The position numbers were made by a program, and so were the translations under genes. Below are positions 1-44,252 of a stretch of 44,252 bases of DNA, one piece after another (within the stretch, counting starts at the first letter, position 1; every line of letters starts with the position of its first letter). Origin of the DNA: Pirellulales bacterium (GTDB taxonomy: Bacteria > Planctomycetota > Planctomycetia > Pirellulales > JAICIG01). The notes below the pieces were generated by a model. It did not search any database and was not told the origin of the DNA. It saw nothing but the letters and a program-made list of their open reading frames with translations. The DNA is taken from positions 1 through 44,252 of the forward strand of contig DASVHB010000067.1 in NCBI GenBank assembly GCA_036379195.1, written 5' to 3'.

Positions 1-35
1 ATGAGTGATGAGTGATGAGTGATGAGTGATGAGTG
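1..35 (+). repeat. perfect heptanucleotide tandem repeat (ATGAGTG)x5, cut by the window edge
   Basis: Read directly: atgagtg x5 at 1-35, followed by a degenerate atagtg. It ends 13 nt before the kbl ATG at 48. Confidence 0.95.
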
Positions 36-47
36 ATAGTGAACTCT

Positions 48-1226
48 ATGAGTAATGCAATTCTCGAACATCTTGCTCGACAGATTGACGAAATCCGTGC
101 GGCGGGGCTGTATAAGGCGGAACGGATCATCGCGTCTGCGCAGAATGCGCGGGTGGACGTAAAAGGCCGGGCGAACGTGCTCAACCTTTGTGCGAATAAT
201 TATTTGGGGCTGGCCGATCATCCTGAAGTGGTCGCCGCCGCGCATCGCGCGCTCGATGAACGCGGATACGGCCTGGCCTCGGTGCGGTTCATTTGCGGCA
301 CGCAGGACCAGCACAAGGCGCTGGAGGGAAAACTCTCGGAGTTTTTGGGCACGGAAGACACGATTCTTTATTCCTCGTGTTTCGACGCCAACGGCGGCTT
401 GTTCGAGACAATTCTGGGCGCGGAAGACGCCATCATTTCCGACGAGCTGAACCATGCCTCGATCATCGACGGCGTGCGGCTTTGCAAAGCCCAGCGGTTT
501 CGCTACCACAACAACAACATGGCCGATCTGGAAGCGAAGTTGCGCGACGCCCGTTCGGCCCGGTTTCGCCTGATCGCCACCGACGGCGTGTTTTCGATGG
601 ATGGCATCATCGCCAACCTGCCGGCGATTTGCGAGTTGGCCGATCGGCACGATGCCCTGGTGATGGTCGACGATTCGCACGCGGTCGGCATTTTGGGGCC
701 GAAGGGCCGCGGCAGCCACGATCACCATGGCGTCGTCGAGCGGATCGACATTCTCACCGGCACGCTCGGCAAAGCGCTGGGCGGCGCCAGCGGCGGCTAT
801 ACCAGCGGGCGGAAGGAAATCGTCGAGCTGCTGCGGCAGCGCTCCAGACCGTATCTGTTCTCGAACAGTTTGGCTCCCCCGATCGTCGGCGCGTCGCTGG
901 CGGTGCTCGACCTGCTGGAACGATCGGGCGAGTTGCGCGAGCGGTTGCGCGATAACACCCGGTTCATGCGACAGGGGCTCACCGAACGCGGCTTTGATAT
1001 TGTGCCGGGTGAACATCCGATCGTGCCGATCATGTTGGGCGACGCCGCCTTGGCCGCGCGGATGGCCGATGCGTTGCTCGAGCGCGGGATTTATGTGATT
1101 GGCTTTTCGTATCCGGTGGTGCCGATTGGTAAGGCCCGCATACGCGTGCAACTTTCGGCGGCCCACACGCGCGACGATTTGCAACAAGCACTCGACGCCT
1201 TTGCCGAGGTAAAAGCAAAACGGTAG
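48..1226 (+). CDS. kbl: 2-amino-3-ketobutyrate CoA ligase (glycine C-acetyltransferase), PLP-dependent
   Basis: The ORF is 33-1226. Motifs present: [50 protein letters not shown] (PLP lysine region) and RPYLFSNSL. It is collinear with E. coli Kbl as I recall it. Starting at ATG 48 (MSNAIL) gives the same 55-residue distance to NNYLGL as in E. coli Kbl, so I prefer it to GTG 33. Confidence 0.93.
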
Positions 1227-1262
1227 GGTGGGGTGGGACTCGCTGCGCTCGGCCCACCCTAC
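1223..1262. repeat. palindromic REP-like element (family A: GTAGGGTGGG..CCCACCCTAC) between convergent kbl and hpnE
   Basis: The 10-bp arms gtagggtggg (1223-1232) and cccaccctac (1253-1262) are perfect reverse complements with a 20-nt spacer. The left arm overlaps the kbl TAG stop (1224-1226). No U-run follows, so it is not a canonical intrinsic terminator. Related copies lie inside CDSs at 13823, 18788 and 31940. Confidence 0.8.
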
Positions 1263-1285
1263 GTCGGCTGTGATGAACCAGTGCG

Positions 1286-2683
1286 TTATCGAATCAGCCA
1301 TCGCGCCAGCCAGCCGCGAGGAAGGTCGGCAGCGAGCAGCCGCTGGGGCTGGCCCGCATAGCGCAAGATGGTTTCGGCCGCCAAATAGCCGCTGCGGACG
1401 GCGCCTTCCATCGTGCTGGGCCAGCCGGTGCGGGTCCAATCGCCCGCCAAGGCCAGGTTGGCGATTGCGGTTTGCTGCGAGGGCCGCAGCCGCTCGATGC
1501 CGGGTCGCACCGAGAAGACCGCCGCTTGCTCGCTCACCATGCGAGCGTGCAGCAATCGAGCATCGCCAGCCGCCGGCCAGATCGCGGCTAGTTCGCCCAC
1601 GATCTGGTCGATAATTTCTGGTCGCGGACGGTTTGCCAGACCGCGCGAGGCGCTGATGACCACCTGATAATAATGCCCGGTGGGCAACGATTGGTCGCTC
1701 GCCCGGCGGCCCCGATTGAACAGCCACTGGCTCAAGCGGCCCACCAGCACCGCGTGCGGCAGCGGCGTGATCTCGCGGTCGAACCAGAGATGGACGGCGG
1801 TGATGGGGGCCGACTCGATTTGATCGACCGTCATCAACTCGGGCAACTTTGCCGCCAGAGATTCATCGAAGACTTCACCCGCGCGTCGCCAAGGCAGAGC
1901 GACGACTACAGCATCGACCGTCAGGCGTGCCTCATCGAGCACCACCGCCGAAAGGCGCGTCGCGTCGCCTTCGATCCGCCGCACCGGGGTAGCCAAGTGC
2001 AGCGCGACATCGTTCGCGGCCAGCCAGGCTTGCAATGGACCGCCGTAAAGTTCACTCAGAGGCAGTTGCGGAATGTCGACTTGATAAGCGCCGCGCGAAG
2101 CCAAAAAACCATCGACGAACACCTTGCGACCGTGCGCCAGCGACGCGCGATCGAGTTCTTCGCCCAAAGCGCTCACGAGCACCACCGACCAGAACCGTTC
2201 GATCGCCTCGGCAGATTGCCGTTGGGCGCGGAGCCAATCGCCCACCGTGGGTGCACCGTCGTCGTCGTCGATCTTCATCCGCGCCAAGCGCCACAGCGCC
2301 CGCGCGATGGCGATGCGATCGCGCAGCGACAGAAACCCGAACCGCAGCAGCGAGGGACCGAGGTGCAGGGGGGCCGGCAAACAAGGGGTGGCCGAGAAGC
2401 GATAGCCCTCGCCATCGGGTCCAAAAAAGTGCAGCACGCGGTCGCGGCGAAAACCGGCGGCCAGGTCGGTGCGGCGGCAGAAATCGACCAGGTTGGTGCA
2501 GCACGCCATGCCGACGTGCTGGCAATGATCGACCCATTGGCTGCTGGCGGGATCGTGAAAACTGCCTGCCCGTCCGCCGAGTTGCCTGCGGGCCTCGAAC
2601 AGTTCGATCTGCCAGCCGCGTCCGCTGAGACCGACGGCCGCCGCCAGGCCCGCCAGTCCACCGCCGACGATAGCCACCCTCAT
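1286..2683 (-). CDS. hpnE: hydroxysqualene dehydroxylase HpnE (FAD-dependent amine-oxidase/phytoene-desaturase family)
   Basis: A Rossmann GxGxxG motif follows directly at the internal ATG (2681-2683): MRVAIVGGGLAGLAAAVGL. The C-terminal LALAGDWTRTGWPSTMEGAVRSG is typical of the family. It is the third gene after hpnC and hpnD. Its ATG overlaps the hpnD TGA (tcat at 2680-2683 is ATGA on the minus strand). The 68-codon upstream extension of the ORF is Arg/Ala-rich and was rejected. Confidence 0.8.
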   Translation of the reverse strand: MRVAIVGGGLAGLAAAVGLSGRGWQIELFEARRQLGGRAGSFHDPASSQWVDHCQHVGMACCTNLVDFCRRTDLAAGFRRDRVLHFFGPDGEGYRFSATPCLPAPLHLGPSLLRFGFLSLRDRIAIARALWRLARMKIDDDDGAPTVGDWLRAQRQSAEAIERFWSVVLVSALGEELDRASLAHGRKVFVDGFLASRGAYQVDIPQLPLSELYGGPLQAWLAANDVALHLATPVRRIEGDATRLSAVVLDEARLTVDAVVVALPWRRAGEVFDESLAAKLPELMTVDQIESAPITAVHLWFDREITPLPHAVLVGRLSQWLFNRGRRASDQSLPTGHYYQVVISASRGLANRPRPEIIDQIVGELAAIWPAAGDARLLHARMVSEQAAVFSVRPGIERLRPSQQTAIANLALAGDWTRTGWPSTMEGAVRSGYLAAETILRYAGQPQRLLAADLPRGWLARWLIR

Positions 2684-3570
2684 CGCGGCATGGCCCCCAT
2701 GGGCGGCGGCGTGGAATGGGCCGGGCTGGCAAACAGCCACCGCCCGGCCAACCGCAGTTTGCGCCAAGCGGTCAGCCGGATGCGACGACGAAAAACGTCG
2801 CCCTCGGCGCGTTTGATTTCGTCTAACAAGCCGCGATAGATGCTCGTCATGGCGCCGAACACCAACCGCCCGTCGGGGGCGAGCCATGGTTCGAGCGACG
2901 CCGCGTCGCGGTAAAAGCCCTCAGCCCGCTCAATCTGAAACCGCATCAAGTCGCGAAATCGCGAGTCGACCACTCCGCGTCGCAAATCGTCGACGCTGTA
3001 GCCAAAGCGGCGCAGGTCGTCTTGCGGCAAATAGACACGGCCGGCCGCGGCGTCTTCTTTCAGATCGCGCAGGATGTTGGTCAGTTGAAAGGCGATGCCG
3101 CACTGCACGGCCGGTTCGATCGCCGCGGGATCGCGAAATCCCCAGATATGAATGCAACAAAGACCGACGGTCGCCGCCACCTTATAACAGTAATCGCGCA
3201 GCTCGTCGAACGTCTGGTATTCGCTTCGCTCGAGGTCCATTTCGACGCCGTCGATCAGCTCGTGCAGCCGGGCGACCGGCAGATCGTAGCGTTCGATCGT
3301 GTCGAGCAGGGCGGGAAAGATCGGGGCATCGAAATCTCCCATCAAACCGCGCTCGAGCGACCGTCGCCAGCGGGCCAGCGCCTCGCGCCGCTGTTCGATC
3401 GGCCCAGGGTTGTCGCCGAGATCGTCGGTCAGACGCGAGAAAGCGTACAGGGCGCACATCGCTCGGCGTTTGGGCCGCGGCAACACGAGAAACGCATAAT
3501 AAAAATTGCTGGCCGTGCGGCGCGTCACCTGCCGGCAGCGTGCATAGCTGGTCGCAAGCGCGGTGGTCAT
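2680..3570 (-). CDS. hpnD: presqualene diphosphate synthase HpnD (squalene/phytoene synthase family)
   Basis: Motifs: SNFYYAFLVLP..KRRAMCALYAFSRLTDDLGD (first Asp-rich box) and QLTNILRDLKEDAAAGRVYLP (second box), which is the HpnD-type signature. The start is taken at MTTALATSY (ATG 3568-3570), which overlaps the hpnC TGA (tcat 3567-3570). Confidence 0.8.
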   Translation of the reverse strand: MTTALATSYARCRQVTRRTASNFYYAFLVLPRPKRRAMCALYAFSRLTDDLGDNPGPIEQRREALARWRRSLERGLMGDFDAPIFPALLDTIERYDLPVARLHELIDGVEMDLERSEYQTFDELRDYCYKVAATVGLCCIHIWGFRDPAAIEPAVQCGIAFQLTNILRDLKEDAAAGRVYLPQDDLRRFGYSVDDLRRGVVDSRFRDLMRFQIERAEGFYRDAASLEPWLAPDGRLVFGAMTSIYRGLLDEIKRAEGDVFRRRIRLTAWRKLRLAGRWLFASPAHSTPPPMGAMPR

Positions 3571-4517
3571 GACACACCCCCCCGCGCCGGCGAGGGGCGT
3601 TTGCAAAGTCCGAGCCGGCGAGCCAGCCAACCGGCGACGAGGCCGGCCTGGTCGGCGCGTGTCACCCGCGGGCGCCGCGACCAGACATCGAAATCGGCTT
3701 GGCGGATTTTTTGCAAGATTTTCAACCCGCCCTGCGCGATCAGCCAAACGTCGCCGCGTAAGCTACGGGGCAGTTCGTCAGCCAGCGGAAGCCCGTCGAA
3801 AAGCCATTGTTCGGCCCGGTCGACTTCGAAGGCCAGCAGCTTGCGAAACTCGGGGCTGGTGCGACGGGCGACAAAATCGGTTTCGCCGTATCCAAAGCGG
3901 CGGCAATCGGCCAAGGGGAGGTAGACTCTACCTCGGTCCCAATCGCTGGCCACGTCTTGCCAGAAATTGGCCAACTGCAAGCCGGTGCAAATGGCATCGC
4001 TGAGCCGGCCGCGCCGCTCGTCGTGCGCCCGGCCCAGAAATAGCACGATTCGCCCCACGGGGTTGGCCGATCGCCGGCAGTAGTCGAGCAGTTCGTCGAA
4101 CGTCTCGTAGCGGTCGACGTGCTGATCTTGACGGAAGGCGCTCAGCAAGTCTGCCAACGGCTGGCGGGGAATATCGAACGCACGGATAGTTTCGCCCAGC
4201 GCCACAAACACCGGATGGCTGGCATGGCCCGCATAACAATCGTCGAGCTGCTGCTGCCACCAGTCGAGCAGCGCCAGGCTGGCGCGGCGGTCGCCCGTTT
4301 CGTCGGCCAGATCGTCAGACCAGCGGCAATAGGCGTAGACGTGATAAAAATGGGGACGCAGCGCGCGGGGCAACAGCCAGCTTGCCACGGAGAAGTTTTC
4401 GTAATGCGCGCGGGCCAGCCGGCGGCAATACGCGCGCGCCTCGGTAAGCGACGTGCGCGTCGGCGCCGCCTGGGGACCAAAAGCGGCCAGTTCAGCGGCA
4501 AACGCGGCGCGGGTCAT
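3567..4517 (-). CDS. hpnC: hydroxysqualene synthase HpnC (squalene synthase family)
   Basis: Motifs: YENFSVASWLLP, YHVYAYCRWSDDLADE and QLANFWQDVASDWDRGRVYLP, which is the HpnC-type signature. It is the first gene of the minus-strand hpnCDE operon. Confidence 0.8.
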   Translation of the reverse strand: MTRAAFAAELAAFGPQAAPTRTSLTEARAYCRRLARAHYENFSVASWLLPRALRPHFYHVYAYCRWSDDLADETGDRRASLALLDWWQQQLDDCYAGHASHPVFVALGETIRAFDIPRQPLADLLSAFRQDQHVDRYETFDELLDYCRRSANPVGRIVLFLGRAHDERRGRLSDAICTGLQLANFWQDVASDWDRGRVYLPLADCRRFGYGETDFVARRTSPEFRKLLAFEVDRAEQWLFDGLPLADELPRSLRGDVWLIAQGGLKILQKIRQADFDVWSRRPRVTRADQAGLVAGWLARRLGLCKRPSPARGGVS

Positions 4518-4586
4518 GGAGCATCAACTATCCGGCGATGAAGAAGTAGATTATGATGATCTGCGACGAAGCTGACAAACCCTGCA

Positions 4587-5585
4587 ATGCCCATGAAAAT
4601 CATTTTGGCCAGTCCGCGCGGCTTTTGTGCGGGCGTCAACATGGCGATCGAAAGTCTGGAGCTGGCCTTGCGGCTCTACGGAACGCCGATCTACGTCTAT
4701 CACGAAATTGTCCATAACCGTTATGTCGTCGAGACGTTTCGGACCAAGGGCGTGGTGTTTGTCGATGAACTGAGCGACGTGCCGCCGGGAGCGGTGCTGC
4801 TGTATTCGGCCCACGGGGTCTCGCCCCAAATTCGGCAGCTTGCCCGCGACCGGCAGTTGCAAACGATCGACGCCACGTGCCCGCTGGTGACCAAAGTCCA
4901 CCTCGAGGCCATTCGTTACGCCAAAGAAGGTTATACCATCATCCTCATCGGTCACGAAGGTCATGACGAGGTGATTGGCACGATGGGCGAAGCGCCGCAG
5001 TCGATGATCCTGGTCGAGACTCCCGAAGATGTCGATCGGCTCAAGCTTGCCGACGACGCAAAGTTGGCCTATCTGACCCAGACCACGCTGTCGGTGGATG
5101 ACGCCAACCGGATTATTTCCCGGCTGCGCGAGCGCTATCCGCGCATTGCGAATCCGCCGAAAGAAGACATCTGCTATGCCACGCAGAATCGCCAAGAAGC
5201 GGTGCGGGTGTTATCGCGCGAGGCCGACGTGGTGTTGGTGTTGGGAAGCCAGAACAGCTCGAACAGCCAGCGACTGGCCGAGCTATCGCTGGAGAACAAG
5301 GTGCCGGCCTATCTGATCGACGGCGCGGCAGACATCGACGTGGGGTGGTTTCGCGGCGACGAGCGAGTGCTAGTGACTGCTGGGGCCAGTGCGCCGGAGT
5401 TGGTGGTAGAAGATTGCATCGAGTTTTTGCGAAAGCGGTTCGGGGCGGAGGTCGAGTCGCGCAGCGTGCGTCCCGAGGAGGTTTTCTTCCCGCTTCCCCG
5501 AGAGCTGCGGCAACTTGCCGGCAGTGCTCCGGTTGCCGGCAGCGCGCCCATTGCCGGCGGAGCGCCGGCCGGTCCACGCGCCTGA
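4587..5585 (+). CDS. ispH: 4-hydroxy-3-methylbut-2-enyl diphosphate reductase (IspH/LytB)
   Basis: The three Fe-S cysteines sit in their conserved contexts: PRGFCAGV, DATCPLVTKVH and DICYATQNRQ. Also present: HEIVHN, HGVSP and VVGSQNSSNS-type (LVLGSQNSSNSQRL). The gene is divergent from hpnC, with a 69-nt intergenic region. Confidence 0.93.
   Translation: MPMKIILASPRGFCAGVNMAIESLELALRLYGTPIYVYHEIVHNRYVVETFRTKGVVFVDELSDVPPGAVLLYSAHGVSPQIRQLARDRQLQTIDATCPLVTKVHLEAIRYAKEGYTIILIGHEGHDEVIGTMGEAPQSMILVETPEDVDRLKLADDAKLAYLTQTTLSVDDANRIISRLRERYPRIANPPKEDICYATQNRQEAVRVLSREADVVLVLGSQNSSNSQRLAELSLENKVPAYLIDGAADIDVGWFRGDERVLVTAGASAPELVVEDCIEFLRKRFGAEVESRSVRPEEVFFPLPRELRQLAGSAPVAGSAPIAGGAPAGPRA
5516..5569 (+). 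repeat. 18-nt x3 tandem repeat encoding (AGSAPV/AGSAPI/AGGAPA) in the IspH C-terminal tail
   Basis: Units: gccggcagtgctccggtt / gccggcagcgcgcccatt / gccggcggagcgccggcc. They lie after the conserved IspH core. Confidence 0.8.
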
Positions 5586-5653
5586 TGACCATCGACGGCG
5601 GTTGATGGCAACGCCCAGGATTTTCTTTGGTTTTGGCGGCGGTGCGCGTTACG

Positions 5654-8600
5654 ATGGGGCATGCCATGATGCCCGGCCACGCTATCCCCGATTGCGGCTC
5701 TTTCGGCGGCGACGGACTGTTGACCGTCGACGAGTCGGGACGCATCGAGTCGCTCAACGCGGCTTCCGCGAGATTGTTTGGCTACGCGCTCGACGAACTC
5801 ATCGGTCAACCATTGAGCTTGCTGCTGCCGGTATTGGGCAGCGAGACGTTTGCCAGCCGGCTCACGCCGTACCTTCAGCCGATCGACGGACAGCTTGCCC
5901 GGCGGCTCGATGGGCGGCGAAAGAACGGCGGCCCGGTGACGGTCGAGCTGACGGCGGTCGAGAGCCGGCTGGGCGGCCGGCGGCTGTTTACGGTGTTGGT
6001 TCATCCGGTGTACGCTTCGCCGGCGTCGTTGGGCGAGAACTGCGACTTGCTCGAGGTGCTGCTGGACAACCTGCCCGACTCGATCTATTTCAAAGACGCC
6101 GCCAGCCGGTTTATGCAGGTCAGCCGGGCGTTGGCCGAAAAGTTCGGGTTGCACGACGCGTCCGCGGCGCTGGGAAAGACCGACTTCGATTTTTTTACCG
6201 AAGAGCACGCGCGGCAGGCTTACGAAAACGAGCAGCAGACGATTGCCAGCGGCCAAGGCGTAATCAACCTGGAGGAGAAAGAGACCTGGCCCGACGGTCA
6301 TGTCACTTGGGCCTCGACCACCAAAATGCCGCTACGAGACCGGCGGGGCCGCGTGGTGGGCACGTTTGGCATTTCGCGCGACATCACCGACCGCAAGCGC
6401 GCCGAAGCGGAGCTGGAGCAACTCACCCAGTTTCTCGATTCGGTGCTCGACAACTTGCCGATCATGCTGTTTGTCAAAGACGCCGAGCATTTGCGCATCG
6501 AGCGTTTGAACAAAGCCGGCGAAGAACTGCTGGGCTATCCGCGCGAGCAATTGATCGGCAAGAACGACTATGACTTGTTCCCGCGGGAAGAGGCCGATTT
6601 CTTCATCGCCAAAGACCGCGACGTGCTGCTGGGCAAGCAATTGGTCGATGTGCCTGAGGAAGTCATTCGCACGCGGCACGGCGACCGCATCTTGCACACC
6701 CGCAAGATTCCGCTGTTCGACGATCAGGGCCGGCCAACGCACCTGGTGGGCATCTCGGAAGACATCACGTCGGCCAAGCAAGCCGCGGCGGCTCTGCAAA
6801 AGGCCAAGCTCGACGCCGAAGCCGCCAGCCGCGCCAAAAGCGAATTTCTGGCCAACGTCAGCCACGAGATTCGCACCCCGATGAACGGCATCATCGGCAT
6901 GACCGAGTTGGCGCTCGATACGGCACTGTCGCCGCAGCAACGCGAGTTTCTGAATATGGTGAAGGCCTCCGCCGATTCGCTGTTGGCGGTGATTAACGAC
7001 ATTCTCGATTTTTCGAAGATCGAGGCAGGCAAACTCGATCTCGACGCGGCGCCCTTCGCGCTGCGCGACAGCCTGGGCGACACCATGAAAACGCTGGCCG
7101 TGCGGGCCCACAAGAAAGGGCTGGAGGTGGCCTGCCAGGTATTGGCCGACGTGCACGACGGCCTGGTGGGCGACGCCGTGCGGCTGCGGCAAATCGTGGT
7201 CAACCTGGTGGGCAACGCCATTAAGTTTACGGAAACGGGCGAAGTGGTGATGCGCGTCGAGTTGCAGCCGCCGGAATTGGAGCATTCTCTTCCGGCGACG
7301 GACGGTGCGGGTGTGCTGCTGCATTTTGCGGTGCGCGACACGGGCATCGGCATCGCGCCCGACAAGCAGCAGTCGATCTTCGCTCCCTTCGTGCAGGCCG
7401 ATGGCTCGACGACGCGGCGCTATGGCGGCACCGGCCTGGGGCTGGCAATCTCGGCGCGGTTGGTCGAGTTGATGGGGGGCGAGCTGTGGGTCGAAAGCTC
7501 GCCGGGCCAAGGCAGCGTGTTTCATTTCACGGCTCGCTTTCAGTTGGCCGCGACGCCGCCGGCGGGCTCGTTGCCCGCCCGGCCAGCCGATCTGGAAGAT
7601 TTGCCCGTGCTGGTCGTTGACGACAATGCCACCAATCGCCGCATCCTGGAGGAGATGCTCACCAACTGGCACATGAAGCCCACCGTGGTGAGCGGCGCGG
7701 CCGAGGCGCTGAAGCAGATGCGGCTCGCTTGTGAGTCGGGCAATCCGTTCTCGCTGGTGTTGGTCGACGCGCAAATGCCGGAGATGGACGGCTACGCCTT
7801 GACGCGCGAAATCAACGACCATCTCGAATACAGCGGCGCGACGATCATGATGCTCTCGTCGGCCGACGCCGGCCGTAAATGCGATGCGAGCTTGCGTCTG
7901 GCCGCTTCGCTGATGAAGCCGATTAAGCAATCTGAGCTGTTCGATGCCATCATGTCGGCGCTAGGTGTCTCACTGCGGCGCGAGGTTCCACAAACCACTG
8001 AATGCGCGCAACAACCGCATCGCTCGCTGCGAATCCTGGTGGCTGAAGACAACGTGGTCAATCAAAAATTGGTGGTCCATCTGCTCGAAAAGCGGGGGCA
8101 TTGCGTCGTGGTGGCGGGCAACGGCCGCGAAGCGGTCGAGATTGTCGAACGGCAGCCGCTCGATTTGGTGCTGATGGATGTACAGATGCCCGAGATGGGC
8201 GGCTTCGAGGCGACGGCCGAAATCCGCCGCCGCGAGCAGATGCGCGGCGGCCATCTGCCGATTGTGGCCATGACGGCCCACGCCATGAAAGGCGACCGCG
8301 AGCGATGTCTGGAAGCGGGCATGGACGCCTATATCGGCAAGCCAATCCAGGCCCGCGCGCTTTGGGATCTGCTTGACACGCTTGTGACTACCGACGAGGT
8401 CAACGCCTCGCCGGCGACGATCGCGGGCGATGACTCAAGCATGCAATCGGCGATCAACCAGTTGGCCGGCGATCAGGAGTTGCTGCAAGAGCTGGTTCGT
8501 GTCTTTCTCGACGAATGGCCCGAATGGCGTCGGCAACTGTCTGACGCCGCCGCCACCGCAGATCTGGCGGCGCTGCGTCGGTTGGGCCATATGCTGAAGG

Positions 8601-8782
8601 GGTCGATGGGCCAATTTGCGTTCGAGGATGCGCGTGACGCCGCGGCGGAGCTCGAATCGCTCGGCGAAGCCGCCGGTCAGCTTGCGGCCGCCGATGCTTG
8701 TGCGCTGCTACTGAACGAAATCGAGCGTGCTCTACCGAGGCTCGAAGCGTTTTCGAAAACGCCGGCGCAGCGAATTCGCTGA
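5654..8782 (+). CDS. PAS-domain hybrid sensor histidine kinase / response regulator (PAS x3, HisKA, HATPase_c, REC, REC, Hpt)
   Basis: Three PAS-like segments are present (GRIESLNAASARLFGY.., KDAASRFMQVSRA.., KDAEHLRIERLNKAGEELLGY..). The H-box is SHEIRTPMNGIIGMTEL. The ATPase N/G boxes are VGNAIKFT, DTGIGI and GGTGLGL. The two receivers are VLVVDDNATNR..LVLVDAQMPEMDG and ILVAEDNVVNQ..LVLMDVQMPEMGG..GKP. The C-terminal Hpt has LGHMLKGS. The ORF opens at TTG 5627, and the first ATG is 5654, so the start is uncertain by about 10 codons. Confidence 0.85.
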   Translation: MGHAMMPGHAIPDCGSFGGDGLLTVDESGRIESLNAASARLFGYALDELIGQPLSLLLPVLGSETFASRLTPYLQPIDGQLARRLDGRRKNGGPVTVELTAVESRLGGRRLFTVLVHPVYASPASLGENCDLLEVLLDNLPDSIYFKDAASRFMQVSRALAEKFGLHDASAALGKTDFDFFTEEHARQAYENEQQTIASGQGVINLEEKETWPDGHVTWASTTKMPLRDRRGRVVGTFGISRDITDRKRAEAELEQLTQFLDSVLDNLPIMLFVKDAEHLRIERLNKAGEELLGYPREQLIGKNDYDLFPREEADFFIAKDRDVLLGKQLVDVPEEVIRTRHGDRILHTRKIPLFDDQGRPTHLVGISEDITSAKQAAAALQKAKLDAEAASRAKSEFLANVSHEIRTPMNGIIGMTELALDTALSPQQREFLNMVKASADSLLAVINDILDFSKIEAGKLDLDAAPFALRDSLGDTMKTLAVRAHKKGLEVACQVLADVHDGLVGDAVRLRQIVVNLVGNAIKFTETGEVVMRVELQPPELEHSLPATDGAGVLLHFAVRDTGIGIAPDKQQSIFAPFVQADGSTTRRYGGTGLGLAISARLVELMGGELWVESSPGQGSVFHFTARFQLAATPPAGSLPARPADLEDLPVLVVDDNATNRRILEEMLTNWHMKPTVVSGAAEALKQMRLACESGNPFSLVLVDAQMPEMDGYALTREINDHLEYSGATIMMLSSADAGRKCDASLRLAASLMKPIKQSELFDAIMSALGVSLRREVPQTTECAQQPHRSLRILVAEDNVVNQKLVVHLLEKRGHCVVVAGNGREAVEIVERQPLDLVLMDVQMPEMGGFEATAEIRRREQMRGGHLPIVAMTAHAMKGDRERCLEAGMDAYIGKPIQARALWDLLDTLVTTDEVNASPATIAGDDSSMQSAINQLAGDQELLQELVRVFLDEWPEWRRQLSDAAATADLAALRRLGHMLKGSMGQFAFEDARDAAAELESLGEAAGQLAAADACALLLNEIERALPRLEAFSKTPAQRIR

Positions 8783-9039
8783 CCGCCGCCGGTTGCGATA
8801 CCGCCCGAGCGTTTGCATGCGCTACGGTGGCCTGGGCAAAGTTTTCCGGCGCGCATTCCCTGCTTGTGGCTCACACCGGTCCCCGCCTGGGTGGCAAAGT
8901 TTGCCGCCTGTGAGGATTGTTTCAAGGAATCGGTGCGAACGGAAGTTACCTGTTCCGCGGCGTCGATGACCGATGCGGGAGACGCGAGTCCGCTGGCGGC
9001 GGATTGCGCCTCTGAAACAACCTCCGGTCGAGTTTTGCC

Positions 9040-10329
9040 ATGCGTGCGCTGCGTTGGTTGATCGCCGTGTGCCTCGTCGCACTGGCAGCGTTTCGAGCCA
9101 CCCCGGCCCGCGCGGACGGCCTAATCCGCGATGGCCTCGGCGCCATCTCTGGCGGACGCGGCGGCACCAACATGGGCTTCGCCGATAACGGCGCCATCCT
9201 GATCGACAACCCCGGCGCGCTGGCCAACGTGGCCGGCAACGGCATGGTCGACCTCGACGTCGATATTGTTACCTCGCAGGTGCATTACACCGACCTGAAG
9301 CCGAATAACGTCTATTCGCACGTGCGGCCAATTCCGATTCCCGACGTCACCTACATCCGCCGCAGCAAGGACCGCCGCTGGGCTTATGGGATCGGTCTGT
9401 ACGGACCGGCGGGATTTGGCGCGGCTTACGATTTTCAGAATTCGTTCGCCGGGCCGCAGTCGTACGAGTCGTTCGGCGCCATGGGTAAATTTTTGTGGGC
9501 CACGTCGTACAAGCTGACCGATCGGCTTTCGATCGGCGGCAACATCGGCCTGGCCACCAGCTATGTCAATATCCAAGGCCCGCTATTCATGCAAACCGGC
9601 ATGCTGCGCGGCGCGCCTTCGATCGTCGATCTGCAAGGCATCGGCTACGCGCCCACGGGGTCGTTTGGCTTGCAATACCTGATGCCCAACAACCGCACCA
9701 CGTTGGGGTTGGCCTATACCAGCGAAACCCGCTTTCACCTCAATGGCATTACCAACGCCAATGTCTTCGGAGTGGGGCCGGGACCGATTTACAGCCGCTT
9801 TAACTCCACGACCAACATCACTTGGCCGCGATCGTTGGCAGCCGGGTTCGCGCACCGCGTGAACGACCGCAACATCATCGCCGCCGACGTGATTTGGTAC
9901 GACTGGCACAACGCGTTTAATCAGATCGGTATCGATCTGACCAACCCGTCGAACCCGATGGTGTCGATGCTGGCCGGGCCGTCGATCGTGCAAAACCTGC
10001 CCCTGAACTGGCGCGACACGGTGTCGCTGCGACTCGGTTATCAGTGGATGCCCAACAGCCTTCACACGTTCCGGTTCGGCTATGTGTATCACGCCAGCCC
10101 GGTGCCCAACAACACGCTGACGCCGTTTACCGACGGCGTGTTATTGAACACCTTCAGCTTGGGGTACAGCCGGCGCTTTGGGCGAGCGTATTTCAACGCC
10201 GCCTATCAATACACGTTTGGCAATACGCGGCATGTCGGTGTGAGCAGCCTGGCTGGCGGCGATTTCTCCAATAGCACGCTGCAAGCCCAGGCCCACACGG
10301 CGTTCCTGGGACTGCTGGTGCCGTTCTAA
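9040..10329 (+). CDS. outer-membrane transport protein, OMPP1/FadL/TodX family
   Basis: The signal peptide is MRALRWLIAVCLVALAAFRATPARA/DG. The N-terminal hatch-like segment is GLGAISGGRGGTNMGFADNGAILIDNPGALANV. The body has alternating beta-strand-like sequence and ends in a terminal aromatic residue (..LLVPF). Confidence 0.75.
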   Translation: MRALRWLIAVCLVALAAFRATPARADGLIRDGLGAISGGRGGTNMGFADNGAILIDNPGALANVAGNGMVDLDVDIVTSQVHYTDLKPNNVYSHVRPIPIPDVTYIRRSKDRRWAYGIGLYGPAGFGAAYDFQNSFAGPQSYESFGAMGKFLWATSYKLTDRLSIGGNIGLATSYVNIQGPLFMQTGMLRGAPSIVDLQGIGYAPTGSFGLQYLMPNNRTTLGLAYTSETRFHLNGITNANVFGVGPGPIYSRFNSTTNITWPRSLAAGFAHRVNDRNIIAADVIWYDWHNAFNQIGIDLTNPSNPMVSMLAGPSIVQNLPLNWRDTVSLRLGYQWMPNSLHTFRFGYVYHASPVPNNTLTPFTDGVLLNTFSLGYSRRFGRAYFNAAYQYTFGNTRHVGVSSLAGGDFSNSTLQAQAHTAFLGLLVPF

Positions 10330-10370
10330 ACTCGGCGTCGTTGTGCGGATGTTCGCGCAGCCCGGTCGCT

Positions 10371-10420
10371 GGGGCAAAGCCTAAGCGATGCCCCGGCCGA
10401 TGCAAACCGGGGCATCGGCA
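10371..10420. repeat. REP-like element family C (GGGGCArAGCCTAAGCGATGCCCCGG..) with hairpin
   Basis: The hairpin arms cgatgccccgg (10386-10396) and ccggggcatcg (10407-10417) are perfect, with a 10-nt loop. The first 26 nt match a segment inside NRPS-1 (19216-19241) at 25/26. The core inside NRPS-2 (33516-33541, reverse strand) matches that NRPS-1 segment at 24/26. Confidence 0.8.
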
Positions 10421-10451
10421 AACCTCTGCCTCAGCCACCTGTCGCTTCACA

Positions 10452-10510
10452 CCAACCCGAAGCGTAAGCGAGGACGAGACCCGACTTACCTCGCTTACGC
10501 TTCGGGTTGG
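10452..10510. repeat. REP-like element family B: perfect 22-bp inverted repeat with 15-nt loop
   Basis: ccaacccgaagcgtaagcgagg (10452-10473) and cctcgcttacgcttcgggttgg (10489-10510) are exact reverse complements. The element lies between convergent fadL-like and snoaL-like genes and may act as a bidirectional terminator. A paralogue with the same arm and loop geometry lies inside NRPS-2 at 29840-29898. Confidence 0.85.
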
Positions 10511-10558
10511 TATGGGGCGCGCTGTTCGGCGGCTGCGCGAGTGGGCGCGCAATGCGGG

Positions 10559-11023
10559 CTAACCGGCTTGTGGCTGTAGCACCGCGGCGGCGGCCTGCTC
10601 TCCCCACGGCACCGAGACCAGCCCGAGCTGTGCCAGCATGCCAAAGAAATCGGGCATGCCCCAGTGCTCGACCATCTTGCCCGCGGCCAACCGCATGATG
10701 TGAATCTCGAGGATTGTAAATCGCTTGCCGCTGGCCGCCTCACCTAAAAAAGGATGTAAGTGCGTCCCCGTCGATTGGATTAATGCCACCACCTTGTCGC
10801 CCTCGGCGGTGAGATCGAGAATTGTCGATTGAAAATCGGGAAAGGCGCCGTGCAACATCATCAGGCGTTGCATCAGACCATCGAGATCGCCCGGTTGGCC
10901 TGGCAACGGCGTATGATCGCGAAAGTTGGGACTGACCAGTTCGTCGAGCGATTCGAGTCGCCCGCGATTGACCAGATCATCCCAGACACGCTGAACGAGT
11001 TTTTTGTTTTCTGCTAGCGACAT
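10559..11023 (-). CDS. SnoaL-like ester/polyketide cyclase family protein
   Basis: 154 aa counted from MSLAENKKLVQRVWDDLVNRGRLESLDELVSPNFRDH... The pattern is typical of the SnoaL/ester-cyclase family (N-terminal KxxVxRxxDxxxNxGxLxxLDELVxxxFxxH; DFQxTIxDLxAEGDKV). The longer ORF up to 11155 would overlap the P450 3' end and was rejected. Confidence 0.65.
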   Translation of the reverse strand: MSLAENKKLVQRVWDDLVNRGRLESLDELVSPNFRDHTPLPGQPGDLDGLMQRLMMLHGAFPDFQSTILDLTAEGDKVVALIQSTGTHLHPFLGEAASGKRFTILEIHIMRLAAGKMVEHWGMPDFFGMLAQLGLVSVPWGEQAAAAVLQPQAG

Positions 11024-11123
11024 GGTTTTATTGAACGCAGAGATGGTGCTTTGGCGGTAGGGCGACTTTCCGAGTTCGTCTACGTCATTTGATTGACGCC
11101 CTGGACGACCTAGGAAGGTCATC

Positions 11124-12509
11124 CTACCTGGCGGCGACGCCTTCACGCGCGTCAATTGACCTGGCGTGTGGCGGCGTCTGCCGTGGTCGCAGCCGGGCTA
11201 CAAAGCCGGTGCTGGGACGCAAGGTGATCATGGGTTTCACGGTGATGTCGGCGGCGTCGGCTGGACTGATTTCGAAGGCGCGGGTCAACAGCGCGGCGAT
11301 CGTCAGTCCTTCCATATCGGCCAGCGACTTGCCGATGCACATGCGCGGCCCTTCGCCAAACGGGATGAACCAACCGCCCGTCGGCGTCGATTCGCCCAGA
11401 AAGCGACCGGGATCGAACCGGTCGGCGTCGGGGCAGTATTTGCGATGCATCACATAGGGGCTCCAAATCAGATTGGCGCCCGCGGGAATCGTGTATTCGC
11501 CCAACTGCACGTCGCGCGCGGCAAGCCGATCGAGAATGGGCACCGACGGATATAGGCGCAGGGTTTCTTTCCACGCGGCTTCGGTGACGGGCACCGCTTG
11601 CAGCGGCACCGTCCACTCGGGCGACGGCTCGACTTCCTCGTAGAGTCGCTGTTGCACCACGGGATGCCGCGCCAACAAGCCGAGCAGAAAGGCGACCGAG
11701 CCGGCGGTTGTTTCGTGCCCCGCGACGAACATGGTCATCACGTGGTCGCGCAGTTCGACACCCTCGAAACCCGCCTCAAACAACAGCGAGAGCACGTCGC
11801 AGCGCTCGGCACGCTCGGCCTTCGATTCGCTCCGCCGCTGGGCGATCACGCGGGCGACAATCGATTCCAAAACATCGAGCGCGGCCACGAACCGTCGTTT
11901 GCGCGGCGTGTTCCAGCGTTCCGGCACCATCGACCAGATGCGATAGCGAGCGTAGTCGTTGCACTCGTCGACCGCGTGGCGTGCTTCTTCCAGGTCGATC
12001 AGATCGGGCGTGGCGCCAAACAGCAGCTCCAGCGCGATGCGCAGCATCAACTCGGTGGTCATTACGTCGAGATCGACTGCCTCCAGCGAGCCGCCGTTTT
12101 GCAAACGCTCAATCAGTTCGCGCGTATGCCGAATGACAATCGCTTGCTGCCGCGGCATCAGGCCTGGGCGGAAGGCTTGCTGGATGCGCCGCCGGGCATC
12201 AATCCACTCTTGCCCGTCGAGCGTCACCAGGCCCTTGCCCAATACCATCTGCAGTTTTTTGAAGATCGTGCCTTTGAGAAATCGGCGCGTGTCGCCCAGC
12301 ATTTGCTTAACGAGCTCGGGCTGGGTGACCAGATAAAAGGGGCTGCCCATCCAGCCCAGCCGCACCAGATCGTAATCGCGGCCCACATCAACTAAGAATT
12401 CCAGTGGCCGATACATCATTTGCCACAACAGCAGCGGCGGGCAGACCCGTGTGCGCGTGAGCGCGGGCGGGTGTTTCGGCGCGAGCGAGTTCCCTGAAGG
12501 TTCAATCAC
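11124..12509 (-). CDS. cytochrome P450 monooxygenase
   Basis: The heme-thiolate loop is FGEGPRMCIGKSLA, the I-helix is FVAGHETT, and the ExxR motif is ETLRLYP. The start is GTG (cac at 12507-12509). Confidence 0.9.
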   Translation of the reverse strand: MIEPSGNSLAPKHPPALTRTRVCPPLLLWQMMYRPLEFLVDVGRDYDLVRLGWMGSPFYLVTQPELVKQMLGDTRRFLKGTIFKKLQMVLGKGLVTLDGQEWIDARRRIQQAFRPGLMPRQQAIVIRHTRELIERLQNGGSLEAVDLDVMTTELMLRIALELLFGATPDLIDLEEARHAVDECNDYARYRIWSMVPERWNTPRKRRFVAALDVLESIVARVIAQRRSESKAERAERCDVLSLLFEAGFEGVELRDHVMTMFVAGHETTAGSVAFLLGLLARHPVVQQRLYEEVEPSPEWTVPLQAVPVTEAAWKETLRLYPSVPILDRLAARDVQLGEYTIPAGANLIWSPYVMHRKYCPDADRFDPGRFLGESTPTGGWFIPFGEGPRMCIGKSLADMEGLTIAALLTRAFEISPADAADITVKPMITLRPSTGFVARLRPRQTPPHARSIDAREGVAAR

Positions 12510-12669
12510 CGTGGCCGTCCTTACGCAAAGGGTCGCCTATTGGCAACGTGGATAAAGGTATCTACGTTGAGCCAACAGGCGCGGCAAACCCCACCAATGG
12601 CGGCAATGGAACGGCCGAGAACAATTGGCGCGGCGGTAGCGGCTAGCGCAGATTTGCCGCCATTGAGCA

Positions 12670-14340
12670 TTACCGCTGCGATCGCTGGTCGCCCGCGCGA
12701 TTGGCGGCCGACACCTGCACATCGGCCGAGCCGGCCGCGTACTGGCCGTCGCCCTGGACAAACGCCCGCACATGGCAGGCGCCGCGGGCGTCGCGCGGCA
12801 CGCTCAGCACCGCCTGAAAGTGACCGTCGCGGACGGGCACGCGTAGGGTGGCCAATCGCCCGTCGTTGGCGCGCTGATAGGTGGCCGAATACTCTTGGTC
12901 CGATTCCACCGATGATTGATAGTCGGCACGTGCCGGCGGGCGAAACGCCAGCCGGTCGCGCCGCACCACCAGTTCGATCAGCGCCTGGCCTTCGACGGGC
13001 GATTCGCCCGAGACGTCCAGCGATTGGCCGCCGCGCGCCGTGGGGCTGACTTTAAGCCTTACTTCGGCAGGATGCGTTAATCGCAGCAGCGGATCACCCA
13101 AAAGATTGAACAAGTGCAGATGTTCCATACGCTCGTCGGCCAGCGCGGCGCCGGCGGGCGTGAGCAGCGCCGCCAAGGCGTCGAGCTTTTGCTTGCGATC
13201 GTCGGTGCGCGGATCGAGCGCCATGCTTCGCTTGGCATACAGCAGCACGTCGCCGATGGTCTTGCGCTTTTTGCCAAAGCACTCATCGAGCAGCCCGATG
13301 CCCAGCACGCTCATGCCATACGGCATGGTGACGCGCGAGCCGCTGATGACGGCCACCGGACCGCCTTCGGCGCGCAGCAGCGCCTCGGCCAGGCAATCGC
13401 GCCGCGCGTCAAAGGCGCCGGTGTAGCAGGCCAAAAACAGAGCGATGGGCGGGCAGGCCTGCGCCCGCAGCCGCGGCGCCTGGTCGATCGTAAAGATTTC
13501 ATGCTCGCCATCGGGAAACTGCACACGGTCGAGTGCCCAAGGATGCCCGTGCCCCAGATAAACCCAAAACAAGCAACCTTCGTTCAGCCGGTCGACGCTG
13601 ATCTCGCCGAAGCGTCGCGGCGGCGGACAATAAGGACTTCGCCAGGCCGCGTGCGTCATGGTGGTGGCATAGGCGGGCGGAATGCCTTCGGTCAGGATCG
13701 ACTTGGCGGCGGCTTCCAGGGCGGCGTCGGCCAGCGCTCCGAAACCGCCCAGCCCCGCCACTAGGTTGATTCGCCGCCGCCAAAGATCGTCGTTGCTCAC
13801 AACGCTCACATTTGTCGCCGCCGTAGGGTGAGCCGAGCGAAGCGACCCTCCCCTTTGGTTTATTACTTCACTCGCGTTTTCCCGCTCGTAGGCCAGAATC
13901 TTGCGCACCACCACCGCCAGTTCTTCGGGCGACTCAGCGCTTAGCCGCCCAATGGCCAATTCCGGCACATGGTCATCATCCAGATCGGCGTACCAATTAT
14001 CGGTGGCGATTTCCGGCTCGGAACCCCAGCGTACATTGACCTTGGCTTCGGCATAGTGGGTGGGCACGCTTCGTGCCCGCATCGCCGCATCGGCCACGTC
14101 GGCATCGCCGACCAGCACCACGGCGTGCAGGCTTCCCATCCGCGCCAGACGCCGAACCTGCTCGCGAATCTCCGCAGGCGTCAGGCCGCCATCAACCAGG
14201 GCAATGCGCCGGCCCTGCCGCTGGCGATATTCGATCCAGGGCTGCATGGCGGCCCGCAATGCCTGCGGGCAGACCAACGCCGTATCAGCCGCTTGCGCCG
14301 GGCCGGACGCCAGCAGCAAAAACATGGTGAGAAGGTGCAT
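12670..14340 (-). CDS. secreted peptidase C25 (gingipain-like cysteine peptidase) family protein
   Basis: The signal peptide is MHLLTMFLLLASGPAQA/AD. The C25-like motifs are TDNWYADLDDDHVPELAIGRLS, WVYLGHGHPW (candidate catalytic His) and LFLACYTGAFD (candidate Cys). Family assignment comes from motif memory only. Confidence 0.55.
   Translation of the reverse strand: MHLLTMFLLLASGPAQAADTALVCPQALRAAMQPWIEYRQRQGRRIALVDGGLTPAEIREQVRRLARMGSLHAVVLVGDADVADAAMRARSVPTHYAEAKVNVRWGSEPEIATDNWYADLDDDHVPELAIGRLSAESPEELAVVVRKILAYERENASEVINQRGGSLRSAHPTAATNVSVVSNDDLWRRRINLVAGLGGFGALADAALEAAAKSILTEGIPPAYATTMTHAAWRSPYCPPPRRFGEISVDRLNEGCLFWVYLGHGHPWALDRVQFPDGEHEIFTIDQAPRLRAQACPPIALFLACYTGAFDARRDCLAEALLRAEGGPVAVISGSRVTMPYGMSVLGIGLLDECFGKKRKTIGDVLLYAKRSMALDPRTDDRKQKLDALAALLTPAGAALADERMEHLHLFNLLGDPLLRLTHPAEVRLKVSPTARGGQSLDVSGESPVEGQALIELVVRRDRLAFRPPARADYQSSVESDQEYSATYQRANDGRLATLRVPVRDGHFQAVLSVPRDARGACHVRAFVQGDGQYAAGSADVQVSAANRAGDQRSQR
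13823..13853. repeat. family A REP-like copy embedded in frame in the C25 peptidase CDS
   Basis: The reverse complement ..tcgcttcgctcggctcaccctacg matches 1239-1263 (tcgctgcgctcggcccaccctacg) at 22/24. It encodes GGSLRSAHPT. The same peptide string, SLRSAHPT, is read from the intergenic copy (ORF 1228..1614). Confidence 0.75.
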
Positions 14341-14388
14341 GAATGCACTCTACCGGCGATCCGCGTCGCCGGGCAAGAGAGAAAGACT

Positions 14389-15927
14389 CTAGCTCCACAA
14401 ATTCCGGTCGAGCATCCGGTAATTGATGGCCTCGCTGATGTGGGCGGGCACAATCGACGCGCTGCGGTCGAGATCGGCGATCGTGCGGGCCACGCGCAAC
14501 ACCTTGTCGTGGGCGCGGGCCGAAAGCCCCAGCTCGTTCACGCTGGCCCGCAACAGATTGAAGCACTCTTCGTCGAGCTTGCAATGCTGGCGCACCTGCC
14601 GCGACGTCATTTTGGCGTTGAGCCGCGTCCGCGAACCCTCGAAGCGCTCGGTTTGCACGGCGAGCGCGGCCACCACCTGCTCGCGCATCTGAGCGCTGCT
14701 GGTACCCGGGCTGCCGCTCGACAGTTCGCGGAACGGCACCGCGGGCACCTCGAGGTGAATGTCGATCCGGTCCAGCAGCGGTCCGCTGATTTTGGCCATG
14801 TAGCGCTCGATCTGCGGCAGCGAACAGTGGCAGGCGCGGCGAGGATCGTTGCGATAGCCGCACGGGCAAGGATTCAAGGCCGCGATCAAAATAAAATTGG
14901 CCGGAAACGTCGTGCTGGCCAAAGCTCGACTAATGGTCACCGTGCCGTCTTCCAACGGCTGCCGAAGCACCTCCAGCGTGCGGCGGTTGAACTCGGGCAA
15001 TTCGTCCAAAAACAGCACGCCGTTGTGGCTCAGGCTGATCTCGCCCGGCGTCGGCGTCGATCCACCGCCCACCAGCCCCGCGTCGCTGATCGTATGATGC
15101 GGGCTGCGATACGGCCGCGTGGCCAACAGCGGCTGCCCCGCCGGCAGCAGCCCCATCGCGCTGTAGATGCGCGTGGTTTCGATCGACTCGACAGCCGTCA
15201 GATCGGGCAAAATGGTCGGCAGCCGTTTGGCGAGCATCGTCTTGCCGGAACCTGGGGGCCCAAGCATTAGTAAATTGTGGCCGCCCGTGGCGGCGATGAC
15301 GATCGCCCGCTTGGCCATCTCTTGGCCGCGGACGTCGGCAAAGTCGATTTCGTAGCGCGCATAAGTCTGAAACCATTCGTCGAGCCGGGGCGGCGTCGGC
15401 TCGATGTCGATCTGCCCGGTGAGAAAGCCGACCGCTTGAGTCAGGCTCGAAACGGCGATGACATCGATGCCGGCCACGACAGCGGCTTCACCGGCGTTTT
15501 CGCCCGGCACCAGCAATCCGCGCAGGCCCTTTTCCTGGGCCGCCGTAATGGCCATCGACAGCGCGCCTTTGGTCGGACGCATCGCACCATCGAGGGCCAA
15601 CTCGCCCACCACCGCATATTCTTGCAGCCGGTCGGTCGCCAGTTGCCCACTGCCTGCCAAAATGCCCAGCGTGATCGGCAGATCGAACGACGCGGCCTGC
15701 TTGGGCAGGTCTGCCGGGGCCAGATTGATCACCACGCGGTTTTGCGGGCGGATGAAGCCCGAATTGACCAGCGCCCGCTCGACGCGATGCGTGCATTCTT
15801 TGACGGCGGCTTCGGGCAGGCCGACCAGCACCGTCTTGGGCAAGGCCCCATCGGAGACATCGACTTCGACCTCGACCGGCAGGGCCTCGATTCCCAGCAG
15901 CGAGAAGGTGCGCAACCGCGCGAGCAT
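14389..15927 (-). CDS. comM: YifB/ComM family Mg-chelatase-like AAA+ ATPase
   Basis: The N-terminal Lon-protease-like ChlI domain is SFSLLGIEALPVEVEVDVS..GLP. The Walker A is LMLGPPGSGKTMLA and the Walker B is VLFLDELPEF. The C-terminal part is SARAHDKVLRVARTIADL. Confidence 0.9.
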   Translation of the reverse strand: MLARLRTFSLLGIEALPVEVEVDVSDGALPKTVLVGLPEAAVKECTHRVERALVNSGFIRPQNRVVINLAPADLPKQAASFDLPITLGILAGSGQLATDRLQEYAVVGELALDGAMRPTKGALSMAITAAQEKGLRGLLVPGENAGEAAVVAGIDVIAVSSLTQAVGFLTGQIDIEPTPPRLDEWFQTYARYEIDFADVRGQEMAKRAIVIAATGGHNLLMLGPPGSGKTMLAKRLPTILPDLTAVESIETTRIYSAMGLLPAGQPLLATRPYRSPHHTISDAGLVGGGSTPTPGEISLSHNGVLFLDELPEFNRRTLEVLRQPLEDGTVTISRALASTTFPANFILIAALNPCPCGYRNDPRRACHCSLPQIERYMAKISGPLLDRIDIHLEVPAVPFRELSSGSPGTSSAQMREQVVAALAVQTERFEGSRTRLNAKMTSRQVRQHCKLDEECFNLLRASVNELGLSARAHDKVLRVARTIADLDRSASIVPAHISEAINYRMLDRNLWS

Positions 15928-16076
15928 GGGCGCCTCGATATGCTACAGAGCCGCGTTGGACAGGACCTGGGGCCGCTTGCGACGAACGAAGCGTATTGTG
16001 CAGGGCAAACGCGCAAGCTGCAAGCGCCCCAGCCCGGCGCCGAGATGCGGGGGGAATGTACCCGCAAATCTTTTGA

Positions 16077-16096
16077 TTGTGGTATAATAACCACAA
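16077..16096 (+). promoter_or_regulatory. extended -10 box (TGgTATAAT) embedded in a palindrome TTGTGGT-N6-ACCACAA, in the comM / NRPS-1 divergent region
   Basis: TGnTATAAT lies at 16080-16088. The 7-bp arms ttgtggt (16077-16083) and accacaa (16090-16096) are perfect reverse complements. It sits 157 nt upstream of the NRPS-1 ATG. No properly spaced -35 was seen. A closely similar box occurs at 25974-25993. Confidence 0.4.
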
Positions 16097-16252
16097 CCAC
16101 CCCACCCGGCAGGCGGATGACCCGCACGCCGGCCCGGTTGCCATGGACGCAGCCGGCTTCGTTGCACGTCGGCTTAGCGGTTTGGAGGCCGACCATCGCC
16201 TGGGCCGCTTGCGTTTGCCGGCCACGCGAGCCGCGACCCCTGAGACAGCTTC

Positions 16253-19200
16253 ATGCCCCCAGACGTTTTGCGCGACTTTGCCAGGCAACTTTTTCCGTCC
16301 GACGTGACCACGCTGCCCGACGTGCTCGCTTGGCGCGCCCGCTGCCAGCCACACCAGCGGGCATTCACCTTTCTGGTCGACGGCGAGGAGCAGGAAGAGC
16401 AATGGACCTACGCTCAGCTAGACCGCCGGGCGCGCGCCATCGCCGAGGTGCTCATCGCAAATGACGCCGCGGGTGAGCGCGCGCTGTTGGTCTACGACGC
16501 GGGGCTGGAGTATATCGCCGCGCTGTTTGGCTGCCTCTATGCCGGCGTGGTGGCCGTGCCGGTCTATCCGCCCGACCCGTTTCGCATGGACCGCACGCTG
16601 CCGCGGCTGCAAGCTATCTTGGCCGACGCCGGGGCGGCCTGGCTGTTGGCGACACGCGAAACGCTCGACTGGGCCGGGCCGCTGTTTGCCAAGGCGCCGG
16701 GGCTGAAATCGTCGTTGGCGACGGACGAATGCCACGCAGCCGAGTGCCACGAAGCCGAATGCGCAGTGCGGAGTGCGGAGTGCGGAACAGAGGCCGACTC
16801 GCTGGCGATTTTGCAGTACACATCGGGTTCGACCGGCGATCCACGCGGCGTGATGATTTCGCATCGCAACCTGATGGCCAACCTCACGCTCATCCATCGG
16901 ATGGTCGATCGCGACGATGCGGTCGCCGTCTCTTGGCTGCCCGCCTATCACGATATGGGCCTGATCGGCGTCACGTTTCAGCCAGTTTTCAGCGGGCGGC
17001 ACGCCGTGCTGCTTTCGCCGGTGGCGTTTATGCAGCGGCCCTATCGTTGGTTGAATGCGATCTCACGATTCCGCGGCACAACGACCGCCGCTCCGAACTT
17101 CGCCTACGATCTGTGCGTTCGCAAGGTGAGCGCGGCGGAACGCGCGACGCTCGATCTGAGCAGCCTGGTGCTGGCGCTCAACGGGGCCGAAGCGGTCCGG
17201 GCCGACACACTGGATCGGTTCAGCGAAGCCTTTGCGCCGTGCGGTTTTCGCCGCGAGGCGTTCTATCCCTGCTATGGACTGGCTGAAGCCACGCTGATGG
17301 TCAGCGGCGGCGCCAAGAACGAGCTTCCAATCGTCAAATGGTTCGACGCCGCCGCGCTGGAGCACAATCGAGCGGAACCGCTTAGCACTGATCTCGCGCC
17401 CGAGGTAGCCCCCGGCCTTGTGCCGGACATGGTAGCCCCCGGCCTTGTGCCGGGCTTGTCTGGAATAACACCCATTACGCCGGCCGCAAGGGCCGGGACT
17501 ACGAGCCCGATCGCTGCATCGGACGCGAGGGCGGGGGCCACCCGGTTGGTTGGCAGTGGTCACGCGGCATGTAGCCAGCGCGTGGTAATCGTCGATCCGC
17601 GGACATTACAGCCATTGCCCGAGTGCCAGGTGGGTGAAATCTGGGTGAGCGGGCCGAGCATCGGCGAAGGCTATTGGAACCGGCCGCGCGAATCGGTCGA
17701 AACCTTCGCCGCGACGTTGCCAAACGGTGACGGGCCGTTTCTGCGCACCGGCGACCTCGGTTTTCTGGACGGTGGCGAGCTGTTCATCACAGGGCGGCTG
17801 AAAGACCTCATTATCCTGCAAGGCCGCAATCATTATCCTCATGATCTTGAGCAAACCGTGGCTGGCTCGCATCCGGCGCTAAAGCTCGACGGCGGCGCGG
17901 CTTTCTCCGTCGATGTTTCCGGGCAAGAGCGGCTGGTCATCGTGCAAGAAGTGATGCGTCCGCGCAAAGTCGATCTGCCAGCGGTTGCCGAGACCATCCG
18001 CGCGCGCATCGCCGAATCGCACGGTGTCGCCGCTTCGGCCATTTGCCTTATTCCCGCCGGTACGCTGCCCAAGACGTCAAGCGGCAAGACACGGCGGAGT
18101 GCTTGCCGCGAGTTCTTTCTGGCGGGTTCGCTGGGCGCGGTCTTTGAGTGGTGCGAAGAAGAGTGGCGGATGGACGGTGAGGAATCAGCAGCAGAGGCCG
18201 TCTCCAAATTGACAGCCCCGCCGAACACGCCGACCGAGTGCCGATTGGCGCAGATTTGGAGCGACGTGCTCGGGCTCGATCCGCCCGTAGGTCAGGCTTT
18301 CCAGCCTGACAGCGTGGGTCTTGGGCAAAGTCAGGCTGGAAAGCCTGACCTACGGCACTGCGACATCCACACCAGCTTTTTTGACGTCGGCGGCCAATCA
18401 TTGCTGGCGTCGCAGTTGGCCGCGCGGATTCAAGCCGAGTTTGGCGTTGAAATGCCGATTCGCGTGCTGTTCGAGTCGCCGACGATTGCTCGGCTGGCCG
18501 CCTGGCTCGATGGCGCCGATCGGCAAATGCCTGCGGCTGATCTGCCGCCCCTGAACCGCGCCGACCGGGCCGCGCCGCTGCCGCTGTCGAGCTTTCAAGA
18601 ACAACTGTGGTTTTTGGAGCAGCTTGAACCGGAGCCACGTTATCTGCTCTCGGCCACGATGCGGCTGCGTGGGCCGCTCGATCGGGCGGTTCTCGAACGA
18701 AGCCTCAGTGCCATCGCCACGCGGCACGAAGCGCTTCGCACCGTGTTTTGTGAGCGCGACGGTCTGCCATTTCAGGTGCTACGCGACGTAGGGTGGGCCG
18801 ACAACGTAGCTCCGACACTCCGTGGCGGAGATCTCGGGTCGCCCTTGGCGACCGCGGTTCTCGTCACGGAGTGCCGGGACTACTTTGATCTCTCTCATGG
18901 CCCTTTGTTGCGCGCTTCGCTGGCTTGCATAGATGCCAACGAGCATTTGCTGACGCTGACCATTCATCACCTCATCTGTGATGGCTGGTCGCTGAGCATC
19001 TTTCTTGAGGAACTTGCCGCGCTGTATCACGCTGAAGTCACTCGGCAGCCGGCGAATCTTCCGCCAGTGCCGCTACACTACGCCGATTTTGCCGTCTGGC
19101 AACGGCGCTGCCTCGCCACCCAGCACGTTCAACGGCAGCTCGACTATTGGAAGCAGCAACTCGCAGACCTGACGCCCTTAGAACTCGCTACAGATTTTTT

Positions 19201-22200
19201 GCCAGCGCGGTGGCCGGGGCAGAGCCTAAGCGATGCCCCGGATGTTGCCAGCAGGGGCATTGCCGATTCCGCAGTTCTGAGAGAGAACAAGCCGACTTCC
19301 TATCGCGGCGCCGAGGAGCGGTTCACGATCGGAGAGGAACTAACCGACGCGCTGGCCAGCCTCGGCCATCAACATGATGCGACGCTTTACATGGTCTTGC
19401 TGGCGGCCTTCCAAAGCCTGCTGGCGCGTTGGACTGGCCAACACGACGTGTGCGTCGGCTCACCGATTTCTTACCGGCCGCGCCGCGAGTTCGAGCGCTC
19501 GATCGGATATTTCGTCAATACGCTGGCGCTGCGCACCGATTTATCGGGCGATCCCAGCTTTCGCGAACTGTTGGCGCGGGTGCGCGAAACCGTGTTGGCC
19601 GCTTTCACGAACGCCGATGCGCCGCTGACCGCCATTGTCGATGCCTTGGCGCCGCAGCGGGCCGAAGGCCGCTCGCCGCTTTTCAACGTGATGTTTGTCT
19701 TTGAAAACCTGCCCTGGCAAGGCGACGACGCCGCGGGCCTCTCGATCGGCGACGTGAAAATCGACCATTCGCGAATTGGCGGCTTTGATGTGGCACTGGT
19801 CGTCGAACAACAGGCAGCCAGCTTGAACGCTTCGGTCATTTACAATGCCGAGCTTTTTGAGCCGGCCACCATCGAGTCATTTTGCAACGCGTTCAAGCTT
19901 TTGTTGGCGGGCGTGGCCGCTCAACCCGGTGCCCCGGTAACTTCGCTGATGCTGGCCGACGAAGCGTCGCACGTCTTCCACCCGCCCGCTGCCCCGCTGC
20001 AAAAATTATCTGCTCCGATCCATGATCTGGTTTCCGAGCAAGCCAACCGCGCGCCCGAGGCCACGGCCATCGTTCATGGCGATCGGCAGATCACGTATCA
20101 AGAGCTTGAGCGGCGCGCGGACCAGTTAGCCCACTACCTGCACGCGCTAGGCGTGACGCGCGACATGCCGGTGTCAATTTTTCTGGATCGCTCGATCGAG
20201 ATGGTGGTGGCCGTGCTGGCGGTGCTTAAGTCGGGCGGGGCCTATGTGCCGCTCGATGCCGCCGAAAACAGCGAACGGTTGACGGCGATGCTCGACAACG
20301 TCGCGGCACGGGCCATCATTACCACCAGCCGCACCGCCGATCGCTTGCCGCATCACCGGGCCGAAGAAATCTTGCTTGACGCCCATGCGGAGTCCATCGC
20401 GCAAGCGCCGCGGCAGCCGCTGGCGGCGGGGATCGGCCCCGATAACCTGGCATACATTATCTACACGTCAGGCTCCACGGGTCGCCCCAAGGGGGTGGAA
20501 GTCACCCACGCGGGGCTGGCCAATCATGCTTGCGCCATGGCGTCGCTGTACGAGCTTGGCCCAAGCGACCGAGTGCTGCAAATTATTTCGCCCGCTTTCG
20601 ATGTGGCCGCCGAGGAGATCTTTCCCACGCTTCTTCGCGGAGGCGCCTTGGTGCTTGGTCCGGCGACGAACGAACTGACCGGTCGGGCAATCCTCGATCA
20701 GTGCCGGCGGAGCCGCGTATCGGTGGCCCACATCCCCCCGCCGCTTTTGCAGCAGTGCTTACTGGAGTGGGAAGCCGCCGATGCGCCGCTGTTCGACCAT
20801 TGGCGGGTGCTGGTGGTGGGCGGCGAGCCACCGCGTACCGAGATGCTCAACCAATGGCTGGTGCTTGCCGCCGGACGCGTCCGCCTGTTGCACGAATATG
20901 GCCTGACCGAAACGACCATCACCAGCCTGGTGTATGAAGTGCCGCGCAGTGTTACGGCGTGGCCCGAAAACCGCCGCCTGCCGATTGGCGCACCCATCGC
21001 CGGGGCCGAGGCTTGGGTGCTCGACGCGCATCGGCGGCCTGTGCCGGTCGGAGCGCCGGGCGAGCTCTACTTGGGCGGCGTGGGACTGGCGCGCGGATAC
21101 TATCGACTCGACGACCAAACAGCCGAGCGGTTTGTACCGCATCCGCTTTCGCAACAGCCCGGTGCGCGGCTTTATCGCACGGGCGACCTCGTGCGTCGCC
21201 GCGCTGATGGCGATCTGGAGTTTTTGGGCCGGATCGACGAACAAATCAAGCTTCGCGGCTGGCGCATCGAGCCGCGGGAAATCGAACGAGCGATCCTTGC
21301 GCATCCCGCGGTGGGCCAGGCGGCCGTCGTCGCCCGCGAAGACGCGCCCGGCGCCAAGCGGCTGGTGGCTTATGTGGTGTCAGCCAACGGCGAAATGCCC
21401 TCGCCGCAAGAGCTACGCCAGTGGCTGCGCGGCAAATTGCCCGAACCGATGGTTCCCTCGGCGGTGGTGCGTCTTGCGCATCTGCCGCTCAACCGGCATC
21501 ATAAGCTCGACGTGGCCGCGTTACCGGCGCCCAGCGCGTGCCCGGCCGAAGCGAACGGCGAGGCCATATCGTTTGCCGCGCCGCGCACCGCCTGCGAACA
21601 GCAACTGGCAACGATCTGGCAAGAGATCTTGAATCTTCCGCGCGTCGGCATTCACGACAACTTCTTCGAGCTGGGCGGAGATTCGATTCTCAGCATTCAA
21701 GTGGTGGCGCGGGCCCGGCAAGCGGGGCTTTCTTTCAATCCGCGCCAGCTCTTTCAACACCAGACCATCGCCGAACTAGCCGCGGCGGAGGGCACCGGTC
21801 CGGCGGTGACCGCCGAGCAGGGCGAAGTGTCGGGCGAAACGCCGCTGACGCCCATTCAGCATTGGTTCTTGGACAGCGATCCGATTGACCCGCACCACTT
21901 CAATCAGGCCGTGATGCTGCAAGTTGACGATCGCCTATCTGCCGACGTGCTGGCGGCGCTCGATCATCTGGCATCGCATCACGACGCCTTACGACTGCGG
22001 TTCGCTCGTGACGAACATGGTTGGCGGCAGTGGCACGCACCGGTCGCGGGAAGCTGGTCGCTGGAACGGTTCGACTTTTCGCAGTTACCCGCCGACGAAC
22101 AGATCGCGGCGCTCGAACGCTCGGCCTCGGCGATGCAGGGCGGCCTGCATCTGGAAAACGGTCCATTGGCACGGGCGGGCTGGTTCGATCTGGGCCCGCG

Positions 22201-23242
22201 CGGGCGGCGGCTGCTGTTGGTGGTGCATCACCTGGCGATCGACGCCGTTTCATGGCGAATGTTGCTCGATGATCTGGCGTCGCTGTGGATGAGACTAAAC
22301 AACGGGGAGTTGCCATCCTTGCCTCCCAAGACCACTTCGTTTCAGCATTGGTCGCATCGCCTGGTTGAATACAGTCAATCGACGGCCATCGCGGCGGAGC
22401 TGCCCTACTGGCGCGCGCTTGCCAACGCCGAAGCCGGCTGCCTGCCACGCGATTTCGCAGGGGACGAAAATCTGCAAGCTTCGCTCGAGATCGTCTCGGT
22501 CGTCCTCGACCAAGCGCGGACCGCGGCGCTCTTGGAACGCGCCAACACACCCTATCGCACCCATGCTCCCGAAATCTTGCTGGCGGCGCTGGCCCAATCG
22601 CTAGCCCAGTTCATCGGCCAAAGCTCGATCTTGATCGATATCGAAGGGCATGGCCGGGCGGCCTTGTTCGACGACGTCGATCTGTCGCGCACCGTCGGCT
22701 GGTTCACGGCGGGCTATCCGGTGTTGTTCGATGCGCCGCTCTACTTGCCGCCCGGCACGCTGTTGCGTCGCACCAAGGAAACTCTGCGTCGGGTGCCCGG
22801 CGAAGGAGTCGGTTATGGCGTGTTGCGATACCTTTCGCCCGACGCCGCGGTGCGCGAATCACTCGCCTCGCTGCCGAGGGCGGAAGTGGCCTTCAATTAC
22901 CTGGGCCGCTTCGACGGAGCGCTGGACGAACGATCGTTACTTGCCCGAGCTGTCGAGCCGTCTGGCCCGCTGCGCAGTCCACGAGCAGAGCGCCGCCACC
23001 TGCTCGAAGTCAACCTATTCGTCAGCGGCGGGCAACTATCGATCGAAATCGGTTTTAGCCGCGCCATTCATCGCCGCGAGACCATCGAGAGATTCGCCGC
23101 CGACTACCACGAGCGGCTGGCGGCGGTCATCGACCATTGCCTCTCGCCGCAGGCCGGTGGTTTTACGCCGTCCGACTTTCCGCTTGCCAAAACCGACGAG
23201 CGAGAACTGGAAAGAATCTCGCAGCTTTTGGGCGATGCCTAG
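16253..23242 (+). CDS. non-ribosomal peptide synthetase NRPS-1: FAAL - T - C - A - T - E (one amino-acid module, lipo-initiation, no release domain)
   Basis: This is a single 2329-aa ORF. FAAL hallmarks are FTFLVDGEE..WTYAQLD, LEYIAALFGCLYAGVVAVPVYPP and YTSGSTGDPRG (16817-16837). The N-terminus is paralogous to that of NRPS-2. Carrier 1 is FFDVGGQS (Ser codon 18398-18400). The C domain has HHLICDG (18965-18985). The A domain has YTSGSTGRPKG (20462-20494), HEYGLTE, YRTGD and KLRGWRIE. Carrier 2 is FFELGGDSI (Ser 21683-21685). The E domain has PLTPIQHWF, HHLAID (22226-22243) and EGHGR..LSRTVGWFT. Domain borders are approximate. Confidence 0.9.
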   Translation: MPPDVLRDFARQLFPSDVTTLPDVLAWRARCQPHQRAFTFLVDGEEQEEQWTYAQLDRRARAIAEVLIANDAAGERALLVYDAGLEYIAALFGCLYAGVVAVPVYPPDPFRMDRTLPRLQAILADAGAAWLLATRETLDWAGPLFAKAPGLKSSLATDECHAAECHEAECAVRSAECGTEADSLAILQYTSGSTGDPRGVMISHRNLMANLTLIHRMVDRDDAVAVSWLPAYHDMGLIGVTFQPVFSGRHAVLLSPVAFMQRPYRWLNAISRFRGTTTAAPNFAYDLCVRKVSAAERATLDLSSLVLALNGAEAVRADTLDRFSEAFAPCGFRREAFYPCYGLAEATLMVSGGAKNELPIVKWFDAAALEHNRAEPLSTDLAPEVAPGLVPDMVAPGLVPGLSGITPITPAARAGTTSPIAASDARAGATRLVGSGHAACSQRVVIVDPRTLQPLPECQVGEIWVSGPSIGEGYWNRPRESVETFAATLPNGDGPFLRTGDLGFLDGGELFITGRLKDLIILQGRNHYPHDLEQTVAGSHPALKLDGGAAFSVDVSGQERLVIVQEVMRPRKVDLPAVAETIRARIAESHGVAASAICLIPAGTLPKTSSGKTRRSACREFFLAGSLGAVFEWCEEEWRMDGEESAAEAVSKLTAPPNTPTECRLAQIWSDVLGLDPPVGQAFQPDSVGLGQSQAGKPDLRHCDIHTSFFDVGGQSLLASQLAARIQAEFGVEMPIRVLFESPTIARLAAWLDGADRQMPAADLPPLNRADRAAPLPLSSFQEQLWFLEQLEPEPRYLLSATMRLRGPLDRAVLERSLSAIATRHEALRTVFCERDGLPFQVLRDVGWADNVAPTLRGGDLGSPLATAVLVTECRDYFDLSHGPLLRASLACIDANEHLLTLTIHHLICDGWSLSIFLEELAALYHAEVTRQPANLPPVPLHYADFAVWQRRCLATQHVQRQLDYWKQQLADLTPLELATDFLPARWPGQSLSDAPDVASRGIADSAVLRENKPTSYRGAEERFTIGEELTDALASLGHQHDATLYMVLLAAFQSLLARWTGQHDVCVGSPISYRPRREFERSIGYFVNTLALRTDLSGDPSFRELLARVRETVLAAFTNADAPLTAIVDALAPQRAEGRSPLFNVMFVFENLPWQGDDAAGLSIGDVKIDHSRIGGFDVALVVEQQAASLNASVIYNAELFEPATIESFCNAFKLLLAGVAAQPGAPVTSLMLADEASHVFHPPAAPLQKLSAPIHDLVSEQANRAPEATAIVHGDRQITYQELERRADQLAHYLHALGVTRDMPVSIFLDRSIEMVVAVLAVLKSGGAYVPLDAAENSERLTAMLDNVAARAIITTSRTADRLPHHRAEEILLDAHAESIAQAPRQPLAAGIGPDNLAYIIYTSGSTGRPKGVEVTHAGLANHACAMASLYELGPSDRVLQIISPAFDVAAEEIFPTLLRGGALVLGPATNELTGRAILDQCRRSRVSVAHIPPPLLQQCLLEWEAADAPLFDHWRVLVVGGEPPRTEMLNQWLVLAAGRVRLLHEYGLTETTITSLVYEVPRSVTAWPENRRLPIGAPIAGAEAWVLDAHRRPVPVGAPGELYLGGVGLARGYYRLDDQTAERFVPHPLSQQPGARLYRTGDLVRRRADGDLEFLGRIDEQIKLRGWRIEPREIERAILAHPAVGQAAVVAREDAPGAKRLVAYVVSANGEMPSPQELRQWLRGKLPEPMVPSAVVRLAHLPLNRHHKLDVAALPAPSACPAEANGEAISFAAPRTACEQQLATIWQEILNLPRVGIHDNFFELGGDSILSIQVVARARQAGLSFNPRQLFQHQTIAELAAAEGTGPAVTAEQGEVSGETPLTPIQHWFLDSDPIDPHHFNQAVMLQVDDRLSADVLAALDHLASHHDALRLRFARDEHGWRQWHAPVAGSWSLERFDFSQLPADEQIAALERSASAMQGGLHLENGPLARAGWFDLGPRGRRLLLVVHHLAIDAVSWRMLLDDLASLWMRLNNGELPSLPPKTTSFQHWSHRLVEYSQSTAIAAELPYWRALANAEAGCLPRDFAGDENLQASLEIVSVVLDQARTAALLERANTPYRTHAPEILLAALAQSLAQFIGQSSILIDIEGHGRAALFDDVDLSRTVGWFTAGYPVLFDAPLYLPPGTLLRRTKETLRRVPGEGVGYGVLRYLSPDAAVRESLASLPRAEVAFNYLGRFDGALDERSLLARAVEPSGPLRSPRAERRHLLEVNLFVSGGQLSIEIGFSRAIHRRETIERFAADYHERLAAVIDHCLSPQAGGFTPSDFPLAKTDERELERISQLLGDA
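16727..16787 (+). repeat. degenerate 15-nt repeats ending in perfect (AGTGCGG)x3, encoding ECHAAECHEAECAVRSAECG inside the NRPS-1 FAAL domain
   Basis: The 15-nt units are gaatgccacgcagcc / gagtgccacgaagcc / gaatgcgcagtgcgg, followed by agtgcgg x3 in total (16765-16785). The paralogous position in NRPS-2 reads LSVSPGDWTPVAV and has no repeat. Confidence 0.8.
17404..17503 (+). repeat. duplicated 23-nt unit (27-nt period) plus a degenerate inverted copy, in frame in the NRPS-1 FAAL domain
   Basis: ggtagcccccggccttgtgccgg occurs at 17404-17426 and again, identical, at 17431-17453. The reverse complement of 17481-17503 (cgtagtcccggcccttgcggccg) is a degenerate third copy. The element encodes EVAPGLVPDMVAPGLVPG...AARAGTT. 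NRPS-2 lacks about 45 aa at this position. Confidence 0.8.
18287..18353 (+). repeat. perfect 24-bp inverted repeat (each arm itself a hairpin), in frame inside carrier domain 1 of NRPS-1
   Basis: gtaggtcaggctttccagcctgac (18287-18310) and gtcaggctggaaagcctgacctac (18330-18353) are exact reverse complements with a 19-nt spacer. Each arm contains gtcaggc-N-gcctgac. The element encodes VGQAFQPDSVGLGQSQAGKPDLRH between VLGLDPP and CDIHTSFFDVGGQS. Confidence 0.9.
18788..18873 (+). repeat. composite element: family A half-site plus nested hairpins, in frame in the NRPS-1 C domain
   Basis: gtagggtgggcc lies at 18788-18799. The outer arms are cactccgtg (18816-18824) and cacggagtg (18865-18873). The inner arms are ggtcgcc (18837-18843) and ggcgacc (18847-18853). 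The element encodes VGWADNVAPTLRGGDLGSPLATAVLVTEC upstream of the FDL..GPLLR motif. Confidence 0.8.
19216..19265 (+). repeat. family C REP-like copy, in frame in the NRPS-1 C domain
   Basis: ggggcagagcctaagcgatgccccgg matches the intergenic copy 10371-10396 at 25/26. It encodes GQSLSDAPDVASRGIA. Confidence 0.8.
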
Positions 23243-23250
23243 AAGCACGC

Positions 23251-23997
23251 TCACTTCGCGGGGGCAGGCCGCTTCGATTTTTCTCGCTCGGCCGCTTTGC
23301 GATCGCGATAATCCGCCAGCACGCCTTCGGGATCATCGTTAAACAAGTCGCGGCAGCCGGTGCAGCAGACAAAATACTTCTTGCCCTGGTACGAGACCTC
23401 GATCGTCCCCAATCCGCCGGTAACCACGCACTCAGGCCCGCCGGAACCTTTGGCGAACGACGCATCGCGGCGCGTGTAACCAACTTCGGCCAGCCGAGCG
23501 AAACGGCCATCGCCGGGCAGACGCTTTTCGTAAAGCACCAGCATCCGGTCGTCGTCGGCCACGGTGCGGATGCTAATGCGGGCCGGCTCGTCCGGGGCGG
23601 AGTCGCTTTTGGACAACAGCACCAACTGTCCGTTCTTGTCGATCTCTCCCAAAAAGCGCATTTCGCCCTCGGTATCGCGGCGCTGCACCATCAGCACAAA
23701 GGTGCTTTGCTCGTCACCAGGCAGCAGCTTGCCGGACGAAAAATACTTGCCCTCAGGCGTCTCGAACACCAGGGAGGCGCGGCCCGCTTCAAACTTCCAG
23801 GCCCACTGAGCTTGCTCGGTCCAAGCGCCCTGGCTCGAGCCGCGACGCGGCTGGCCGACTCCCTTCCAGCTTCCAACATAGGCCTGGAGCGGCGCCAGCG
23901 CGGCCTTGTCGGCGCCGACCTGATCTGACGGCGTCGACTCTGCGTGGGTTGGCAAGGCGAGCAAGAGCAAACAACCGATATCTAACGAAAGGTTCAT
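23251..23997 (-). CDS. secreted protein with C-terminal YHS/TRASH-like Cys-rich (putative metal-binding) domain
   Basis: 248 aa counted from MNLSLDIGCLLLLALPTHA/ES, a Sec-type signal. The C-terminus ECVVTGGLGTIEVSYQGKKYFVCCTGCRDLFNDDPEGVL resembles the YHS pattern (Cxx..Y.G..YYFCS..C...F...P). The 93-codon upstream ORF extension was rejected. The stop lies 9 nt from the NRPS-1 stop, in convergent orientation. Confidence 0.5.
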   Translation of the reverse strand: MNLSLDIGCLLLLALPTHAESTPSDQVGADKAALAPLQAYVGSWKGVGQPRRGSSQGAWTEQAQWAWKFEAGRASLVFETPEGKYFSSGKLLPGDEQSTFVLMVQRRDTEGEMRFLGEIDKNGQLVLLSKSDSAPDEPARISIRTVADDDRMLVLYEKRLPGDGRFARLAEVGYTRRDASFAKGSGGPECVVTGGLGTIEVSYQGKKYFVCCTGCRDLFNDDPEGVLADYRDRKAAEREKSKRPAPAK

Positions 23998-24165
23998 CGC
24001 CAGCCTCCTCGAAGAAGTTCGATGCCTACGCTCAGTATAACGGGGCCGGCGCGACGGCAGTAGCCGCGACGTGCAACGGATTTTTGGCCGCCTGTTGAAA
24101 CCATCGCTTGTAACGCGGAGGCCGATTTTCTGCACTTTCTTGTAAAAACAGCTTGGCGCGTTAGG

Positions 24166-25905
24166 ATGCTGGTCGTCCCACCCCGGTACAACCCCGAAAT
24201 GCAGAGAACCACCATGCCGGCCACCAGCGATTGGCTGCACCTGCTGAACGACGCGCTCGATTATCAGGCCCTGCAACAGGCGTTTTCAGAAATCGCCGCC
24301 CGGGCGCAGTCCGGAGCCGACGATCCCGGGCTGGCGGAGGCCATCGACGAGGCGGTGCGGCGCATCGAGGCGGAACGAGCCTCGGACGAGCACGAACTGG
24401 CCGAAATCCAAGAGCGATATGCGTCGTTTCAACAAGCCCATCGCGGCGTCATCGGCTGGTTCAAACGGCACATGCCGTTCACGGAGACACGTCGGCAAGA
24501 TGTGCAGCACCGTACCGAAGTTGCCGACCAGCAGGCCGAGATTCTCGCCGACAACCTGGTGATCGCCCGGGCGCAAATGCTCAAAGAGCGGTTTCTGCAA
24601 CCAACCGCTCGCAAGCTGGGCCGCCGCCCGGCGCAGTGGAAGGCGGAACTGCATGCGTCGCAGGGCGTCAGCCAATTGGCAAGCCTTGCGGCCGTCGTCC
24701 GCCATTTGGCTGCCGAAAGCAGCACATCGCGGGCGTTTCTCAAACTCCTGCGCGACGACGTCGAGGCGTTCGCGGGCGCGGCGTTCGCCTCCGACGACGA
24801 CCGGCGGCGGCGCGACGCCGATTTGGCCGTCGCCCGGCAAGAGTTGGCGGAGCTGGAACGCGAAGTCGCTCAGGAAGACACGCTCAAGCAGGAAGCTCTC
24901 GCGCGCGTGGGTCGCCTGGTGAGCGACGAGCTGGCCTCGGGCAATGCCGCGTTCCGTGGCCACGCGCAGGAGCTTGAACGATTAACGGCATCGCTCGCGC
25001 GGTGGAAGAACGCCTTTCATTCGTGCGGGCAGCTTACCGCGGCGGCGGGGCAAGTCGGTGGGCTGGCGCAAGAACTAGCGGCGCTACCCGGCCAGTTTTC
25101 GCAGCTCCGCGAACAGCGGCAGCGGGTCGAACGGCAGCAAGCCGACGCCGCGGTGGCCGAGGCGAGATTGACGGCGATCGCTCAGGAGCGGCAGGCGCAT
25201 TGCGACGAGTCGCGTCTGGCGGCCGAGCAGGCCCAGCGAGCCCTGGAAGAAGCGCAGCGGGCTGACGCCGCGCATCGCGCCCAGCGGCTGGCCGCGAAGA
25301 GCATGCCTGAGATGGCCGAGGCCGAAATTGACGATTCGCCGTCGGGTGCACGCCTGCGAGAGGCCCAGGCCACGTGCCAGCGCGCCCAGGCGGTGCTGGC
25401 TGAAAGGCTGGCGGGCGGCGAAGCTGCGCGGCGCGAAGCCGAGCAGGCGCGCGCGGCTTTGGCGGCGGCTCGCTCGCAACATCAGCATCTCGGCCAGCAG
25501 ATCGCCGCGCTTGAGCAGCGCGAGCCGCAGCTTCGCCGCGAGCTTTCGGCGGCGGCAAATGCCGGCCAGGCGGCGTTTGCCACGGCGGCGCTTGCGCTGG
25601 GTTCGCTGTTGCGGGCCGAACCGAGCGCGGCTCTACCTGCCGCGCCTTACGGGTGGATCAATCGCGGGCTGGAGTCCTCGCTGGCGGAGGCATTGTTTCA
25701 CGCCGATCGCGATTATCCGCGGCATTTGCAGGCCGCGACCGTGCTGGCGCAGGTGTCGGCTTCGTTGCAAGCCCGCGTGGCGGAGATCGAGCGCGATCAG
25801 TCCGCCGTACTCCGCCGCCGCGCGGCCATTTGGAAACAACGTTGCCAAGAGCTGCTCGGCGACGCCCTGGCCGCCGAGTGCGACGACAAACAGGCGACGC
25901 CATGA
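24166..25905 (+). CDS. hypothetical Ala/Gln/Arg/Glu-rich coiled-coil protein
   Basis: This is a 579-aa ORF with native high GC. It has long heptad-like stretches (ELAELEREVAQEDTLKQEALARV; QRVERQQADAAVAEARLTAIAQERQ; EQARAALAAARSQHQHLGQQIAALEQRE). I recognised no TM segment, signal peptide or catalytic motif. Alternative ATG starts lie at 24199 and 24214. Confidence 0.55.
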   Translation: MLVVPPRYNPEMQRTTMPATSDWLHLLNDALDYQALQQAFSEIAARAQSGADDPGLAEAIDEAVRRIEAERASDEHELAEIQERYASFQQAHRGVIGWFKRHMPFTETRRQDVQHRTEVADQQAEILADNLVIARAQMLKERFLQPTARKLGRRPAQWKAELHASQGVSQLASLAAVVRHLAAESSTSRAFLKLLRDDVEAFAGAAFASDDDRRRRDADLAVARQELAELEREVAQEDTLKQEALARVGRLVSDELASGNAAFRGHAQELERLTASLARWKNAFHSCGQLTAAAGQVGGLAQELAALPGQFSQLREQRQRVERQQADAAVAEARLTAIAQERQAHCDESRLAAEQAQRALEEAQRADAAHRAQRLAAKSMPEMAEAEIDDSPSGARLREAQATCQRAQAVLAERLAGGEAARREAEQARAALAAARSQHQHLGQQIAALEQREPQLRRELSAAANAGQAAFATAALALGSLLRAEPSAALPAAPYGWINRGLESSLAEALFHADRDYPRHLQAATVLAQVSASLQARVAEIERDQSAVLRRRAAIWKQRCQELLGDALAAECDDKQATP

Positions 25906-25923
25906 GCCAATCAAGTGCGTTTT

Positions 25924-25958
25924 ACCACGGACCGTACTGACGGCGCGGAGTGGTTTTT
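25924..25958 (+). terminator. weak candidate intrinsic terminator after the coiled-coil gene
   Basis: The outer stem is accac (25924-25928) with gtggt (25950-25954). The inner stem is ccgt (25932-25935) with acgg (25940-25943). A T5 run follows at 25954-25958. The stems are short, so support is low. Confidence 0.25.
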
Positions 25959-25998
25959 GACATTTATCACCATTGGTGGTAAAATTACCACATGGTGA
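25957..25998 (+). promoter_or_regulatory. near-consensus sigma70-type promoter (TTGACA-17-TAAAAT) with nested palindromic operator, overlapping the start codon of the AbiEi-like gene
   Basis: The -35 TTGACA is at 25957-25962, followed by a 17-nt spacer and TAAAAT at 25980-25985. The inner palindrome is gtggtaa (25976-25982) with ttaccac (25985-25991). The outer arms are tcaccat (25967-25973) and atggtga (25992-25998). The ATG at 25992 lies 7 nt after the -10, which implies a leaderless transcript. Confidence 0.55.
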
Positions 25999-27134
25999 AA
26001 TCACTTGAAGGAGTGAAACAACCCACATTCCTGCAGCTCTTTGCTCGCAATTGGGTCGAGCAACTAGGCCGTGCAACCGGAGCGTTTCATCTTGCGCACA
26101 GCAAATTCGACGCGCGTTTCCCGGGCCTCGACAGCAAGCCTTGGGACGCCATTCTCACTCTTCGTTCGCCCGGCGTAAAGAAACTGCTCACGCTCTTAGT
26201 GATTTGCCGAAAGCAAATATCGCCGCAAATCGCACTCGGGCTGCTTGACCTTCAAGTCCCTGCGCCGGCAGGCGCGTCCATTCTGATTTTCAGTCCCTCG
26301 ATCTCGCCGCGAGTCGCCGACCTTTGCCGCCAGCGGCATATCTGCTATCTCGATGCGGCAGGGAACTGCTTGCTCCGCGCAAAGGGACTTTATATCGAAC
26401 GTAGCGGTCGCGAAAACGCCAACCCAGACACACGTCCCCTGCGGCGTCTGTTTTCCGAAAAATCGAGTCGCATAACTCGCGTGTTGCTGGCCGAGCCGCA
26501 CAAGGCTTGGCAGGTCCAAGAACTTTCGTCCGCTGCGCATGTTAGTCTGGGTTTGGCGTCCAAGGTTAAGCAGGCGCTTGTCACGGAAGGCTACGCAATC
26601 GAGCGCGAAAAACGGTTACTCGTCCGTGACGCGCGTGAATTGCTCGACGCCTGGGCGGCTGCCTATCAACCAAAAGCCGAGGCTGTGAAATTGTTCGTGC
26701 CGGGCACGGCTTCCGAGCCGGAAGCGGCCGTGGCGCGCTGGCTCAAAAAGCATTCGATCCGCTTCGGTCTCACTCAATACTCCGGCGCCTGGCGCGCCGC
26801 TCCGATGGTGCGATTATCGCGGATTACCATATGGGTCGAGCCAGTGCCGCCCGCCGCCTGGACCGATTTCAAACAACAGACGAGCGGCGTTCGTGTTGAT
26901 TCCGGCGACAACGTATTGCTCTGGCAGAGCGACGATGGAACCATCTTCGATGGACTTCGCACGCTCGGCGAACCGCCTTTGCCAACGGTTTCGCCGATTC
27001 AGCTTTATCTCGATCTCAAATCGCTGGTCGGGCGCGGAGAAGAAGCCGCGGAGGCAATCTACGAGCGAGAGATTGCTTCCCTCTGGAATGCAAGGAAGCC
27101 AGTTGATCAACAATCGAGGAACACGCACCAGTGA
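25992..27134 (+). CDS. AbiEi-like wHTH protein (putative type IV antitoxin / transcriptional regulator) with an N-terminal extension of unknown function
   Basis: 380 aa. A central wHTH-like segment is SSRITRVLLAEPHKAWQVQELSSAAHVSLGLASKVKQALVTEGYAIE. The C-terminal region (..PTVSPIQLYLDLKSLVGRGEEAAEAIYE) resembles AbiEi C-terminal domains from memory. The gene overlaps the downstream nucleotidyltransferase gene by GTGA. GC is lower than in the flanks. Confidence 0.45.
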   Translation: MVKSLEGVKQPTFLQLFARNWVEQLGRATGAFHLAHSKFDARFPGLDSKPWDAILTLRSPGVKKLLTLLVICRKQISPQIALGLLDLQVPAPAGASILIFSPSISPRVADLCRQRHICYLDAAGNCLLRAKGLYIERSGRENANPDTRPLRRLFSEKSSRITRVLLAEPHKAWQVQELSSAAHVSLGLASKVKQALVTEGYAIEREKRLLVRDARELLDAWAAAYQPKAEAVKLFVPGTASEPEAAVARWLKKHSIRFGLTQYSGAWRAAPMVRLSRITIWVEPVPPAAWTDFKQQTSGVRVDSGDNVLLWQSDDGTIFDGLRTLGEPPLPTVSPIQLYLDLKSLVGRGEEAAEAIYEREIASLWNARKPVDQQSRNTHQ

Positions 27135-27931
27135 TAAAACCGTTTGACAACGCGGTGGCCGCAAGCCGTGCCGTACTCATCGAGGCGATGGGAGTCCTTG
27201 GCAGATTGCATTCGCACCTCGTCATCATCGGCGGCTGGGTACCTGAGTTGCAAATACCCGGCAAAGGACACCCCGGTTCGCTCGACGTAGACTTGGCAGT
27301 TGATACTCGATCTTTGCCACCGGGGCCATACTCAACAATACGCCGATGTTTGGTTGATGCGGGATATCAGCAAGGAAACATGCCGAGCGTTTTTTTGCGC
27401 CAGATTCCGGGAACGTCGGGACCGTTTCAAGTCAAACTCGATTTGGTTTGCGCCGAGCCAGCTACCGCAATGGAACCTGAGACCGGGCTGCGCGTGCAGG
27501 ATCTCATGATCCATCCGCTTCGCGGGATCGGAATCGCGCTTGATTCGTGCGACGAAGTCCGCATTGATGGCGAGCGGCCCGATGGCGCCTCTGACGCCGT
27601 CGTGGCGCGCATCGCAACCTTAGAAGCATTCATTTGCATGAAAGCGTTCGCGATGGCCGAACGTCGAAAACCCAAAGACGCGTATGACGTTTACTTCTGT
27701 CTGCGACACCGCAACCTCGATCAGCTTTCCACCGCGATCAACTTGATCAGCAGCCAAAGCATCGTACGCGAAGCGATTGACGTGTTGGCAGATAAGTTCC
27801 GCACAATAAACCACGCGGGCCCCATCGACGCCGCGACCGTTGCGCAGGAGCACGGTGATGATTACGAGCAATCGCGCCGCGGTGCGTTCGAACTCATGCA
27901 ACTTTTGCTCGAGCGCATCAAGAACGTTTAA
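27131..27931 (+). CDS. nucleotidyltransferase, AbiEii/AbiGii-toxin-like (DUF1814-type) family
   Basis: 266 aa. The NTase signature is IIGGWVPEL..HPGSLDVDLAVD (GG..x..S-x-D-x-D). A later acidic site is KLDLVCAE. The family-typical motif KPKDAYDVYFCL is present. The GTG start overlaps the upstream stop (gtga, 27131-27134). Confidence 0.5.
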   Translation: MIKPFDNAVAASRAVLIEAMGVLGRLHSHLVIIGGWVPELQIPGKGHPGSLDVDLAVDTRSLPPGPYSTIRRCLVDAGYQQGNMPSVFLRQIPGTSGPFQVKLDLVCAEPATAMEPETGLRVQDLMIHPLRGIGIALDSCDEVRIDGERPDGASDAVVARIATLEAFICMKAFAMAERRKPKDAYDVYFCLRHRNLDQLSTAINLISSQSIVREAIDVLADKFRTINHAGPIDAATVAQEHGDDYEQSRRGAFELMQLLLERIKNV

Positions 27932-30900
27932 GAGACGATTCGCTCCAGCCGCTCGGCCAGCGCGCGGACGTGCGGCTCGCGGAGCAAGGTCAGATGATTG
28001 CCGGGCAGCGATTCGATTTCGAGGCCGCCTTCGAGAAGCGATTTCCAGCCCAAGCTCGGATCGCGGCCGTTGCGTTCGGTGTGTTCTTCCGACCGCAAAA
28101 GCACCGCTTGAACCGGCGCTGGGCGGGGTCGATAGGCCAGGCCGGCACGAGCGTTGGCCTCAAAGACGGAGAGCAGGCGCCGAGCATCGGCGTCGGGCAG
28201 ATGGGCGGGCGCCAGGCCCGCCGCGGAGATTTGCGCGGTGAAATACCGTAGCCTTTCGTCGTCGCTGAGCGACTCAAGCTCGGCCAACGAACGGCGGTCG
28301 GCGGCGCCATACAAGCCCAACAAAGCCGCCATGCCGGCGTCGGGGGCCGCGCCGCCGACAGAATCGATGCCCGAGTCGATCAGAATCAGTCGCGGCTGCC
28401 GCTCGCCCGTCGCGGCGATCTGCCGTGCCATCTCGTAGGCCACGATGCCGCCGAATGACCAGCCGGCGAGCTGAAACCTCCCCGTCGGCAGTGCCGTGCG
28501 GAGTTGATCCAAATAATCGGCGGCCATGGCTTCGATTTGCTGGTGCGGATCGCCGCCGCTGAGGCCCCGCGACTGAATCGCATAGAAAGACTGGTCAGCC
28601 CCCAAATGACGGGCCAGCGCGTAATACGGAAACACCATGCCGCCGACCGGATGAATACCAACCAGGGGAATTCGCGTGCCGCCCGTGCGGATGGGCACGA
28701 TGCCCGGCGCGCCGTCGGCGCGGTTTCCGGCTGGTATGGTACCGTCGATGGCGGCTGCCAAGGCGGCGATGGTAGGCCGCTCGAAGAGCATTTGCGGCGG
28801 GAATATCCTTCCCTGCGCCGCGGCCAGCGACATCACCCGCACTGCCTGAATCGAATCGCCCCCCAACTCGAAGAAGTCGTCTTCGACGCCTACACGATCG
28901 AGCCGCAGCACGTCGCGCCAGAGGTCGGCCAGCAGACGCTCGGTTTCGGTGCGCGGCGCGCGGTGGCAAGCAGAGCGGCTTGATTTAGTGAGATCTGTGC
29001 TCGGCGATCTGTGGGGAACCGACTCCGTGGCGTCCTGGGCGCTGACGCGCGAGGTCGAACCGCCCTCCACGGAATGCCACGGATTCTGTTCGCTACAGAG
29101 ACATGGCAGTTCGCTCAATCGGCGCTGGCCGCTGTTCAGGATACATGCCAATGTTTCTTGATAGTCGGCCGCAAGTCGCTCGATGTCCGCGAGCTCAAAC
29201 CTGCGGGCATCGTAATTGATGCGCAGCGCGATCTCGTCGCCGGCGGAAACCACCACATTAAGCGGAAAATTAGTTTGCGAGCGGCTCTCGATTTCACTCA
29301 ACCGCAAATGGCCCAACGTCGCCTCCCGGTTCGCCGGCGCGCGTTCAGTCGCCGGGCGCAAGGCGGCGTGGGCCGAGCGAAGCGCGGCGTCGATCGGATA
29401 GTTTTCGAACACCCAGAGGCTTTCAAACAGCGGCACGCCCGGCGGCAATTCCGACCAGCGGCGAATGCTGGCCAGCGGCGTCTGCTCGTGATGCCGCGTC
29501 TCGGCCAACTGCCCTTGCAACGACCGAAGCCAATCGACCACGAACGATTCGCGCGGCAGCCGAGCCCGGACGGGCAACGTGTTAATGAACAACCCGACCA
29601 TCGAATCGGCGCCCGCCAGCGTGCCTGGCCGGCCCGCCATGGTGGTGCCATAAACCACGTCGTCGCTGCCCGCATGGCGGGCCAACACCAGTGCCCAGGC
29701 GCCCTGCAAGAGTGTATTGAGCGTAATTTGGTGCCGGCGCGCAAACGCCGCGGCCGCGCGAGTGGTGTGACGGTGAATGGCAAAGTGGGCCTCCGCGGAT
29801 CCCGGTGCAATATCGGCTGCTGCCGTAGCACCGCCCGCACCAACCCGACGCGCAAGCGAGGCGCGCCGCATTTCAGCCTCGCTTGCGCTTCGGGTTTGTG
29901 TTGATTCGCCCGCTTCAAAACACAACCGCGTTGGCTCAGTGACACCGCGCAACAAGTCGCGCCAATAACGCTCGGCGCGCGAAACGTCTTGCCGCGCGAG
30001 CCAGGCAATAAAATCGCGGTATGGGCGTGAAGGTGGTAGTGGCAACGATCGCTGCCCGTGGGCGTGGCACTCGTACGCCAGCATCAGCTCGTTGAGCAGC
30101 AGCGGCAACGACCAGCCATCGAGCAGCAGATGATGGTGTGTCCAAACCAGCCGCCACTCGTCCGCCGATAGGCGAATCAGCTTCAGCCGCAGCAGCGGCG
30201 CGATGGCAAGGTCGAACCCGCGCCGTCGATCGTCGTGCAGCAGCGTTTCAAGCCGCGCGGCCTGTTCGCGCTCGCTGTACTTCGACCAGTCGTCGTCCTG
30301 CCAGGGAAGCTCGACATGCCGTTGAACGATGGCCAGCGGCTCGCGCAACCCTCCCCACTCCAGCGCCGTGCGCAGGGCGGTGTGTCGTTCGATCACCGTG
30401 CGCCAGGCCTGGCGAAACGCGGCGACATCGAGCGGGCCGCTCAACCGGCAAGACAACTGCTCGATATACGCCCCGCCGCCGTGCACCTCGCTCGCGGCTT
30501 CGGCGGCCAAAGGCTGCTCGGCCAGGCTGTGATACAACATCCCCATTTGCAAGGGAGACAGGGGGTAAATGTCTTCAATGTCGCGGCCTTCGCCAACCAA
30601 GCGCGCAAGCGCGGCGTCATCGAGCCGAGCCAAGGGAAAGTCGCCGGGCGTGGCTTGCACCCGCGCGTCCGGCTGGCCCGACATCAACTCGCGCACGGTG
30701 GCCACAAACCGCGCAGCCACGCGCTCCAACGCCACATCGCGGAGCCTGTTGCGGCGATACGTCCACCGCAACATGAGCCGACCGTTTCTGATCTCCGCGG
30801 TGACCTCGATGAGATAGGGCCGCGGCGCCGCGGCATCCTGGCCGTCTTGGTCCCGATCGGCGGCAATCGTCAGCACTTGTGCCAAGTCATTGCCCCGAGA

Positions 30901-33900
30901 GTGCAACGCAGCGGGCTGCCCCATTTGACGGTGCTGCCCTAAATAGTTGAAGCAGATTTCCGCCGGCGAGCGCGGCACTTTCGTGTCGCCGTGCGAGAGG
31001 TACCGCAAGACGCCGTACTCAAATCCACGAGCGCTTGATTCGCGCAGCGACGGCTTGACCCGCAGCAACGATTCGCCCGGCGAGGCGGCGCCGGCGAAAT
31101 CAAGCCGCACCGGATAGAGCGACGTAAACCATCCCACGGTGCGCGACAGATCGACCGCCTCAAACCGACCGCTATCGCGGCCGTGGTGTTCGATGTCGAT
31201 CATCAGATCGTCGCCGGTCAGCGGCCGCAGCGCATGACCCACAATTGCCAAAACGAGGTCCTGAGTGGGCATCCGGTAGAGAGAGGCCAGCTCGCCCAGG
31301 GCGGCGGTTTCGTCGCTGCTGAGCGTTCGCTCGAAGGTGGCCGAAGCATGCTCATGGAATCCCTCGGCAAAATCGCATCGCAGACGGCCGGCCGGCGCGG
31401 CGAGAAGATCGTGCCAGTAAGCTTGGTGGGCTGCGAAGTTGTTCTGACGCGCGTAATCGGCCAGCCGCAACGCCCATTGCCGCAGCGAGGTGGTTTTGGG
31501 CGGCAGCCGCACCGGCTCTCGTGCCGCGAGTTGCCGGTATGCCGTCAACAGATCTTCCAAGATGATCCGCCAAGAAACCGTATCGACGACCAGGTGGTGA
31601 ATCGTGAGCAGAAGCCGACTGGCCCCATCGGTGGTGATGATGGCCGCGGCCACGAGAGGTCCCGATTCGAAGTCGAAGCGGGCGCGCAACCGGGCCAGCA
31701 AACGCTGCGTGTCAGCTTCCGCGGCGGCAGCGGAAAGTCCGCGTTGATCGGCCTGTTCAAGCCAGAAAGCCGTGGACAACACCTCGACGCCGGCATTGAC
31801 CTGCCGCCAGCCGTCGCCAGCGCGGTAAAGACGCAGCCGCAAGGCGTCGTGGTGGAGCACCAGCACGGTAAGCGCCTGCTCCAGCAGCGAGGCATCGATG
31901 GTGTCGGTCACTTCGACCAGCACTTCTTGGCTGAGAATCGTCGGGTGGGCGCTGCTCACCGATTCATCGGTTTCACCGAACGGCGCCGTGGTGGGCGATG
32001 CCCATCCTACGGTATCGAAAAACCACCGCTGAATGGGTGTCAGCGGAACATCGCCCATAACGATGCCTTGCTCCGCGTCGATGGCTGATGAGGCAGATGC
32101 GACGGCGGCCAAACCCGCGATGGTGGGCTGTTCAAACAACTGCCGCGGCGTGAAGAAAATGCCGCGCTGCCGGGCGTGCGAAACCACCGCGAGCGTTTGA
32201 ATAGAGTCGCCGCCCAATTCAAAAAAGTTGTCGTCGATACCCACTTGCTCCAGACCCAATACCTGGCGCCAGATTTCCACCAGCGCCTGCTCGGTTTCGC
32301 TGACAGGTTCGCGCGGGCCGTCAGACGAACCGCCGCCGTGGCGGGCCGGCGCGGGCAATGCCGCGCGATCGAGTTTGCCGTGAGCGGAGAGCGGTAGCTC
32401 ATCGAGCAGTATTAGGCTGGCGGGCGCCATGTAGCCTGGCAGTTGCGATCGCAAATACTCGCGCAAACCTGCGACGCTCACGTTGTCGCCCGCCGACACA
32501 ACATACGCAAATAGCCGCGGCTGCCCCGGCTGTTCCTCGCGTGTCACGACCGCGGCTTCGCGCACCGCGGGATGACGGCGGAGCACGGCCTCAATTTCGC
32601 CCGGCTCGATACGAAACCCCCGGATCTTGACTTGCTGATCGGCTCGCCCGAGAAATTCGAGTTGACCGTCGGGTCGCCAGCGCACCACGTCGCCGGTGCG
32701 ATAGAACCGCGCTTCGCCGACTCCCACTCCGGGCAAGTGCGTGCTTTCTCTAAGCGAAAGCCGATGATCGATGAACCGCTCGGCAGTCAGCTCCGGTTGG
32801 TTCAGATAACCGCGCGCCACGCCTGCTCCGCCCACATAGAGTTCGCCCGGCACGCCGATCGGCACGGGGCGGCCCCGCGCGTCGAGCACATCGACGCGCA
32901 CGTTCGGCAGTGGGCGACCGATTGGCGGGCGCGGCTCATTCGCTGGGCAATCGGCCGCGGTCGCACACACGGTGGTTTCCGTCGGGCCGTAGGCATTCAC
33001 AAACCTGCGGCCTTGGCCCCATTGCCGCACCAGCTCAGCTCGGCAGGCCTCCCCGGCTGAAATGATTAGCCGCAAGTCGGGCAACTCGGCCGGCGGCAGG
33101 GCCGCCAGAATCGATGGCGGCAGCGTGGCAATGGTCACCCGCCGATCGCGCAAAAGCTGCACGAGCGGCTCGCCCGGCAGCAGTGCTTCGGGCGAAGACA
33201 ACACTAGCGCCGCGCCCGACGCCAAAGCCAGCGAAATCTCCCACACCGAAGCGTCGAAGCTCAACGGGGCGAATTGCAGCACCCGGTCGTCCGTGGTCTG
33301 CAAAAAAAGATCACGCTGCGCGTGTGCCAGATTGGCCCAACTGCCATGCTCGACCGCGACGCCCTTGGGAATGCCCGTCGAGCCTGAGGTATAGATGACA
33401 TACGCCAGGTGATGCTCGGCGGCGCGGAGCGCGGGGTTGTCGGTGCTTTGCTGCGCGAGCTCGGCTGAAATCGAACCGAAATCAATCGGCGAACAAGCGC
33501 CAGTAGCCATTTCCGCCGGGGCATCGCCAAGGCTCTGCCCCAGCCACCGGGCGGATTCTAGACTTTGGATTTCGGATTTTCGATTGTGGCAGAGCACGAA
33601 CGCGGGCCGCGCATCGTCAAGCATGAAGCGCAGCCGCTCGTCGGGGTAGTTCAGGTCGAGCGGTAGATAGGCGCCGCCGGCTTTGAGAACTCCCAGCACC
33701 GCGACGATCATCTCCATCGAGCGCTCCAGGGCGATTGCGACGCATGTCTCAGGTCCCACGCCCCGCGATTGCAGATAATGCGCCAGTTGGTTGGCGCGCC
33801 GGTTCAACTCGCCGTAAGTCAGCAATTGCTCGCCATAGACCAAGGCCGCGGCATCGGGCCGCCGGGCCGCCTGCTCGGCAAATTGCCCGTGAACGAAGTC

Positions 33901-36900
33901 GGCGGGATAGAGCCGGGTGGTATCGTTGCCGGCAAGGGCGATCTGCCGCAACTCGTCGCGGCTGAGCAGTTCGATCTCATCGATCGGCGCGCCGGGCCGG
34001 TTGACGATCGAAGTGAGGAGCGTCTGAAAATGATTCGCCCAGCGGACCATCGTCTCGCGATCGAACAAATCGCTGTTGTATTGCCAGAGAGCCTCAATCG
34101 ACTCGCCCGTTTCGCGGAGCGAAAGCGTGAGATCGAACGGCGCCGCGCCGCTGGCCACATGCACCGGACGAAGCGATAGCTCAGCAAACGTCCGCTCCGG
34201 CAACGGCGAGTTTTGCAGCGCAAACATCACCTGGAAGAGCGGACCGCGGTCCAGTTCACGCTTGGGCTGCAAGCGATCGACGAGTTTTTCCAACGGAAGC
34301 TGCTGATGCGCGAACGCCGCCAGCGTGGTTTGCTTGACGCGCTCCAGAAGTGTCTCAAAGGTGCTCGTTCCGCCATCCGCCAGATCGACGGGCAAGACAA
34401 GCGTATTGACGAACAGGCCGATCAGATGTTCCAACTCGGGCCGCGTTCGTCCGGCGACTGGCGTGCCGAGACAAAATCGCTCCTGCCCCGATAAACGCCC
34501 CAACAGCAGCTCAAACCCCGCCAGCAAGGTCATGTAGAGCGTGGCCTCGCCGCGCCGGGCCAGGCGCCGCAAGTCATTGACCAGCGTGGCCGGTAAGGTC
34601 GAGACGACTTCACCCCCACGGCCACTGGCCGCGGCGGGGCGAGGCCGATCGGCCGGAAGCTCCAGCGCCCGCGGCATATCGCGCAGCGCCGCTTCCCAAA
34701 ACTCGAGGTCACTCTCTAAGGCGCCACCGTCGAGTGCTTGCCGCTGCCACACGGCATAGTCGGCATAGCGCACCGACAATGGAGCAAGCTCCGCGGTGCC
34801 GCCACGGCACCGCGCCTGATAGAGCGCTGCCAGCTCGCCGACCAAAATGCCGAGCGACCAACCGTCGGCGACGATGTGATGCAGCACCAGCACCAGGGCG
34901 TGCCTCCGTTCGTTCATGCGCAGTAGGCGCGCCCGCAACAGCGGCGGCGCGGCCAAATCGAAGGGCCTACGAGCCTCGACCCCCGCCAGCCGTTCCAACT
35001 CGGCAGTCTGCGCTTCGTCGGGCAAATCACGCAAATCAGACACCGGCAAATCGATCGTCAGAGGCGCAATCGCTTCTTGCACCAGACCATGGGCACGCTG
35101 CTCAAACCGCGTTCGCAGGATTTCATGGCGGTCGATCAGTTGCTGCAGTGCTGCCTGTAAAGCGTGTGCATCCAACGATCCGTCGAGCATGGCCGCCGCC
35201 GCGATGTTGTACATCGGGCTGGCGGGCGCCAGTTGGTTCAGAAAATAGAGCCGTTCCTGAGCGAACGAAAGCGGCCAGGGCGAGTCGTGCGCGGCGCCGG
35301 CGATCGGGCCAGACGCCGCACCCAGTTGTTGCTCGGCGCCCGCTTCGAGCCACGCCGCCAGCGACGCAATCGTCGGCGTCTCGAACAATCGCCGCAATGG
35401 CAGATCAATTTGGAACTGATCGCGCACCCGTGCCGTCACACGCATGGCGAGCAGCGAATGGCCGCCCAGGTCGAAGAAGTTGTCGTCGATGCCGACGTGC
35501 TCGACGCCCAGCAGCTCCTGCCAGATGGCGGTCAAGGCAGCTTCGGTCTCGGTCCGCGGGCTTCGGTGAGAGTCGGCAAGTGGCTCGCCAAGTCGCGCAA
35601 ACTGGGTGCTGACGTCGCCAACGCGGGCGGCAAGCGCCGAGCGGTCGAGCTTGCCGTGTGGCGAAAGTGGCAGAGTGGCGAGTTCGATGAACGAGGCCGG
35701 AATCATGTAGCCGGGCAAAACATCTTCCAGCCAGCTCCGCAGCGCTGGTATGTCGAGCGAACCCATGGCGCCAGCCGGCGAGTTGCCCTCGATCGAACTG
35801 CCTGGCACGATGAACGCGATCAAACGGTTCCCGCCCGAGGCATCTGGACAAGCCACCACCGCCGCCTGGCAGATCTGCGGATGCCGAAGCAATTGCGATT
35901 CGATCTCGGCCGGTTCGATCCGGAAACCGCGCAGCTTTACCTGTTGGTCGAGCCGGCCTAAGAACTCCAGCAGGCCATCGGCCCGCCACCGCGCGCGGTC
36001 GCCGGTTTTGTAAAGCCTCGCCTTGACCGTGATAAACCGTTCGGCGGTCAGTTCGGGCAGTTTCCAATACTCGCGGGCCAGGCCGTCGCCGCCTAGATAC
36101 AATTCGCCCGGCACTCCGACGGGCGCCGGCTGCAAGTTTTCGTCGAGCACGTAGGCTTGGGTATTGTCGATCGGCCGGCCGATAGGCACCGAACCATCCA
36201 GCGGATCATCAAGGCCGACTGTGTGGCAGCAAGAGAACGTCGTGCCTTCGGTCGGTCCATAACCGTTGATGAGCGTGCACTCGGGGAACCGCTCGACAAA
36301 CCGTCGGACGCGGCTGGGCGACAGCACATCGCCGCCGGCCAAGAGCCGTCGCACGCCGGCCAGCGATTCGAGGTCTTCATCGACCAGCGCATGAAACAAC
36401 GCGGCCGTCAGCCACAAAACCGTCACGCGATGGTTGTCGATCAGCTTGCCGATCTCTGGCGTGCCGGGCGGGGCGATGGCCAGCGTAGCGCCCCGCGCCA
36501 AGGCGCCCCAGATCTCGAAAGTCGAGGCGTCGAACGAACTCGGCGAAGCGTGCAGAAAGACATCATGGTCGTCGATGGGGCAATAGTTCATGGGCCATAC
36601 CAGCCGGACGATTGCGCGGTGCGGCACCGCGATGCCTTTGGGCCGGCCCGTCGAGCCGGAGGTGTACATGAAGTAAGCCAAGTTCTCCGCCCCGGCCAGG
36701 GGCTGCGGGTCGTCGGACGGCTGAAGGGCGATCTCGTCGGCGGCGAGAGAAAGATCGAGCGATTTTGTATTCTGGATTCTCGATTCTGAATTGTTGCTGA
36801 GGATGAGCGCCGGATCGGCATCGGCGATGATGTCGGCCAAGCGTTGAGCCGGGTTGTCAAGATCGAGCGGAACGTAGCAACCGCCCGCCTTCGAGACAGC

Positions 36901-39900
36901 CAGCAGCGCGACGATCAGCTCGATCGAACGCTCCAACAGCAGGCCGACGCGCGTCTCGGCACCAACGCCCAACGATCGCAGGTAATGCGCGAGCTGGTTT
37001 GCCCGGCGGTTCAATTCGCCGTAGGTCAGCGACTGATTGCCAAAGAGCAGGGCGATGGCTTCGGGGCGCCGCGCGGCCCGCTCGGCAAATAGCTCATGCG
37101 CGCACTGCTCGCGCGGGTAATCGCAGGCGGTTTTATTCCAATCGATCAGCATTTGCCGGCTTTGGTCGGCGGTGAGCAGCGGCAGGCGAGCGATCGACGT
37201 TGTTGGGTCATCGGCGATCGCCTCCAGCATCGTCTGAAAATGTCCGGCCCAGCGGATGACGGTTTCGCGATCCAAAAGGTCGCTGCTGTACTCCCAACTG
37301 GCTTGCAATCCGTCCATGGTTTCGCGCAGCGAAAGCGTTAAATCGACCTTTGCTGCGCCGGTGGTGATCTCCAGCGGGCGAATGCTCATGCCCGGCTCAT
37401 CGAACGCCGGCCATGGTGTGTTTTGCAACGCGAACATCACCTGAAACAGCGGCGTACGCTGAGTGTGTCGCTCGGGCTGAAGATGTTTGACCAGGTATTC
37501 GACCGGTAGTTCCTGGTGGGCGAAGGCGGCGAGAGTGGTTTCTTTGACACGCCGCAGCAGCGCTTCAAAAGTCAGGCCCGTATTCGCGGTTTCACCAACC
37601 GGGGTTTCCGTACCGACTGCATGGTCGCGGAGATCGATAGGCAGGACGAGCGTATTGACGAACAGTCCGATCAGGCTCTCCAGCTCGCGGCGCAAACGCC
37701 CGGCGACGGGTGTTCCCAGACAAAAACGATCCTGGCCGCTCAATCGTCCCAACAGCGTCTCGAACGCCGCGAGCAACGTCATATAGAGCGTCGCATCGTG
37801 TTTGCGGCTCAGTTGTTCGAGACGGTCGACCAGGCGGCGCGGGATGACGGTGGTCCATTGGCCACCCTGCCCGCTGGGTAAGGGCGGTCGCGGACGGTCT
37901 GTCGGAAGCTCCAGCCATTGCGGCACGCCATCGAGCGCCTTCGTCCAGAAATCGAGATTTTTCTGCCGCGCTTCGCTCGCACCGGCGCCGCGTTGCCAGA
38001 CGGCATAATCGGCGTACTGCACGGTCAACGCGGGCGCCGGCAGGTCGCGGCCCGCGGCGTGCGCCTTGTATCCGTCGAGCAACTCGCGCAGCAGCAGACC
38101 GAGCGACCAGCCATCGGCCACCAGGTGATGCAGCACCAGCACAAAGACATGTCGCTCGTCGGCGAGCCGCACCAACTGCGCGCGAGCCACCGGTGCGGCG
38201 CCCAGATCGAACCGCTGGCGTGCGGCGGCCTGTGCCAGCCGTTCGACCTCGTCGCTTTGCTCCGGCGGCGCTAAATGAGCAAGATCAACGATCGGCAGAG
38301 GCAACTCCACCGCGTCGGCGATGGTGTGCACAGGCCGCCCATCGCGCTGGAAAAACCGCGTGCGCAGCGATTCGTGCCGGGCCACAAGCCGCTTCAGGCT
38401 GGCGCGCAAAGCATCGATGTTGAGCAAGCCGGTGAGCTCGACTGCCAGCGGAATGTGGTAGCAGGGACTGTCAGGCTCAAGTTGTTCGAGAAAGAACAAC
38501 CGCTCTTGCGCGAACGACAGGGGCATTTCGTCCTGTCGATCGGCGATCGGAATGGGCCATGCCCAGGTCGGGTCATTGGTGCGCGAATCGCAATCGAGGG
38601 CGGGCGAGTCCGAGTCGATCGCGCGGGCCAGACGCGCAATGGTTGGTTCCTCGAACAATCTGCGCAGCGGTATCTCGGCCCGGAAGCGTTCGCGCAGCCG
38701 GGTCATAAGCTGCATCGCCAGCAGCGAATGTCCGCCCAGATCGAAAAAGTTATCGTCGATGCCCACCCGCTCGACGCCCAGCAGCTCGGCCCATAGATCG
38801 GCCAACGCCGCTTCGGTGCTACTGCGTGGGGCGACATAAGCGTGCAGGGCGACTGCGGCGCCGGTTGGCTGGGGCAGTGCGCGGCGATCGAGCTTGCCAT
38901 GAGGCGTCAATGGCAGCGCGTCGAGCGTCACGAAGGCGGCCGGCAGCATATATTCGGGCAACCGTGCCTTTAGCCAATCGCGCAGCTCGGCGTGGCCATT
39001 CTGTTCGCCGTGTCGTGGCACGATGTAAGCCACCAGGCGTTTGCCGCCCGGGCCGTTCTCGCGGGCCACGACCGCCGCCTCGCGCACATGCGGATGCCGC
39101 GCGAGATGCGTTTCAATCTCACCCAGCTCGATGCGGAAGCCGCGAATCTTGACCTGTTGATCGAGCCGCCCCAGATACTCCAACTCGCCGTTGGCGCGCC
39201 AACGCACGCGGTCGCCAGATCGGTAGAGCCGATGGTCGCCATTCACATCGCGCTCGCGCGTGCTTTCGCGGAGCGAAAGCCGACTTTGCTCAAAAGGGCT
39301 GGCGATGAATCGCTCGGCGGTCAGATCGGGCCGGTTGAGATAACCTCGTGCCAGACCCATCCCGCCGAGGTAGAGCTCGCCCGGCACGCCGATAGGCACC
39401 GGTTGTCTTTGTCCGTCGAGCACGAAAACCCGGCAGCCGGGCAGCGGCCGGCCAATGGGGCTCGCCGCCGGACGCAGCAGGTCTGCGCAGGTCAGCGGCC
39501 GCCAGGTGGAAACGATCGCGGTCTCGGTGATGCCATACATGTTTACCAGCAACGGCTTGGCATCGCCGTGCCGATCGAACCAGCCTGACAACGCGGCAAC
39601 GTCGAGCATTTCGCCCGCCAAGATCACCAGCCGCAAGGCCAGTCGCTCGGCGCCGGCGCCCGCTCGTTCATCGGACTGCATGAGCTGGTTGAACGCGGCG
39701 GGCGTCTGATTGAGCACGGTCACTTGCTCATCGATCAGCAATTGATGAAAGCTGTCGGCCGAGCGGGCGATGGCGCGGGGCACGACGACCAGCCGGCCGC
39801 CAAAGGCCAGCGCGCCCCACAGCTCCCACACCGAAAAGTCGAAGGCGTAGGAATGAAACAACGTCCAGATATCGCCGGGGCCAAAGTCGTAGAGCGGCCC

Positions 39901-42900
39901 GGCCGATTGCATCACGGCGACGACCGCCGCGTGACTGACCATGACGCCCTTGGGCTTGCCTGTCGACCCCGATGTGTATATGACATACGCCAGGCGCTCG
40001 GCATCTGTGATCGGCGGAAGGTTTTCGCAGCCTTGCAACGCGAGTTGATCGTCTGCTTCGTCCAAGCAAACGATCGGTCCAGAGAAATCCCCCAGCCGTT
40101 CGGCGAGTGGTCGCTGCGTGAGCACAAGGGTCGGGCTGGCGTCGGCAAGCATCTCTTGCAGTCGCTCGGCAGGCAAAGCCGGGTCGAGCGGCACATAGGC
40201 CGCGCCTGATTTCAGGGCGCCGAGAATTGCCACTACGGTATCGAGGGAGCGCTCGAGGCAAATGGCGACGAGGACGTCAGATTTTGGATTTTCGATTTTA
40301 GATTTTCGATTTCGACGAAGATGCCACGCGAGCCGGTTCGCTCTTTTATTTAGCTCCCGGTACGAGAGCTTCCGGCCTTCGAACACCACGGCAATGGCGT
40401 CGGGCGTTTGGGCGGCCTGCCGCTCAAACAGCTCGTGCAGGCAGCACGGCATTGTCGCCTTTCGCTCCGCGCAAGTAGCGCCGCTTTCGCGGAGCGAAAG
40501 GCGACTTTGGGCGACGTCCGCTACTTGCGCACGGCAATTTACAGGCCATCGGGTGCTCGACCAGTCCATCAATAGTCTCTGCCGCTCACTCTCTGGCATC
40601 ACGGGCAAACGCGAAACACATTGGGCCGGCTTGGCAACAGCGGCGGCCAGCAACGCCGACCAGTTGGCGATGATTCGGTCGATGGTATCGGCATCGAACA
40701 AATCGGTGCTGTATTCCAGTGTGCCCGCCAGGCGTCCACCGCGGTCGGCGAGGGCGAAGGTGAGATCGTACTTCGCCGCACCAGTGTGGATTTCGTCGAA
40801 CGCAACGCCGGGCACCGACGGCAGCGGCGTGTTCTGCACCACCAAAGCCACTTGGAACAATGGTGAGCGGCTGGCGTCGCGTGTGGCCGCGAATTCCTCG
40901 ACCAGCCGCTCGAACGGCACTTCCTGCTGATCGAACGCGGTCAGCGCAGTTTGCTTGGCGCGCTGCAAGAGCTGCTCGAAGCTCGGATCGTCTGACAGGT
41001 CGGCCCGCAGCGGCAGCATATTCACAAAGAAGCCGACCAGCGGCTCGAATTCGGGCCGAGCGCGATTGGCCGCGGCGGCGCCGAGGCAGAAATCGGTCTG
41101 CCCGGTATAGCGGTGGAGCAGGGCCTGCAGCGACGCCAGCAAAACCACAAACGGAGTGGCGCCGCTGTCGCGGGCAAGCGCCTCGATCTGCGAAGTCAAT
41201 TCGGTCGACAGTTCGATGGGGTGCGTCGCCCCGCGATAAGTCTGCGCAGCGGGCCGCGGCCGATCGGTCGGCAATTCCAGCGGCGGCGGATCGTCTACCA
41301 GTTGCCTCCGCCAATAGACCAATTGTGCTTCCGTCTGGGCTATCGCCTCCGCCGAGCGTTGCCACGTCACATAGTCGAGATATTGGAGGGGCAGTGGCGG
41401 CAGGGGCGGAGGAAGGTCGAGCAACTGGGCTTGATACACCTGCCAAAGCTCGCTCAGCAGCACGCCCATCGACCAGCCGTCGGCGATGATGTGGTGCATC
41501 GCTAACAACAGACGGTGGTCATCGTCGGCTAGTTGCAGCCAGATCACCCGCCATAGAGGGCCTTGCGCCAGATCGAACATGCGACGCGCTTCCGCATCGA
41601 TGTGCTCGCCAGCGATCCGTTGCCGATCTTCCGGCGGCGAATCGCGCAAGTCGATTTCCGCCAGCGTAGGCAATTGCCACGGGTGAATCATCTGAACTGG
41701 GCCGTTTTCGGTGCGGGCGAAGGTGGTGCGCAGCGATTGGTGCCGGTCGGTGATGGCCAGCAGGCTGCGCCACATGGCGTCGCCGTCGAGCGGTCCGGCG
41801 ACTCGAACGGCCACACTCAAGTGGTTGAGAGAGCTTTCCGGCGCCAGCTCGTCCATAAAATACAAACGCTGCTGCGCGAACGAGAGCGGCGCCTGGCTTG
41901 GGCAGTTCGACGTGGCAAGCGGAGTTGTCGCGCGGCTGCATTGTTCGCGCGGCGCCGCATCGATCTCGGCGGCCAGCGACGCGATCGTTGGCGAACGAAA
42001 TAGCGCCGCCAGCGGTAAATCGATCTGCCACTGGCGGCGAACACGGGCGACGAGCTGCGTGGCCAGCAACGATTGGCCGCCATGCTCAAAAAAGTTGTCG
42101 TGAATGCCCCGGGTATCGTTTTGCAGCACTTCGCGCCACAGTTCCAACAGCCGCGCTTCCGTCTCGGTGCGCGGCGCAGCAGGTTGGCCCGCGCCGTCCA
42201 ATGCCGAGTGATGAGTCTCAGCCCGCCACTGGTAGAGCGGCTCAAGCTGCTCCTCAAGAAACAACTGGCGACAGGCGCGGCGCTGCACTTTGTGGCTGGT
42301 GGTGCGCGGCAACGAGCCGGAGCGGATCAGCGCAATGGCAAACGGCGGCACGTCGTGCTCCGACAATACCGCCTGGCGAATCGCGGCGAACACCTCTTCG
42401 AGGTTGGTATTCTTGGGCGTGCGTTTCAGCTCTTGCACGACCACCAGACGCTCTTGGCCTTCCGCGTCGATCGAAAAGGCGGCACCCGCGTCGGACTTCA
42501 GAAGCGCGTGCGCCCGGCCGACGGTGTCTTCGATGTCCTGGGCATAAAGATTACGCCCGCAAATGATGATCTGATCTTTCAATCGCCCGGTGACGAACAG
42601 TTCGCCCGCGTGCAAGAAGCCCAAATCGCCGGTGCGCAGGTAGGGGCCGCGCCCATCGGGTAAGTATGCCCGAAACGCCTGCTCGGTTTCTTGCGGTCGG
42701 TTCCAATAGCCGGAGGCTACGCCGGGACTGCGGACCCAAATCTCGCCGATCTGCCGGGCAGACCGCTCGCTGTGCGAATCGGGATCGACGATCAGCACCT
42801 CAGTGCGGGCCAAACACCGGCCGGAGCTGACCAGCGCGCGTGTCGGTCGGCCGTTGATGCCCACCACCGCCCGGTGTCGCGAGAGGGCGCTGATCTCGAA

Positions 42901-43959
42901 CCGTTCGACCACCGGTCCGCCGGCGAGCGAGGCTCCGCCCGTGACGCCGAGCGTCGCCTCGGCCAGGCCATAACACGGCACAAAGGCCTCGCGCCGAAAG
43001 CCAAATGGACCGAAGGCTTCGACAAACCGCTCGAGCGTCTCATGCCGCACGGCTTCGGCTCCGTTGAGTACGATCGCCAGACTCGACAGATCGAGCTGGC
43101 GCCGCTCGTCGGGCGAAATCTTCCGCACGCACAAGTCGTAAGCGAAGTTAGGGCCGCCAATGATCGTGCCACGATAGCGCGTCACCGCGGCCAGCCAGCG
43201 CCAGGGCCGCTGGACGAAGGCCAAAGGCGACATCGAGATGGTGCGGCTGCCGCTGTACATCGGCAGCAAAACGGCAGCCACCAGCCCAAAGTCGTGATAC
43301 ATGGGTAGCCAAGTGACGCCGACGGTGCGACTGCCCTGGCCACGCTCGATCTGAGCCACGTTGTGCCACAGATTGCTGTGGTCGATCATTACCCCGCGGG
43401 GCGCGCCGGTCGAGCCGGACGTGTACTGCAGATAGGCCAGGTCTTCGGCCGATACTGCCACGGGCGTCCAATCGCCGGGTGAGACGCTAAGTTCATCGGT
43501 GGCGAGCAGACGCAGGTTGCCGGCCAGGTCGGCCAAGAGCGGCTCGAACCATGCCAATCCCGCCGAACTGCCGAGCACCAACGCCGCCTGGGCATCGGCA
43601 ATCATTGCCTGCAGGCGCGGCAGCGTGCGGTTCAATCGCAATGGTTCGGGCGGGAAGGCGGGAACGGCCACCATGCCGGCGTAGAGGCATCCGAAAAACG
43701 CCGCCACGTATTCCAGGCCCGGCTCATAGAGCAGCAGAATTCGGTCGCCCGGCGCGGCCCGCTGCTGCAACGCCGCTGCGATGGTGCGGGCCCGGCGATC
43801 GAGCGCCGCATAGGTGAAATGCCGCTCCTCCGCTTCGCCATCGACCAGGAAGGTATACGCAACCGTATCAGCTTGCTGCCGCGCCCGCTGGCGCGCTAGC
43901 GCGACGATGTTTTCCGCAACACTGGCGGGGCCTTCGACTTGACGCAACACGGAAGACAT
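27928..43959 (-). CDS. non-ribosomal peptide synthetase NRPS-2: FAAL - T - (C-A-T)x3 - E - C - T - TE (terminal module has no A domain)
   Basis: This is a single 5343-aa ORF. Anchors are given in plus-strand coordinates. FAAL: YTFLVDGEAEE..FTYAALD, LEYVAAFFGCLYAGMVAVPAFPP, and LAYLQYTSGSTGAPRG at 43381-43440. T0: FFEHGGQS (Ser 42070-42072). C1: MHHIIADGWS, about 41462-41500. A1: YTSGSTGKPKG, about 39950-40000. T1: GGHS (Ser 38725-38727). C2: LHHLVADGWS, about 38101-38140. A2: YTSGSTGRPKG, about 36635-36685. T2: GGHS (Ser 35455-35457). C3: LHHIVADGWS, about 34845-34885. A3: YTSGSTGIPKG, about 33361-33410. T3: GGDSI (Ser 32203-32205). E: IHHLVVDTVSW, about 31561-31605. C4: PLSPLQMGMLYH and THHHLLLDGWS, about 30100-30150. 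T4: FFELGGDSI (Ser 28852-28854). TE: GWSFGG (Ser 28456-28458). Confidence 0.92.
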   Translation of the reverse strand: MSSVLRQVEGPASVAENIVALARQRARQQADTVAYTFLVDGEAEERHFTYAALDRRARTIAAALQQRAAPGDRILLLYEPGLEYVAAFFGCLYAGMVAVPAFPPEPLRLNRTLPRLQAMIADAQAALVLGSSAGLAWFEPLLADLAGNLRLLATDELSVSPGDWTPVAVSAEDLAYLQYTSGSTGAPRGVMIDHSNLWHNVAQIERGQGSRTVGVTWLPMYHDFGLVAAVLLPMYSGSRTISMSPLAFVQRPWRWLAAVTRYRGTIIGGPNFAYDLCVRKISPDERRQLDLSSLAIVLNGAEAVRHETLERFVEAFGPFGFRREAFVPCYGLAEATLGVTGGASLAGGPVVERFEISALSRHRAVVGINGRPTRALVSSGRCLARTEVLIVDPDSHSERSARQIGEIWVRSPGVASGYWNRPQETEQAFRAYLPDGRGPYLRTGDLGFLHAGELFVTGRLKDQIIICGRNLYAQDIEDTVGRAHALLKSDAGAAFSIDAEGQERLVVVQELKRTPKNTNLEEVFAAIRQAVLSEHDVPPFAIALIRSGSLPRTTSHKVQRRACRQLFLEEQLEPLYQWRAETHHSALDGAGQPAAPRTETEARLLELWREVLQNDTRGIHDNFFEHGGQSLLATQLVARVRRQWQIDLPLAALFRSPTIASLAAEIDAAPREQCSRATTPLATSNCPSQAPLSFAQQRLYFMDELAPESSLNHLSVAVRVAGPLDGDAMWRSLLAITDRHQSLRTTFARTENGPVQMIHPWQLPTLAEIDLRDSPPEDRQRIAGEHIDAEARRMFDLAQGPLWRVIWLQLADDDHRLLLAMHHIIADGWSMGVLLSELWQVYQAQLLDLPPPLPPLPLQYLDYVTWQRSAEAIAQTEAQLVYWRRQLVDDPPPLELPTDRPRPAAQTYRGATHPIELSTELTSQIEALARDSGATPFVVLLASLQALLHRYTGQTDFCLGAAAANRARPEFEPLVGFFVNMLPLRADLSDDPSFEQLLQRAKQTALTAFDQQEVPFERLVEEFAATRDASRSPLFQVALVVQNTPLPSVPGVAFDEIHTGAAKYDLTFALADRGGRLAGTLEYSTDLFDADTIDRIIANWSALLAAAVAKPAQCVSRLPVMPESERQRLLMDWSSTRWPVNCRAQVADVAQSRLSLRESGATCAERKATMPCCLHELFERQAAQTPDAIAVVFEGRKLSYRELNKRANRLAWHLRRNRKSKIENPKSDVLVAICLERSLDTVVAILGALKSGAAYVPLDPALPAERLQEMLADASPTLVLTQRPLAERLGDFSGPIVCLDEADDQLALQGCENLPPITDAERLAYVIYTSGSTGKPKGVMVSHAAVVAVMQSAGPLYDFGPGDIWTLFHSYAFDFSVWELWGALAFGGRLVVVPRAIARSADSFHQLLIDEQVTVLNQTPAAFNQLMQSDERAGAGAERLALRLVILAGEMLDVAALSGWFDRHGDAKPLLVNMYGITETAIVSTWRPLTCADLLRPAASPIGRPLPGCRVFVLDGQRQPVPIGVPGELYLGGMGLARGYLNRPDLTAERFIASPFEQSRLSLRESTRERDVNGDHRLYRSGDRVRWRANGELEYLGRLDQQVKIRGFRIELGEIETHLARHPHVREAAVVARENGPGGKRLVAYIVPRHGEQNGHAELRDWLKARLPEYMLPAAFVTLDALPLTPHGKLDRRALPQPTGAAVALHAYVAPRSSTEAALADLWAELLGVERVGIDDNFFDLGGHSLLAMQLMTRLRERFRAEIPLRRLFEEPTIARLARAIDSDSPALDCDSRTNDPTWAWPIPIADRQDEMPLSFAQERLFFLEQLEPDSPCYHIPLAVELTGLLNIDALRASLKRLVARHESLRTRFFQRDGRPVHTIADAVELPLPIVDLAHLAPPEQSDEVERLAQAAARQRFDLGAAPVARAQLVRLADERHVFVLVLHHLVADGWSLGLLLRELLDGYKAHAAGRDLPAPALTVQYADYAVWQRGAGASEARQKNLDFWTKALDGVPQWLELPTDRPRPPLPSGQGGQWTTVIPRRLVDRLEQLSRKHDATLYMTLLAAFETLLGRLSGQDRFCLGTPVAGRLRRELESLIGLFVNTLVLPIDLRDHAVGTETPVGETANTGLTFEALLRRVKETTLAAFAHQELPVEYLVKHLQPERHTQRTPLFQVMFALQNTPWPAFDEPGMSIRPLEITTGAAKVDLTLSLRETMDGLQASWEYSSDLLDRETVIRWAGHFQTMLEAIADDPTTSIARLPLLTADQSRQMLIDWNKTACDYPREQCAHELFAERAARRPEAIALLFGNQSLTYGELNRRANQLAHYLRSLGVGAETRVGLLLERSIELIVALLAVSKAGGCYVPLDLDNPAQRLADIIADADPALILSNNSESRIQNTKSLDLSLAADEIALQPSDDPQPLAGAENLAYFMYTSGSTGRPKGIAVPHRAIVRLVWPMNYCPIDDHDVFLHASPSSFDASTFEIWGALARGATLAIAPPGTPEIGKLIDNHRVTVLWLTAALFHALVDEDLESLAGVRRLLAGGDVLSPSRVRRFVERFPECTLINGYGPTEGTTFSCCHTVGLDDPLDGSVPIGRPIDNTQAYVLDENLQPAPVGVPGELYLGGDGLAREYWKLPELTAERFITVKARLYKTGDRARWRADGLLEFLGRLDQQVKLRGFRIEPAEIESQLLRHPQICQAAVVACPDASGGNRLIAFIVPGSSIEGNSPAGAMGSLDIPALRSWLEDVLPGYMIPASFIELATLPLSPHGKLDRSALAARVGDVSTQFARLGEPLADSHRSPRTETEAALTAIWQELLGVEHVGIDDNFFDLGGHSLLAMRVTARVRDQFQIDLPLRRLFETPTIASLAAWLEAGAEQQLGAASGPIAGAAHDSPWPLSFAQERLYFLNQLAPASPMYNIAAAAMLDGSLDAHALQAALQQLIDRHEILRTRFEQRAHGLVQEAIAPLTIDLPVSDLRDLPDEAQTAELERLAGVEARRPFDLAAPPLLRARLLRMNERRHALVLVLHHIVADGWSLGILVGELAALYQARCRGGTAELAPLSVRYADYAVWQRQALDGGALESDLEFWEAALRDMPRALELPADRPRPAAASGRGGEVVSTLPATLVNDLRRLARRGEATLYMTLLAGFELLLGRLSGQERFCLGTPVAGRTRPELEHLIGLFVNTLVLPVDLADGGTSTFETLLERVKQTTLAAFAHQQLPLEKLVDRLQPKRELDRGPLFQVMFALQNSPLPERTFAELSLRPVHVASGAAPFDLTLSLRETGESIEALWQYNSDLFDRETMVRWANHFQTLLTSIVNRPGAPIDEIELLSRDELRQIALAGNDTTRLYPADFVHGQFAEQAARRPDAAALVYGEQLLTYGELNRRANQLAHYLQSRGVGPETCVAIALERSMEMIVAVLGVLKAGGAYLPLDLNYPDERLRFMLDDARPAFVLCHNRKSEIQSLESARWLGQSLGDAPAEMATGACSPIDFGSISAELAQQSTDNPALRAAEHHLAYVIYTSGSTGIPKGVAVEHGSWANLAHAQRDLFLQTTDDRVLQFAPLSFDASVWEISLALASGAALVLSSPEALLPGEPLVQLLRDRRVTIATLPPSILAALPPAELPDLRLIISAGEACRAELVRQWGQGRRFVNAYGPTETTVCATAADCPANEPRPPIGRPLPNVRVDVLDARGRPVPIGVPGELYVGGAGVARGYLNQPELTAERFIDHRLSLRESTHLPGVGVGEARFYRTGDVVRWRPDGQLEFLGRADQQVKIRGFRIEPGEIEAVLRRHPAVREAAVVTREEQPGQPRLFAYVVSAGDNVSVAGLREYLRSQLPGYMAPASLILLDELPLSAHGKLDRAALPAPARHGGGSSDGPREPVSETEQALVEIWRQVLGLEQVGIDDNFFELGGDSIQTLAVVSHARQRGIFFTPRQLFEQPTIAGLAAVASASSAIDAEQGIVMGDVPLTPIQRWFFDTVGWASPTTAPFGETDESVSSAHPTILSQEVLVEVTDTIDASLLEQALTVLVLHHDALRLRLYRAGDGWRQVNAGVEVLSTAFWLEQADQRGLSAAAAEADTQRLLARLRARFDFESGPLVAAAIITTDGASRLLLTIHHLVVDTVSWRIILEDLLTAYRQLAAREPVRLPPKTTSLRQWALRLADYARQNNFAAHQAYWHDLLAAPAGRLRCDFAEGFHEHASATFERTLSSDETAALGELASLYRMPTQDLVLAIVGHALRPLTGDDLMIDIEHHGRDSGRFEAVDLSRTVGWFTSLYPVRLDFAGAASPGESLLRVKPSLRESSARGFEYGVLRYLSHGDTKVPRSPAEICFNYLGQHRQMGQPAALHSRGNDLAQVLTIAADRDQDGQDAAAPRPYLIEVTAEIRNGRLMLRWTYRRNRLRDVALERVAARFVATVRELMSGQPDARVQATPGDFPLARLDDAALARLVGEGRDIEDIYPLSPLQMGMLYHSLAEQPLAAEAASEVHGGGAYIEQLSCRLSGPLDVAAFRQAWRTVIERHTALRTALEWGGLREPLAIVQRHVELPWQDDDWSKYSEREQAARLETLLHDDRRRGFDLAIAPLLRLKLIRLSADEWRLVWTHHHLLLDGWSLPLLLNELMLAYECHAHGQRSLPLPPSRPYRDFIAWLARQDVSRAERYWRDLLRGVTEPTRLCFEAGESTQTRSASEAEMRRASLARRVGAGGATAAADIAPGSAEAHFAIHRHTTRAAAAFARRHQITLNTLLQGAWALVLARHAGSDDVVYGTTMAGRPGTLAGADSMVGLFINTLPVRARLPRESFVVDWLRSLQGQLAETRHHEQTPLASIRRWSELPPGVPLFESLWVFENYPIDAALRSAHAALRPATERAPANREATLGHLRLSEIESRSQTNFPLNVVVSAGDEIALRINYDARRFELADIERLAADYQETLACILNSGQRRLSELPCLCSEQNPWHSVEGGSTSRVSAQDATESVPHRSPSTDLTKSSRSACHRAPRTETERLLADLWRDVLRLDRVGVEDDFFELGGDSIQAVRVMSLAAAQGRIFPPQMLFERPTIAALAAAIDGTIPAGNRADGAPGIVPIRTGGTRIPLVGIHPVGGMVFPYYALARHLGADQSFYAIQSRGLSGGDPHQQIEAMAADYLDQLRTALPTGRFQLAGWSFGGIVAYEMARQIAATGERQPRLILIDSGIDSVGGAAPDAGMAALLGLYGAADRRSLAELESLSDDERLRYFTAQISAAGLAPAHLPDADARRLLSVFEANARAGLAYRPRPAPVQAVLLRSEEHTERNGRDPSLGWKSLLEGGLEIESLPGNHLTLLREPHVRALAERLERIVS
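29840..29898. repeat. family B REP-like copy, in frame in the last C domain (C4) of NRPS-2
   Basis: The arms ccaacccgacgcgcaagcgagg (29840-29861) and cctcgcttgcgcttcgggtttg (29877-29898) each match the intergenic arms at 10452/10489 at 20/22. The loop is also 15 nt. The element encodes ..TQTRSASEAEMRRASLARRVG.. Confidence 0.8.
31940..32010. repeat. two family A hairpin units, in frame at the T3-E junction region of NRPS-2
   Basis: The two units are gggtgggcgctgctcacc (31943-31960) and ggtgggcgatgcccatcctac (31990-32010). On the coding strand they read VGWASPT...VSSAHPT, the same VGW..SAHPT reading as the intergenic unit at 1223-1262. Confidence 0.7.
32743..32761. repeat. family D element (degenerate copy), in frame in A3 of NRPS-2
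   Basis: gctttctctaagcgaaagc. It encodes RLSLRES in the loop preceding the YRTGD motif. Confidence 0.6.
33516..33541. repeat. family C REP-like core, in frame in A3 of NRPS-2
   Basis: The reverse complement ggggcagagccttggcgatgccccgg matches the NRPS-1 copy (19216-19241) at 24/26. It encodes GQSLGDAPA, compared with GQSLSDAPD in NRPS-1. Confidence 0.75.
33554..33588. repeat. imperfect heptamer tract (GATTYTN)x5, in frame in A3 of NRPS-2
   Basis: gattcta gactttg gatttcg gattttc gattgtg. This is an AT-rich patch in a GC-rich ORF. It encodes HNRKSEIQSLES. Confidence 0.8.
36761..36795. repeat. imperfect heptamer tract (GATTYTN)x5, in frame in A2 of NRPS-2
   Basis: gattttg tattctg gattctc gattctg aattgtt. 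It encodes NNSESRIQNTKS. Confidence 0.8.
39262..39280. repeat. family D palindrome GCTTTCGC-GGA-GCGAAAGC, in frame in A1 of NRPS-2
   Basis: gctttcgcggagcgaaagc has 8-bp arms. It encodes SRLSLRES in the loop before YRSGD. Confidence 0.8.
40280..40314. repeat. heptamer tract (GATTTTN)x5, in frame in A1 of NRPS-2
   Basis: gattttg gattttc gatttta gattttc gatttcg. It encodes RNRKSKIENPKSD and replaces the usual GVxxE loop between the A1 and A2 core motifs. Confidence 0.85.
40454..40505. repeat. family D extended copy: perfect 18-bp inverted repeat, in frame in the C1-A1 linker of NRPS-2
   Basis: gtcgcctttcgctccgcg (40454-40471) and cgcggagcgaaaggcgac (40488-40505) are exact reverse complements with a 16-nt spacer. 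The element encodes SRLSLRESGATCAERKAT. Confidence 0.85.
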
Positions 43960-44130
43960 GCCGCCCCATAACAGGTGGACCTTGGAGTGAGCCTGTTTGT
44001 TCCAGCTTAATTAGCCGAAAGCAAATCGCCACCGGCAGGCGCGCCGTGAAGTTCACGTTTTAAGGCTGCGAGTGTTGCGAAAAATCACCAGGCTGCCACG
44101 GCGCAACGGCACGCCAACGGGTAGGCGGCG

Positions 44131-44250
44131 TTAATGCCCCGGATGGCCGTCCTGAGTGATTTCTTCCAGGAGCGTCGTGGATGAGAACAGCGGATTCCGA
44201 TCGACCTGCTTCACGAAGCCCACGCCGGGGGCAAGCCACTGCTCTTCGGT
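44131..44250 (-). CDS. 3' end of an unidentified gene upstream of NRPS-2 (partial, runs out of the window)
   Basis: My own translation of the minus strand gives ..TEEQWLAPGVGFVKQVDRNPLFSSTTLLEEITQDGHPGH*, with the stop at tta 44131-44133. The composition looks protein-like, unlike the two other frames. It is too short to appear in the ORF track and I recognised no family. Confidence 0.3.
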   Translation of the reverse strand, partial: TEEQWLAPGVGFVKQVDRNPLFSSTTLLEEITQDGHPGH

Positions 44251-44252
44251 GG

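Follow-up and report, generated by a model that had tools for sequence, protein, structure and literature searches.

Architecture of the locus

Two giant NRPS genes converge on this Pirellulales contig, and the question they raise is whether they work together as one lipopeptide system or belong to separate assembly lines. NRPS-1 and NRPS-2 are both uninterrupted in the window (the whole stretch analysed, 44,252 nt), and Pfam and core-motif scans resolved their domain strings with E-values down to 1e-166, which excludes chance for these domains (Table 1). The first-pass annotation had described two intact giant ORFs facing each other and had set out their domain order; the scans bear out both descriptions. 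As in modular type I NRPSs, C, A, T, E and TE domains stand in module order with intact core motifs. The position near the end of NRPS-2 that had been left as "(X)" proved to be a genuine module without an adenylation domain (A-less). As had been noted, the 44-kb window lacks genes for a PPTase, an MbtH protein, a stand-alone A or TE, and an exporter; all its stretches are covered by otherwise assigned genes.

Both synthetases look like orphan members of a common, already known kind. We consider it probable that they are two independent fatty-acid-primed lines built on one blueprint, with NRPS-1 being part of a two-part Pirellulales system. The common blueprint would be FAAL-T-(C-A-T)n-E followed by DCL-T-TE without an adenylation domain, with n = 3 in NRPS-2 and n = 1 in NRPS-1.

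Table 1. Genes, domains and repeat elements of the locus, with positions in the window.
Feature	Position (nt)	Strand	Remarks
REP-like palindromic elements, two families, intergenic copies	10364..10519	.	in-frame copies within both synthetases
NRPS-1, FAAL-T-C-A-T-E, 2329 aa	16253..23242	+	no release domain; COM-donor-like tail at end
NRPS-1 FAAL, aa 26-627	16328..18133	+	lineage-specific 45-aa insertion, aa 382-426 (nt 17396-17530)
NRPS-1 T0, Ser in GGQS at aa 713	18215..18508	+	25-aa in-frame palindromic insertion, nt 18284-18358
NRPS-1 C1, aa 776-1239, HHLICDGWS	18578..19969	+	27-aa REP-like insertion, nt 19208-19288
NRPS-1 A, aa 1261-1751	20033..21505	+	specificity code DVEHVGEITK; pocket polar or charged
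NRPS-1 T1, aa 1783-1844, GGDSI	21599..21784	+	carrier type partnering E domain
NRPS-1 E, aa 1861-2309, HHLAIDAVSW, EGHGR, TIGR01720, and C-terminal tail GGFTPSDFPLAKTDERELERISQLLGDA	21833..23239	+	
Secreted protein, weak C-terminal YHS-type domain	23251..24276	-	real start probably internal (MNLSLDIG...)
Ala/Glu/Arg-rich coiled-coil-like protein, 579 aa	24166..25905	+	no family match
AbiEi_2/AbiEii-like pair	25992..27931	+	GC down to 0.578; 3' end overlaps NRPS-2 stop codon by 4 nt
NRPS-2, FAAL-T-(C-A-T)x3-E-C-T-TE, 5343 aa	27928..43959	-	
NRPS-2 FAAL (aa 23-574) and T0 (aa 603-665, GGQS at 627)	41965..43893	-	
NRPS-2 module 1: C1 689-1130, A1 1178-1689, T1 1718-1781	38617..41895	-	A1 code DFWNIAMIVK, Thr-like
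NRPS-2 module 2: C2 1809-2271, A2 2291-2770, T2 2808-2871	35347..38535	-	A2 code DAFWLGGTFK, Val
NRPS-2 module 3: C3 2896-3340, A3 3360-3862, T3 3891-3952 GGDSI	30679..35274	-	A3 code DAWTIAAVCK, Phe
NRPS-2 E, aa 4003-4427, HHLVVDTVSW	within 30679..35274	-	
NRPS-2 A-less cassette: C4 4496-4956 HHLLLDGWS, ~50-aa linker, T4 5009-5071 GGDSI, TE 5098-5341 GWSFG	27937..30474	-	

Identity of the N-terminal domains

Each synthetase opens with a domain of the ANL fold (Pfam AMP-binding, 3e-69 and 7e-66, with a DIP2-like C-terminal subdomain). The core motifs of this fold, YTSGSTGxPxGV, YGLAE and GDLG, and the catalytic Lys are visible in the alignment of the two proteins, and their top PDB matches are all FAALs: 7r7f (2e-156), 3kxw and FadD32/23/28. 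Among curated families, the NCBIfam FAAL models (PRK05850, PRK12476, FadD32, FadD21, FadD28) scored 298-436 bits; classic FadD/FACL models reached 172 bits at most, and PRK07768, labelled a CoA ligase, 309-338 bits. The first-pass annotation had made its reading depend on the FAAL-specific insertion, a stretch of about 20 aa between motifs A5 and A6, which is present. The A5-to-A6 spacing is 75 aa in the NRPS-2 FAAL and, counting the additional 45 aa inserted there, 120 aa in that of NRPS-1; the four A domains for amino acids in these proteins have a spacing of 48-54 aa. The alignment to the FAAL structure 7r7f runs through this stretch without gaps. By sequence, the N-terminal domains are verified as genuine FAALs. 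Transfer of the acyl group to the carrier, not to CoA, is predicted from a fused carrier whose GGQS Ser lies directly downstream. The order of FAAL, GGQS carrier and C domain supports the earlier proposal that each line has its own lipo-initiation unit in cis.

The N-termini are paralogous, as had been claimed, with 48% identity over 733 aa. The NRPS-2 FAAL, however, shows the same 50-53% identity to the NRPS-1 family as to FAALs of NRPSs from other phyla; judged by these identities, the two FAALs do not pair as closest relatives, and a recent twin duplication of the FAAL-T unit was rejected on the same grounds. Nor do the first C domains qualify as special "starter" domains: they are 40-42% identical to internal C domains, and their nearest relatives are ordinary C domains following A-T; from the context of its nearest relatives, NRPS-1 C1 appears LCL-like. 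FAAL-NRPS fusions are widespread, and examples from Planctomycetota are among those on record (PMC12820801).

Modules and predicted product of NRPS-2

With the specificity codes of all A domains read off against a GrsA sequence as anchor, NRPS-2 is predicted to make acyl-Thr-Val-D-Phe, with or without one further residue on T4. Its FAAL would adenylate a fatty acid and load T0, C1 would N-acylate Thr, and Val and then Phe would be added. The E domain would epimerise Phe, and C4 would move the D-Phe-ended chain to T4-TE for release. T4 may be loaded in trans with one more residue, A3 supplying a second Phe in the simplest case, or with none, in which case the cassette would serve for release only.

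Homology searches with the first 2400 aa and the last 1464 aa of NRPS-2 found a sole close relative (P0391), a partial sequence with 80% identity. Its neighbourhood differs from that of NRPS-2 on the upstream side, its contig ending inside the gene. For the C-terminus, GTDB species genomes gave only a 33%-identity match, and JGI metagenomes gave none.

The NRPS-1 family and its release unit

NRPS-1 ends without a release unit, and to our knowledge its code equals no known one. An exact look-up of the protein returned no record in public assemblies; the family itself comprises about 16 Pirellulales orthologues of equal length (51-73% identity), and the 13 that were aligned have all kept the specificity code, the catalytic motifs and the C-terminal tail. 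In its complete form among relatives, the family consists of an NRPS-1-type protein and an A-less release unit, DCL-T-TE, in which the DCL type is putative. The unit is fused in L014, giving FAAL-T-C-A-T-E-C-T-TE with 49% identity across the full length of NRPS-1. In L010, L012 and L013 it is the next gene, 4-6 nt downstream, and these separate C-T-TE proteins start with a DCL/COM-acceptor-like motif, MSxPKLKNVEDIYALTGMQQ. L015 holds a stand-alone C-T-TE surrounded by non-NRPS genes. No release unit was found within 10 kb in six contexts (L001/2, L003, L004, L005/6, L009, L011), and the 44-kb window contains none for NRPS-1. On the contigs, as distinct from whole genomes, no C-T-TE partner was seen for members of the DVEHVGE(V/I)TK subgroup or for the present organism. 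As its true partner, the NRPS-1 family has a C-T-TE unit, either a gene or a block of domains, which this window lacks.

NRPS-1 would thus act as a loading and elongation subunit whose product is a carrier-bound N-acyl-D-amino acid, and its conserved C-terminal tail may dock it to a release protein of the C-T-TE kind, presumably encoded elsewhere in the genome. Near NRPS-1-family genes, some genomes carry an Sfp-type PPTase. A role of the upstream P450, SnoaL and FadL genes in tailoring or transport is not supported: none of them recurs in any of the related contexts, and they are separated from NRPS-1 by a C25 peptidase and a ComM-like gene.

The termination cassette

In NRPS-2, the A-less C-T-TE directly follows the E domain; for NRPS-1, the window lacks the cassette, which is found in the family members L010, L012, L013 and L014. 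NRPS-2 C4-T4-TE and the L010 partner are collinear, also through the linker that stands in place of an A domain (36% identity, 845 aa, E = 4e-149), and at 36-39% identity C4-T4-TE is no closer to the genuine partners than to generic NRPS C domains. Of the 60 C domains nearest to C4, 48 come after an E domain or at the start of a protein, and only 4 come after A-T. The C domain of the partner likewise has 48 of 60 nearest matches that follow an E domain or begin a protein, whereas for NRPS-2 C1-C3, to which C4 is 31-33% identical, 50-53 of the 60 follow A-T. By the context of its 60 nearest C domains, C4 is a candidate DCL-type domain. Proteins with the string C-A-T-E-C-T-TE are frequent in the database, and the A-less cassette recurs across phyla, MgpD being a published case (PMC11411415). 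Mis-assembly as the source of the missing A domain was rejected: the linker in its place is unique, with normal C-A and A-T linker motifs on either side, and many independent proteins are built in this way.

One possible reading, which we put forward only tentatively, is that A-less E-DCL-T-TE is a distinct mode of chain ending, found in a FAAL-primed family that spans phyla, the NRPS-1 version being vertically conserved and perhaps a physiological pathway. A single upstream A domain might charge both carriers, giving a D-X-L-X end, or the C domain might be selective for the D-epimer and hand it to a carrier dedicated to release. With its one module, the Pirellulales NRPS-1 family would then yield a lipo-amino-acid or a lipodipeptide, and in the present genome NRPS-1 might even borrow the NRPS-2 cassette.

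It is unlikely that T4 is instead charged by an unlinked stand-alone A-T in the manner of SyrB1/SyrC, possibly with a tailored residue, to give acyl-Thr-Val-D-Phe-X with an unusual X. Trans-loading of an A-less terminal C-T-TE is documented for syringomycin, ramoplanin and enduracidin (PMC8949500), and the unique sequence of the linker would suit it. However, genes for a stand-alone A-T, a shuttle acyltransferase or tailoring are missing from the 44-kb window and also from the minimal versions of the blueprint, whether split over two genes or fused. These minimal versions have only one amino-acid A domain, so a dedicated A domain is not required for the cassette.

Independence of the two lines

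The twin system of the first-pass annotation stands as far as its parts are concerned, both genes being real and each carrying a FAAL-T unit, and appears not to hold as regards cooperation between them. NRPS-1 orthologues occupy seven different, unrelated neighbourhoods, with no NRPS-2-like gene within 10 kb in any of these contexts, and the upstream side of the NRPS-2 orthologue likewise gives no co-occurrence or synteny for a single cluster. We therefore regard it as quite improbable that NRPS-1, having no release unit of its own, docks on NRPS-2 C4-T4-TE, so that two related lipopeptides or one branched product share a termination cassette. In favour of such docking, the genes are adjacent and convergent and share a blueprint, the COM-donor-like tail of NRPS-1 has no partner in the window, and the end of NRPS-2 shares its architecture with the natural partner of the NRPS-1 family. 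NRPS-1 ends 4.7 kb from a cassette of the type used by its family, which leaves room for cross-talk. Against this, C4 already has an E domain of its own in the same polypeptide, C4-T4-TE is as distant from the genuine partners as from generic C domains, and the two FAALs are not sister sequences.

The interior of the locus also speaks against a shared cluster. The YHS-type, coiled-coil and AbiE-like genes between the lines are as previously described, with weak scores: the YHS domain scored 29.9 bits, just under the 30.3 cut-off, AbiEi_2 33.9 bits (cut-off 21) and AbiEii 24.7 bits (cut-off 22.5). The last two are adjacent genes overlapping by 4 nt, as in an AbiE type IV toxin-antitoxin system, and this low-GC pair is probably a mobile insertion. 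What had been called an atypical cluster interior is non-cluster DNA; these genes are unrelated filler that belongs to neither assembly line. On the favoured reading of two independent lines, neither the neighbouring position of NRPS-1 and NRPS-2 nor the genes between them would have functional meaning.

REP-like elements have inserted in frame into T0 and C1 of NRPS-1 and into A1, A3 and C4 of NRPS-2, with copies at 19216-19241 in NRPS-1 and at 33516-33541 and 29838-29900 in NRPS-2. Every insertion sits in a loop or linker, and those in T0 and C1 are shared, in frame, with an orthologue 73% identical to NRPS-1, so they are old and tolerated. This argues, together with the open 16-kb and 7-kb ORFs, their intact catalytic motifs and the recurrent, conserved architecture of the A-less cassette, against the least probable reading, in which NRPS-2 and perhaps NRPS-1 are decaying, non-productive relics, with a deleted module 4 A domain, palindromic repeats in FAAL, T, C and A domains and, for NRPS-2, a single close relative.

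Significance

Orphan FAAL-NRPS genes abound in metagenomes, and to predict a cluster at this locus is routine. A 2025 review of planctomycete secondary metabolism does not contain the words NRPS, non-ribosomal, peptide synthetase or lipopeptide in its text, which suggests that no NRPS product has been characterised from Planctomycetota; any expressed product of the locus would therefore be new chemistry. The NRPS-1 family (FAAL-T-C-A-T-E plus C-T-TE) is compact, at about 9 kb, and conserved in Pirellulales, which makes it a tractable test system.

Comparison with known systems

The FAAL structures 7R7E-G (olefin-synthase loading), 3KXW (Legionella) and FadD32/FadD28 resemble the N-terminal domains with E = 2e-156 to 1e-64 and are collinear with them through the FAAL-specific insertion, with a carrier domain directly after. 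Those FAALs load PKS or mycolate pathways or stand alone, whereas the acyl carrier of the present synthetases supplies a C domain of an NRPS.

PvdL of P. aeruginosa (NF004282/PRK05691) is the fatty-acid-primed first pyoverdine synthetase; it lacks a TE, and the C domain that follows its E domain is itself followed by an A domain. It shares with the present synthetases an N-terminal acyl-AMP ligase and carrier fused to C-A-T and an internal T-E-C junction, of DCL type in PvdL and putatively so here, and both FAALs, NRPS-1 E and NRPS-2 C4 each match NF004282 best, at corresponding model positions. The pieces tested scored 540-579 bits or less against a cut-off of 4090, so the resemblance lies at the domain level and orthology to PvdL is ruled out. 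NF004282 being the best curated model, the earlier statement that the domain string matches no characterised synthetase holds. The substrates also differ from those of PvdL, and no pyoverdine genes are present.

As proposed for NRPS-1, ClbN-type modules (C-A-T-E) make a carrier-bound N-acyl-D-amino acid, in their case the N-acyl-D-Asn "prodrug", and pass it to a DCL domain. ClbN has a starter C domain using acyl-CoA or ACP, an Asn code, a long downstream line and the ClbP peptidase, none of which is seen at the present locus. The stieleriacine-type N-acyl-tyrosine pathway uses an N-acyl amino acid synthase, not an NRPS.

SyrE module 9 is also a terminal A-less C-T-TE, its carrier being charged in trans by SyrB1/SyrB2/SyrC (PMC8949500). 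Priming of syringomycin relies on a starter C domain where NRPS-2 has a FAAL, and the SyrE cassette does not follow a separate E domain. The present locus has no stand-alone A-T, halogenase or shuttle enzyme, and neither the 44-kb window nor the minimal operons hold a stand-alone A-T donor that would place the cassette in the SyrE type.

By domain string, the likeness of NRPS-2 is to MgpD (C-A-T-E-C-T-TE) of the megapolipeptin cluster of Burkholderiales (PMC11411415), which has an identical A-T-E-C-T-TE string, a DCL-type second C domain, as is predicted for C4, and an A-less last module. Unlike NRPS-2, MgpD belongs to a PKS/NRPS hybrid without a FAAL. The role of an A-less C-T-TE after an epimerase is a question that MgpD raises equally, and the NRPS-1 family is well suited to it.

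Both synthetases are intact and FAAL-primed

NRPS-1 and NRPS-2, two long convergent ORFs in a window of about 63-65% G+C, have exactly the coordinates reported in the first-pass annotation. Pfam scans of whole proteins and overlapping pieces, combined with a scan for NRPS core motifs, gave the domain strings FAAL-T-C-A-T-E for NRPS-1 and FAAL-T-C-A-T-C-A-T-C-A-T-E-C-T-TE for NRPS-2 (C1-C4, A1-A3 and T0-T4 from the N-terminus). The core-motif scan revealed no broken catalytic signature in either protein: HHxxxDG is present in all C domains, HHxxxDxVSW in both E domains and GWSFG in the TE of NRPS-2, and motifs A3/A7/A8/A10 and the serine of every carrier are intact. The last module of NRPS-2 runs from its C domain (aa 4496-4956) through a stretch of about 50 residues, unique in sequence, to the carrier (aa 5009-5071). 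Because this junction is unique sequence with C-A and A-T linker motifs of normal type on either side, the missing A domain is a clean architectural feature; an assembly join as its source is ruled out on the same grounds.

The first 733 residues of NRPS-1 and NRPS-2 share 48% identity, and the ligase domains alone 55%. For both N-termini, the top solved-structure matches were exclusively fatty-acyl-AMP ligases (FAALs), led by the olefin-synthase loading domain 7R7E-G (2e-156) and followed by 3KXW, FadD32, FadD23 and FadD28, with gapless alignment across the FAAL-specific insertion region. The FAAL families of NCBIfam scored 298-436 bits, classic acyl-CoA ligase (FadD) models at most 172 bits, and PRK07768, labelled a CoA ligase, 309-338 bits; the top curated family, the PvdL-type model NF004282, was far under its cut-off. 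The four amino-acid A domains of NRPS-1 and NRPS-2 have 48-54 residues between motifs A5 and A6, the ligase domains 75, indicating the expected extra FAAL loop of about 20 residues. Structure matches, NCBIfam scores and A5-A6 spacing identify the ligase domains as FAALs rather than acyl-CoA ligases. Both N-terminal domains are FAALs, each followed directly by a GGQS carrier, which bears out the FAAL-primed start proposed for both lines. The first-pass annotation had named domains without the FAAL insertion as grounds for abandoning its reading; the insertion is present, so this part of its finding stands.

NRPS-1 belongs to a conserved family with a probable C-T-TE partner

The best matches of NRPS-1 carry Pirellulales MAG names. 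One orthologue is 73% identical and about fifteen others 51-57%; all share its Pfam string and measure 2170-2330 aa. Across thirteen aligned orthologues, the catalytic motifs are kept and the protein ends in a conserved tail, GGFTPSDFPLA..ELDKLSxLLG(D/E). Tails of this kind behind an E domain act as donors in COM-type docking to a protein starting with a D-specific C domain. The A-domain code is likewise conserved in the family alignment: DVEHVGE(I/V)TK in ten sequences, DVEEVGEVTK in one and DAEHLGAITK in three.

We inspected the gene neighbourhoods of nine orthologue contexts. In six (L001/L002, L003, L004, L005/L006, L009 and L011), the orthologue is solitary, with no second NRPS within 10 kb and unrelated neighbours that differ per context. 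In the other three (L010, L012 and L013, the DAEHLGAITK subgroup), a C-T-TE gene without an A domain (839-884 aa) lies 4-6 nt downstream on the same strand, and an Sfp-type PPTase 2.5-4.5 kb upstream. These partner proteins start MSxPKLKNVEDIYALTGMQQLMLVH, the counterpart of the NRPS-2 E-C4 junction, GRDIEDIYPLSPLQMGMLYH. A profile scan of metagenome contigs with the partner proteins yielded a single ORF (L014; 3105 aa, FAAL-T-C-A-T-E-C-T-TE) with 49% identity across the whole length of NRPS-1, and a stand-alone C-T-TE gene amid non-NRPS genes (L015). By these arrangements, a complete family member combines FAAL-T-C-A-T-E with DCL-T-TE (DCL, D-specific condensation domain), and the release unit can be fused, adjacent or dispersed. 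The window presumably has the dispersed form, with no release unit for NRPS-1 within its 44 kb.

Counting L003, four contexts have an Sfp-type PPTase gene 2.5-8 kb upstream of the orthologue, followed in three of them by an S49 peptidase; the window has neither. In two or three contexts (L004, L005/L006), downstream of the orthologue come a WD40 protein, a FAAL-ACP-alpha-oxoamine-synthase fusion (1177-1180 aa) and a GNAT-like protein, and L005/L006 have a Kdo-hydroxylase gene upstream, which hints at a lipid or aminolipid neighbourhood.

NRPS-2 ends in an A-less release cassette

Only P0391, which is a partial protein encoded in another Pirellulales MAG, is closely related to the N-terminal 2400 residues of NRPS-2 (77% identity by BLAST, 80% by global alignment); its upstream genes share nothing with the window and its contig stops inside the gene. 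All other matches are at most 46% identical, the named ones being from other phyla. For the C-terminal T-E-C-T-TE, no close relative was found in a 5.8-billion-protein collection, GTDB species genomes or JGI metagenomes. The architecture itself is not unique: in at least 10 database proteins of about 2350-2480 aa the motifs are ordered C-A-T-E-C-T(-TE), the carrier serine lying 355 residues beyond the C motif, and longer synthetases such as P0296 share the NRPS-2 ending. NRPS-2 C4-T4-TE is collinear with the L010 partner through the A-less linker (36% over 845 aa, E = 4e-149). NRPS-2 is thus the NRPS-1 family blueprint with three elongation modules instead of one, all fused.

For C4 and the partner C domain alike, 48 of the 60 nearest C domains follow an E domain or begin a protein, whereas 50-53 of 60 for C1-C3 follow A-T; this context test supports a probable D-specific nature of C4 and the partner domain. 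T4 (28747-28935) and the L010, L012 and L013 partner carriers have GGDS(I/M), the signature usual for carriers that serve E domains, although T4 precedes a TE. T4 is closest to T3 (58%); signature and similarity are both consistent with its putative derivation from the E-partner carrier type.

Predicted products

Specificity codes were extracted by alignment to a GrsA-PheA segment. We take A1 (DFWNIAMIVK) to be Thr-like (cf. DFWNIGMVHK), A2 (DAFWLGGTFK) presumably reads Val (cf. DAFWIGGTFK) and A3 (DAWTIAAVCK) presumably Phe (cf. DAWTIAAICK), then epimerised; NRPS-2 would accordingly assemble acyl-Thr-Val-D-Phe on T3. The NRPS-1 code, DVEHVGEITK, has a polar or charged pocket and matches no specificity code known to us. 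In its minimal forms, fused or two-gene, the blueprint has a single amino-acid A domain and no stand-alone A-T, so the cassette needs no dedicated A domain. The preceding A domain may charge the last carrier too, giving ...D-Phe-L-Phe in NRPS-2 and, in the small system, N-acyl-D-X-L-X. Alternatively, C4 may do no more than pass the D-configured chain to the release carrier. By analogy with SyrE, whose last carrier is loaded in trans (PMC8949500), T4 could possibly be loaded by an unlinked A-T.

Palindromic inserts are old and tolerated

Both genes carry in-frame inserts of palindromic REP-like DNA, in FAAL, T, C and A domains, resembling in-frame palindromic elements known from Rickettsia. Alignment with its orthologues shows three extra segments in NRPS-1, of which the one in T0, just ahead of GGQS, is a perfect 26-nt inverted repeat. 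Two element families have copies in the FadL-SnoaL intergenic spacer and in frame in NRPS-1 C1, NRPS-2 A3 and NRPS-2 C4, where chance predicts none. A third hairpin encodes RLSLRES at three NRPS-2 sites (A1, A3 and the linker before A1). The T0 element is also intergenic in L010. In the orthologue with 73% identity, the T0 and C1 inserts recur in frame and partly degraded. The insertions are thus long-standing and tolerated, and this speaks against reading the genes as pseudogenes.

Coordinates of the synthetase genes, inserts and neighbouring genes
Feature	Contig	Position (nt)	Strand	Residues
NRPS-1	window	16253-23242	+	2329 aa
NRPS-2	window	27928-43959	-	5343 aa
NRPS-1 extra segment, FAAL	window	17396-17530		aa 382-426
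NRPS-1 extra segment, T0	window	18284-18358		aa 678-702
NRPS-1 extra segment, C1	window	19208-19288		aa 986-1012
Element copy, NRPS-1 C1	window	19216-19241		
Element copies, FadL-SnoaL spacer	window	10371-10396; 10450-10512 (region 10364-10519)		
REP-like site, NRPS-2 A3 (element copy)	window	33516-33541		
REP-like site, NRPS-2 C4 (element copy)	window	29838-29900		
Other REP-like sites, NRPS-2	window	40454-40505; 39263-39279; 32744-32760		
Secreted protein, weak YHS domain	window	23251-24276		
Ala/Glu/Arg-rich protein without family	window	24166-25905		
AbiEi_2/AbiEii-like pair	window	25992-27931		
Upstream of NRPS-1: glycine C-acetyltransferase	window	33-1226		
Upstream of NRPS-1: HpnE-like amine oxidase, two squalene/phytoene-synthase-like genes (HpnD/HpnC-like), IspH/LytB	window	1286-5585		
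Upstream of NRPS-1: hybrid histidine kinase	window			
Upstream of NRPS-1: FadL/TodX-type outer-membrane channel, SnoaL-like protein, cytochrome P450	window	9040-12509		
Upstream of NRPS-1: C25 peptidase	window			
Upstream of NRPS-1: ComM/Mg-chelatase-like ATPase	window			
PPTase neighbourhood	L010	2052-4025		
PPTase neighbourhood	L012	2089-4160		
PPTase neighbourhood	L013	780-2758		
PPTase neighbourhood	L003	1032-1739		
WD40/FAAL-ACP-alpha-oxoamine-synthase/GNAT-like neighbourhood	L004	16967-23472		
WD40/FAAL-ACP-alpha-oxoamine-synthase/GNAT-like neighbourhood	L005	16684-23084		
WD40/FAAL-ACP-alpha-oxoamine-synthase/GNAT-like neighbourhood	L006	10934-17334		

Probably two unlinked synthetases rather than one system

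The interior genes, a secreted protein with a weak YHS domain, a family-less Ala/Glu/Arg-rich protein and an AbiEi/AbiEii pair, correspond to the YHS-type protein, coiled-coil protein and AbiE-like pair named in the first-pass annotation. By mechanical ORF calling, the YHS-type gene runs 111 nt into the start of its neighbour; translation more likely begins at an internal Met that precedes a signal-peptide-like stretch (MNLSLDIGCLLLLALPTHA). G+C reaches its window minimum (0.578) in the AbiE pair. At its 3' end the pair overlaps the stop codon of NRPS-2 by 4 nt, suggesting that mobile DNA inserted exactly where the synthetase gene ends. On the upstream flank, an apparent squalene/hopanoid precursor block adjoins the glycine C-acetyltransferase gene. 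No flank gene recurs beside NRPS-1 orthologues in related contexts, and by this absence the FadL, SnoaL and P450 genes are judged unrelated to the NRPSs. As had been noted, the window genes include no PPTase, MbtH-like protein, exporter, or stand-alone A or TE.

Cross-talk has one point in its favour: NRPS-1 has no release unit of its own in the window, and NRPS-2 next door has a cassette of suitable type. We consider a shared system improbable. The NRPS-2 cassette is joined covalently to an E domain of its own, and its identity to genuine partners (36-39%) is no higher than to generic C domains; the first C domains of both lines are ordinary LCL-like. Synteny is absent in every relative, with no NRPS-2-like neighbour in any orthologue context inspected, and the intervening 4.7 kb holds four unrelated genes. 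The NRPS-2 FAAL is 50-53% identical to the NRPS-1 family and equally to NRPS FAALs of other phyla, identities by which the two FAALs are evidently not sister sequences. The evidence thus upholds FAAL-primed orphan NRPSs and goes against the proposed single twin system; a better explanation is two unlinked members of one known assembly-line type, one of them incomplete in the window.

Comparison with known systems

FAALs fused to NRPS modules are widespread and documented, Planctomycetota included (PMC12820801), and NRPS-1 and NRPS-2 are further members of this known type. Two parts merit follow-up: the E-DCL-T-TE cassette that lacks an A domain, and the small system conserved in Pirellulales. 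In the megapolipeptin cluster, MgpD has been described as C-A-T-E-C-T-TE with a second C domain of the DCL type, and its termination order, E-C-T-TE, matches the end of NRPS-2 (PMC11411415).

What the first reader, a model, noticed from the sequence alone, without database searches (positions are those of the whole stretch)
16727..40505. At least 15 short repeat elements are translated in frame inside the two NRPS ORFs without breaking them
NRPS-1 carries five elements, at 16727, 17404, 18287, 18788 and 19216. NRPS-2 carries at least ten, at 29840, 31940 (two units), 32743, 33516, 33554, 36761, 39262, 40280 and 40454. There is possibly another at about 29011-29083, encoding ..DATESVPHRS.. All of them keep the 7-kb and 16-kb frames open. 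Where the two paralogous FAAL-T units can be compared within the window, the NRPS-1 elements appear as extra segments of roughly 7, 45 and 24 aa that are absent from NRPS-2. By eye the elements fall in linker or loop positions: between core motifs A1 and A2, after A2, before A8 (YRTGD), in the C1-A1 linker, at the T-E junction, and upstream of the C-domain FDL motif. This looks like repeated colonisation of megasynthase genes by REP-like DNA, filtered by selection for frame and fold.
Basis: seen in the sequence. Interest (0 to 1): 0.65.

Follow-up and report, generated by a model that had tools for sequence, protein, structure and literature searches.

The report
Palindromic repeats translated inside NRPS genes
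Two giant peptide-synthetase genes of a soil planctomycete carry at least ten short, normally intergenic, mobile-type DNA repeats that are read through in frame as floppy surface loops, a denser case of the "selfish DNA inside protein-coding genes" already known from Rickettsia and other bacteria.

Summary
The observation largely holds. NRPS-1 (16253-23242, +) and NRPS-2 (27928-43959, -) are intact synthetases that contain short repeats of at least seven families. These are GTAG-tagged REP/REPIN hairpins (F, D, D2, E), other hairpins (A, B, C) and heptanucleotide arrays.

Ten or eleven of the 15 listed elements are robust. They are multi-copy in independent soil metagenomes, and all but family A and the heptamer arrays also have intergenic copies in the window or in related genomes. 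They are extra segments relative to orthologues or 40 homologues. Four or five are weak: 17404 in part, 31940, 32743, 36761 and 29011.

Fifteen more distant orthologues of NRPS-1 lack the inserts. The closest relative shares three and part of a fourth, so the insertions are old but lineage-specific. NRPS-1 is under purifying selection (omega about 0.16), and strain variants differ by in-frame indels.

AlphaFold models place the NRPS-1 inserts in disordered loops, one of them in the carrier-domain alpha1-alpha2 loop. No other gene in the window carries such an element.

This is a new, unusually dense member of a known kind. One point is unexplained: the arms of one intragenic REPIN are conserved as nucleic acid, not as peptide.

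The parts
16253..23242 (+). NRPS-1, 2329 aa: FAAL-T-C-A-T-E(C-like). Host gene of five elements.
   Evidence: Orthologues were found. Against the closest orthologue omega is 0.16.
27928..43959 (-). NRPS-2, 5343 aa: FAAL-T-C-A-T-C-A-T-C-A-T-E-C-T-TE. Host gene of about ten elements.
   Evidence: No close orthologue was found.
16727..16790 (+). A 15-nt tandem repeat (CGAATGCCACGAAGC x2.5) followed by heptamers (TGCGGAG x3.9). It encodes ..ECHAAECHEAECAVRSAECG.. in the variable loop before the A3 P-loop of the FAAL.
   Evidence: Tandem repeats. Depth is 175 against a baseline of about 17, and contigs break here. Strain X10 is 15 nt shorter. The heptamer part is shared with L001. Model pLDDT is about 56.
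17404..17505 (+). Family E: two GTAG-tagged units (GGTAGCCCCCGGCCTTGTGCCGG, 27 nt apart) plus a partner arm ..CCGGCCGCAAGGGCCGGGACTAC. It lies within a +45 aa insert (aa 379-423) in the FAAL.
   Evidence: An intergenic E unit sits at L001:13938. Residues 382-425 have pLDDT <50. Depth is only about 2x and fold z is -1.9.
18285..18355 (+). Family F REPIN: two inverted GTAG-tagged REPs (CCGTAGGTCAGGCTTTCCAGCCTGAC) with a 19-nt spacer. It encodes VGQAFQPDSVGLGQSQAGKPDLR in the alpha1-alpha2 loop of the first carrier (T) domain, upstream of the FFDVGGQS motif.
   Evidence: I23; z -9.05; depth 400 against 17; phylum-wide family; residues 677-701 have pLDDT <50.
18784..18887 (+). A family D unit (CGACGTAGGGTGGGCCGA) followed by the family D2 hairpin (GTAGCTCCGACACTCCGTG...CACGGAGTGCCGGGACTAC), in a variable loop of the C domain upstream of the FDL motif.
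   Evidence: z -3.4; depth 117-386. An intergenic D2 copy lies at L123:4977-5050. Model residues 830-874 have pLDDT <50.
19205..19263 (+). Family B element (GGTGGCCGGGGCAGAGCCTAAGCGATGCCCCGG; the right arm has decayed). It forms a +27-29 aa insert (aa 982-1010) in the loop between the two lobes of the C domain.
   Evidence: D18, I14, I16; depth 855 against 17, many different flanks; residues 986-1015 have pLDDT <50.
29011..29083 (-). Imperfect palindrome (TCCGTGG...CCACGGA) in the C-T linker, encoding ..NPWHSVEGGSTSRVSAQDATESVPHRS... It is a possible old element.
   Evidence: Fold z is -3.7, with 0 of 200 shuffles folding as well. It is a 12-aa insert relative to 8 homologues. There is no multi-copy depth.
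29827..29901 (-). Family C REPIN (ACCCGAAGCGCAAGCGAGGC...GCCTCGCTTGCGCGTCGGGTTGG). It forms a 26-aa insert (aa 4687-4712, ..TRSASEAEMRRASLARRVGAGG..) in the last C domain, at the position homologous to the B insert in NRPS-1.
   Evidence: I7, D19; z -5.8; depth 76 against 15.
31940..32010 (-). Two D-like units (GTAGGATGGGCATCGCCCACC and GGTGAGCAGCGCCCACCCGAC). They form an 18-aa insert just after the PIQxWF motif at the start of the E domain.
   Evidence: Strain X10 is 21 nt shorter overall, with its gaps concentrated here. There is no depth spike and fold z is -1.96.
32737..32762 (-). Degenerate A-like half-element (CGGCTTTCGCTTAGAGAAAGC, encoding RLSLRES) between A6 and A7 of module 3.
   Evidence: small inserts ESTHL and VGVGE. 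Evidence is weak: depth is 23 against 15.
33512..33552 (-). Family B half-element (GGTGGCTGGGGCAGAGCCTTGGCGATGCCCCGG), encoding ARWLGQSLGDAP between A2 and A3 of module 3.
   Evidence: I15, I16; depth 2639 against 15; tens of contigs with unlike flanks end at 33513-33553.
33553..33589 (-). Heptamer array (GGATTTT-like on the + strand), encoding RKSEIQSLES and adjoining the B half-element.
   Evidence: Joints show other metagenome loci where a B element adjoins AAAATCC-type arrays.
36761..36790 (-). Degenerate heptamer-like stretch, encoding SESRIQNTKS between A2 and A3 of module 2.
   Evidence: Evidence is weak: there is no depth spike and it is not an insert in the occupancy scan.
39255..39285 (-). 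Family A half-element (GTCGGCTTTCGCTCCGCGAAAGC, encoding SRLSLRES). It lies in a 14-aa insert between A6 and A7 (YRSGD) of module 1.
   Evidence: depth 63 against 15; joints link it to other A copies.
40280..40312 (-). Heptamer array (GATTTTC x4.7 on the + strand), encoding KSKIENPKS. It is a 6-aa insert between A1 and A2 of module 1.
   Evidence: depth 1077 against 15, loose ends at 40280.
40454..40505 (-). Family A REPIN (GTCGCCTTTCGCTCCGCG...CGCGGAGCGAAAGGCGAC), encoding RLSLRESGATCAERKAT. It lies in a 28-aa insert in the C-A linker of module 1.
   Evidence: z -7.8; depth 1077/307; loose ends at 40454 and 40505.
10358..10519 (.). Intergenic reference copies: a family B REPIN (10358-10440) and a family C REPIN (10443-10519), between the convergent FadL-like and SnoaL-like genes.
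   Evidence: z -3.7 and -11.0; depth 778 against about 15.
1224..1266 (.). Intergenic family D REP hairpin (GTAGGGTGGG...CCCACCCTAC), starting in the stop codon of the aminotransferase gene and lying between convergent genes.
   Evidence: depth 922; loose ends at 1232 and 1263.
1..42 (.). Heptamer array (ATGAGTG x6) at the very start of the contig.

Best explanation
Short non-autonomous palindromic repeats and heptanucleotide arrays are dispersed, mainly intergenic DNA in Planctomycetota genomes. Over time they have inserted repeatedly into these two non-ribosomal peptide synthetase genes. The palindromes are REP/REPIN-type: four families carry the GTAG tag and three do not.

Only some insertions survive. 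They must add a multiple of three bases, fall in a frame of the element that has no stop codon, and land in a surface loop or inter-domain linker. Survivors are transcribed and translated as part of the synthetase and form disordered loops of 6-45 residues. Most then decay slowly into half-elements with degenerate arms.

They are best seen as tolerated passengers, not as parts of the enzyme. Very long multi-domain proteins with many permissive loops accumulate them.

Shown here: the identity of the repeat families, their multi-copy and mostly intergenic distribution, their lineage-specific presence, their loop positions in models, and purifying selection on the host gene.

Inferred: that an HUH/Y1 (RAYT-like) transposase acting on single-stranded hairpins moves them, that the inserts are really translated, and that they are neutral or nearly so.
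For: REPEAT FAMILIES AND COPIES. Family F occurs in at least 119 Planctomycetota loci spanning several orders. Only 6 of 122 clusters lie in long open frames, and 4 of those are in real genes (BatA/VWA, DUF1549/1553, TPR, AcrB). Three of the four are read in the same VGQAFQPD..GKPDLR frame; the TPR-gene copy shows only the right-arm reading GQAGKPDL.

MULTI-COPY DEPTH. Contigs from independent soil metagenomes give 4-175x depth spikes, contig breaks and unlike flanks at the elements. Elsewhere in the window this happens only at the intergenic copies.

SPECIFICITY. All seven hairpin families are absent from 1.08 Mb of NRPS loci from other organisms.

INSERT STATUS. Fifteen orthologues lack the NRPS-1 inserts. 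Eight to nine of the 13 query-specific inserts of at least 10 aa found in unbiased scans against 40 homologues coincide with elements. Other orthologues have independent REP-like inserts at the same loops.

FRAME AND SELECTION. Strain indels are in frame. Omega is 0.16, and every domain has pN/pS of 0.15-0.28.

STRUCTURE. The NRPS-1 inserts are loops with pLDDT <50.

ENRICHMENT. All 9 strongly multi-copy intragenic elements lie in the NRPS genes and none in 19.6 kb of other coding sequence (binomial P 0.004).

PRECEDENT. In-frame REP insertion is described in PMC3733652.
Against: - No RAYT or other transposase gene is in the window. One candidate REP-flanked gene elsewhere was not a transposase.
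- Families A, B and C lack the GTAG/CGTC tag.
- Family A was never seen in an annotated intergenic context. Its multi-copy status rests on metagenome depth alone.
- Depth is summed over all organisms in a soil sample, so it is not copy number within one genome.
- NRPS-2 has no close orthologue, so its inserts are polarised only against paralogous modules and homologues of 40-55% identity.
- Three to four inserts of at least 10 aa are not repeat-derived, so ordinary indels also occur.
- The arms of the F element are far better conserved than a neutral passenger should be.
Confidence: 0.85

Rival explanations
1. The intragenic elements, or some of them, are kept because they do something as nucleic acid. 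Stable mRNA hairpins at loops and domain borders could pause ribosomes and help co-translational folding of a megasynthase. Alternatively the DNA hairpins could serve as binding or processing sites for a REP-associated protein. The coded peptide would then be incidental.
For: The F REPIN is orthologous between the window and the closest relative, because both copies have a 19-nt spacer. That length occurs in only 1 of 37 other F pairs, whose spacers range from 1 to 101 nt.

Its arms are 26/26 and 24/26 identical, and 18 of 18 third codon positions match, against a gene-wide figure of 0.55. The spacer is about 50% identical, and gene-wide dS is about 1.06.

Both arm changes are C-to-T opposite G. 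They keep G.U pairing on the mRNA strand yet change the amino acid.

The right arm of D2 is also 100% identical. Element codons show lower pS (0.41) and higher pN/pS (0.58) than the domains.
Against: - Most elements are decayed halves without hairpin potential.
- Family B at the orthologous site is not conserved: 0.57-0.71 identity.
- Fifteen orthologues work without any of these inserts.
- The sites are loops, not only domain borders.
- Arm conservation could come from gene conversion by other copies.
- The sample is two arms and two substitutions.
Confidence: 0.1
2. The segments are not insertions of mobile repeats. They are ordinary fast-evolving, low-complexity linkers or ancestral sequence that only resemble repeats by chance or through local duplication.
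For: Several inserts of at least 10 aa are not repeat-derived: 37617..37573, 30903..30874, 30513..30481, and a 21-nt tandem duplication at 29329-29370.

The weak elements (36761, 32743, 31940, 29011) show no multi-copy signal.

A native C-domain motif (DLTLSLRET, 34110-34126) shares 17 nt with family A without being an insert.
Against: The robust elements match intergenic copies at 76-100% identity over 18-75 nt. They are multi-copy with unlike flanks in independent metagenomes. They belong to families found in other genomes, mostly outside genes. They are absent from orthologues.
Confidence: 0.03
3. The picture is an artefact: either chimeric metagenome assembly through repeats, or decaying pseudogenes that merely remain open by chance.
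For: Short-read contigs do break at the strongest repeats. The window is itself a whole metagenome contig that starts in a repeat.
Against: Contigs from different studies span the elements with their flanks and no mismatches. X7 covers 18963-20784 across B. X4 covers 18282-19116 across D/D2. X1 covers 35928-40513 and 27928-32773 across eight elements.

Two independent assemblies of a different species carry F, B and part of D2 at the same codons.

Open frames of 7 and 16 kb in 63% GC DNA, omega of 0.16 and conserved core motifs all argue against decay.
Confidence: 0.02

Closest known systems
Rickettsia palindromic elements (RPE-1 and relatives; Ogata et al. 2000, 2002, as cited in PMC3733652 and PMC5896051)
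   Same: These are short palindromic repeats found both between genes and in frame inside functional protein-coding genes. They are translated as extra surface segments and are compatible with fold and function.
   Different: The sequence families and the phylum are unrelated. The host here is a free-living soil planctomycete with a large GC-rich genome, not a reduced intracellular genome. RPE-1 is about 100-150 bp and usually occurs once per gene. Here there are 5 and about 10 elements of seven families per gene.
GTAG-tagged REPs, including intragenic ones in Opitutus terrae and other bacteria (Di Nocera et al. 2013, PMC3733652)
   Same: Families F, D, D2 and E are 20-30 nt stem-loops with a terminal GTAG. 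They are often paired in inverted orientation, are mostly intergenic between convergent or co-directional genes, and occasionally lie inside ORFs, where dimers encode 20-30 aa. That paper already reports GTAG REPs in Planctomycetes (R. baltica) and many intragenic copies in the PVC bacterium O. terrae.
   Different: That survey found at most two insertion sites per ORF and stressed DNA-repair genes. Here a synthetase carries many. Families A, B and C lack the GTAG/CGTC tag.
REPINs and their RAYT transposases (Bertels & Rainey 2011, PMC3116915; 10.1101/2021.07.10.451892)
   Same: Two inverted REPs with a spacer form a long hairpin (F, A, C and the intergenic B). The populations are vertically inherited and persistent, which fits a family shared across orders of one phylum.
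   Different: No RAYT was found or linked here. The described REPINs are essentially extragenic.
Bacterial MITEs that create in-frame fusions (for example Coxiella QMITEs, PMC5896051; enterobacterial RU elements, PMC2759123)
   Same: These are small non-autonomous repeats that sometimes sit in frame in ORFs and add residues.
   Different: MITEs are longer and have terminal inverted repeats derived from IS elements, usually with target-site duplications. None of that was seen here.
Short tandemly repeated heptanucleotide sequences (STRR) of heterocystous cyanobacteria (own knowledge, not checked here)
   Same: Both are dispersed arrays of 7-nt units.
   Different: The unit sequences and the phylum differ. 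STRR are described as intergenic. Here three arrays are read through in coding sequence.

Membership tests
REP / GTAG-tagged REP superfamily | A short (about 20-40 nt) imperfect palindrome able to form a stem-loop. | tested here: met
   Units of F, D, D2, E, A, B and C form stems of 7-11 bp. The paired forms fold with z of -3.4 to -11.
REP / GTAG-tagged REP superfamily | A conserved GTAG (or CGTC) tetranucleotide at one end. Tested for families F, D, D2 and E. | tested here: met
   The units read GTAGGTCAGGC.., GTAGGGTGGGC.., GTAGCTCCGAC.. and GTAGCCCCCGG...
REP / GTAG-tagged REP superfamily | A conserved GTAG (or CGTC) tetranucleotide at one end. Tested for families A, B and C. | tested here: not met
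   A is GTCGCCTTTCGC.., B is GGTGGCCGGGGCAG.. and C is CACCAACCCGAAGCG... None has such a tag. These are palindromic repeats of other, unnamed families.
REP / GTAG-tagged REP superfamily | Many dispersed copies, mostly intergenic, typically after genes and between convergent or co-directional genes. | tested here: met
   F occurs in at least 119 loci, and 116 of 122 clusters lie outside long open frames. B, C and D lie between convergent genes in the window. E and D2 are intergenic in relatives. Per-genome copy numbers were not obtained.
REPIN | Two REPs in inverted orientation separated by a short spacer, forming one long hairpin. | tested here: met
   F at 18285-18355, A at 40454-40505, C at 29827-29901 and 10443-10519, and B at 10358-10440. 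Thirty-seven F pairs elsewhere have spacers of 1-101 nt.
REPIN | A cognate single-copy RAYT (Y1/HUH transposase) gene flanked by the same REPs. | not tested
   No such gene is in the window. One REP-flanked gene checked in L065 is not a transposase. No whole genome was available to search.
Rickettsia palindromic elements (RPE) | Sequence membership in the RPE families of Rickettsia. | not tested
   No RPE sequences were compared. The host phylum and base composition differ, so membership is not claimed. Only the behaviour is the same.
Rickettsia palindromic elements (RPE) | In-frame presence inside otherwise conserved, selected genes, at positions compatible with the fold. | tested here: met
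MITE | Terminal inverted repeats around a non-coding core of about 70-300 bp, with target-site duplications. | tested here: inconclusive
   The elements are 50-105 nt and palindromic throughout. No direct duplication is visible at the borders of F, A or C. The empty sites are too diverged to define the borders exactly.
Non-ribosomal peptide synthetase | Condensation, adenylation, carrier and thioesterase domains in modular order, with intact core motifs. | tested here: met
   Pfam hits have E-values from 1e-16 down to 1e-250. The motifs YTSGSTG, YRTGD, GRxDxQVKxRG, FFxxGGxS, HHxxxDG and GWSFGG are present.

The most novel reading that the evidence does not exclude
Some intragenic REPINs are not mere passengers but are maintained by selection on the nucleic-acid hairpin itself. 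The F element in the carrier domain kept both 26-nt arms almost unchanged across a divergence of about one synonymous substitution per site. Over the same period its spacer randomised and its peptide changed. This would mean a coding-sequence hairpin with a function, such as translational pausing in a megasynthase, mRNA processing, or a protected docking site for a REP-binding protein. Alternatively it could reflect continuous homogenisation of intragenic copies by the REPIN population.
Probability: 0.15. Interest if true: 0.7.

Novelty: new member of a known kind. Interest (0 to 1): 0.4.

Why it matters
[quoted passage not shown] It also shows the highest per-gene load that I could find described: 5 and about 10 elements, against one or two sites per ORF in PMC3733652.

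In practical terms, the surviving inserts form a natural map of positions where NRPS domains tolerate 6-45 extra residues:
- the C-A linker;
- the A1-A2, A2-A3 and A6-A7 loops;
- the alpha1-alpha2 loop of a carrier domain;
- two C-domain loops;
- the start of the E domain.
This is useful for tagging and engineering.

There are also consequences for annotation. Such repeats break short-read assemblies inside biosynthetic genes, and they inflate domain lengths and lower HMM scores.

Finally, one REP sequence is shared across several orders of a phylum. That is a useful entry point for studying how long REPINs persist.

Tried and rejected
- The C-terminal 1384 aa and module 1 of NRPS-2 found no orthologue above 41% and 55% identity in the protein collection and in JGI metagenomes. 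The NRPS-2 inserts could therefore not be polarised against close relatives.
- Synteny did not help. NRPS-1 orthologues stand alone in other genomes.
- Expression could not be assessed. The five runs returned as possible RNA are of unknown kind and give only 2-5x fragmentary contigs, so nothing is claimed about transcription.
- A search for a REP-flanked transposase was limited to one candidate (L065), which was negative.
- The PSLRESS stretch at about 31050 and the DLTLSLRET stretches at 34110 and 37319 look like family A in translation. I rejected them as elements because they align without a gap to paralogous domains and are not multi-copy.

Full report
WHAT THE WINDOW IS

The window is 44.3 kb at 63% GC and appears to be a whole metagenome contig: the collection's longest contig for its NRPS-1 protein is 44,252 bp. 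The best relatives of its proteins are Pirellulales MAGs. Near-identical sequence occurs in at least 20 soil-metagenome runs from 11 studies.

The gene content, by Pfam, runs as follows:
- an aminotransferase;
- a hopanoid-type block (amine oxidase, two SQS_PSY genes, LytB);
- a hybrid histidine kinase, a FadL-like porin, SnoaL, a P450, a C25 peptidase and a ComM-like ATPase;
- NRPS-1 (16253-23242, +);
- three poorly annotated ORFs and an AbiEi/AbiEii pair;
- NRPS-2 (27928-43959, -).

NRPS-1 is FAAL-T-C-A-T-E. NRPS-2 is FAAL-T-(C-A-T)x3-E-C-T-TE.

ARE THE ELEMENTS THERE?

Reading the DNA and its translation at every listed coordinate shows recognisable short repeats. I grouped them as follows:
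- F: CCGTAGGTCAGGCTTTCCAGCCTGAC
- D: GTAGGGTGGGC..
- D2: GTAGCTCCGACACTCCGTG..
- E: GGTAGCCCCCGGCCTTGTGCCGG
- A: GTCGCCTTTCGCTCCGCGAAAGC
- B: GGTGGCCGGGGCAGAGCCTAAGCGATGCCCCGG
- C: ACCAACCCGAAGCGTAAGCGAGG
- heptamer arrays: TGCGGAG, GAAAATC and ATGAGTG.

B, C and D have intergenic copies in the window itself. B and C sit at 10358-10519, between the convergent FadL and SnoaL genes. D sits at 1224-1266, starting in a stop codon between convergent genes.

The paired forms fold far better than shuffled sequence:

| Element | Fold z-score |
|---|---|
| F | -9.0 |
| A | -7.8 |
| C | -5.8 |
| D2 | -3.4 |
| 29005-29090 | -3.7 |
| intergenic C | -11.0 |

The half-elements do not fold significantly better than shuffles.

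ARE THEY MORE THAN CHANCE? AN UNBIASED SCAN

I laid the contigs of independent soil metagenomes on the entire window at 88% likeness or better. Baseline depth is flat, about 15 in run X1. Strong spikes occur only at the places below. At each of them the contigs break, and many contigs run on into flanks that disagree with one another.

| Position | Element | X1 bin depth (baseline about 15) |
|---|---|---|
| 1232-1263 (intergenic) | D | 922 |
| 10358-10519 (intergenic) | B + C | 778 |
| 16719-16951 | tandem + heptamers | 175 |
| 18281-18353 | F | 400 |
| 18797-18887 | D/D2 | 117-386 |
| 19208-19241 | B | 855 |
| 29838-29901 | C | 76 |
| 33513-33590 | B half + heptamers | 2639 |
| 39255-39285 | A half | 63 |
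| 40280-40312 and 40454-40505 | heptamers and A | 1077 |

Moderate spikes elsewhere coincide with conserved protein motifs and have concordant flanks, so they come from homologous genes rather than from repeats.

No spike was seen at 29011-29083, 31940-32010, 32743 or 36761, and only about 2x at 17404.

All nine strongly multi-copy intragenic elements therefore lie in the two NRPS genes (23.0 kb). None lies in the other 19.6 kb of coding sequence (binomial P 0.004).

One caveat applies: depth is summed over all organisms in a sample.

REPEAT FAMILIES ELSEWHERE

Nearly all are Planctomycetota MAGs labelled Pirellulales, Lacipirellulaceae, Gemmataceae, Isosphaeraceae, Planctomycetaceae or Tepidisphaeraceae.

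Of 122 F clusters, only 6 lie in frames open for at least 100 aa on both sides. Pfam shows that 4 of these are real genes with an in-frame F insert: BatA/VWA, DUF1549/DUF1553, a TPR protein and an AcrB-type transporter. Three of them are translated as VGQAFQPD...GKPDLR, exactly as in NRPS-1; the TPR-gene copy shows only the right-arm reading GQAGKPDL.

The fixed reading follows from the sequence. Only one sense frame of the F element is free of stop codons.

B, C, D2 and heptamer arrays also turn up, often as inverted pairs, in these Planctomycetota loci. E and D2 have intergenic copies in relatives, at L001:13938 and L123:4977-5050. None of the seven hairpin families occurs in 1.08 Mb of NRPS loci from other organisms.

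ARE THEY INSERTIONS?

NRPS-1 has 16 orthologues with the same architecture. The 15 at 51-57% identity lack the segments at aa 379-423, 677-701 and 985-1015. At aa 158-180 and 846-877 they have unrelated, variable sequence.

The closest orthologue (73% identity, locus L001) compares as follows at the DNA level:
- It shares the F insert codon for codon.
- It shares the B insert, and its copy is the more complete REPIN.
- It shares the heptamer part of site 1.
- It has only the right arm of D2.
- It has a short remnant at the E site.

The insertions therefore predate that split but are specific to this lineage.

Other orthologues carry their own REP-like inserts at the same permissive loops:
- P0006 has a 49-aa REPIN-like insert in the same C-domain loop.
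- P0005 has the same EDGLPRPSR-type element between A2 and A3.
- P0016 has a D-type insert (..GGQCPPY..) before A7.

NRPS-2 has no close orthologue. I therefore scanned each protein for segments occupied in fewer than 20% of 40 homologues (8 for the T-TE piece). For module 1 the only such segments are the three that contain elements: 28, 6 and 14 aa. Over both proteins, 8-9 of the 13 inserts of at least 10 aa coincide with elements. The remainder are ordinary indels, one of them a 21-nt tandem duplication.

IS THE HOST GENE ALIVE?

Between the window and L001, NRPS-1 shows 74% nucleotide identity, dS about 1.06 and omega 0.16. Every domain has pN/pS of 0.15-0.28, including the carrier domain that holds the F element.

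A roughly 98% identical strain (run X10) differs by -15 nt in the tandem array at 16743 and by -21 nt around 31935-31976. Both indels are in frame.

Contigs from different studies span most elements together with their flanks. Assembly artefact and pseudogene decay are therefore unlikely.

WHERE DO THE INSERTS SIT?

AlphaFold models were built with orthologue alignments. FAAL-T has mean pLDDT 78.6, and the C domain has 69.7 with pTM 0.74. The domains are confidently folded.

In both models the segments with pLDDT <50 fall at the chain termini, at the inserts, and at two or three other short stretches (192-194, 642-653 and about 1074-1088). The insert segments are:
- residues 382-425;
- residues 677-701, between carrier helix 1 and the FFDVGGQS turn, about 14 residues before the phosphopantetheine serine;
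- residues 830-874;
- residues 986-1015.

Site 1 has pLDDT of about 56.

For NRPS-2, alignment to its own modules places the inserts in the C-A linker, between A1 and A2, between A2 and A3, between A6 and A7, just after the E-domain PIQxWF motif, and in the same inter-lobe C-domain loop as the B insert of NRPS-1. The one error is that YRTGD is motif A7, not A8.

WHAT IT IS AND HOW IT WORKS

The simplest account is that REP/REPIN-type elements and heptamer arrays, normally extragenic, insert now and then into coding DNA. Copies survive only when length, frame and position are tolerable. Very long modular proteins offer many tolerable positions, so they accumulate copies, which then decay.

The mover is presumed to be a Y1/HUH transposase of the RAYT kind, because four families carry the GTAG tag that marks such REPs (PMC3733652, PMC3116915). 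That link was not tested.

This phenomenon is already known:
- RPEs in Rickettsia;
- intragenic GTAG/CGTC REPs in Opitutus terrae, Thauera and others, where dimers encode 20-30 aa and at most two sites per ORF were reported (PMC3733652);
- in-frame MITEs in Coxiella (PMC5896051).

GTAG REPs were also already reported in Planctomycetes (PMC3733652). I therefore file this as a new and unusually dense member of a known kind.

AN UNEXPLAINED POINT

The F element is orthologous in the window and L001. Both copies have a 19-nt spacer, a length seen in only 1 of 37 other F pairs, whose spacers range from 1 to 101 nt.

Its arms are 26/26 and 24/26 identical, and 18 of 18 third codon positions match, against 0.55 gene-wide. 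Only 0.75% of 9-codon windows reach that value. The spacer is about half identical.

Both arm substitutions are C-to-T opposite G. They preserve G.U pairing on the mRNA strand but change the amino acid.

The element thus evolves as a nucleic-acid hairpin rather than as a peptide. Selection on the hairpin, gene conversion from other copies, or independent targeted insertion could each explain this, and I could not separate them. Family B at its orthologous site is not conserved in this way.

LIMITS

- Translation and transcription were not shown; the candidate RNA runs are of unknown kind.
- Per-genome copy numbers are unknown.
- Family A has no annotated intergenic copy.
- Four or five of the listed elements are only plausible relics.

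Noticed in passing
REP families are usually described as specific to a species or genus, so a phylum-wide family is notable.
   Followed up: partly
window 18285-18355 vs L001:6740-6815: The arms of the orthologous intragenic REPIN are nearly identical (50/52 nt) although gene-wide dS is about 1. The spacer has randomised, and both arm changes keep G.U pairing on the mRNA strand.
   Followed up: partly
window 25992-27931: An AbiEi/AbiEii-like toxin-antitoxin pair lies in a lower-GC stretch (0.58). A roughly 98% identical strain in run X10 lacks 26741-27799 and has 25903-26161 replaced by 63 other letters, so the module is polymorphic in the population.
   Followed up: partly
window 1286-5585: There is a hopanoid-type gene block: an amine-oxidase-like desaturase, two squalene/phytoene-synthase-family genes and LytB/IspH.
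   Followed up: no
window 27928-30100 (NRPS-2 aa about 4460-5343): The last module of NRPS-2 is C-T-TE with no adenylation domain of its own.
   Followed up: no
window 34110-34126 and 37319-37335: The native C-domain sequence DLTLSLRET is encoded by DNA that shares 17 nt, and the reading frame, with repeat family A (RLSLRES). It aligns without a gap to paralogous domains and is not multi-copy, so it is probably coincidence.
   Followed up: partly
L123:12275-12420 (P0006); P0005 near NRPS-1 aa 1391; P0016 near aa 1635; P0080 several sites: Other Pirellulales orthologues of NRPS-1 carry their own palindromic inserts at the same loops. Examples are ..EDGLPRPSR..RRDGLGSPSS.. and ..VGIAHH..GGQCPPY.., and they arose independently of those in the window.
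   Followed up: partly
window 37573-37617, 30874-30903, 30481-30513, 29329-29370: NRPS-2 has further lineage-specific inserts of 10-15 aa that are not recognisable dispersed repeats. The last is a 21-nt tandem duplication.
   Followed up: partly
window 1-42: The contig starts with (ATGAGTG)x6, a third kind of heptamer array. Assembly probably stopped in it.
   Followed up: no
L001, L122, L123: Orthologues of NRPS-1 (FAAL-T-C-A-T-E, about 2200 aa) are stand-alone genes in different neighbourhoods in other Pirellulales. Its proximity to NRPS-2 in this window is therefore not conserved.
   Followed up: partly
window 11098-11127: Metagenome contigs repeatedly break or join to B-element copies at the SnoaL/P450 gene junction. 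This hints at another repeat or a strain rearrangement there.
   Followed up: no

Follow-up and report, generated by a model that had tools for sequence, protein, structure and literature searches.

How does a nonribosomal peptide synthetase complete its product when its last module contains no adenylation (A) domain? The question is raised by NRPS-2, which is encoded in the 44,252-nucleotide stretch of Pirellulales DNA that we analyzed (the window). The original prediction had described, after a T3-E pair, a full condensation domain (C4), a short linker, a carrier (T4) and a thioesterase (TE), with no A domain among them, and had proposed that the last building block is loaded in trans or that C4 uses a nucleophile not bound to a carrier.

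The end of NRPS-2

Using Pfam and HMMs built here, we found the domain order of NRPS-2 to be FAAL-T0-C1-A1-T1-C2-A2-T2-C3-A3-T3-E-C4-T4-TE. The gene and the features at its end are as follows.

27928..43959, minus strand: NRPS-2, 5343 aa (ORF list, translation, Pfam, HMMs built here)
32365..33912, minus strand: A3, the last A domain of NRPS-2, aa 3350-3865 (Pfam, tblastn, HMMs built here)
32098..32298, minus strand: T3, aa 3888-3954, FFELGGDSI with Ser3919
30655..32106, minus strand: E domain after T3, aa 3952-4435, motifs PIQRWFF and HHLVVDTVS (Pfam, HMM)
29092..30579, minus strand: C4, predicted DCL type, aa 4461-4956, HHHLLLDG at aa 4608-4615 (Pfam)
28948..29091, minus strand: C4-T4 linker, aa 4957-5004, the place where an A domain of ~500 aa normally sits
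28747..28947, minus strand: T4 carrier, aa 5005-5071, FFELGGDSI with phosphopantetheine Ser5036 at 28852-28854
27931..28680, minus strand: TE, aa 5094-5343, GWSFGG with Ser5168 at 28456-28458, His in PGNHLTL

Each sequence feature on which the prediction had relied was found where it had been placed, including PLSPLQMGMLYH (aa 4466-4477) and THHHLLLDGWS (aa 4607-4617) of NRPS-2 as well as FFELGGDSI and GWSFGG with the serines listed above, and the layout as a whole was recovered by Pfam, HMMs, alignment, tblastn and a structural model. The HMMs built here placed E at aa 3952-4435, C at 4461-4944, T at 5005-5071 and TE at 5094-5337, and Pfam placed C4 at residues 862-1356 of a 1743-aa piece of NRPS-2, leaving a C4-T4 linker of about 48–60 residues. 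The TE matched PF00975 at 7.7e-29 and aligned collinearly with the TE of P0084, a relative described below. E, C4, T4 and TE all retain their catalytic motifs.

No A domain, however divergent, was detected in the C4-T4 interval by Pfam, by the HMMs built here or by tblastn. Pfam reported no AMP-binding domain after A3, the last 900 aa matching only Condensation, PP-binding and Thioesterase. In tblastn searches with A-domain and FAAL queries (E<=10), no adenylating sequence was found in any frame of 27931-32349, and such sequence occurred only at 32350-33894, 35620-37104, 38872-40443, 20018-21529, 42205-43959 and 16334-18160. Together with Pfam, which returned no match in overlapping alternative-frame ORFs, these searches ruled out an A domain hidden in another frame. 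When C4-T4-TE was aligned with 40 C-A-T-TE relatives, the distance from the end of C to the start of T was 57 residues, compared with a median of 547.5 (range 533–643) in the relatives. In an AlphaFold model the C, T and TE folds were confident, and the linker was a low-confidence stretch (query residues 518-558, pLDDT 27-41) with no hidden domain. A linker string, GGSTS, was considered as a possible relic of the adenylation core motif A3 and was aligned by MAFFT under SGSTG, but tblastn gave no supporting similarity and we treated the match as chance. C4-T4-TE is an intact but A-less termination module, standing at the end of a lipopeptide synthetase that is primed with a fatty acyl group and belongs to a soil planctomycete of the Pirellulales.

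NRPS modules are repetitive, and a collapsed repeat could have taken an A domain out of the contig during assembly. However, the junction is crossed, with neither a difference nor a joint, by Logan contigs from four soil metagenome runs, each of a different study (one contig covering 27784-30006, another 27600-31200), and 64–100% of the sampled 31-letter junction words were present in 20 runs from at least 12 studies. Because the junction is identical in contigs of four independent metagenomes, it is not an assembly artefact, a chance we regard as practically negligible.

The C4 and T4 domains

Among solved structures, the closest relatives of C4 are the DCL domains of McyB (2.4e-100), PvdL, BacC (2.9e-76), TycB (9.5e-64) and SrfA-C (2.5e-56). 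Matches to the LCL domain of TycC (2.1e-20) and to the modifying C domains of AmbE (CmodAA, 5.6e-24) and McyA (2.5e-32) were far weaker, and on this similarity we rejected a modifying, dehydrating C4 of the AmbE/McyA kind. The C4 model matched the fold of the SrfA-C C domain (TM 0.84–0.86), its N-terminal motif reads YPLSPxQxGMLxH (aa 4465-4477), and the E domain lies directly upstream. Judged by similarity, then, C4 belongs to the canonical D-donor (DCL) condensation domains, the type that one expects behind an E domain, and it groups with condensing DCL domains rather than with the modifying C domain of AmbE, which favors the prediction.

This assignment bears on the second option of the original prediction, in which C4 would take a free nucleophile (an amine, an alcohol or water) and release the chain itself. 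Some terminal C domains do accept soluble amines, which counts in its favor. C4, however, resembles internal DCL domains and not terminal releasing C domains, and T4, with its serine, and the complete TE directly downstream would be superfluous, making this option very improbable.

C4 also carries a repeat.

29838..29900, no strand assigned: palindromic repeat element within C4, in frame, aa ~4688-4708

Most of the extra length of C4 comes from this element, which lies in a low-confidence surface stretch of the model (pLDDT <50 at query residues 244-252 and 263-280). The element occurs again in the intergenic stretch 10449-10512, with 4 arm matches against 0 expected, and its hairpin folds at -28.6 kcal/mol (z -6.05). 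Several such mobile palindromic repeats lie within the NRPS-2 gene, every insertion being in frame. Separately, a mobile-looking AbiE toxin-antitoxin pair adjoins the NRPS-2 stop codon.

The prediction had also remarked that the GGDSI motif of T4 is unusual before a TE, and a census bore this out: the motif was found in 3 of 142 T domains that precede a TE (about 2%), compared with 246 of 249 that precede an E domain. With T3 and the second carrier of NRPS-1, T4 has in common the GGDSI core and a shortened loop before (R/P)xQ(L/M)LF, the stretch after the loop reading PRQLF in the other two. By motif T4 is therefore an E-type carrier, yet the next domain in cis is a TE and not an E or dual E/C domain. 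Its identity to T3 is 48%, no closer than between other carrier pairs, and we rejected a recent duplication of T3 as its source. Because T4 is not especially similar either to T3 or to the second NRPS-1 carrier (51% identity), its sequence points to no particular A domain.

Relatives, recurrence and known systems

The proteins closest to C4-T4-TE are complete termination proteins with the order C-A-T-TE, ~1320 aa long (37–45% identity), and the module most likely derives from a complete DCL-A-T-TE termination module by loss of the A domain. No close orthologue was found in the databases searched, the best match having 45% identity. A scan of genome contigs with C4-T4-TE gave a single distant locus (L001, 33% identity), and a search of metagenome contigs with the N-terminal FAAL gave 80 generic FAAL loci (best 58% identity), none from the same organism and none informative for C-T-TE. 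A profile search of 1.84 billion proteins was dominated by giant multi-C NRPSs, among which A-less cases were visible only through best-stretch coordinates.

Deletion of the A domain could have killed the last module, leaving the line defunct or the product to depart from T3 by another route. Such decay would fit the complete modules of the closest relatives, the mobile palindromic repeats inside the gene (one of them in C4) and the AbiE pair at its stop codon. Against it, the 16-kb frame is unbroken with all repeat insertions in frame, the catalytic motifs from E to TE are intact, no remnant of A-domain sequence is left, the junction shows 0 differences in soils of several studies, and the same layout occurs in unrelated lineages. 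Decay is for these reasons distinctly improbable.

This layout was not confined to NRPS-2. With the HMMs built here, a C domain stood directly before a T domain in 18 of the 770 C domains sampled, a recurrence that argues for a maintained design, and unrelated A-less proteins have a similarly short C-T linker of 35–50 aa. P0084 (GCA_964407285.1) is a stand-alone DCL-T-TE whose gene comes directly after that of an NRPS with a T(GGDSI)-E end; it aligns collinearly with C4-T4-TE from end to end (36% identity, 97% of the query covered), its C domain is likewise enlarged by an insertion at the same loop, and the E domain that precedes it in its locus (L002) is 35% identical to that of NRPS-2. P0163 (GCA_028284775.1) reads ...A-T-E-DCL-T-TE. 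In both, as in the window, the A-less module lies behind a T(GGDSI)-E pair, but where T4 has GGDSI their carriers have GGHSL. P0084 also differs from the corresponding part of NRPS-2 in forming a polypeptide of its own, and both proteins are uncharacterised. P0189, P0195, P0159 and P0082 carry an A-less E-DCL-T, and P0124 ends in an A-less ...LCL-T-TE. No stand-alone A gene was found downstream of P0084 (~2.4 kb), P0163 or P0124 (~10 kb each), which is compatible with modules that borrow an in-line A domain.

Loading of A-less NRPS modules in trans is an established principle, of which NRPS-2 is probably one more example, and the original prediction overrated the novelty of such an end module, whose kind is known (PMC8949500, PMC4357302, PMC12400406) and whose T-E-C-T-TE string has been published for MgpD (PMC11411415). 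As in these modules, the carrier of C4-T4 follows directly on the C domain, with Ser5036 and HHHLLLDG kept. The lipopeptide synthetase SyrE of the syringomycin pathway ends, in module 9, with C-T-TE without an A domain and receives its last residue in trans via SyrB1 (PMC8949500). SyrB1, a dedicated and free-standing A-T, has its gene next to syrE, and tailoring takes place on its carrier; nothing comparable occurs in the window. A shuttle enzyme, SyrC, works in the same system; within the 44-kb window we found no stand-alone A, A-T, MbtH or SyrC-like gene, and hence no dedicated loader with a shuttle enzyme beside the synthetase.

The terminal C-T2-TE of AmbE, from the AMB toxin pathway of Pseudomonas aeruginosa, also lacks an A domain, and loading of its T2 requires the A domain of AmbB, a second NRPS of the cluster with its own T domain (PMC4357302). 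This is the mechanism that the original prediction had proposed for NRPS-1, but the AmbE C domain is an atypical modifying (dehydrating) one with no E domain before it, whereas C4 is by similarity a canonical DCL domain after an E. In the capreomycin pathway the carrier of the A-less module CmnI is loaded in trans by CmnA-A1, an A domain from a different module that acts iteratively (PMC12400406). C4 matches the fold of CmnI (9uay; TM ~0.8 normalised to the CmnI length, 21% identity), but CmnI is an actinomycete module that has no TE and does not terminate its line. The only characterised synthetase that we found with the T-E-C-T-TE string is MgpD (C-A-T-E-C-T-TE) of the megapolipeptin cluster of Paraburkholderia megapolitana (PMC11411415). 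Compared by its published description, MgpD shares with NRPS-2 the identical string, a second C domain that clades with DCL domains and a place in a lipopeptide line, but it belongs to a PKS-NRPS-PUFA hybrid of the Burkholderiales. The published proposal for MgpD gives the C-T pair no residue and leaves the role of the pair unexplained (PMC11411415).

The MgpD proposal, the recurrence of A-less E-DCL-T (in the window, P0163, P0189, P0195, P0159 and P0082, and in P0084 after an E-terminated protein) and the lack of a stand-alone A gene beside three such modules would all suit a module that adds nothing. C4 would then let the D-acyl-tripeptide pass from T3 to the empty holo-T4 thiol, or the chain would reach T4 otherwise, TE would free an acyl-tripeptide, and E-DCL-T would act as a stereochemical gate before the TE. 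We know of no C domain that transfers a thioester to a thiol, however, and C4 resembles an ordinary amide-forming DCL domain. A-less LCL-T-TE modules with no preceding E also exist (P0124, P0137), so the association with E may reflect the choice of sample. Given, in addition, the direct experimental precedent for trans loading, a hand-over of this kind is unlikely.

Candidate loaders and the proposed mechanism

The candidate loader A domains in the window are those of NRPS-2 at 32365-33912 (A3), 35620-37104 and 38872-40443 and that of NRPS-1 at 20000-21514.

16253..23242, plus strand: NRPS-1, 2329 aa, FAAL-T-C-A-T(GGDSI)-E
20000..21514, plus strand: A domain of NRPS-1, aa 1250-1754, the T4 loader proposed in the original prediction

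NRPS-1 closes with an E domain and a docking-like tail, and it has neither a TE nor a downstream C (DCL) partner. By its domains it is a complete FAAL-T-C-A-T-E line and not a dedicated loader. An exact look-up of its sequence returned no record, and at only about 40% identity it is not a recent paralogue of NRPS-2. The two ORFs between the synthetases were also rejected as loaders: 23251-24276 encodes a lipoprotein-like protein with a YHS domain, and 24166-25905 an Ala/Gln/Glu-rich protein with no family match.

Going by the analogies with SyrE/SyrB1, AmbE/AmbB and CmnI/CmnA, loading in trans is the most plausible reading, but the choice of the NRPS-1 A domain as loader is weak, because that domain is already paired with a carrier and an E domain of its own, in a protein without a DCL partner or TE. 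A3 is an equally good candidate, as is an A domain whose gene lies beyond the window.

We favor, as the probable course by analogy, aminoacylation of T4 in trans, addition of a fourth residue by C4 and release of a lipotetrapeptide by TE. Holo-T4 would be charged by an A domain from elsewhere. On the model of CmnA-A1 and CmnI, this would be A3 or another NRPS-2 A domain acting iteratively; on that of AmbB and AmbE-T2, the A domain of the neighboring NRPS-1; and on that of SyrB1 and SyrE, a free-standing A or A-T whose gene lies beyond the window. C4 would then move acyl-aa1-Val-D-Phe from T3 onto aminoacyl-S-T4, the hand-derived specificity code of A3 at motif-anchored positions (DAWTIAAVCK) being Phe-like, and TE would free the lipotetrapeptide through hydrolysis or cyclisation. 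Against loading in trans stand the lack of a loader gene in the window and the MgpD precedent, in which the C-T pair was given no residue.

A-less E-DCL-T(-TE) could alternatively be a recurrent module type that goes beyond simple extension, either a D-selective gate to the TE or a terminator shared by NRPS-2 in cis and NRPS-1 in trans, although we think this quite unlikely. Use by NRPS-1 is suggested by its ending in an E domain and docking-like tail, where split E|C junctions occur (L002), and by the absence from the window of a DCL partner or TE belonging to it. Were the terminator shared, the rare E-type signature of T4 could reflect contact with an E domain.

With T4 probably loaded in trans, the number of A domains no longer predicts the length of the NRPS-2 peptide: genome mining would call a lipotripeptide, but the likely product is a lipotetrapeptide. 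The products of planctomycete NRPSs are almost unexplored, and this locus provides an environmental example of T-E-DCL-T-TE, an arrangement published yet unexplained for MgpD. A biochemical answer for T-E-DCL-T-TE would carry over to several uncharacterised clusters.

Domain organization of NRPS-2 and the C4-T4 junction

The window contains two convergent NRPS genes, of which NRPS-2 is an uninterrupted ORF of 5343 amino acids (27928..43959, minus strand). Its domain order was derived from Pfam scans in three pieces together with HMMs built from relatives.

Domains of NRPS-2 (residue numbers)
aa 13-560, A-type FAAL (Pfam and HMMs built from relatives)
aa 599-666, T after FAAL
aa 688-1133, first C
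aa 1167-1692, A1
aa 1714-1781, T after A1
aa 1810-2274, second C
aa 2280-2773, A2
aa 2804-2871, T after A2
aa 2893-3343, third C
aa 3350-3865, A3
aa 3888-3954, T3
aa 3952-4435, E
aa 4461-4944, C4
aa 5005-5071, T4
aa 5094-5337, TE

The motif positions quoted in the original prediction were all correct, including the serines of FFELGGDSI (Ser5036, 28852-28854) and GWSFGG (Ser5168, 28456-28458). The catalytic motif of the E domain is HHLVVDTVS (31582-31608, minus strand, aa 4118-4126), with Thr where Gly or Ala is usual (HHxxxDG/A-VS in the harvested E set).

The claim that no A domain lies between C4 and T4 held in every analysis: Pfam, alignment, tblastn, ORFs in other frames and an AlphaFold2 model. 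Pfam found no AMP-binding domain downstream of A3, even at E 0.1 and with pieces covering the interval. When C4-T4-TE was aligned by MAFFT to the A-less database protein P0084 and 40 C-A-T-TE relatives, the stretch from the end of C to the beginning of T came to 57 residues in the window and 40 in P0084, versus a median of 547.5 (533-643) in the relatives. Using A2, A3 and FAAL queries (tblastn, E<=10), we found adenylating sequence at only six places in the window, corresponding to the four A domains and two FAALs, and none in any frame of 27931-32349; overlapping ORFs in alternative frames had no Pfam match. Modelled with AlphaFold2 (mean pLDDT 80), the 904-aa C4-T4-TE had confident C, T and TE folds; pLDDT was 27-41 in the C4-T4 linker (query residues 518-558), which therefore contains no cryptic domain. 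Structural matches of the model were termination modules (SrfA-C, AB3403 and EntF), against which it left long gaps at their A domains, and the isolated SrfA-C C domain, with a TM of 0.84-0.86.

An assembly artefact was ruled out by Logan contigs from four runs in four studies, which crossed the junction with zero differences and zero joints (for example, 27784-30006 in soil run X1 and 27600-31200 in X2). At least 12 studies contributed the 20 soil-metagenome runs in which the junction sequence was present. Extra short, higher-depth contigs overlap the spanned sequence at 29351-29369 in X1, X3 and X4; a second such overlap, at 29877-29907 and adjoining a palindrome in C4, is confined to X2.

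Type of C4, carrier motif of T4 and relatives

C4 has the N-terminal motif YPLSPLQMGMLYH, HHHLLLDG and recognisable forms of the remaining core motifs. Compared with C domains of solved structure, it was most similar in sequence to those that accept D-configured donors (McyB, 2.4e-100; PvdL, 2.5e-83; bacitracin synthetase 3, 2.9e-76; TycB, 9.5e-64; SrfA-C, 2.5e-56); the LCL domain of TycC scored 2.1e-20 and the dehydrating C domain of AmbE 5.6e-24. By sequence, a D-donor type fits the place of C4 straight after an intact E domain, and because of these matches and this position C4 does not group with the non-condensing or inactive C-like domains considered in the original prediction.

The resemblance of T4 to a carrier serving an E domain was borne out: GGDSI is present in 246 of the 249 carriers that precede E and in 3 of the 142 that precede TE, and the four other A-less carriers ahead of a TE all lack it. 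The motif could be left over from the origin of the module, or may reflect contact with an E domain.

No close orthologue of C4-T4-TE was found among 5.8 billion proteins (best identity, 45%). Because the top matches were stand-alone DCL-A-T-TE termination proteins of ~1320 aa, the A-less state looks derived. P0084, a stand-alone DCL-T-TE protein of 859 aa, is collinear with C4-T4-TE over 97% of the query (36% identity) and is preceded on its contig by an NRPS ending in A-T(GGDSI)-E and an acidic tail. The two upstream A domains on that contig (1210-2694 and 4483-5967) are both 44.7% identical to A3 over 519 aa and may belong to tandem-duplicated modules that are nearly identical. An exhaustive profile search added P0163 (...A-T-E-DCL-T-TE), P0124 (...LCL-T-TE, from a 12.3-Mb genome), P0189 (E-DCL-T-LCL) and P0195 (E-DCL-T). 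In all of these A-less modules, C and T are joined by a linker of ~35-50 aa that terminates in the usual APRxxxE carrier start. A census of 271 proteins with our own HMMs counted 770 C domains, 18 of which (2.3%) were directly followed by a carrier; seven of the 18 sit after an E domain or an E-terminated protein, a share that is biased because the sample was chosen for DCL-likeness.

Gene neighbourhood and repeat elements

The hopanoid/squalene genes (HpnE-like amine oxidase and two SQS_PSY) and ispH (1286-5585) are syntenic with a Pirellulales MAG, and IspH (4587-5585) is 85-88% identical to Pirellulales MAG proteins. Synteny ends directly after ispH, and the MAG region is without the sensor kinase, FadL, SnoaL, P450, peptidase C25, ComM and both NRPS genes; the NRPS region, judged by this comparison, is therefore lineage-specific. 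An AbiEi-like/AbiEii-like toxin-antitoxin pair (25992-27931, plus strand; G+C 0.578 versus ~0.64) has a stop overlapping that of NRPS-2 over 4 nt (27928-27931) and resembles a mobile element inserted at the cluster end. An adjacent SnoaL-like cyclase and cytochrome P450 (10559-12509, minus strand), which lie ~4 kb upstream of NRPS-1, may act in tailoring or be unrelated. Between the NRPS genes lies a putative Ala/Gln/Glu-rich, coiled-coil-like ORF of 579 aa with no Pfam family (24166-25905, plus strand).

C4 is ~45 aa longer than usual, owing mostly to an in-frame copy (29838-29900) of a palindromic element of ~63 nt with arms AACCCGAAGCGTAAGCGAGG, also found intergenically at 10449-10512. This copy, reminiscent of the in-frame palindromic elements of Rickettsia, adds ~20 residues (TRSASEAEMRRASLARRVG...) to a surface loop, a low-confidence stretch of the AlphaFold2 model; the corresponding loop of P0084 carries an insertion too, with another sequence. 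Other repeats also fall within the synthetase genes. The hairpin repeat GTCGSCTTTCGCTCCGCGAAAGC, translated as (S)RLSLRES, has three in-frame copies in NRPS-2 (40483-40509, 39262-39288 and 32743-32769), one in the C1-A1 linker as part of a longer palindrome (40454-40505) and two at the same loop of A1 and A3, immediately before the YR(S/T)GD motif. An AT-rich short repeat, GATTTTCGATTTTAGATTTTCGATT, occupies variable loops in frame at 33561-33585 (A3), 36761-36785 (A2) and 40273-40311 (A1), with the translations KSKIENPKS, ESRIQNTKS and KSEIQSLES. A 58-nt intergenic element after the FadL-like gene (10358-10415) has an 83%-identical copy inside the NRPS-1 C domain (19203-19260; ARWPGQSLSDAP...), and a related stretch lies in an A3 loop (~33484-33579; ARWLGQSLGDAP...).

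Proposed loading of T4

The best-supported reading is that C4-T4-TE is a working termination module: T4 would be aminoacylated in trans, C4 would link the acyl-tripeptidyl chain to the residue on T4, and TE would then free the product. Specificity codes hand-read from the sequence by motif anchoring were DFWNIAMIVK (A1), DAFWLGGTFK (A2) and DAWTIAAVCK (A3); set against reference codes, they suggest a chain of Thr-like, Val and Phe residues, the last presumably converted to D-Phe by the E domain.

The window holds no stand-alone A, A-T, MbtH or SyrC-like gene, and no stand-alone A gene was found in the ~2.4 kb downstream of P0084 or the ~10 kb downstream of each of P0163 and P0124. The original prediction pointed to the A domain of NRPS-1 as a candidate loader.

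16253..23242, plus strand, NRPS-1 (FAAL-T-C-A-T-E)

NRPS-1, only ~40% identical to NRPS-2, has E (PIQHWF, HHLAID) rather than C as its last domain, and within the window has no TE and no partner starting with DCL. Its C-terminal docking-like tail (TPSDFPLAKTDERELERISQLLGDA) lies where other systems split E/C junctions. Two positions of its hand-read A code, DVEHVGEITK, are acidic, and it is not known to match any other code. T4 shares 48% identity with T3 and 51% with the second NRPS-1 carrier, no more than carrier pairs generally do. The NRPS-1 A domain is thus a possible AmbB-like donor for T4, but not a favoured one.

Trans loading itself is a reasonable but unproven proposal with several precedents. 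The A-less terminal [C-T-Te] of SyrE is served by SyrB1, a stand-alone A-T protein (PMC8949500); AmbE terminates in C-T2-TE, and loading of L-Ala onto its T2 requires the A-T-C protein AmbB (PMC4357302); A-less CmnI relies on CmnA-A1 (PMC12400406); and A domains act in trans in WS9326A (PMC7539972). MgpD of the megapolipeptin cluster (C-A-T-E-C-T-TE, second C domain DCL) has a terminal domain string identical to that of NRPS-2, and its authors left the role of the C-T pair without assignment (PMC11411415). The novelty of trans loading is therefore lower than the original prediction held, this kind of non-canonical NRPS module being already known, and C4-T4-TE adds an environmental example of it.
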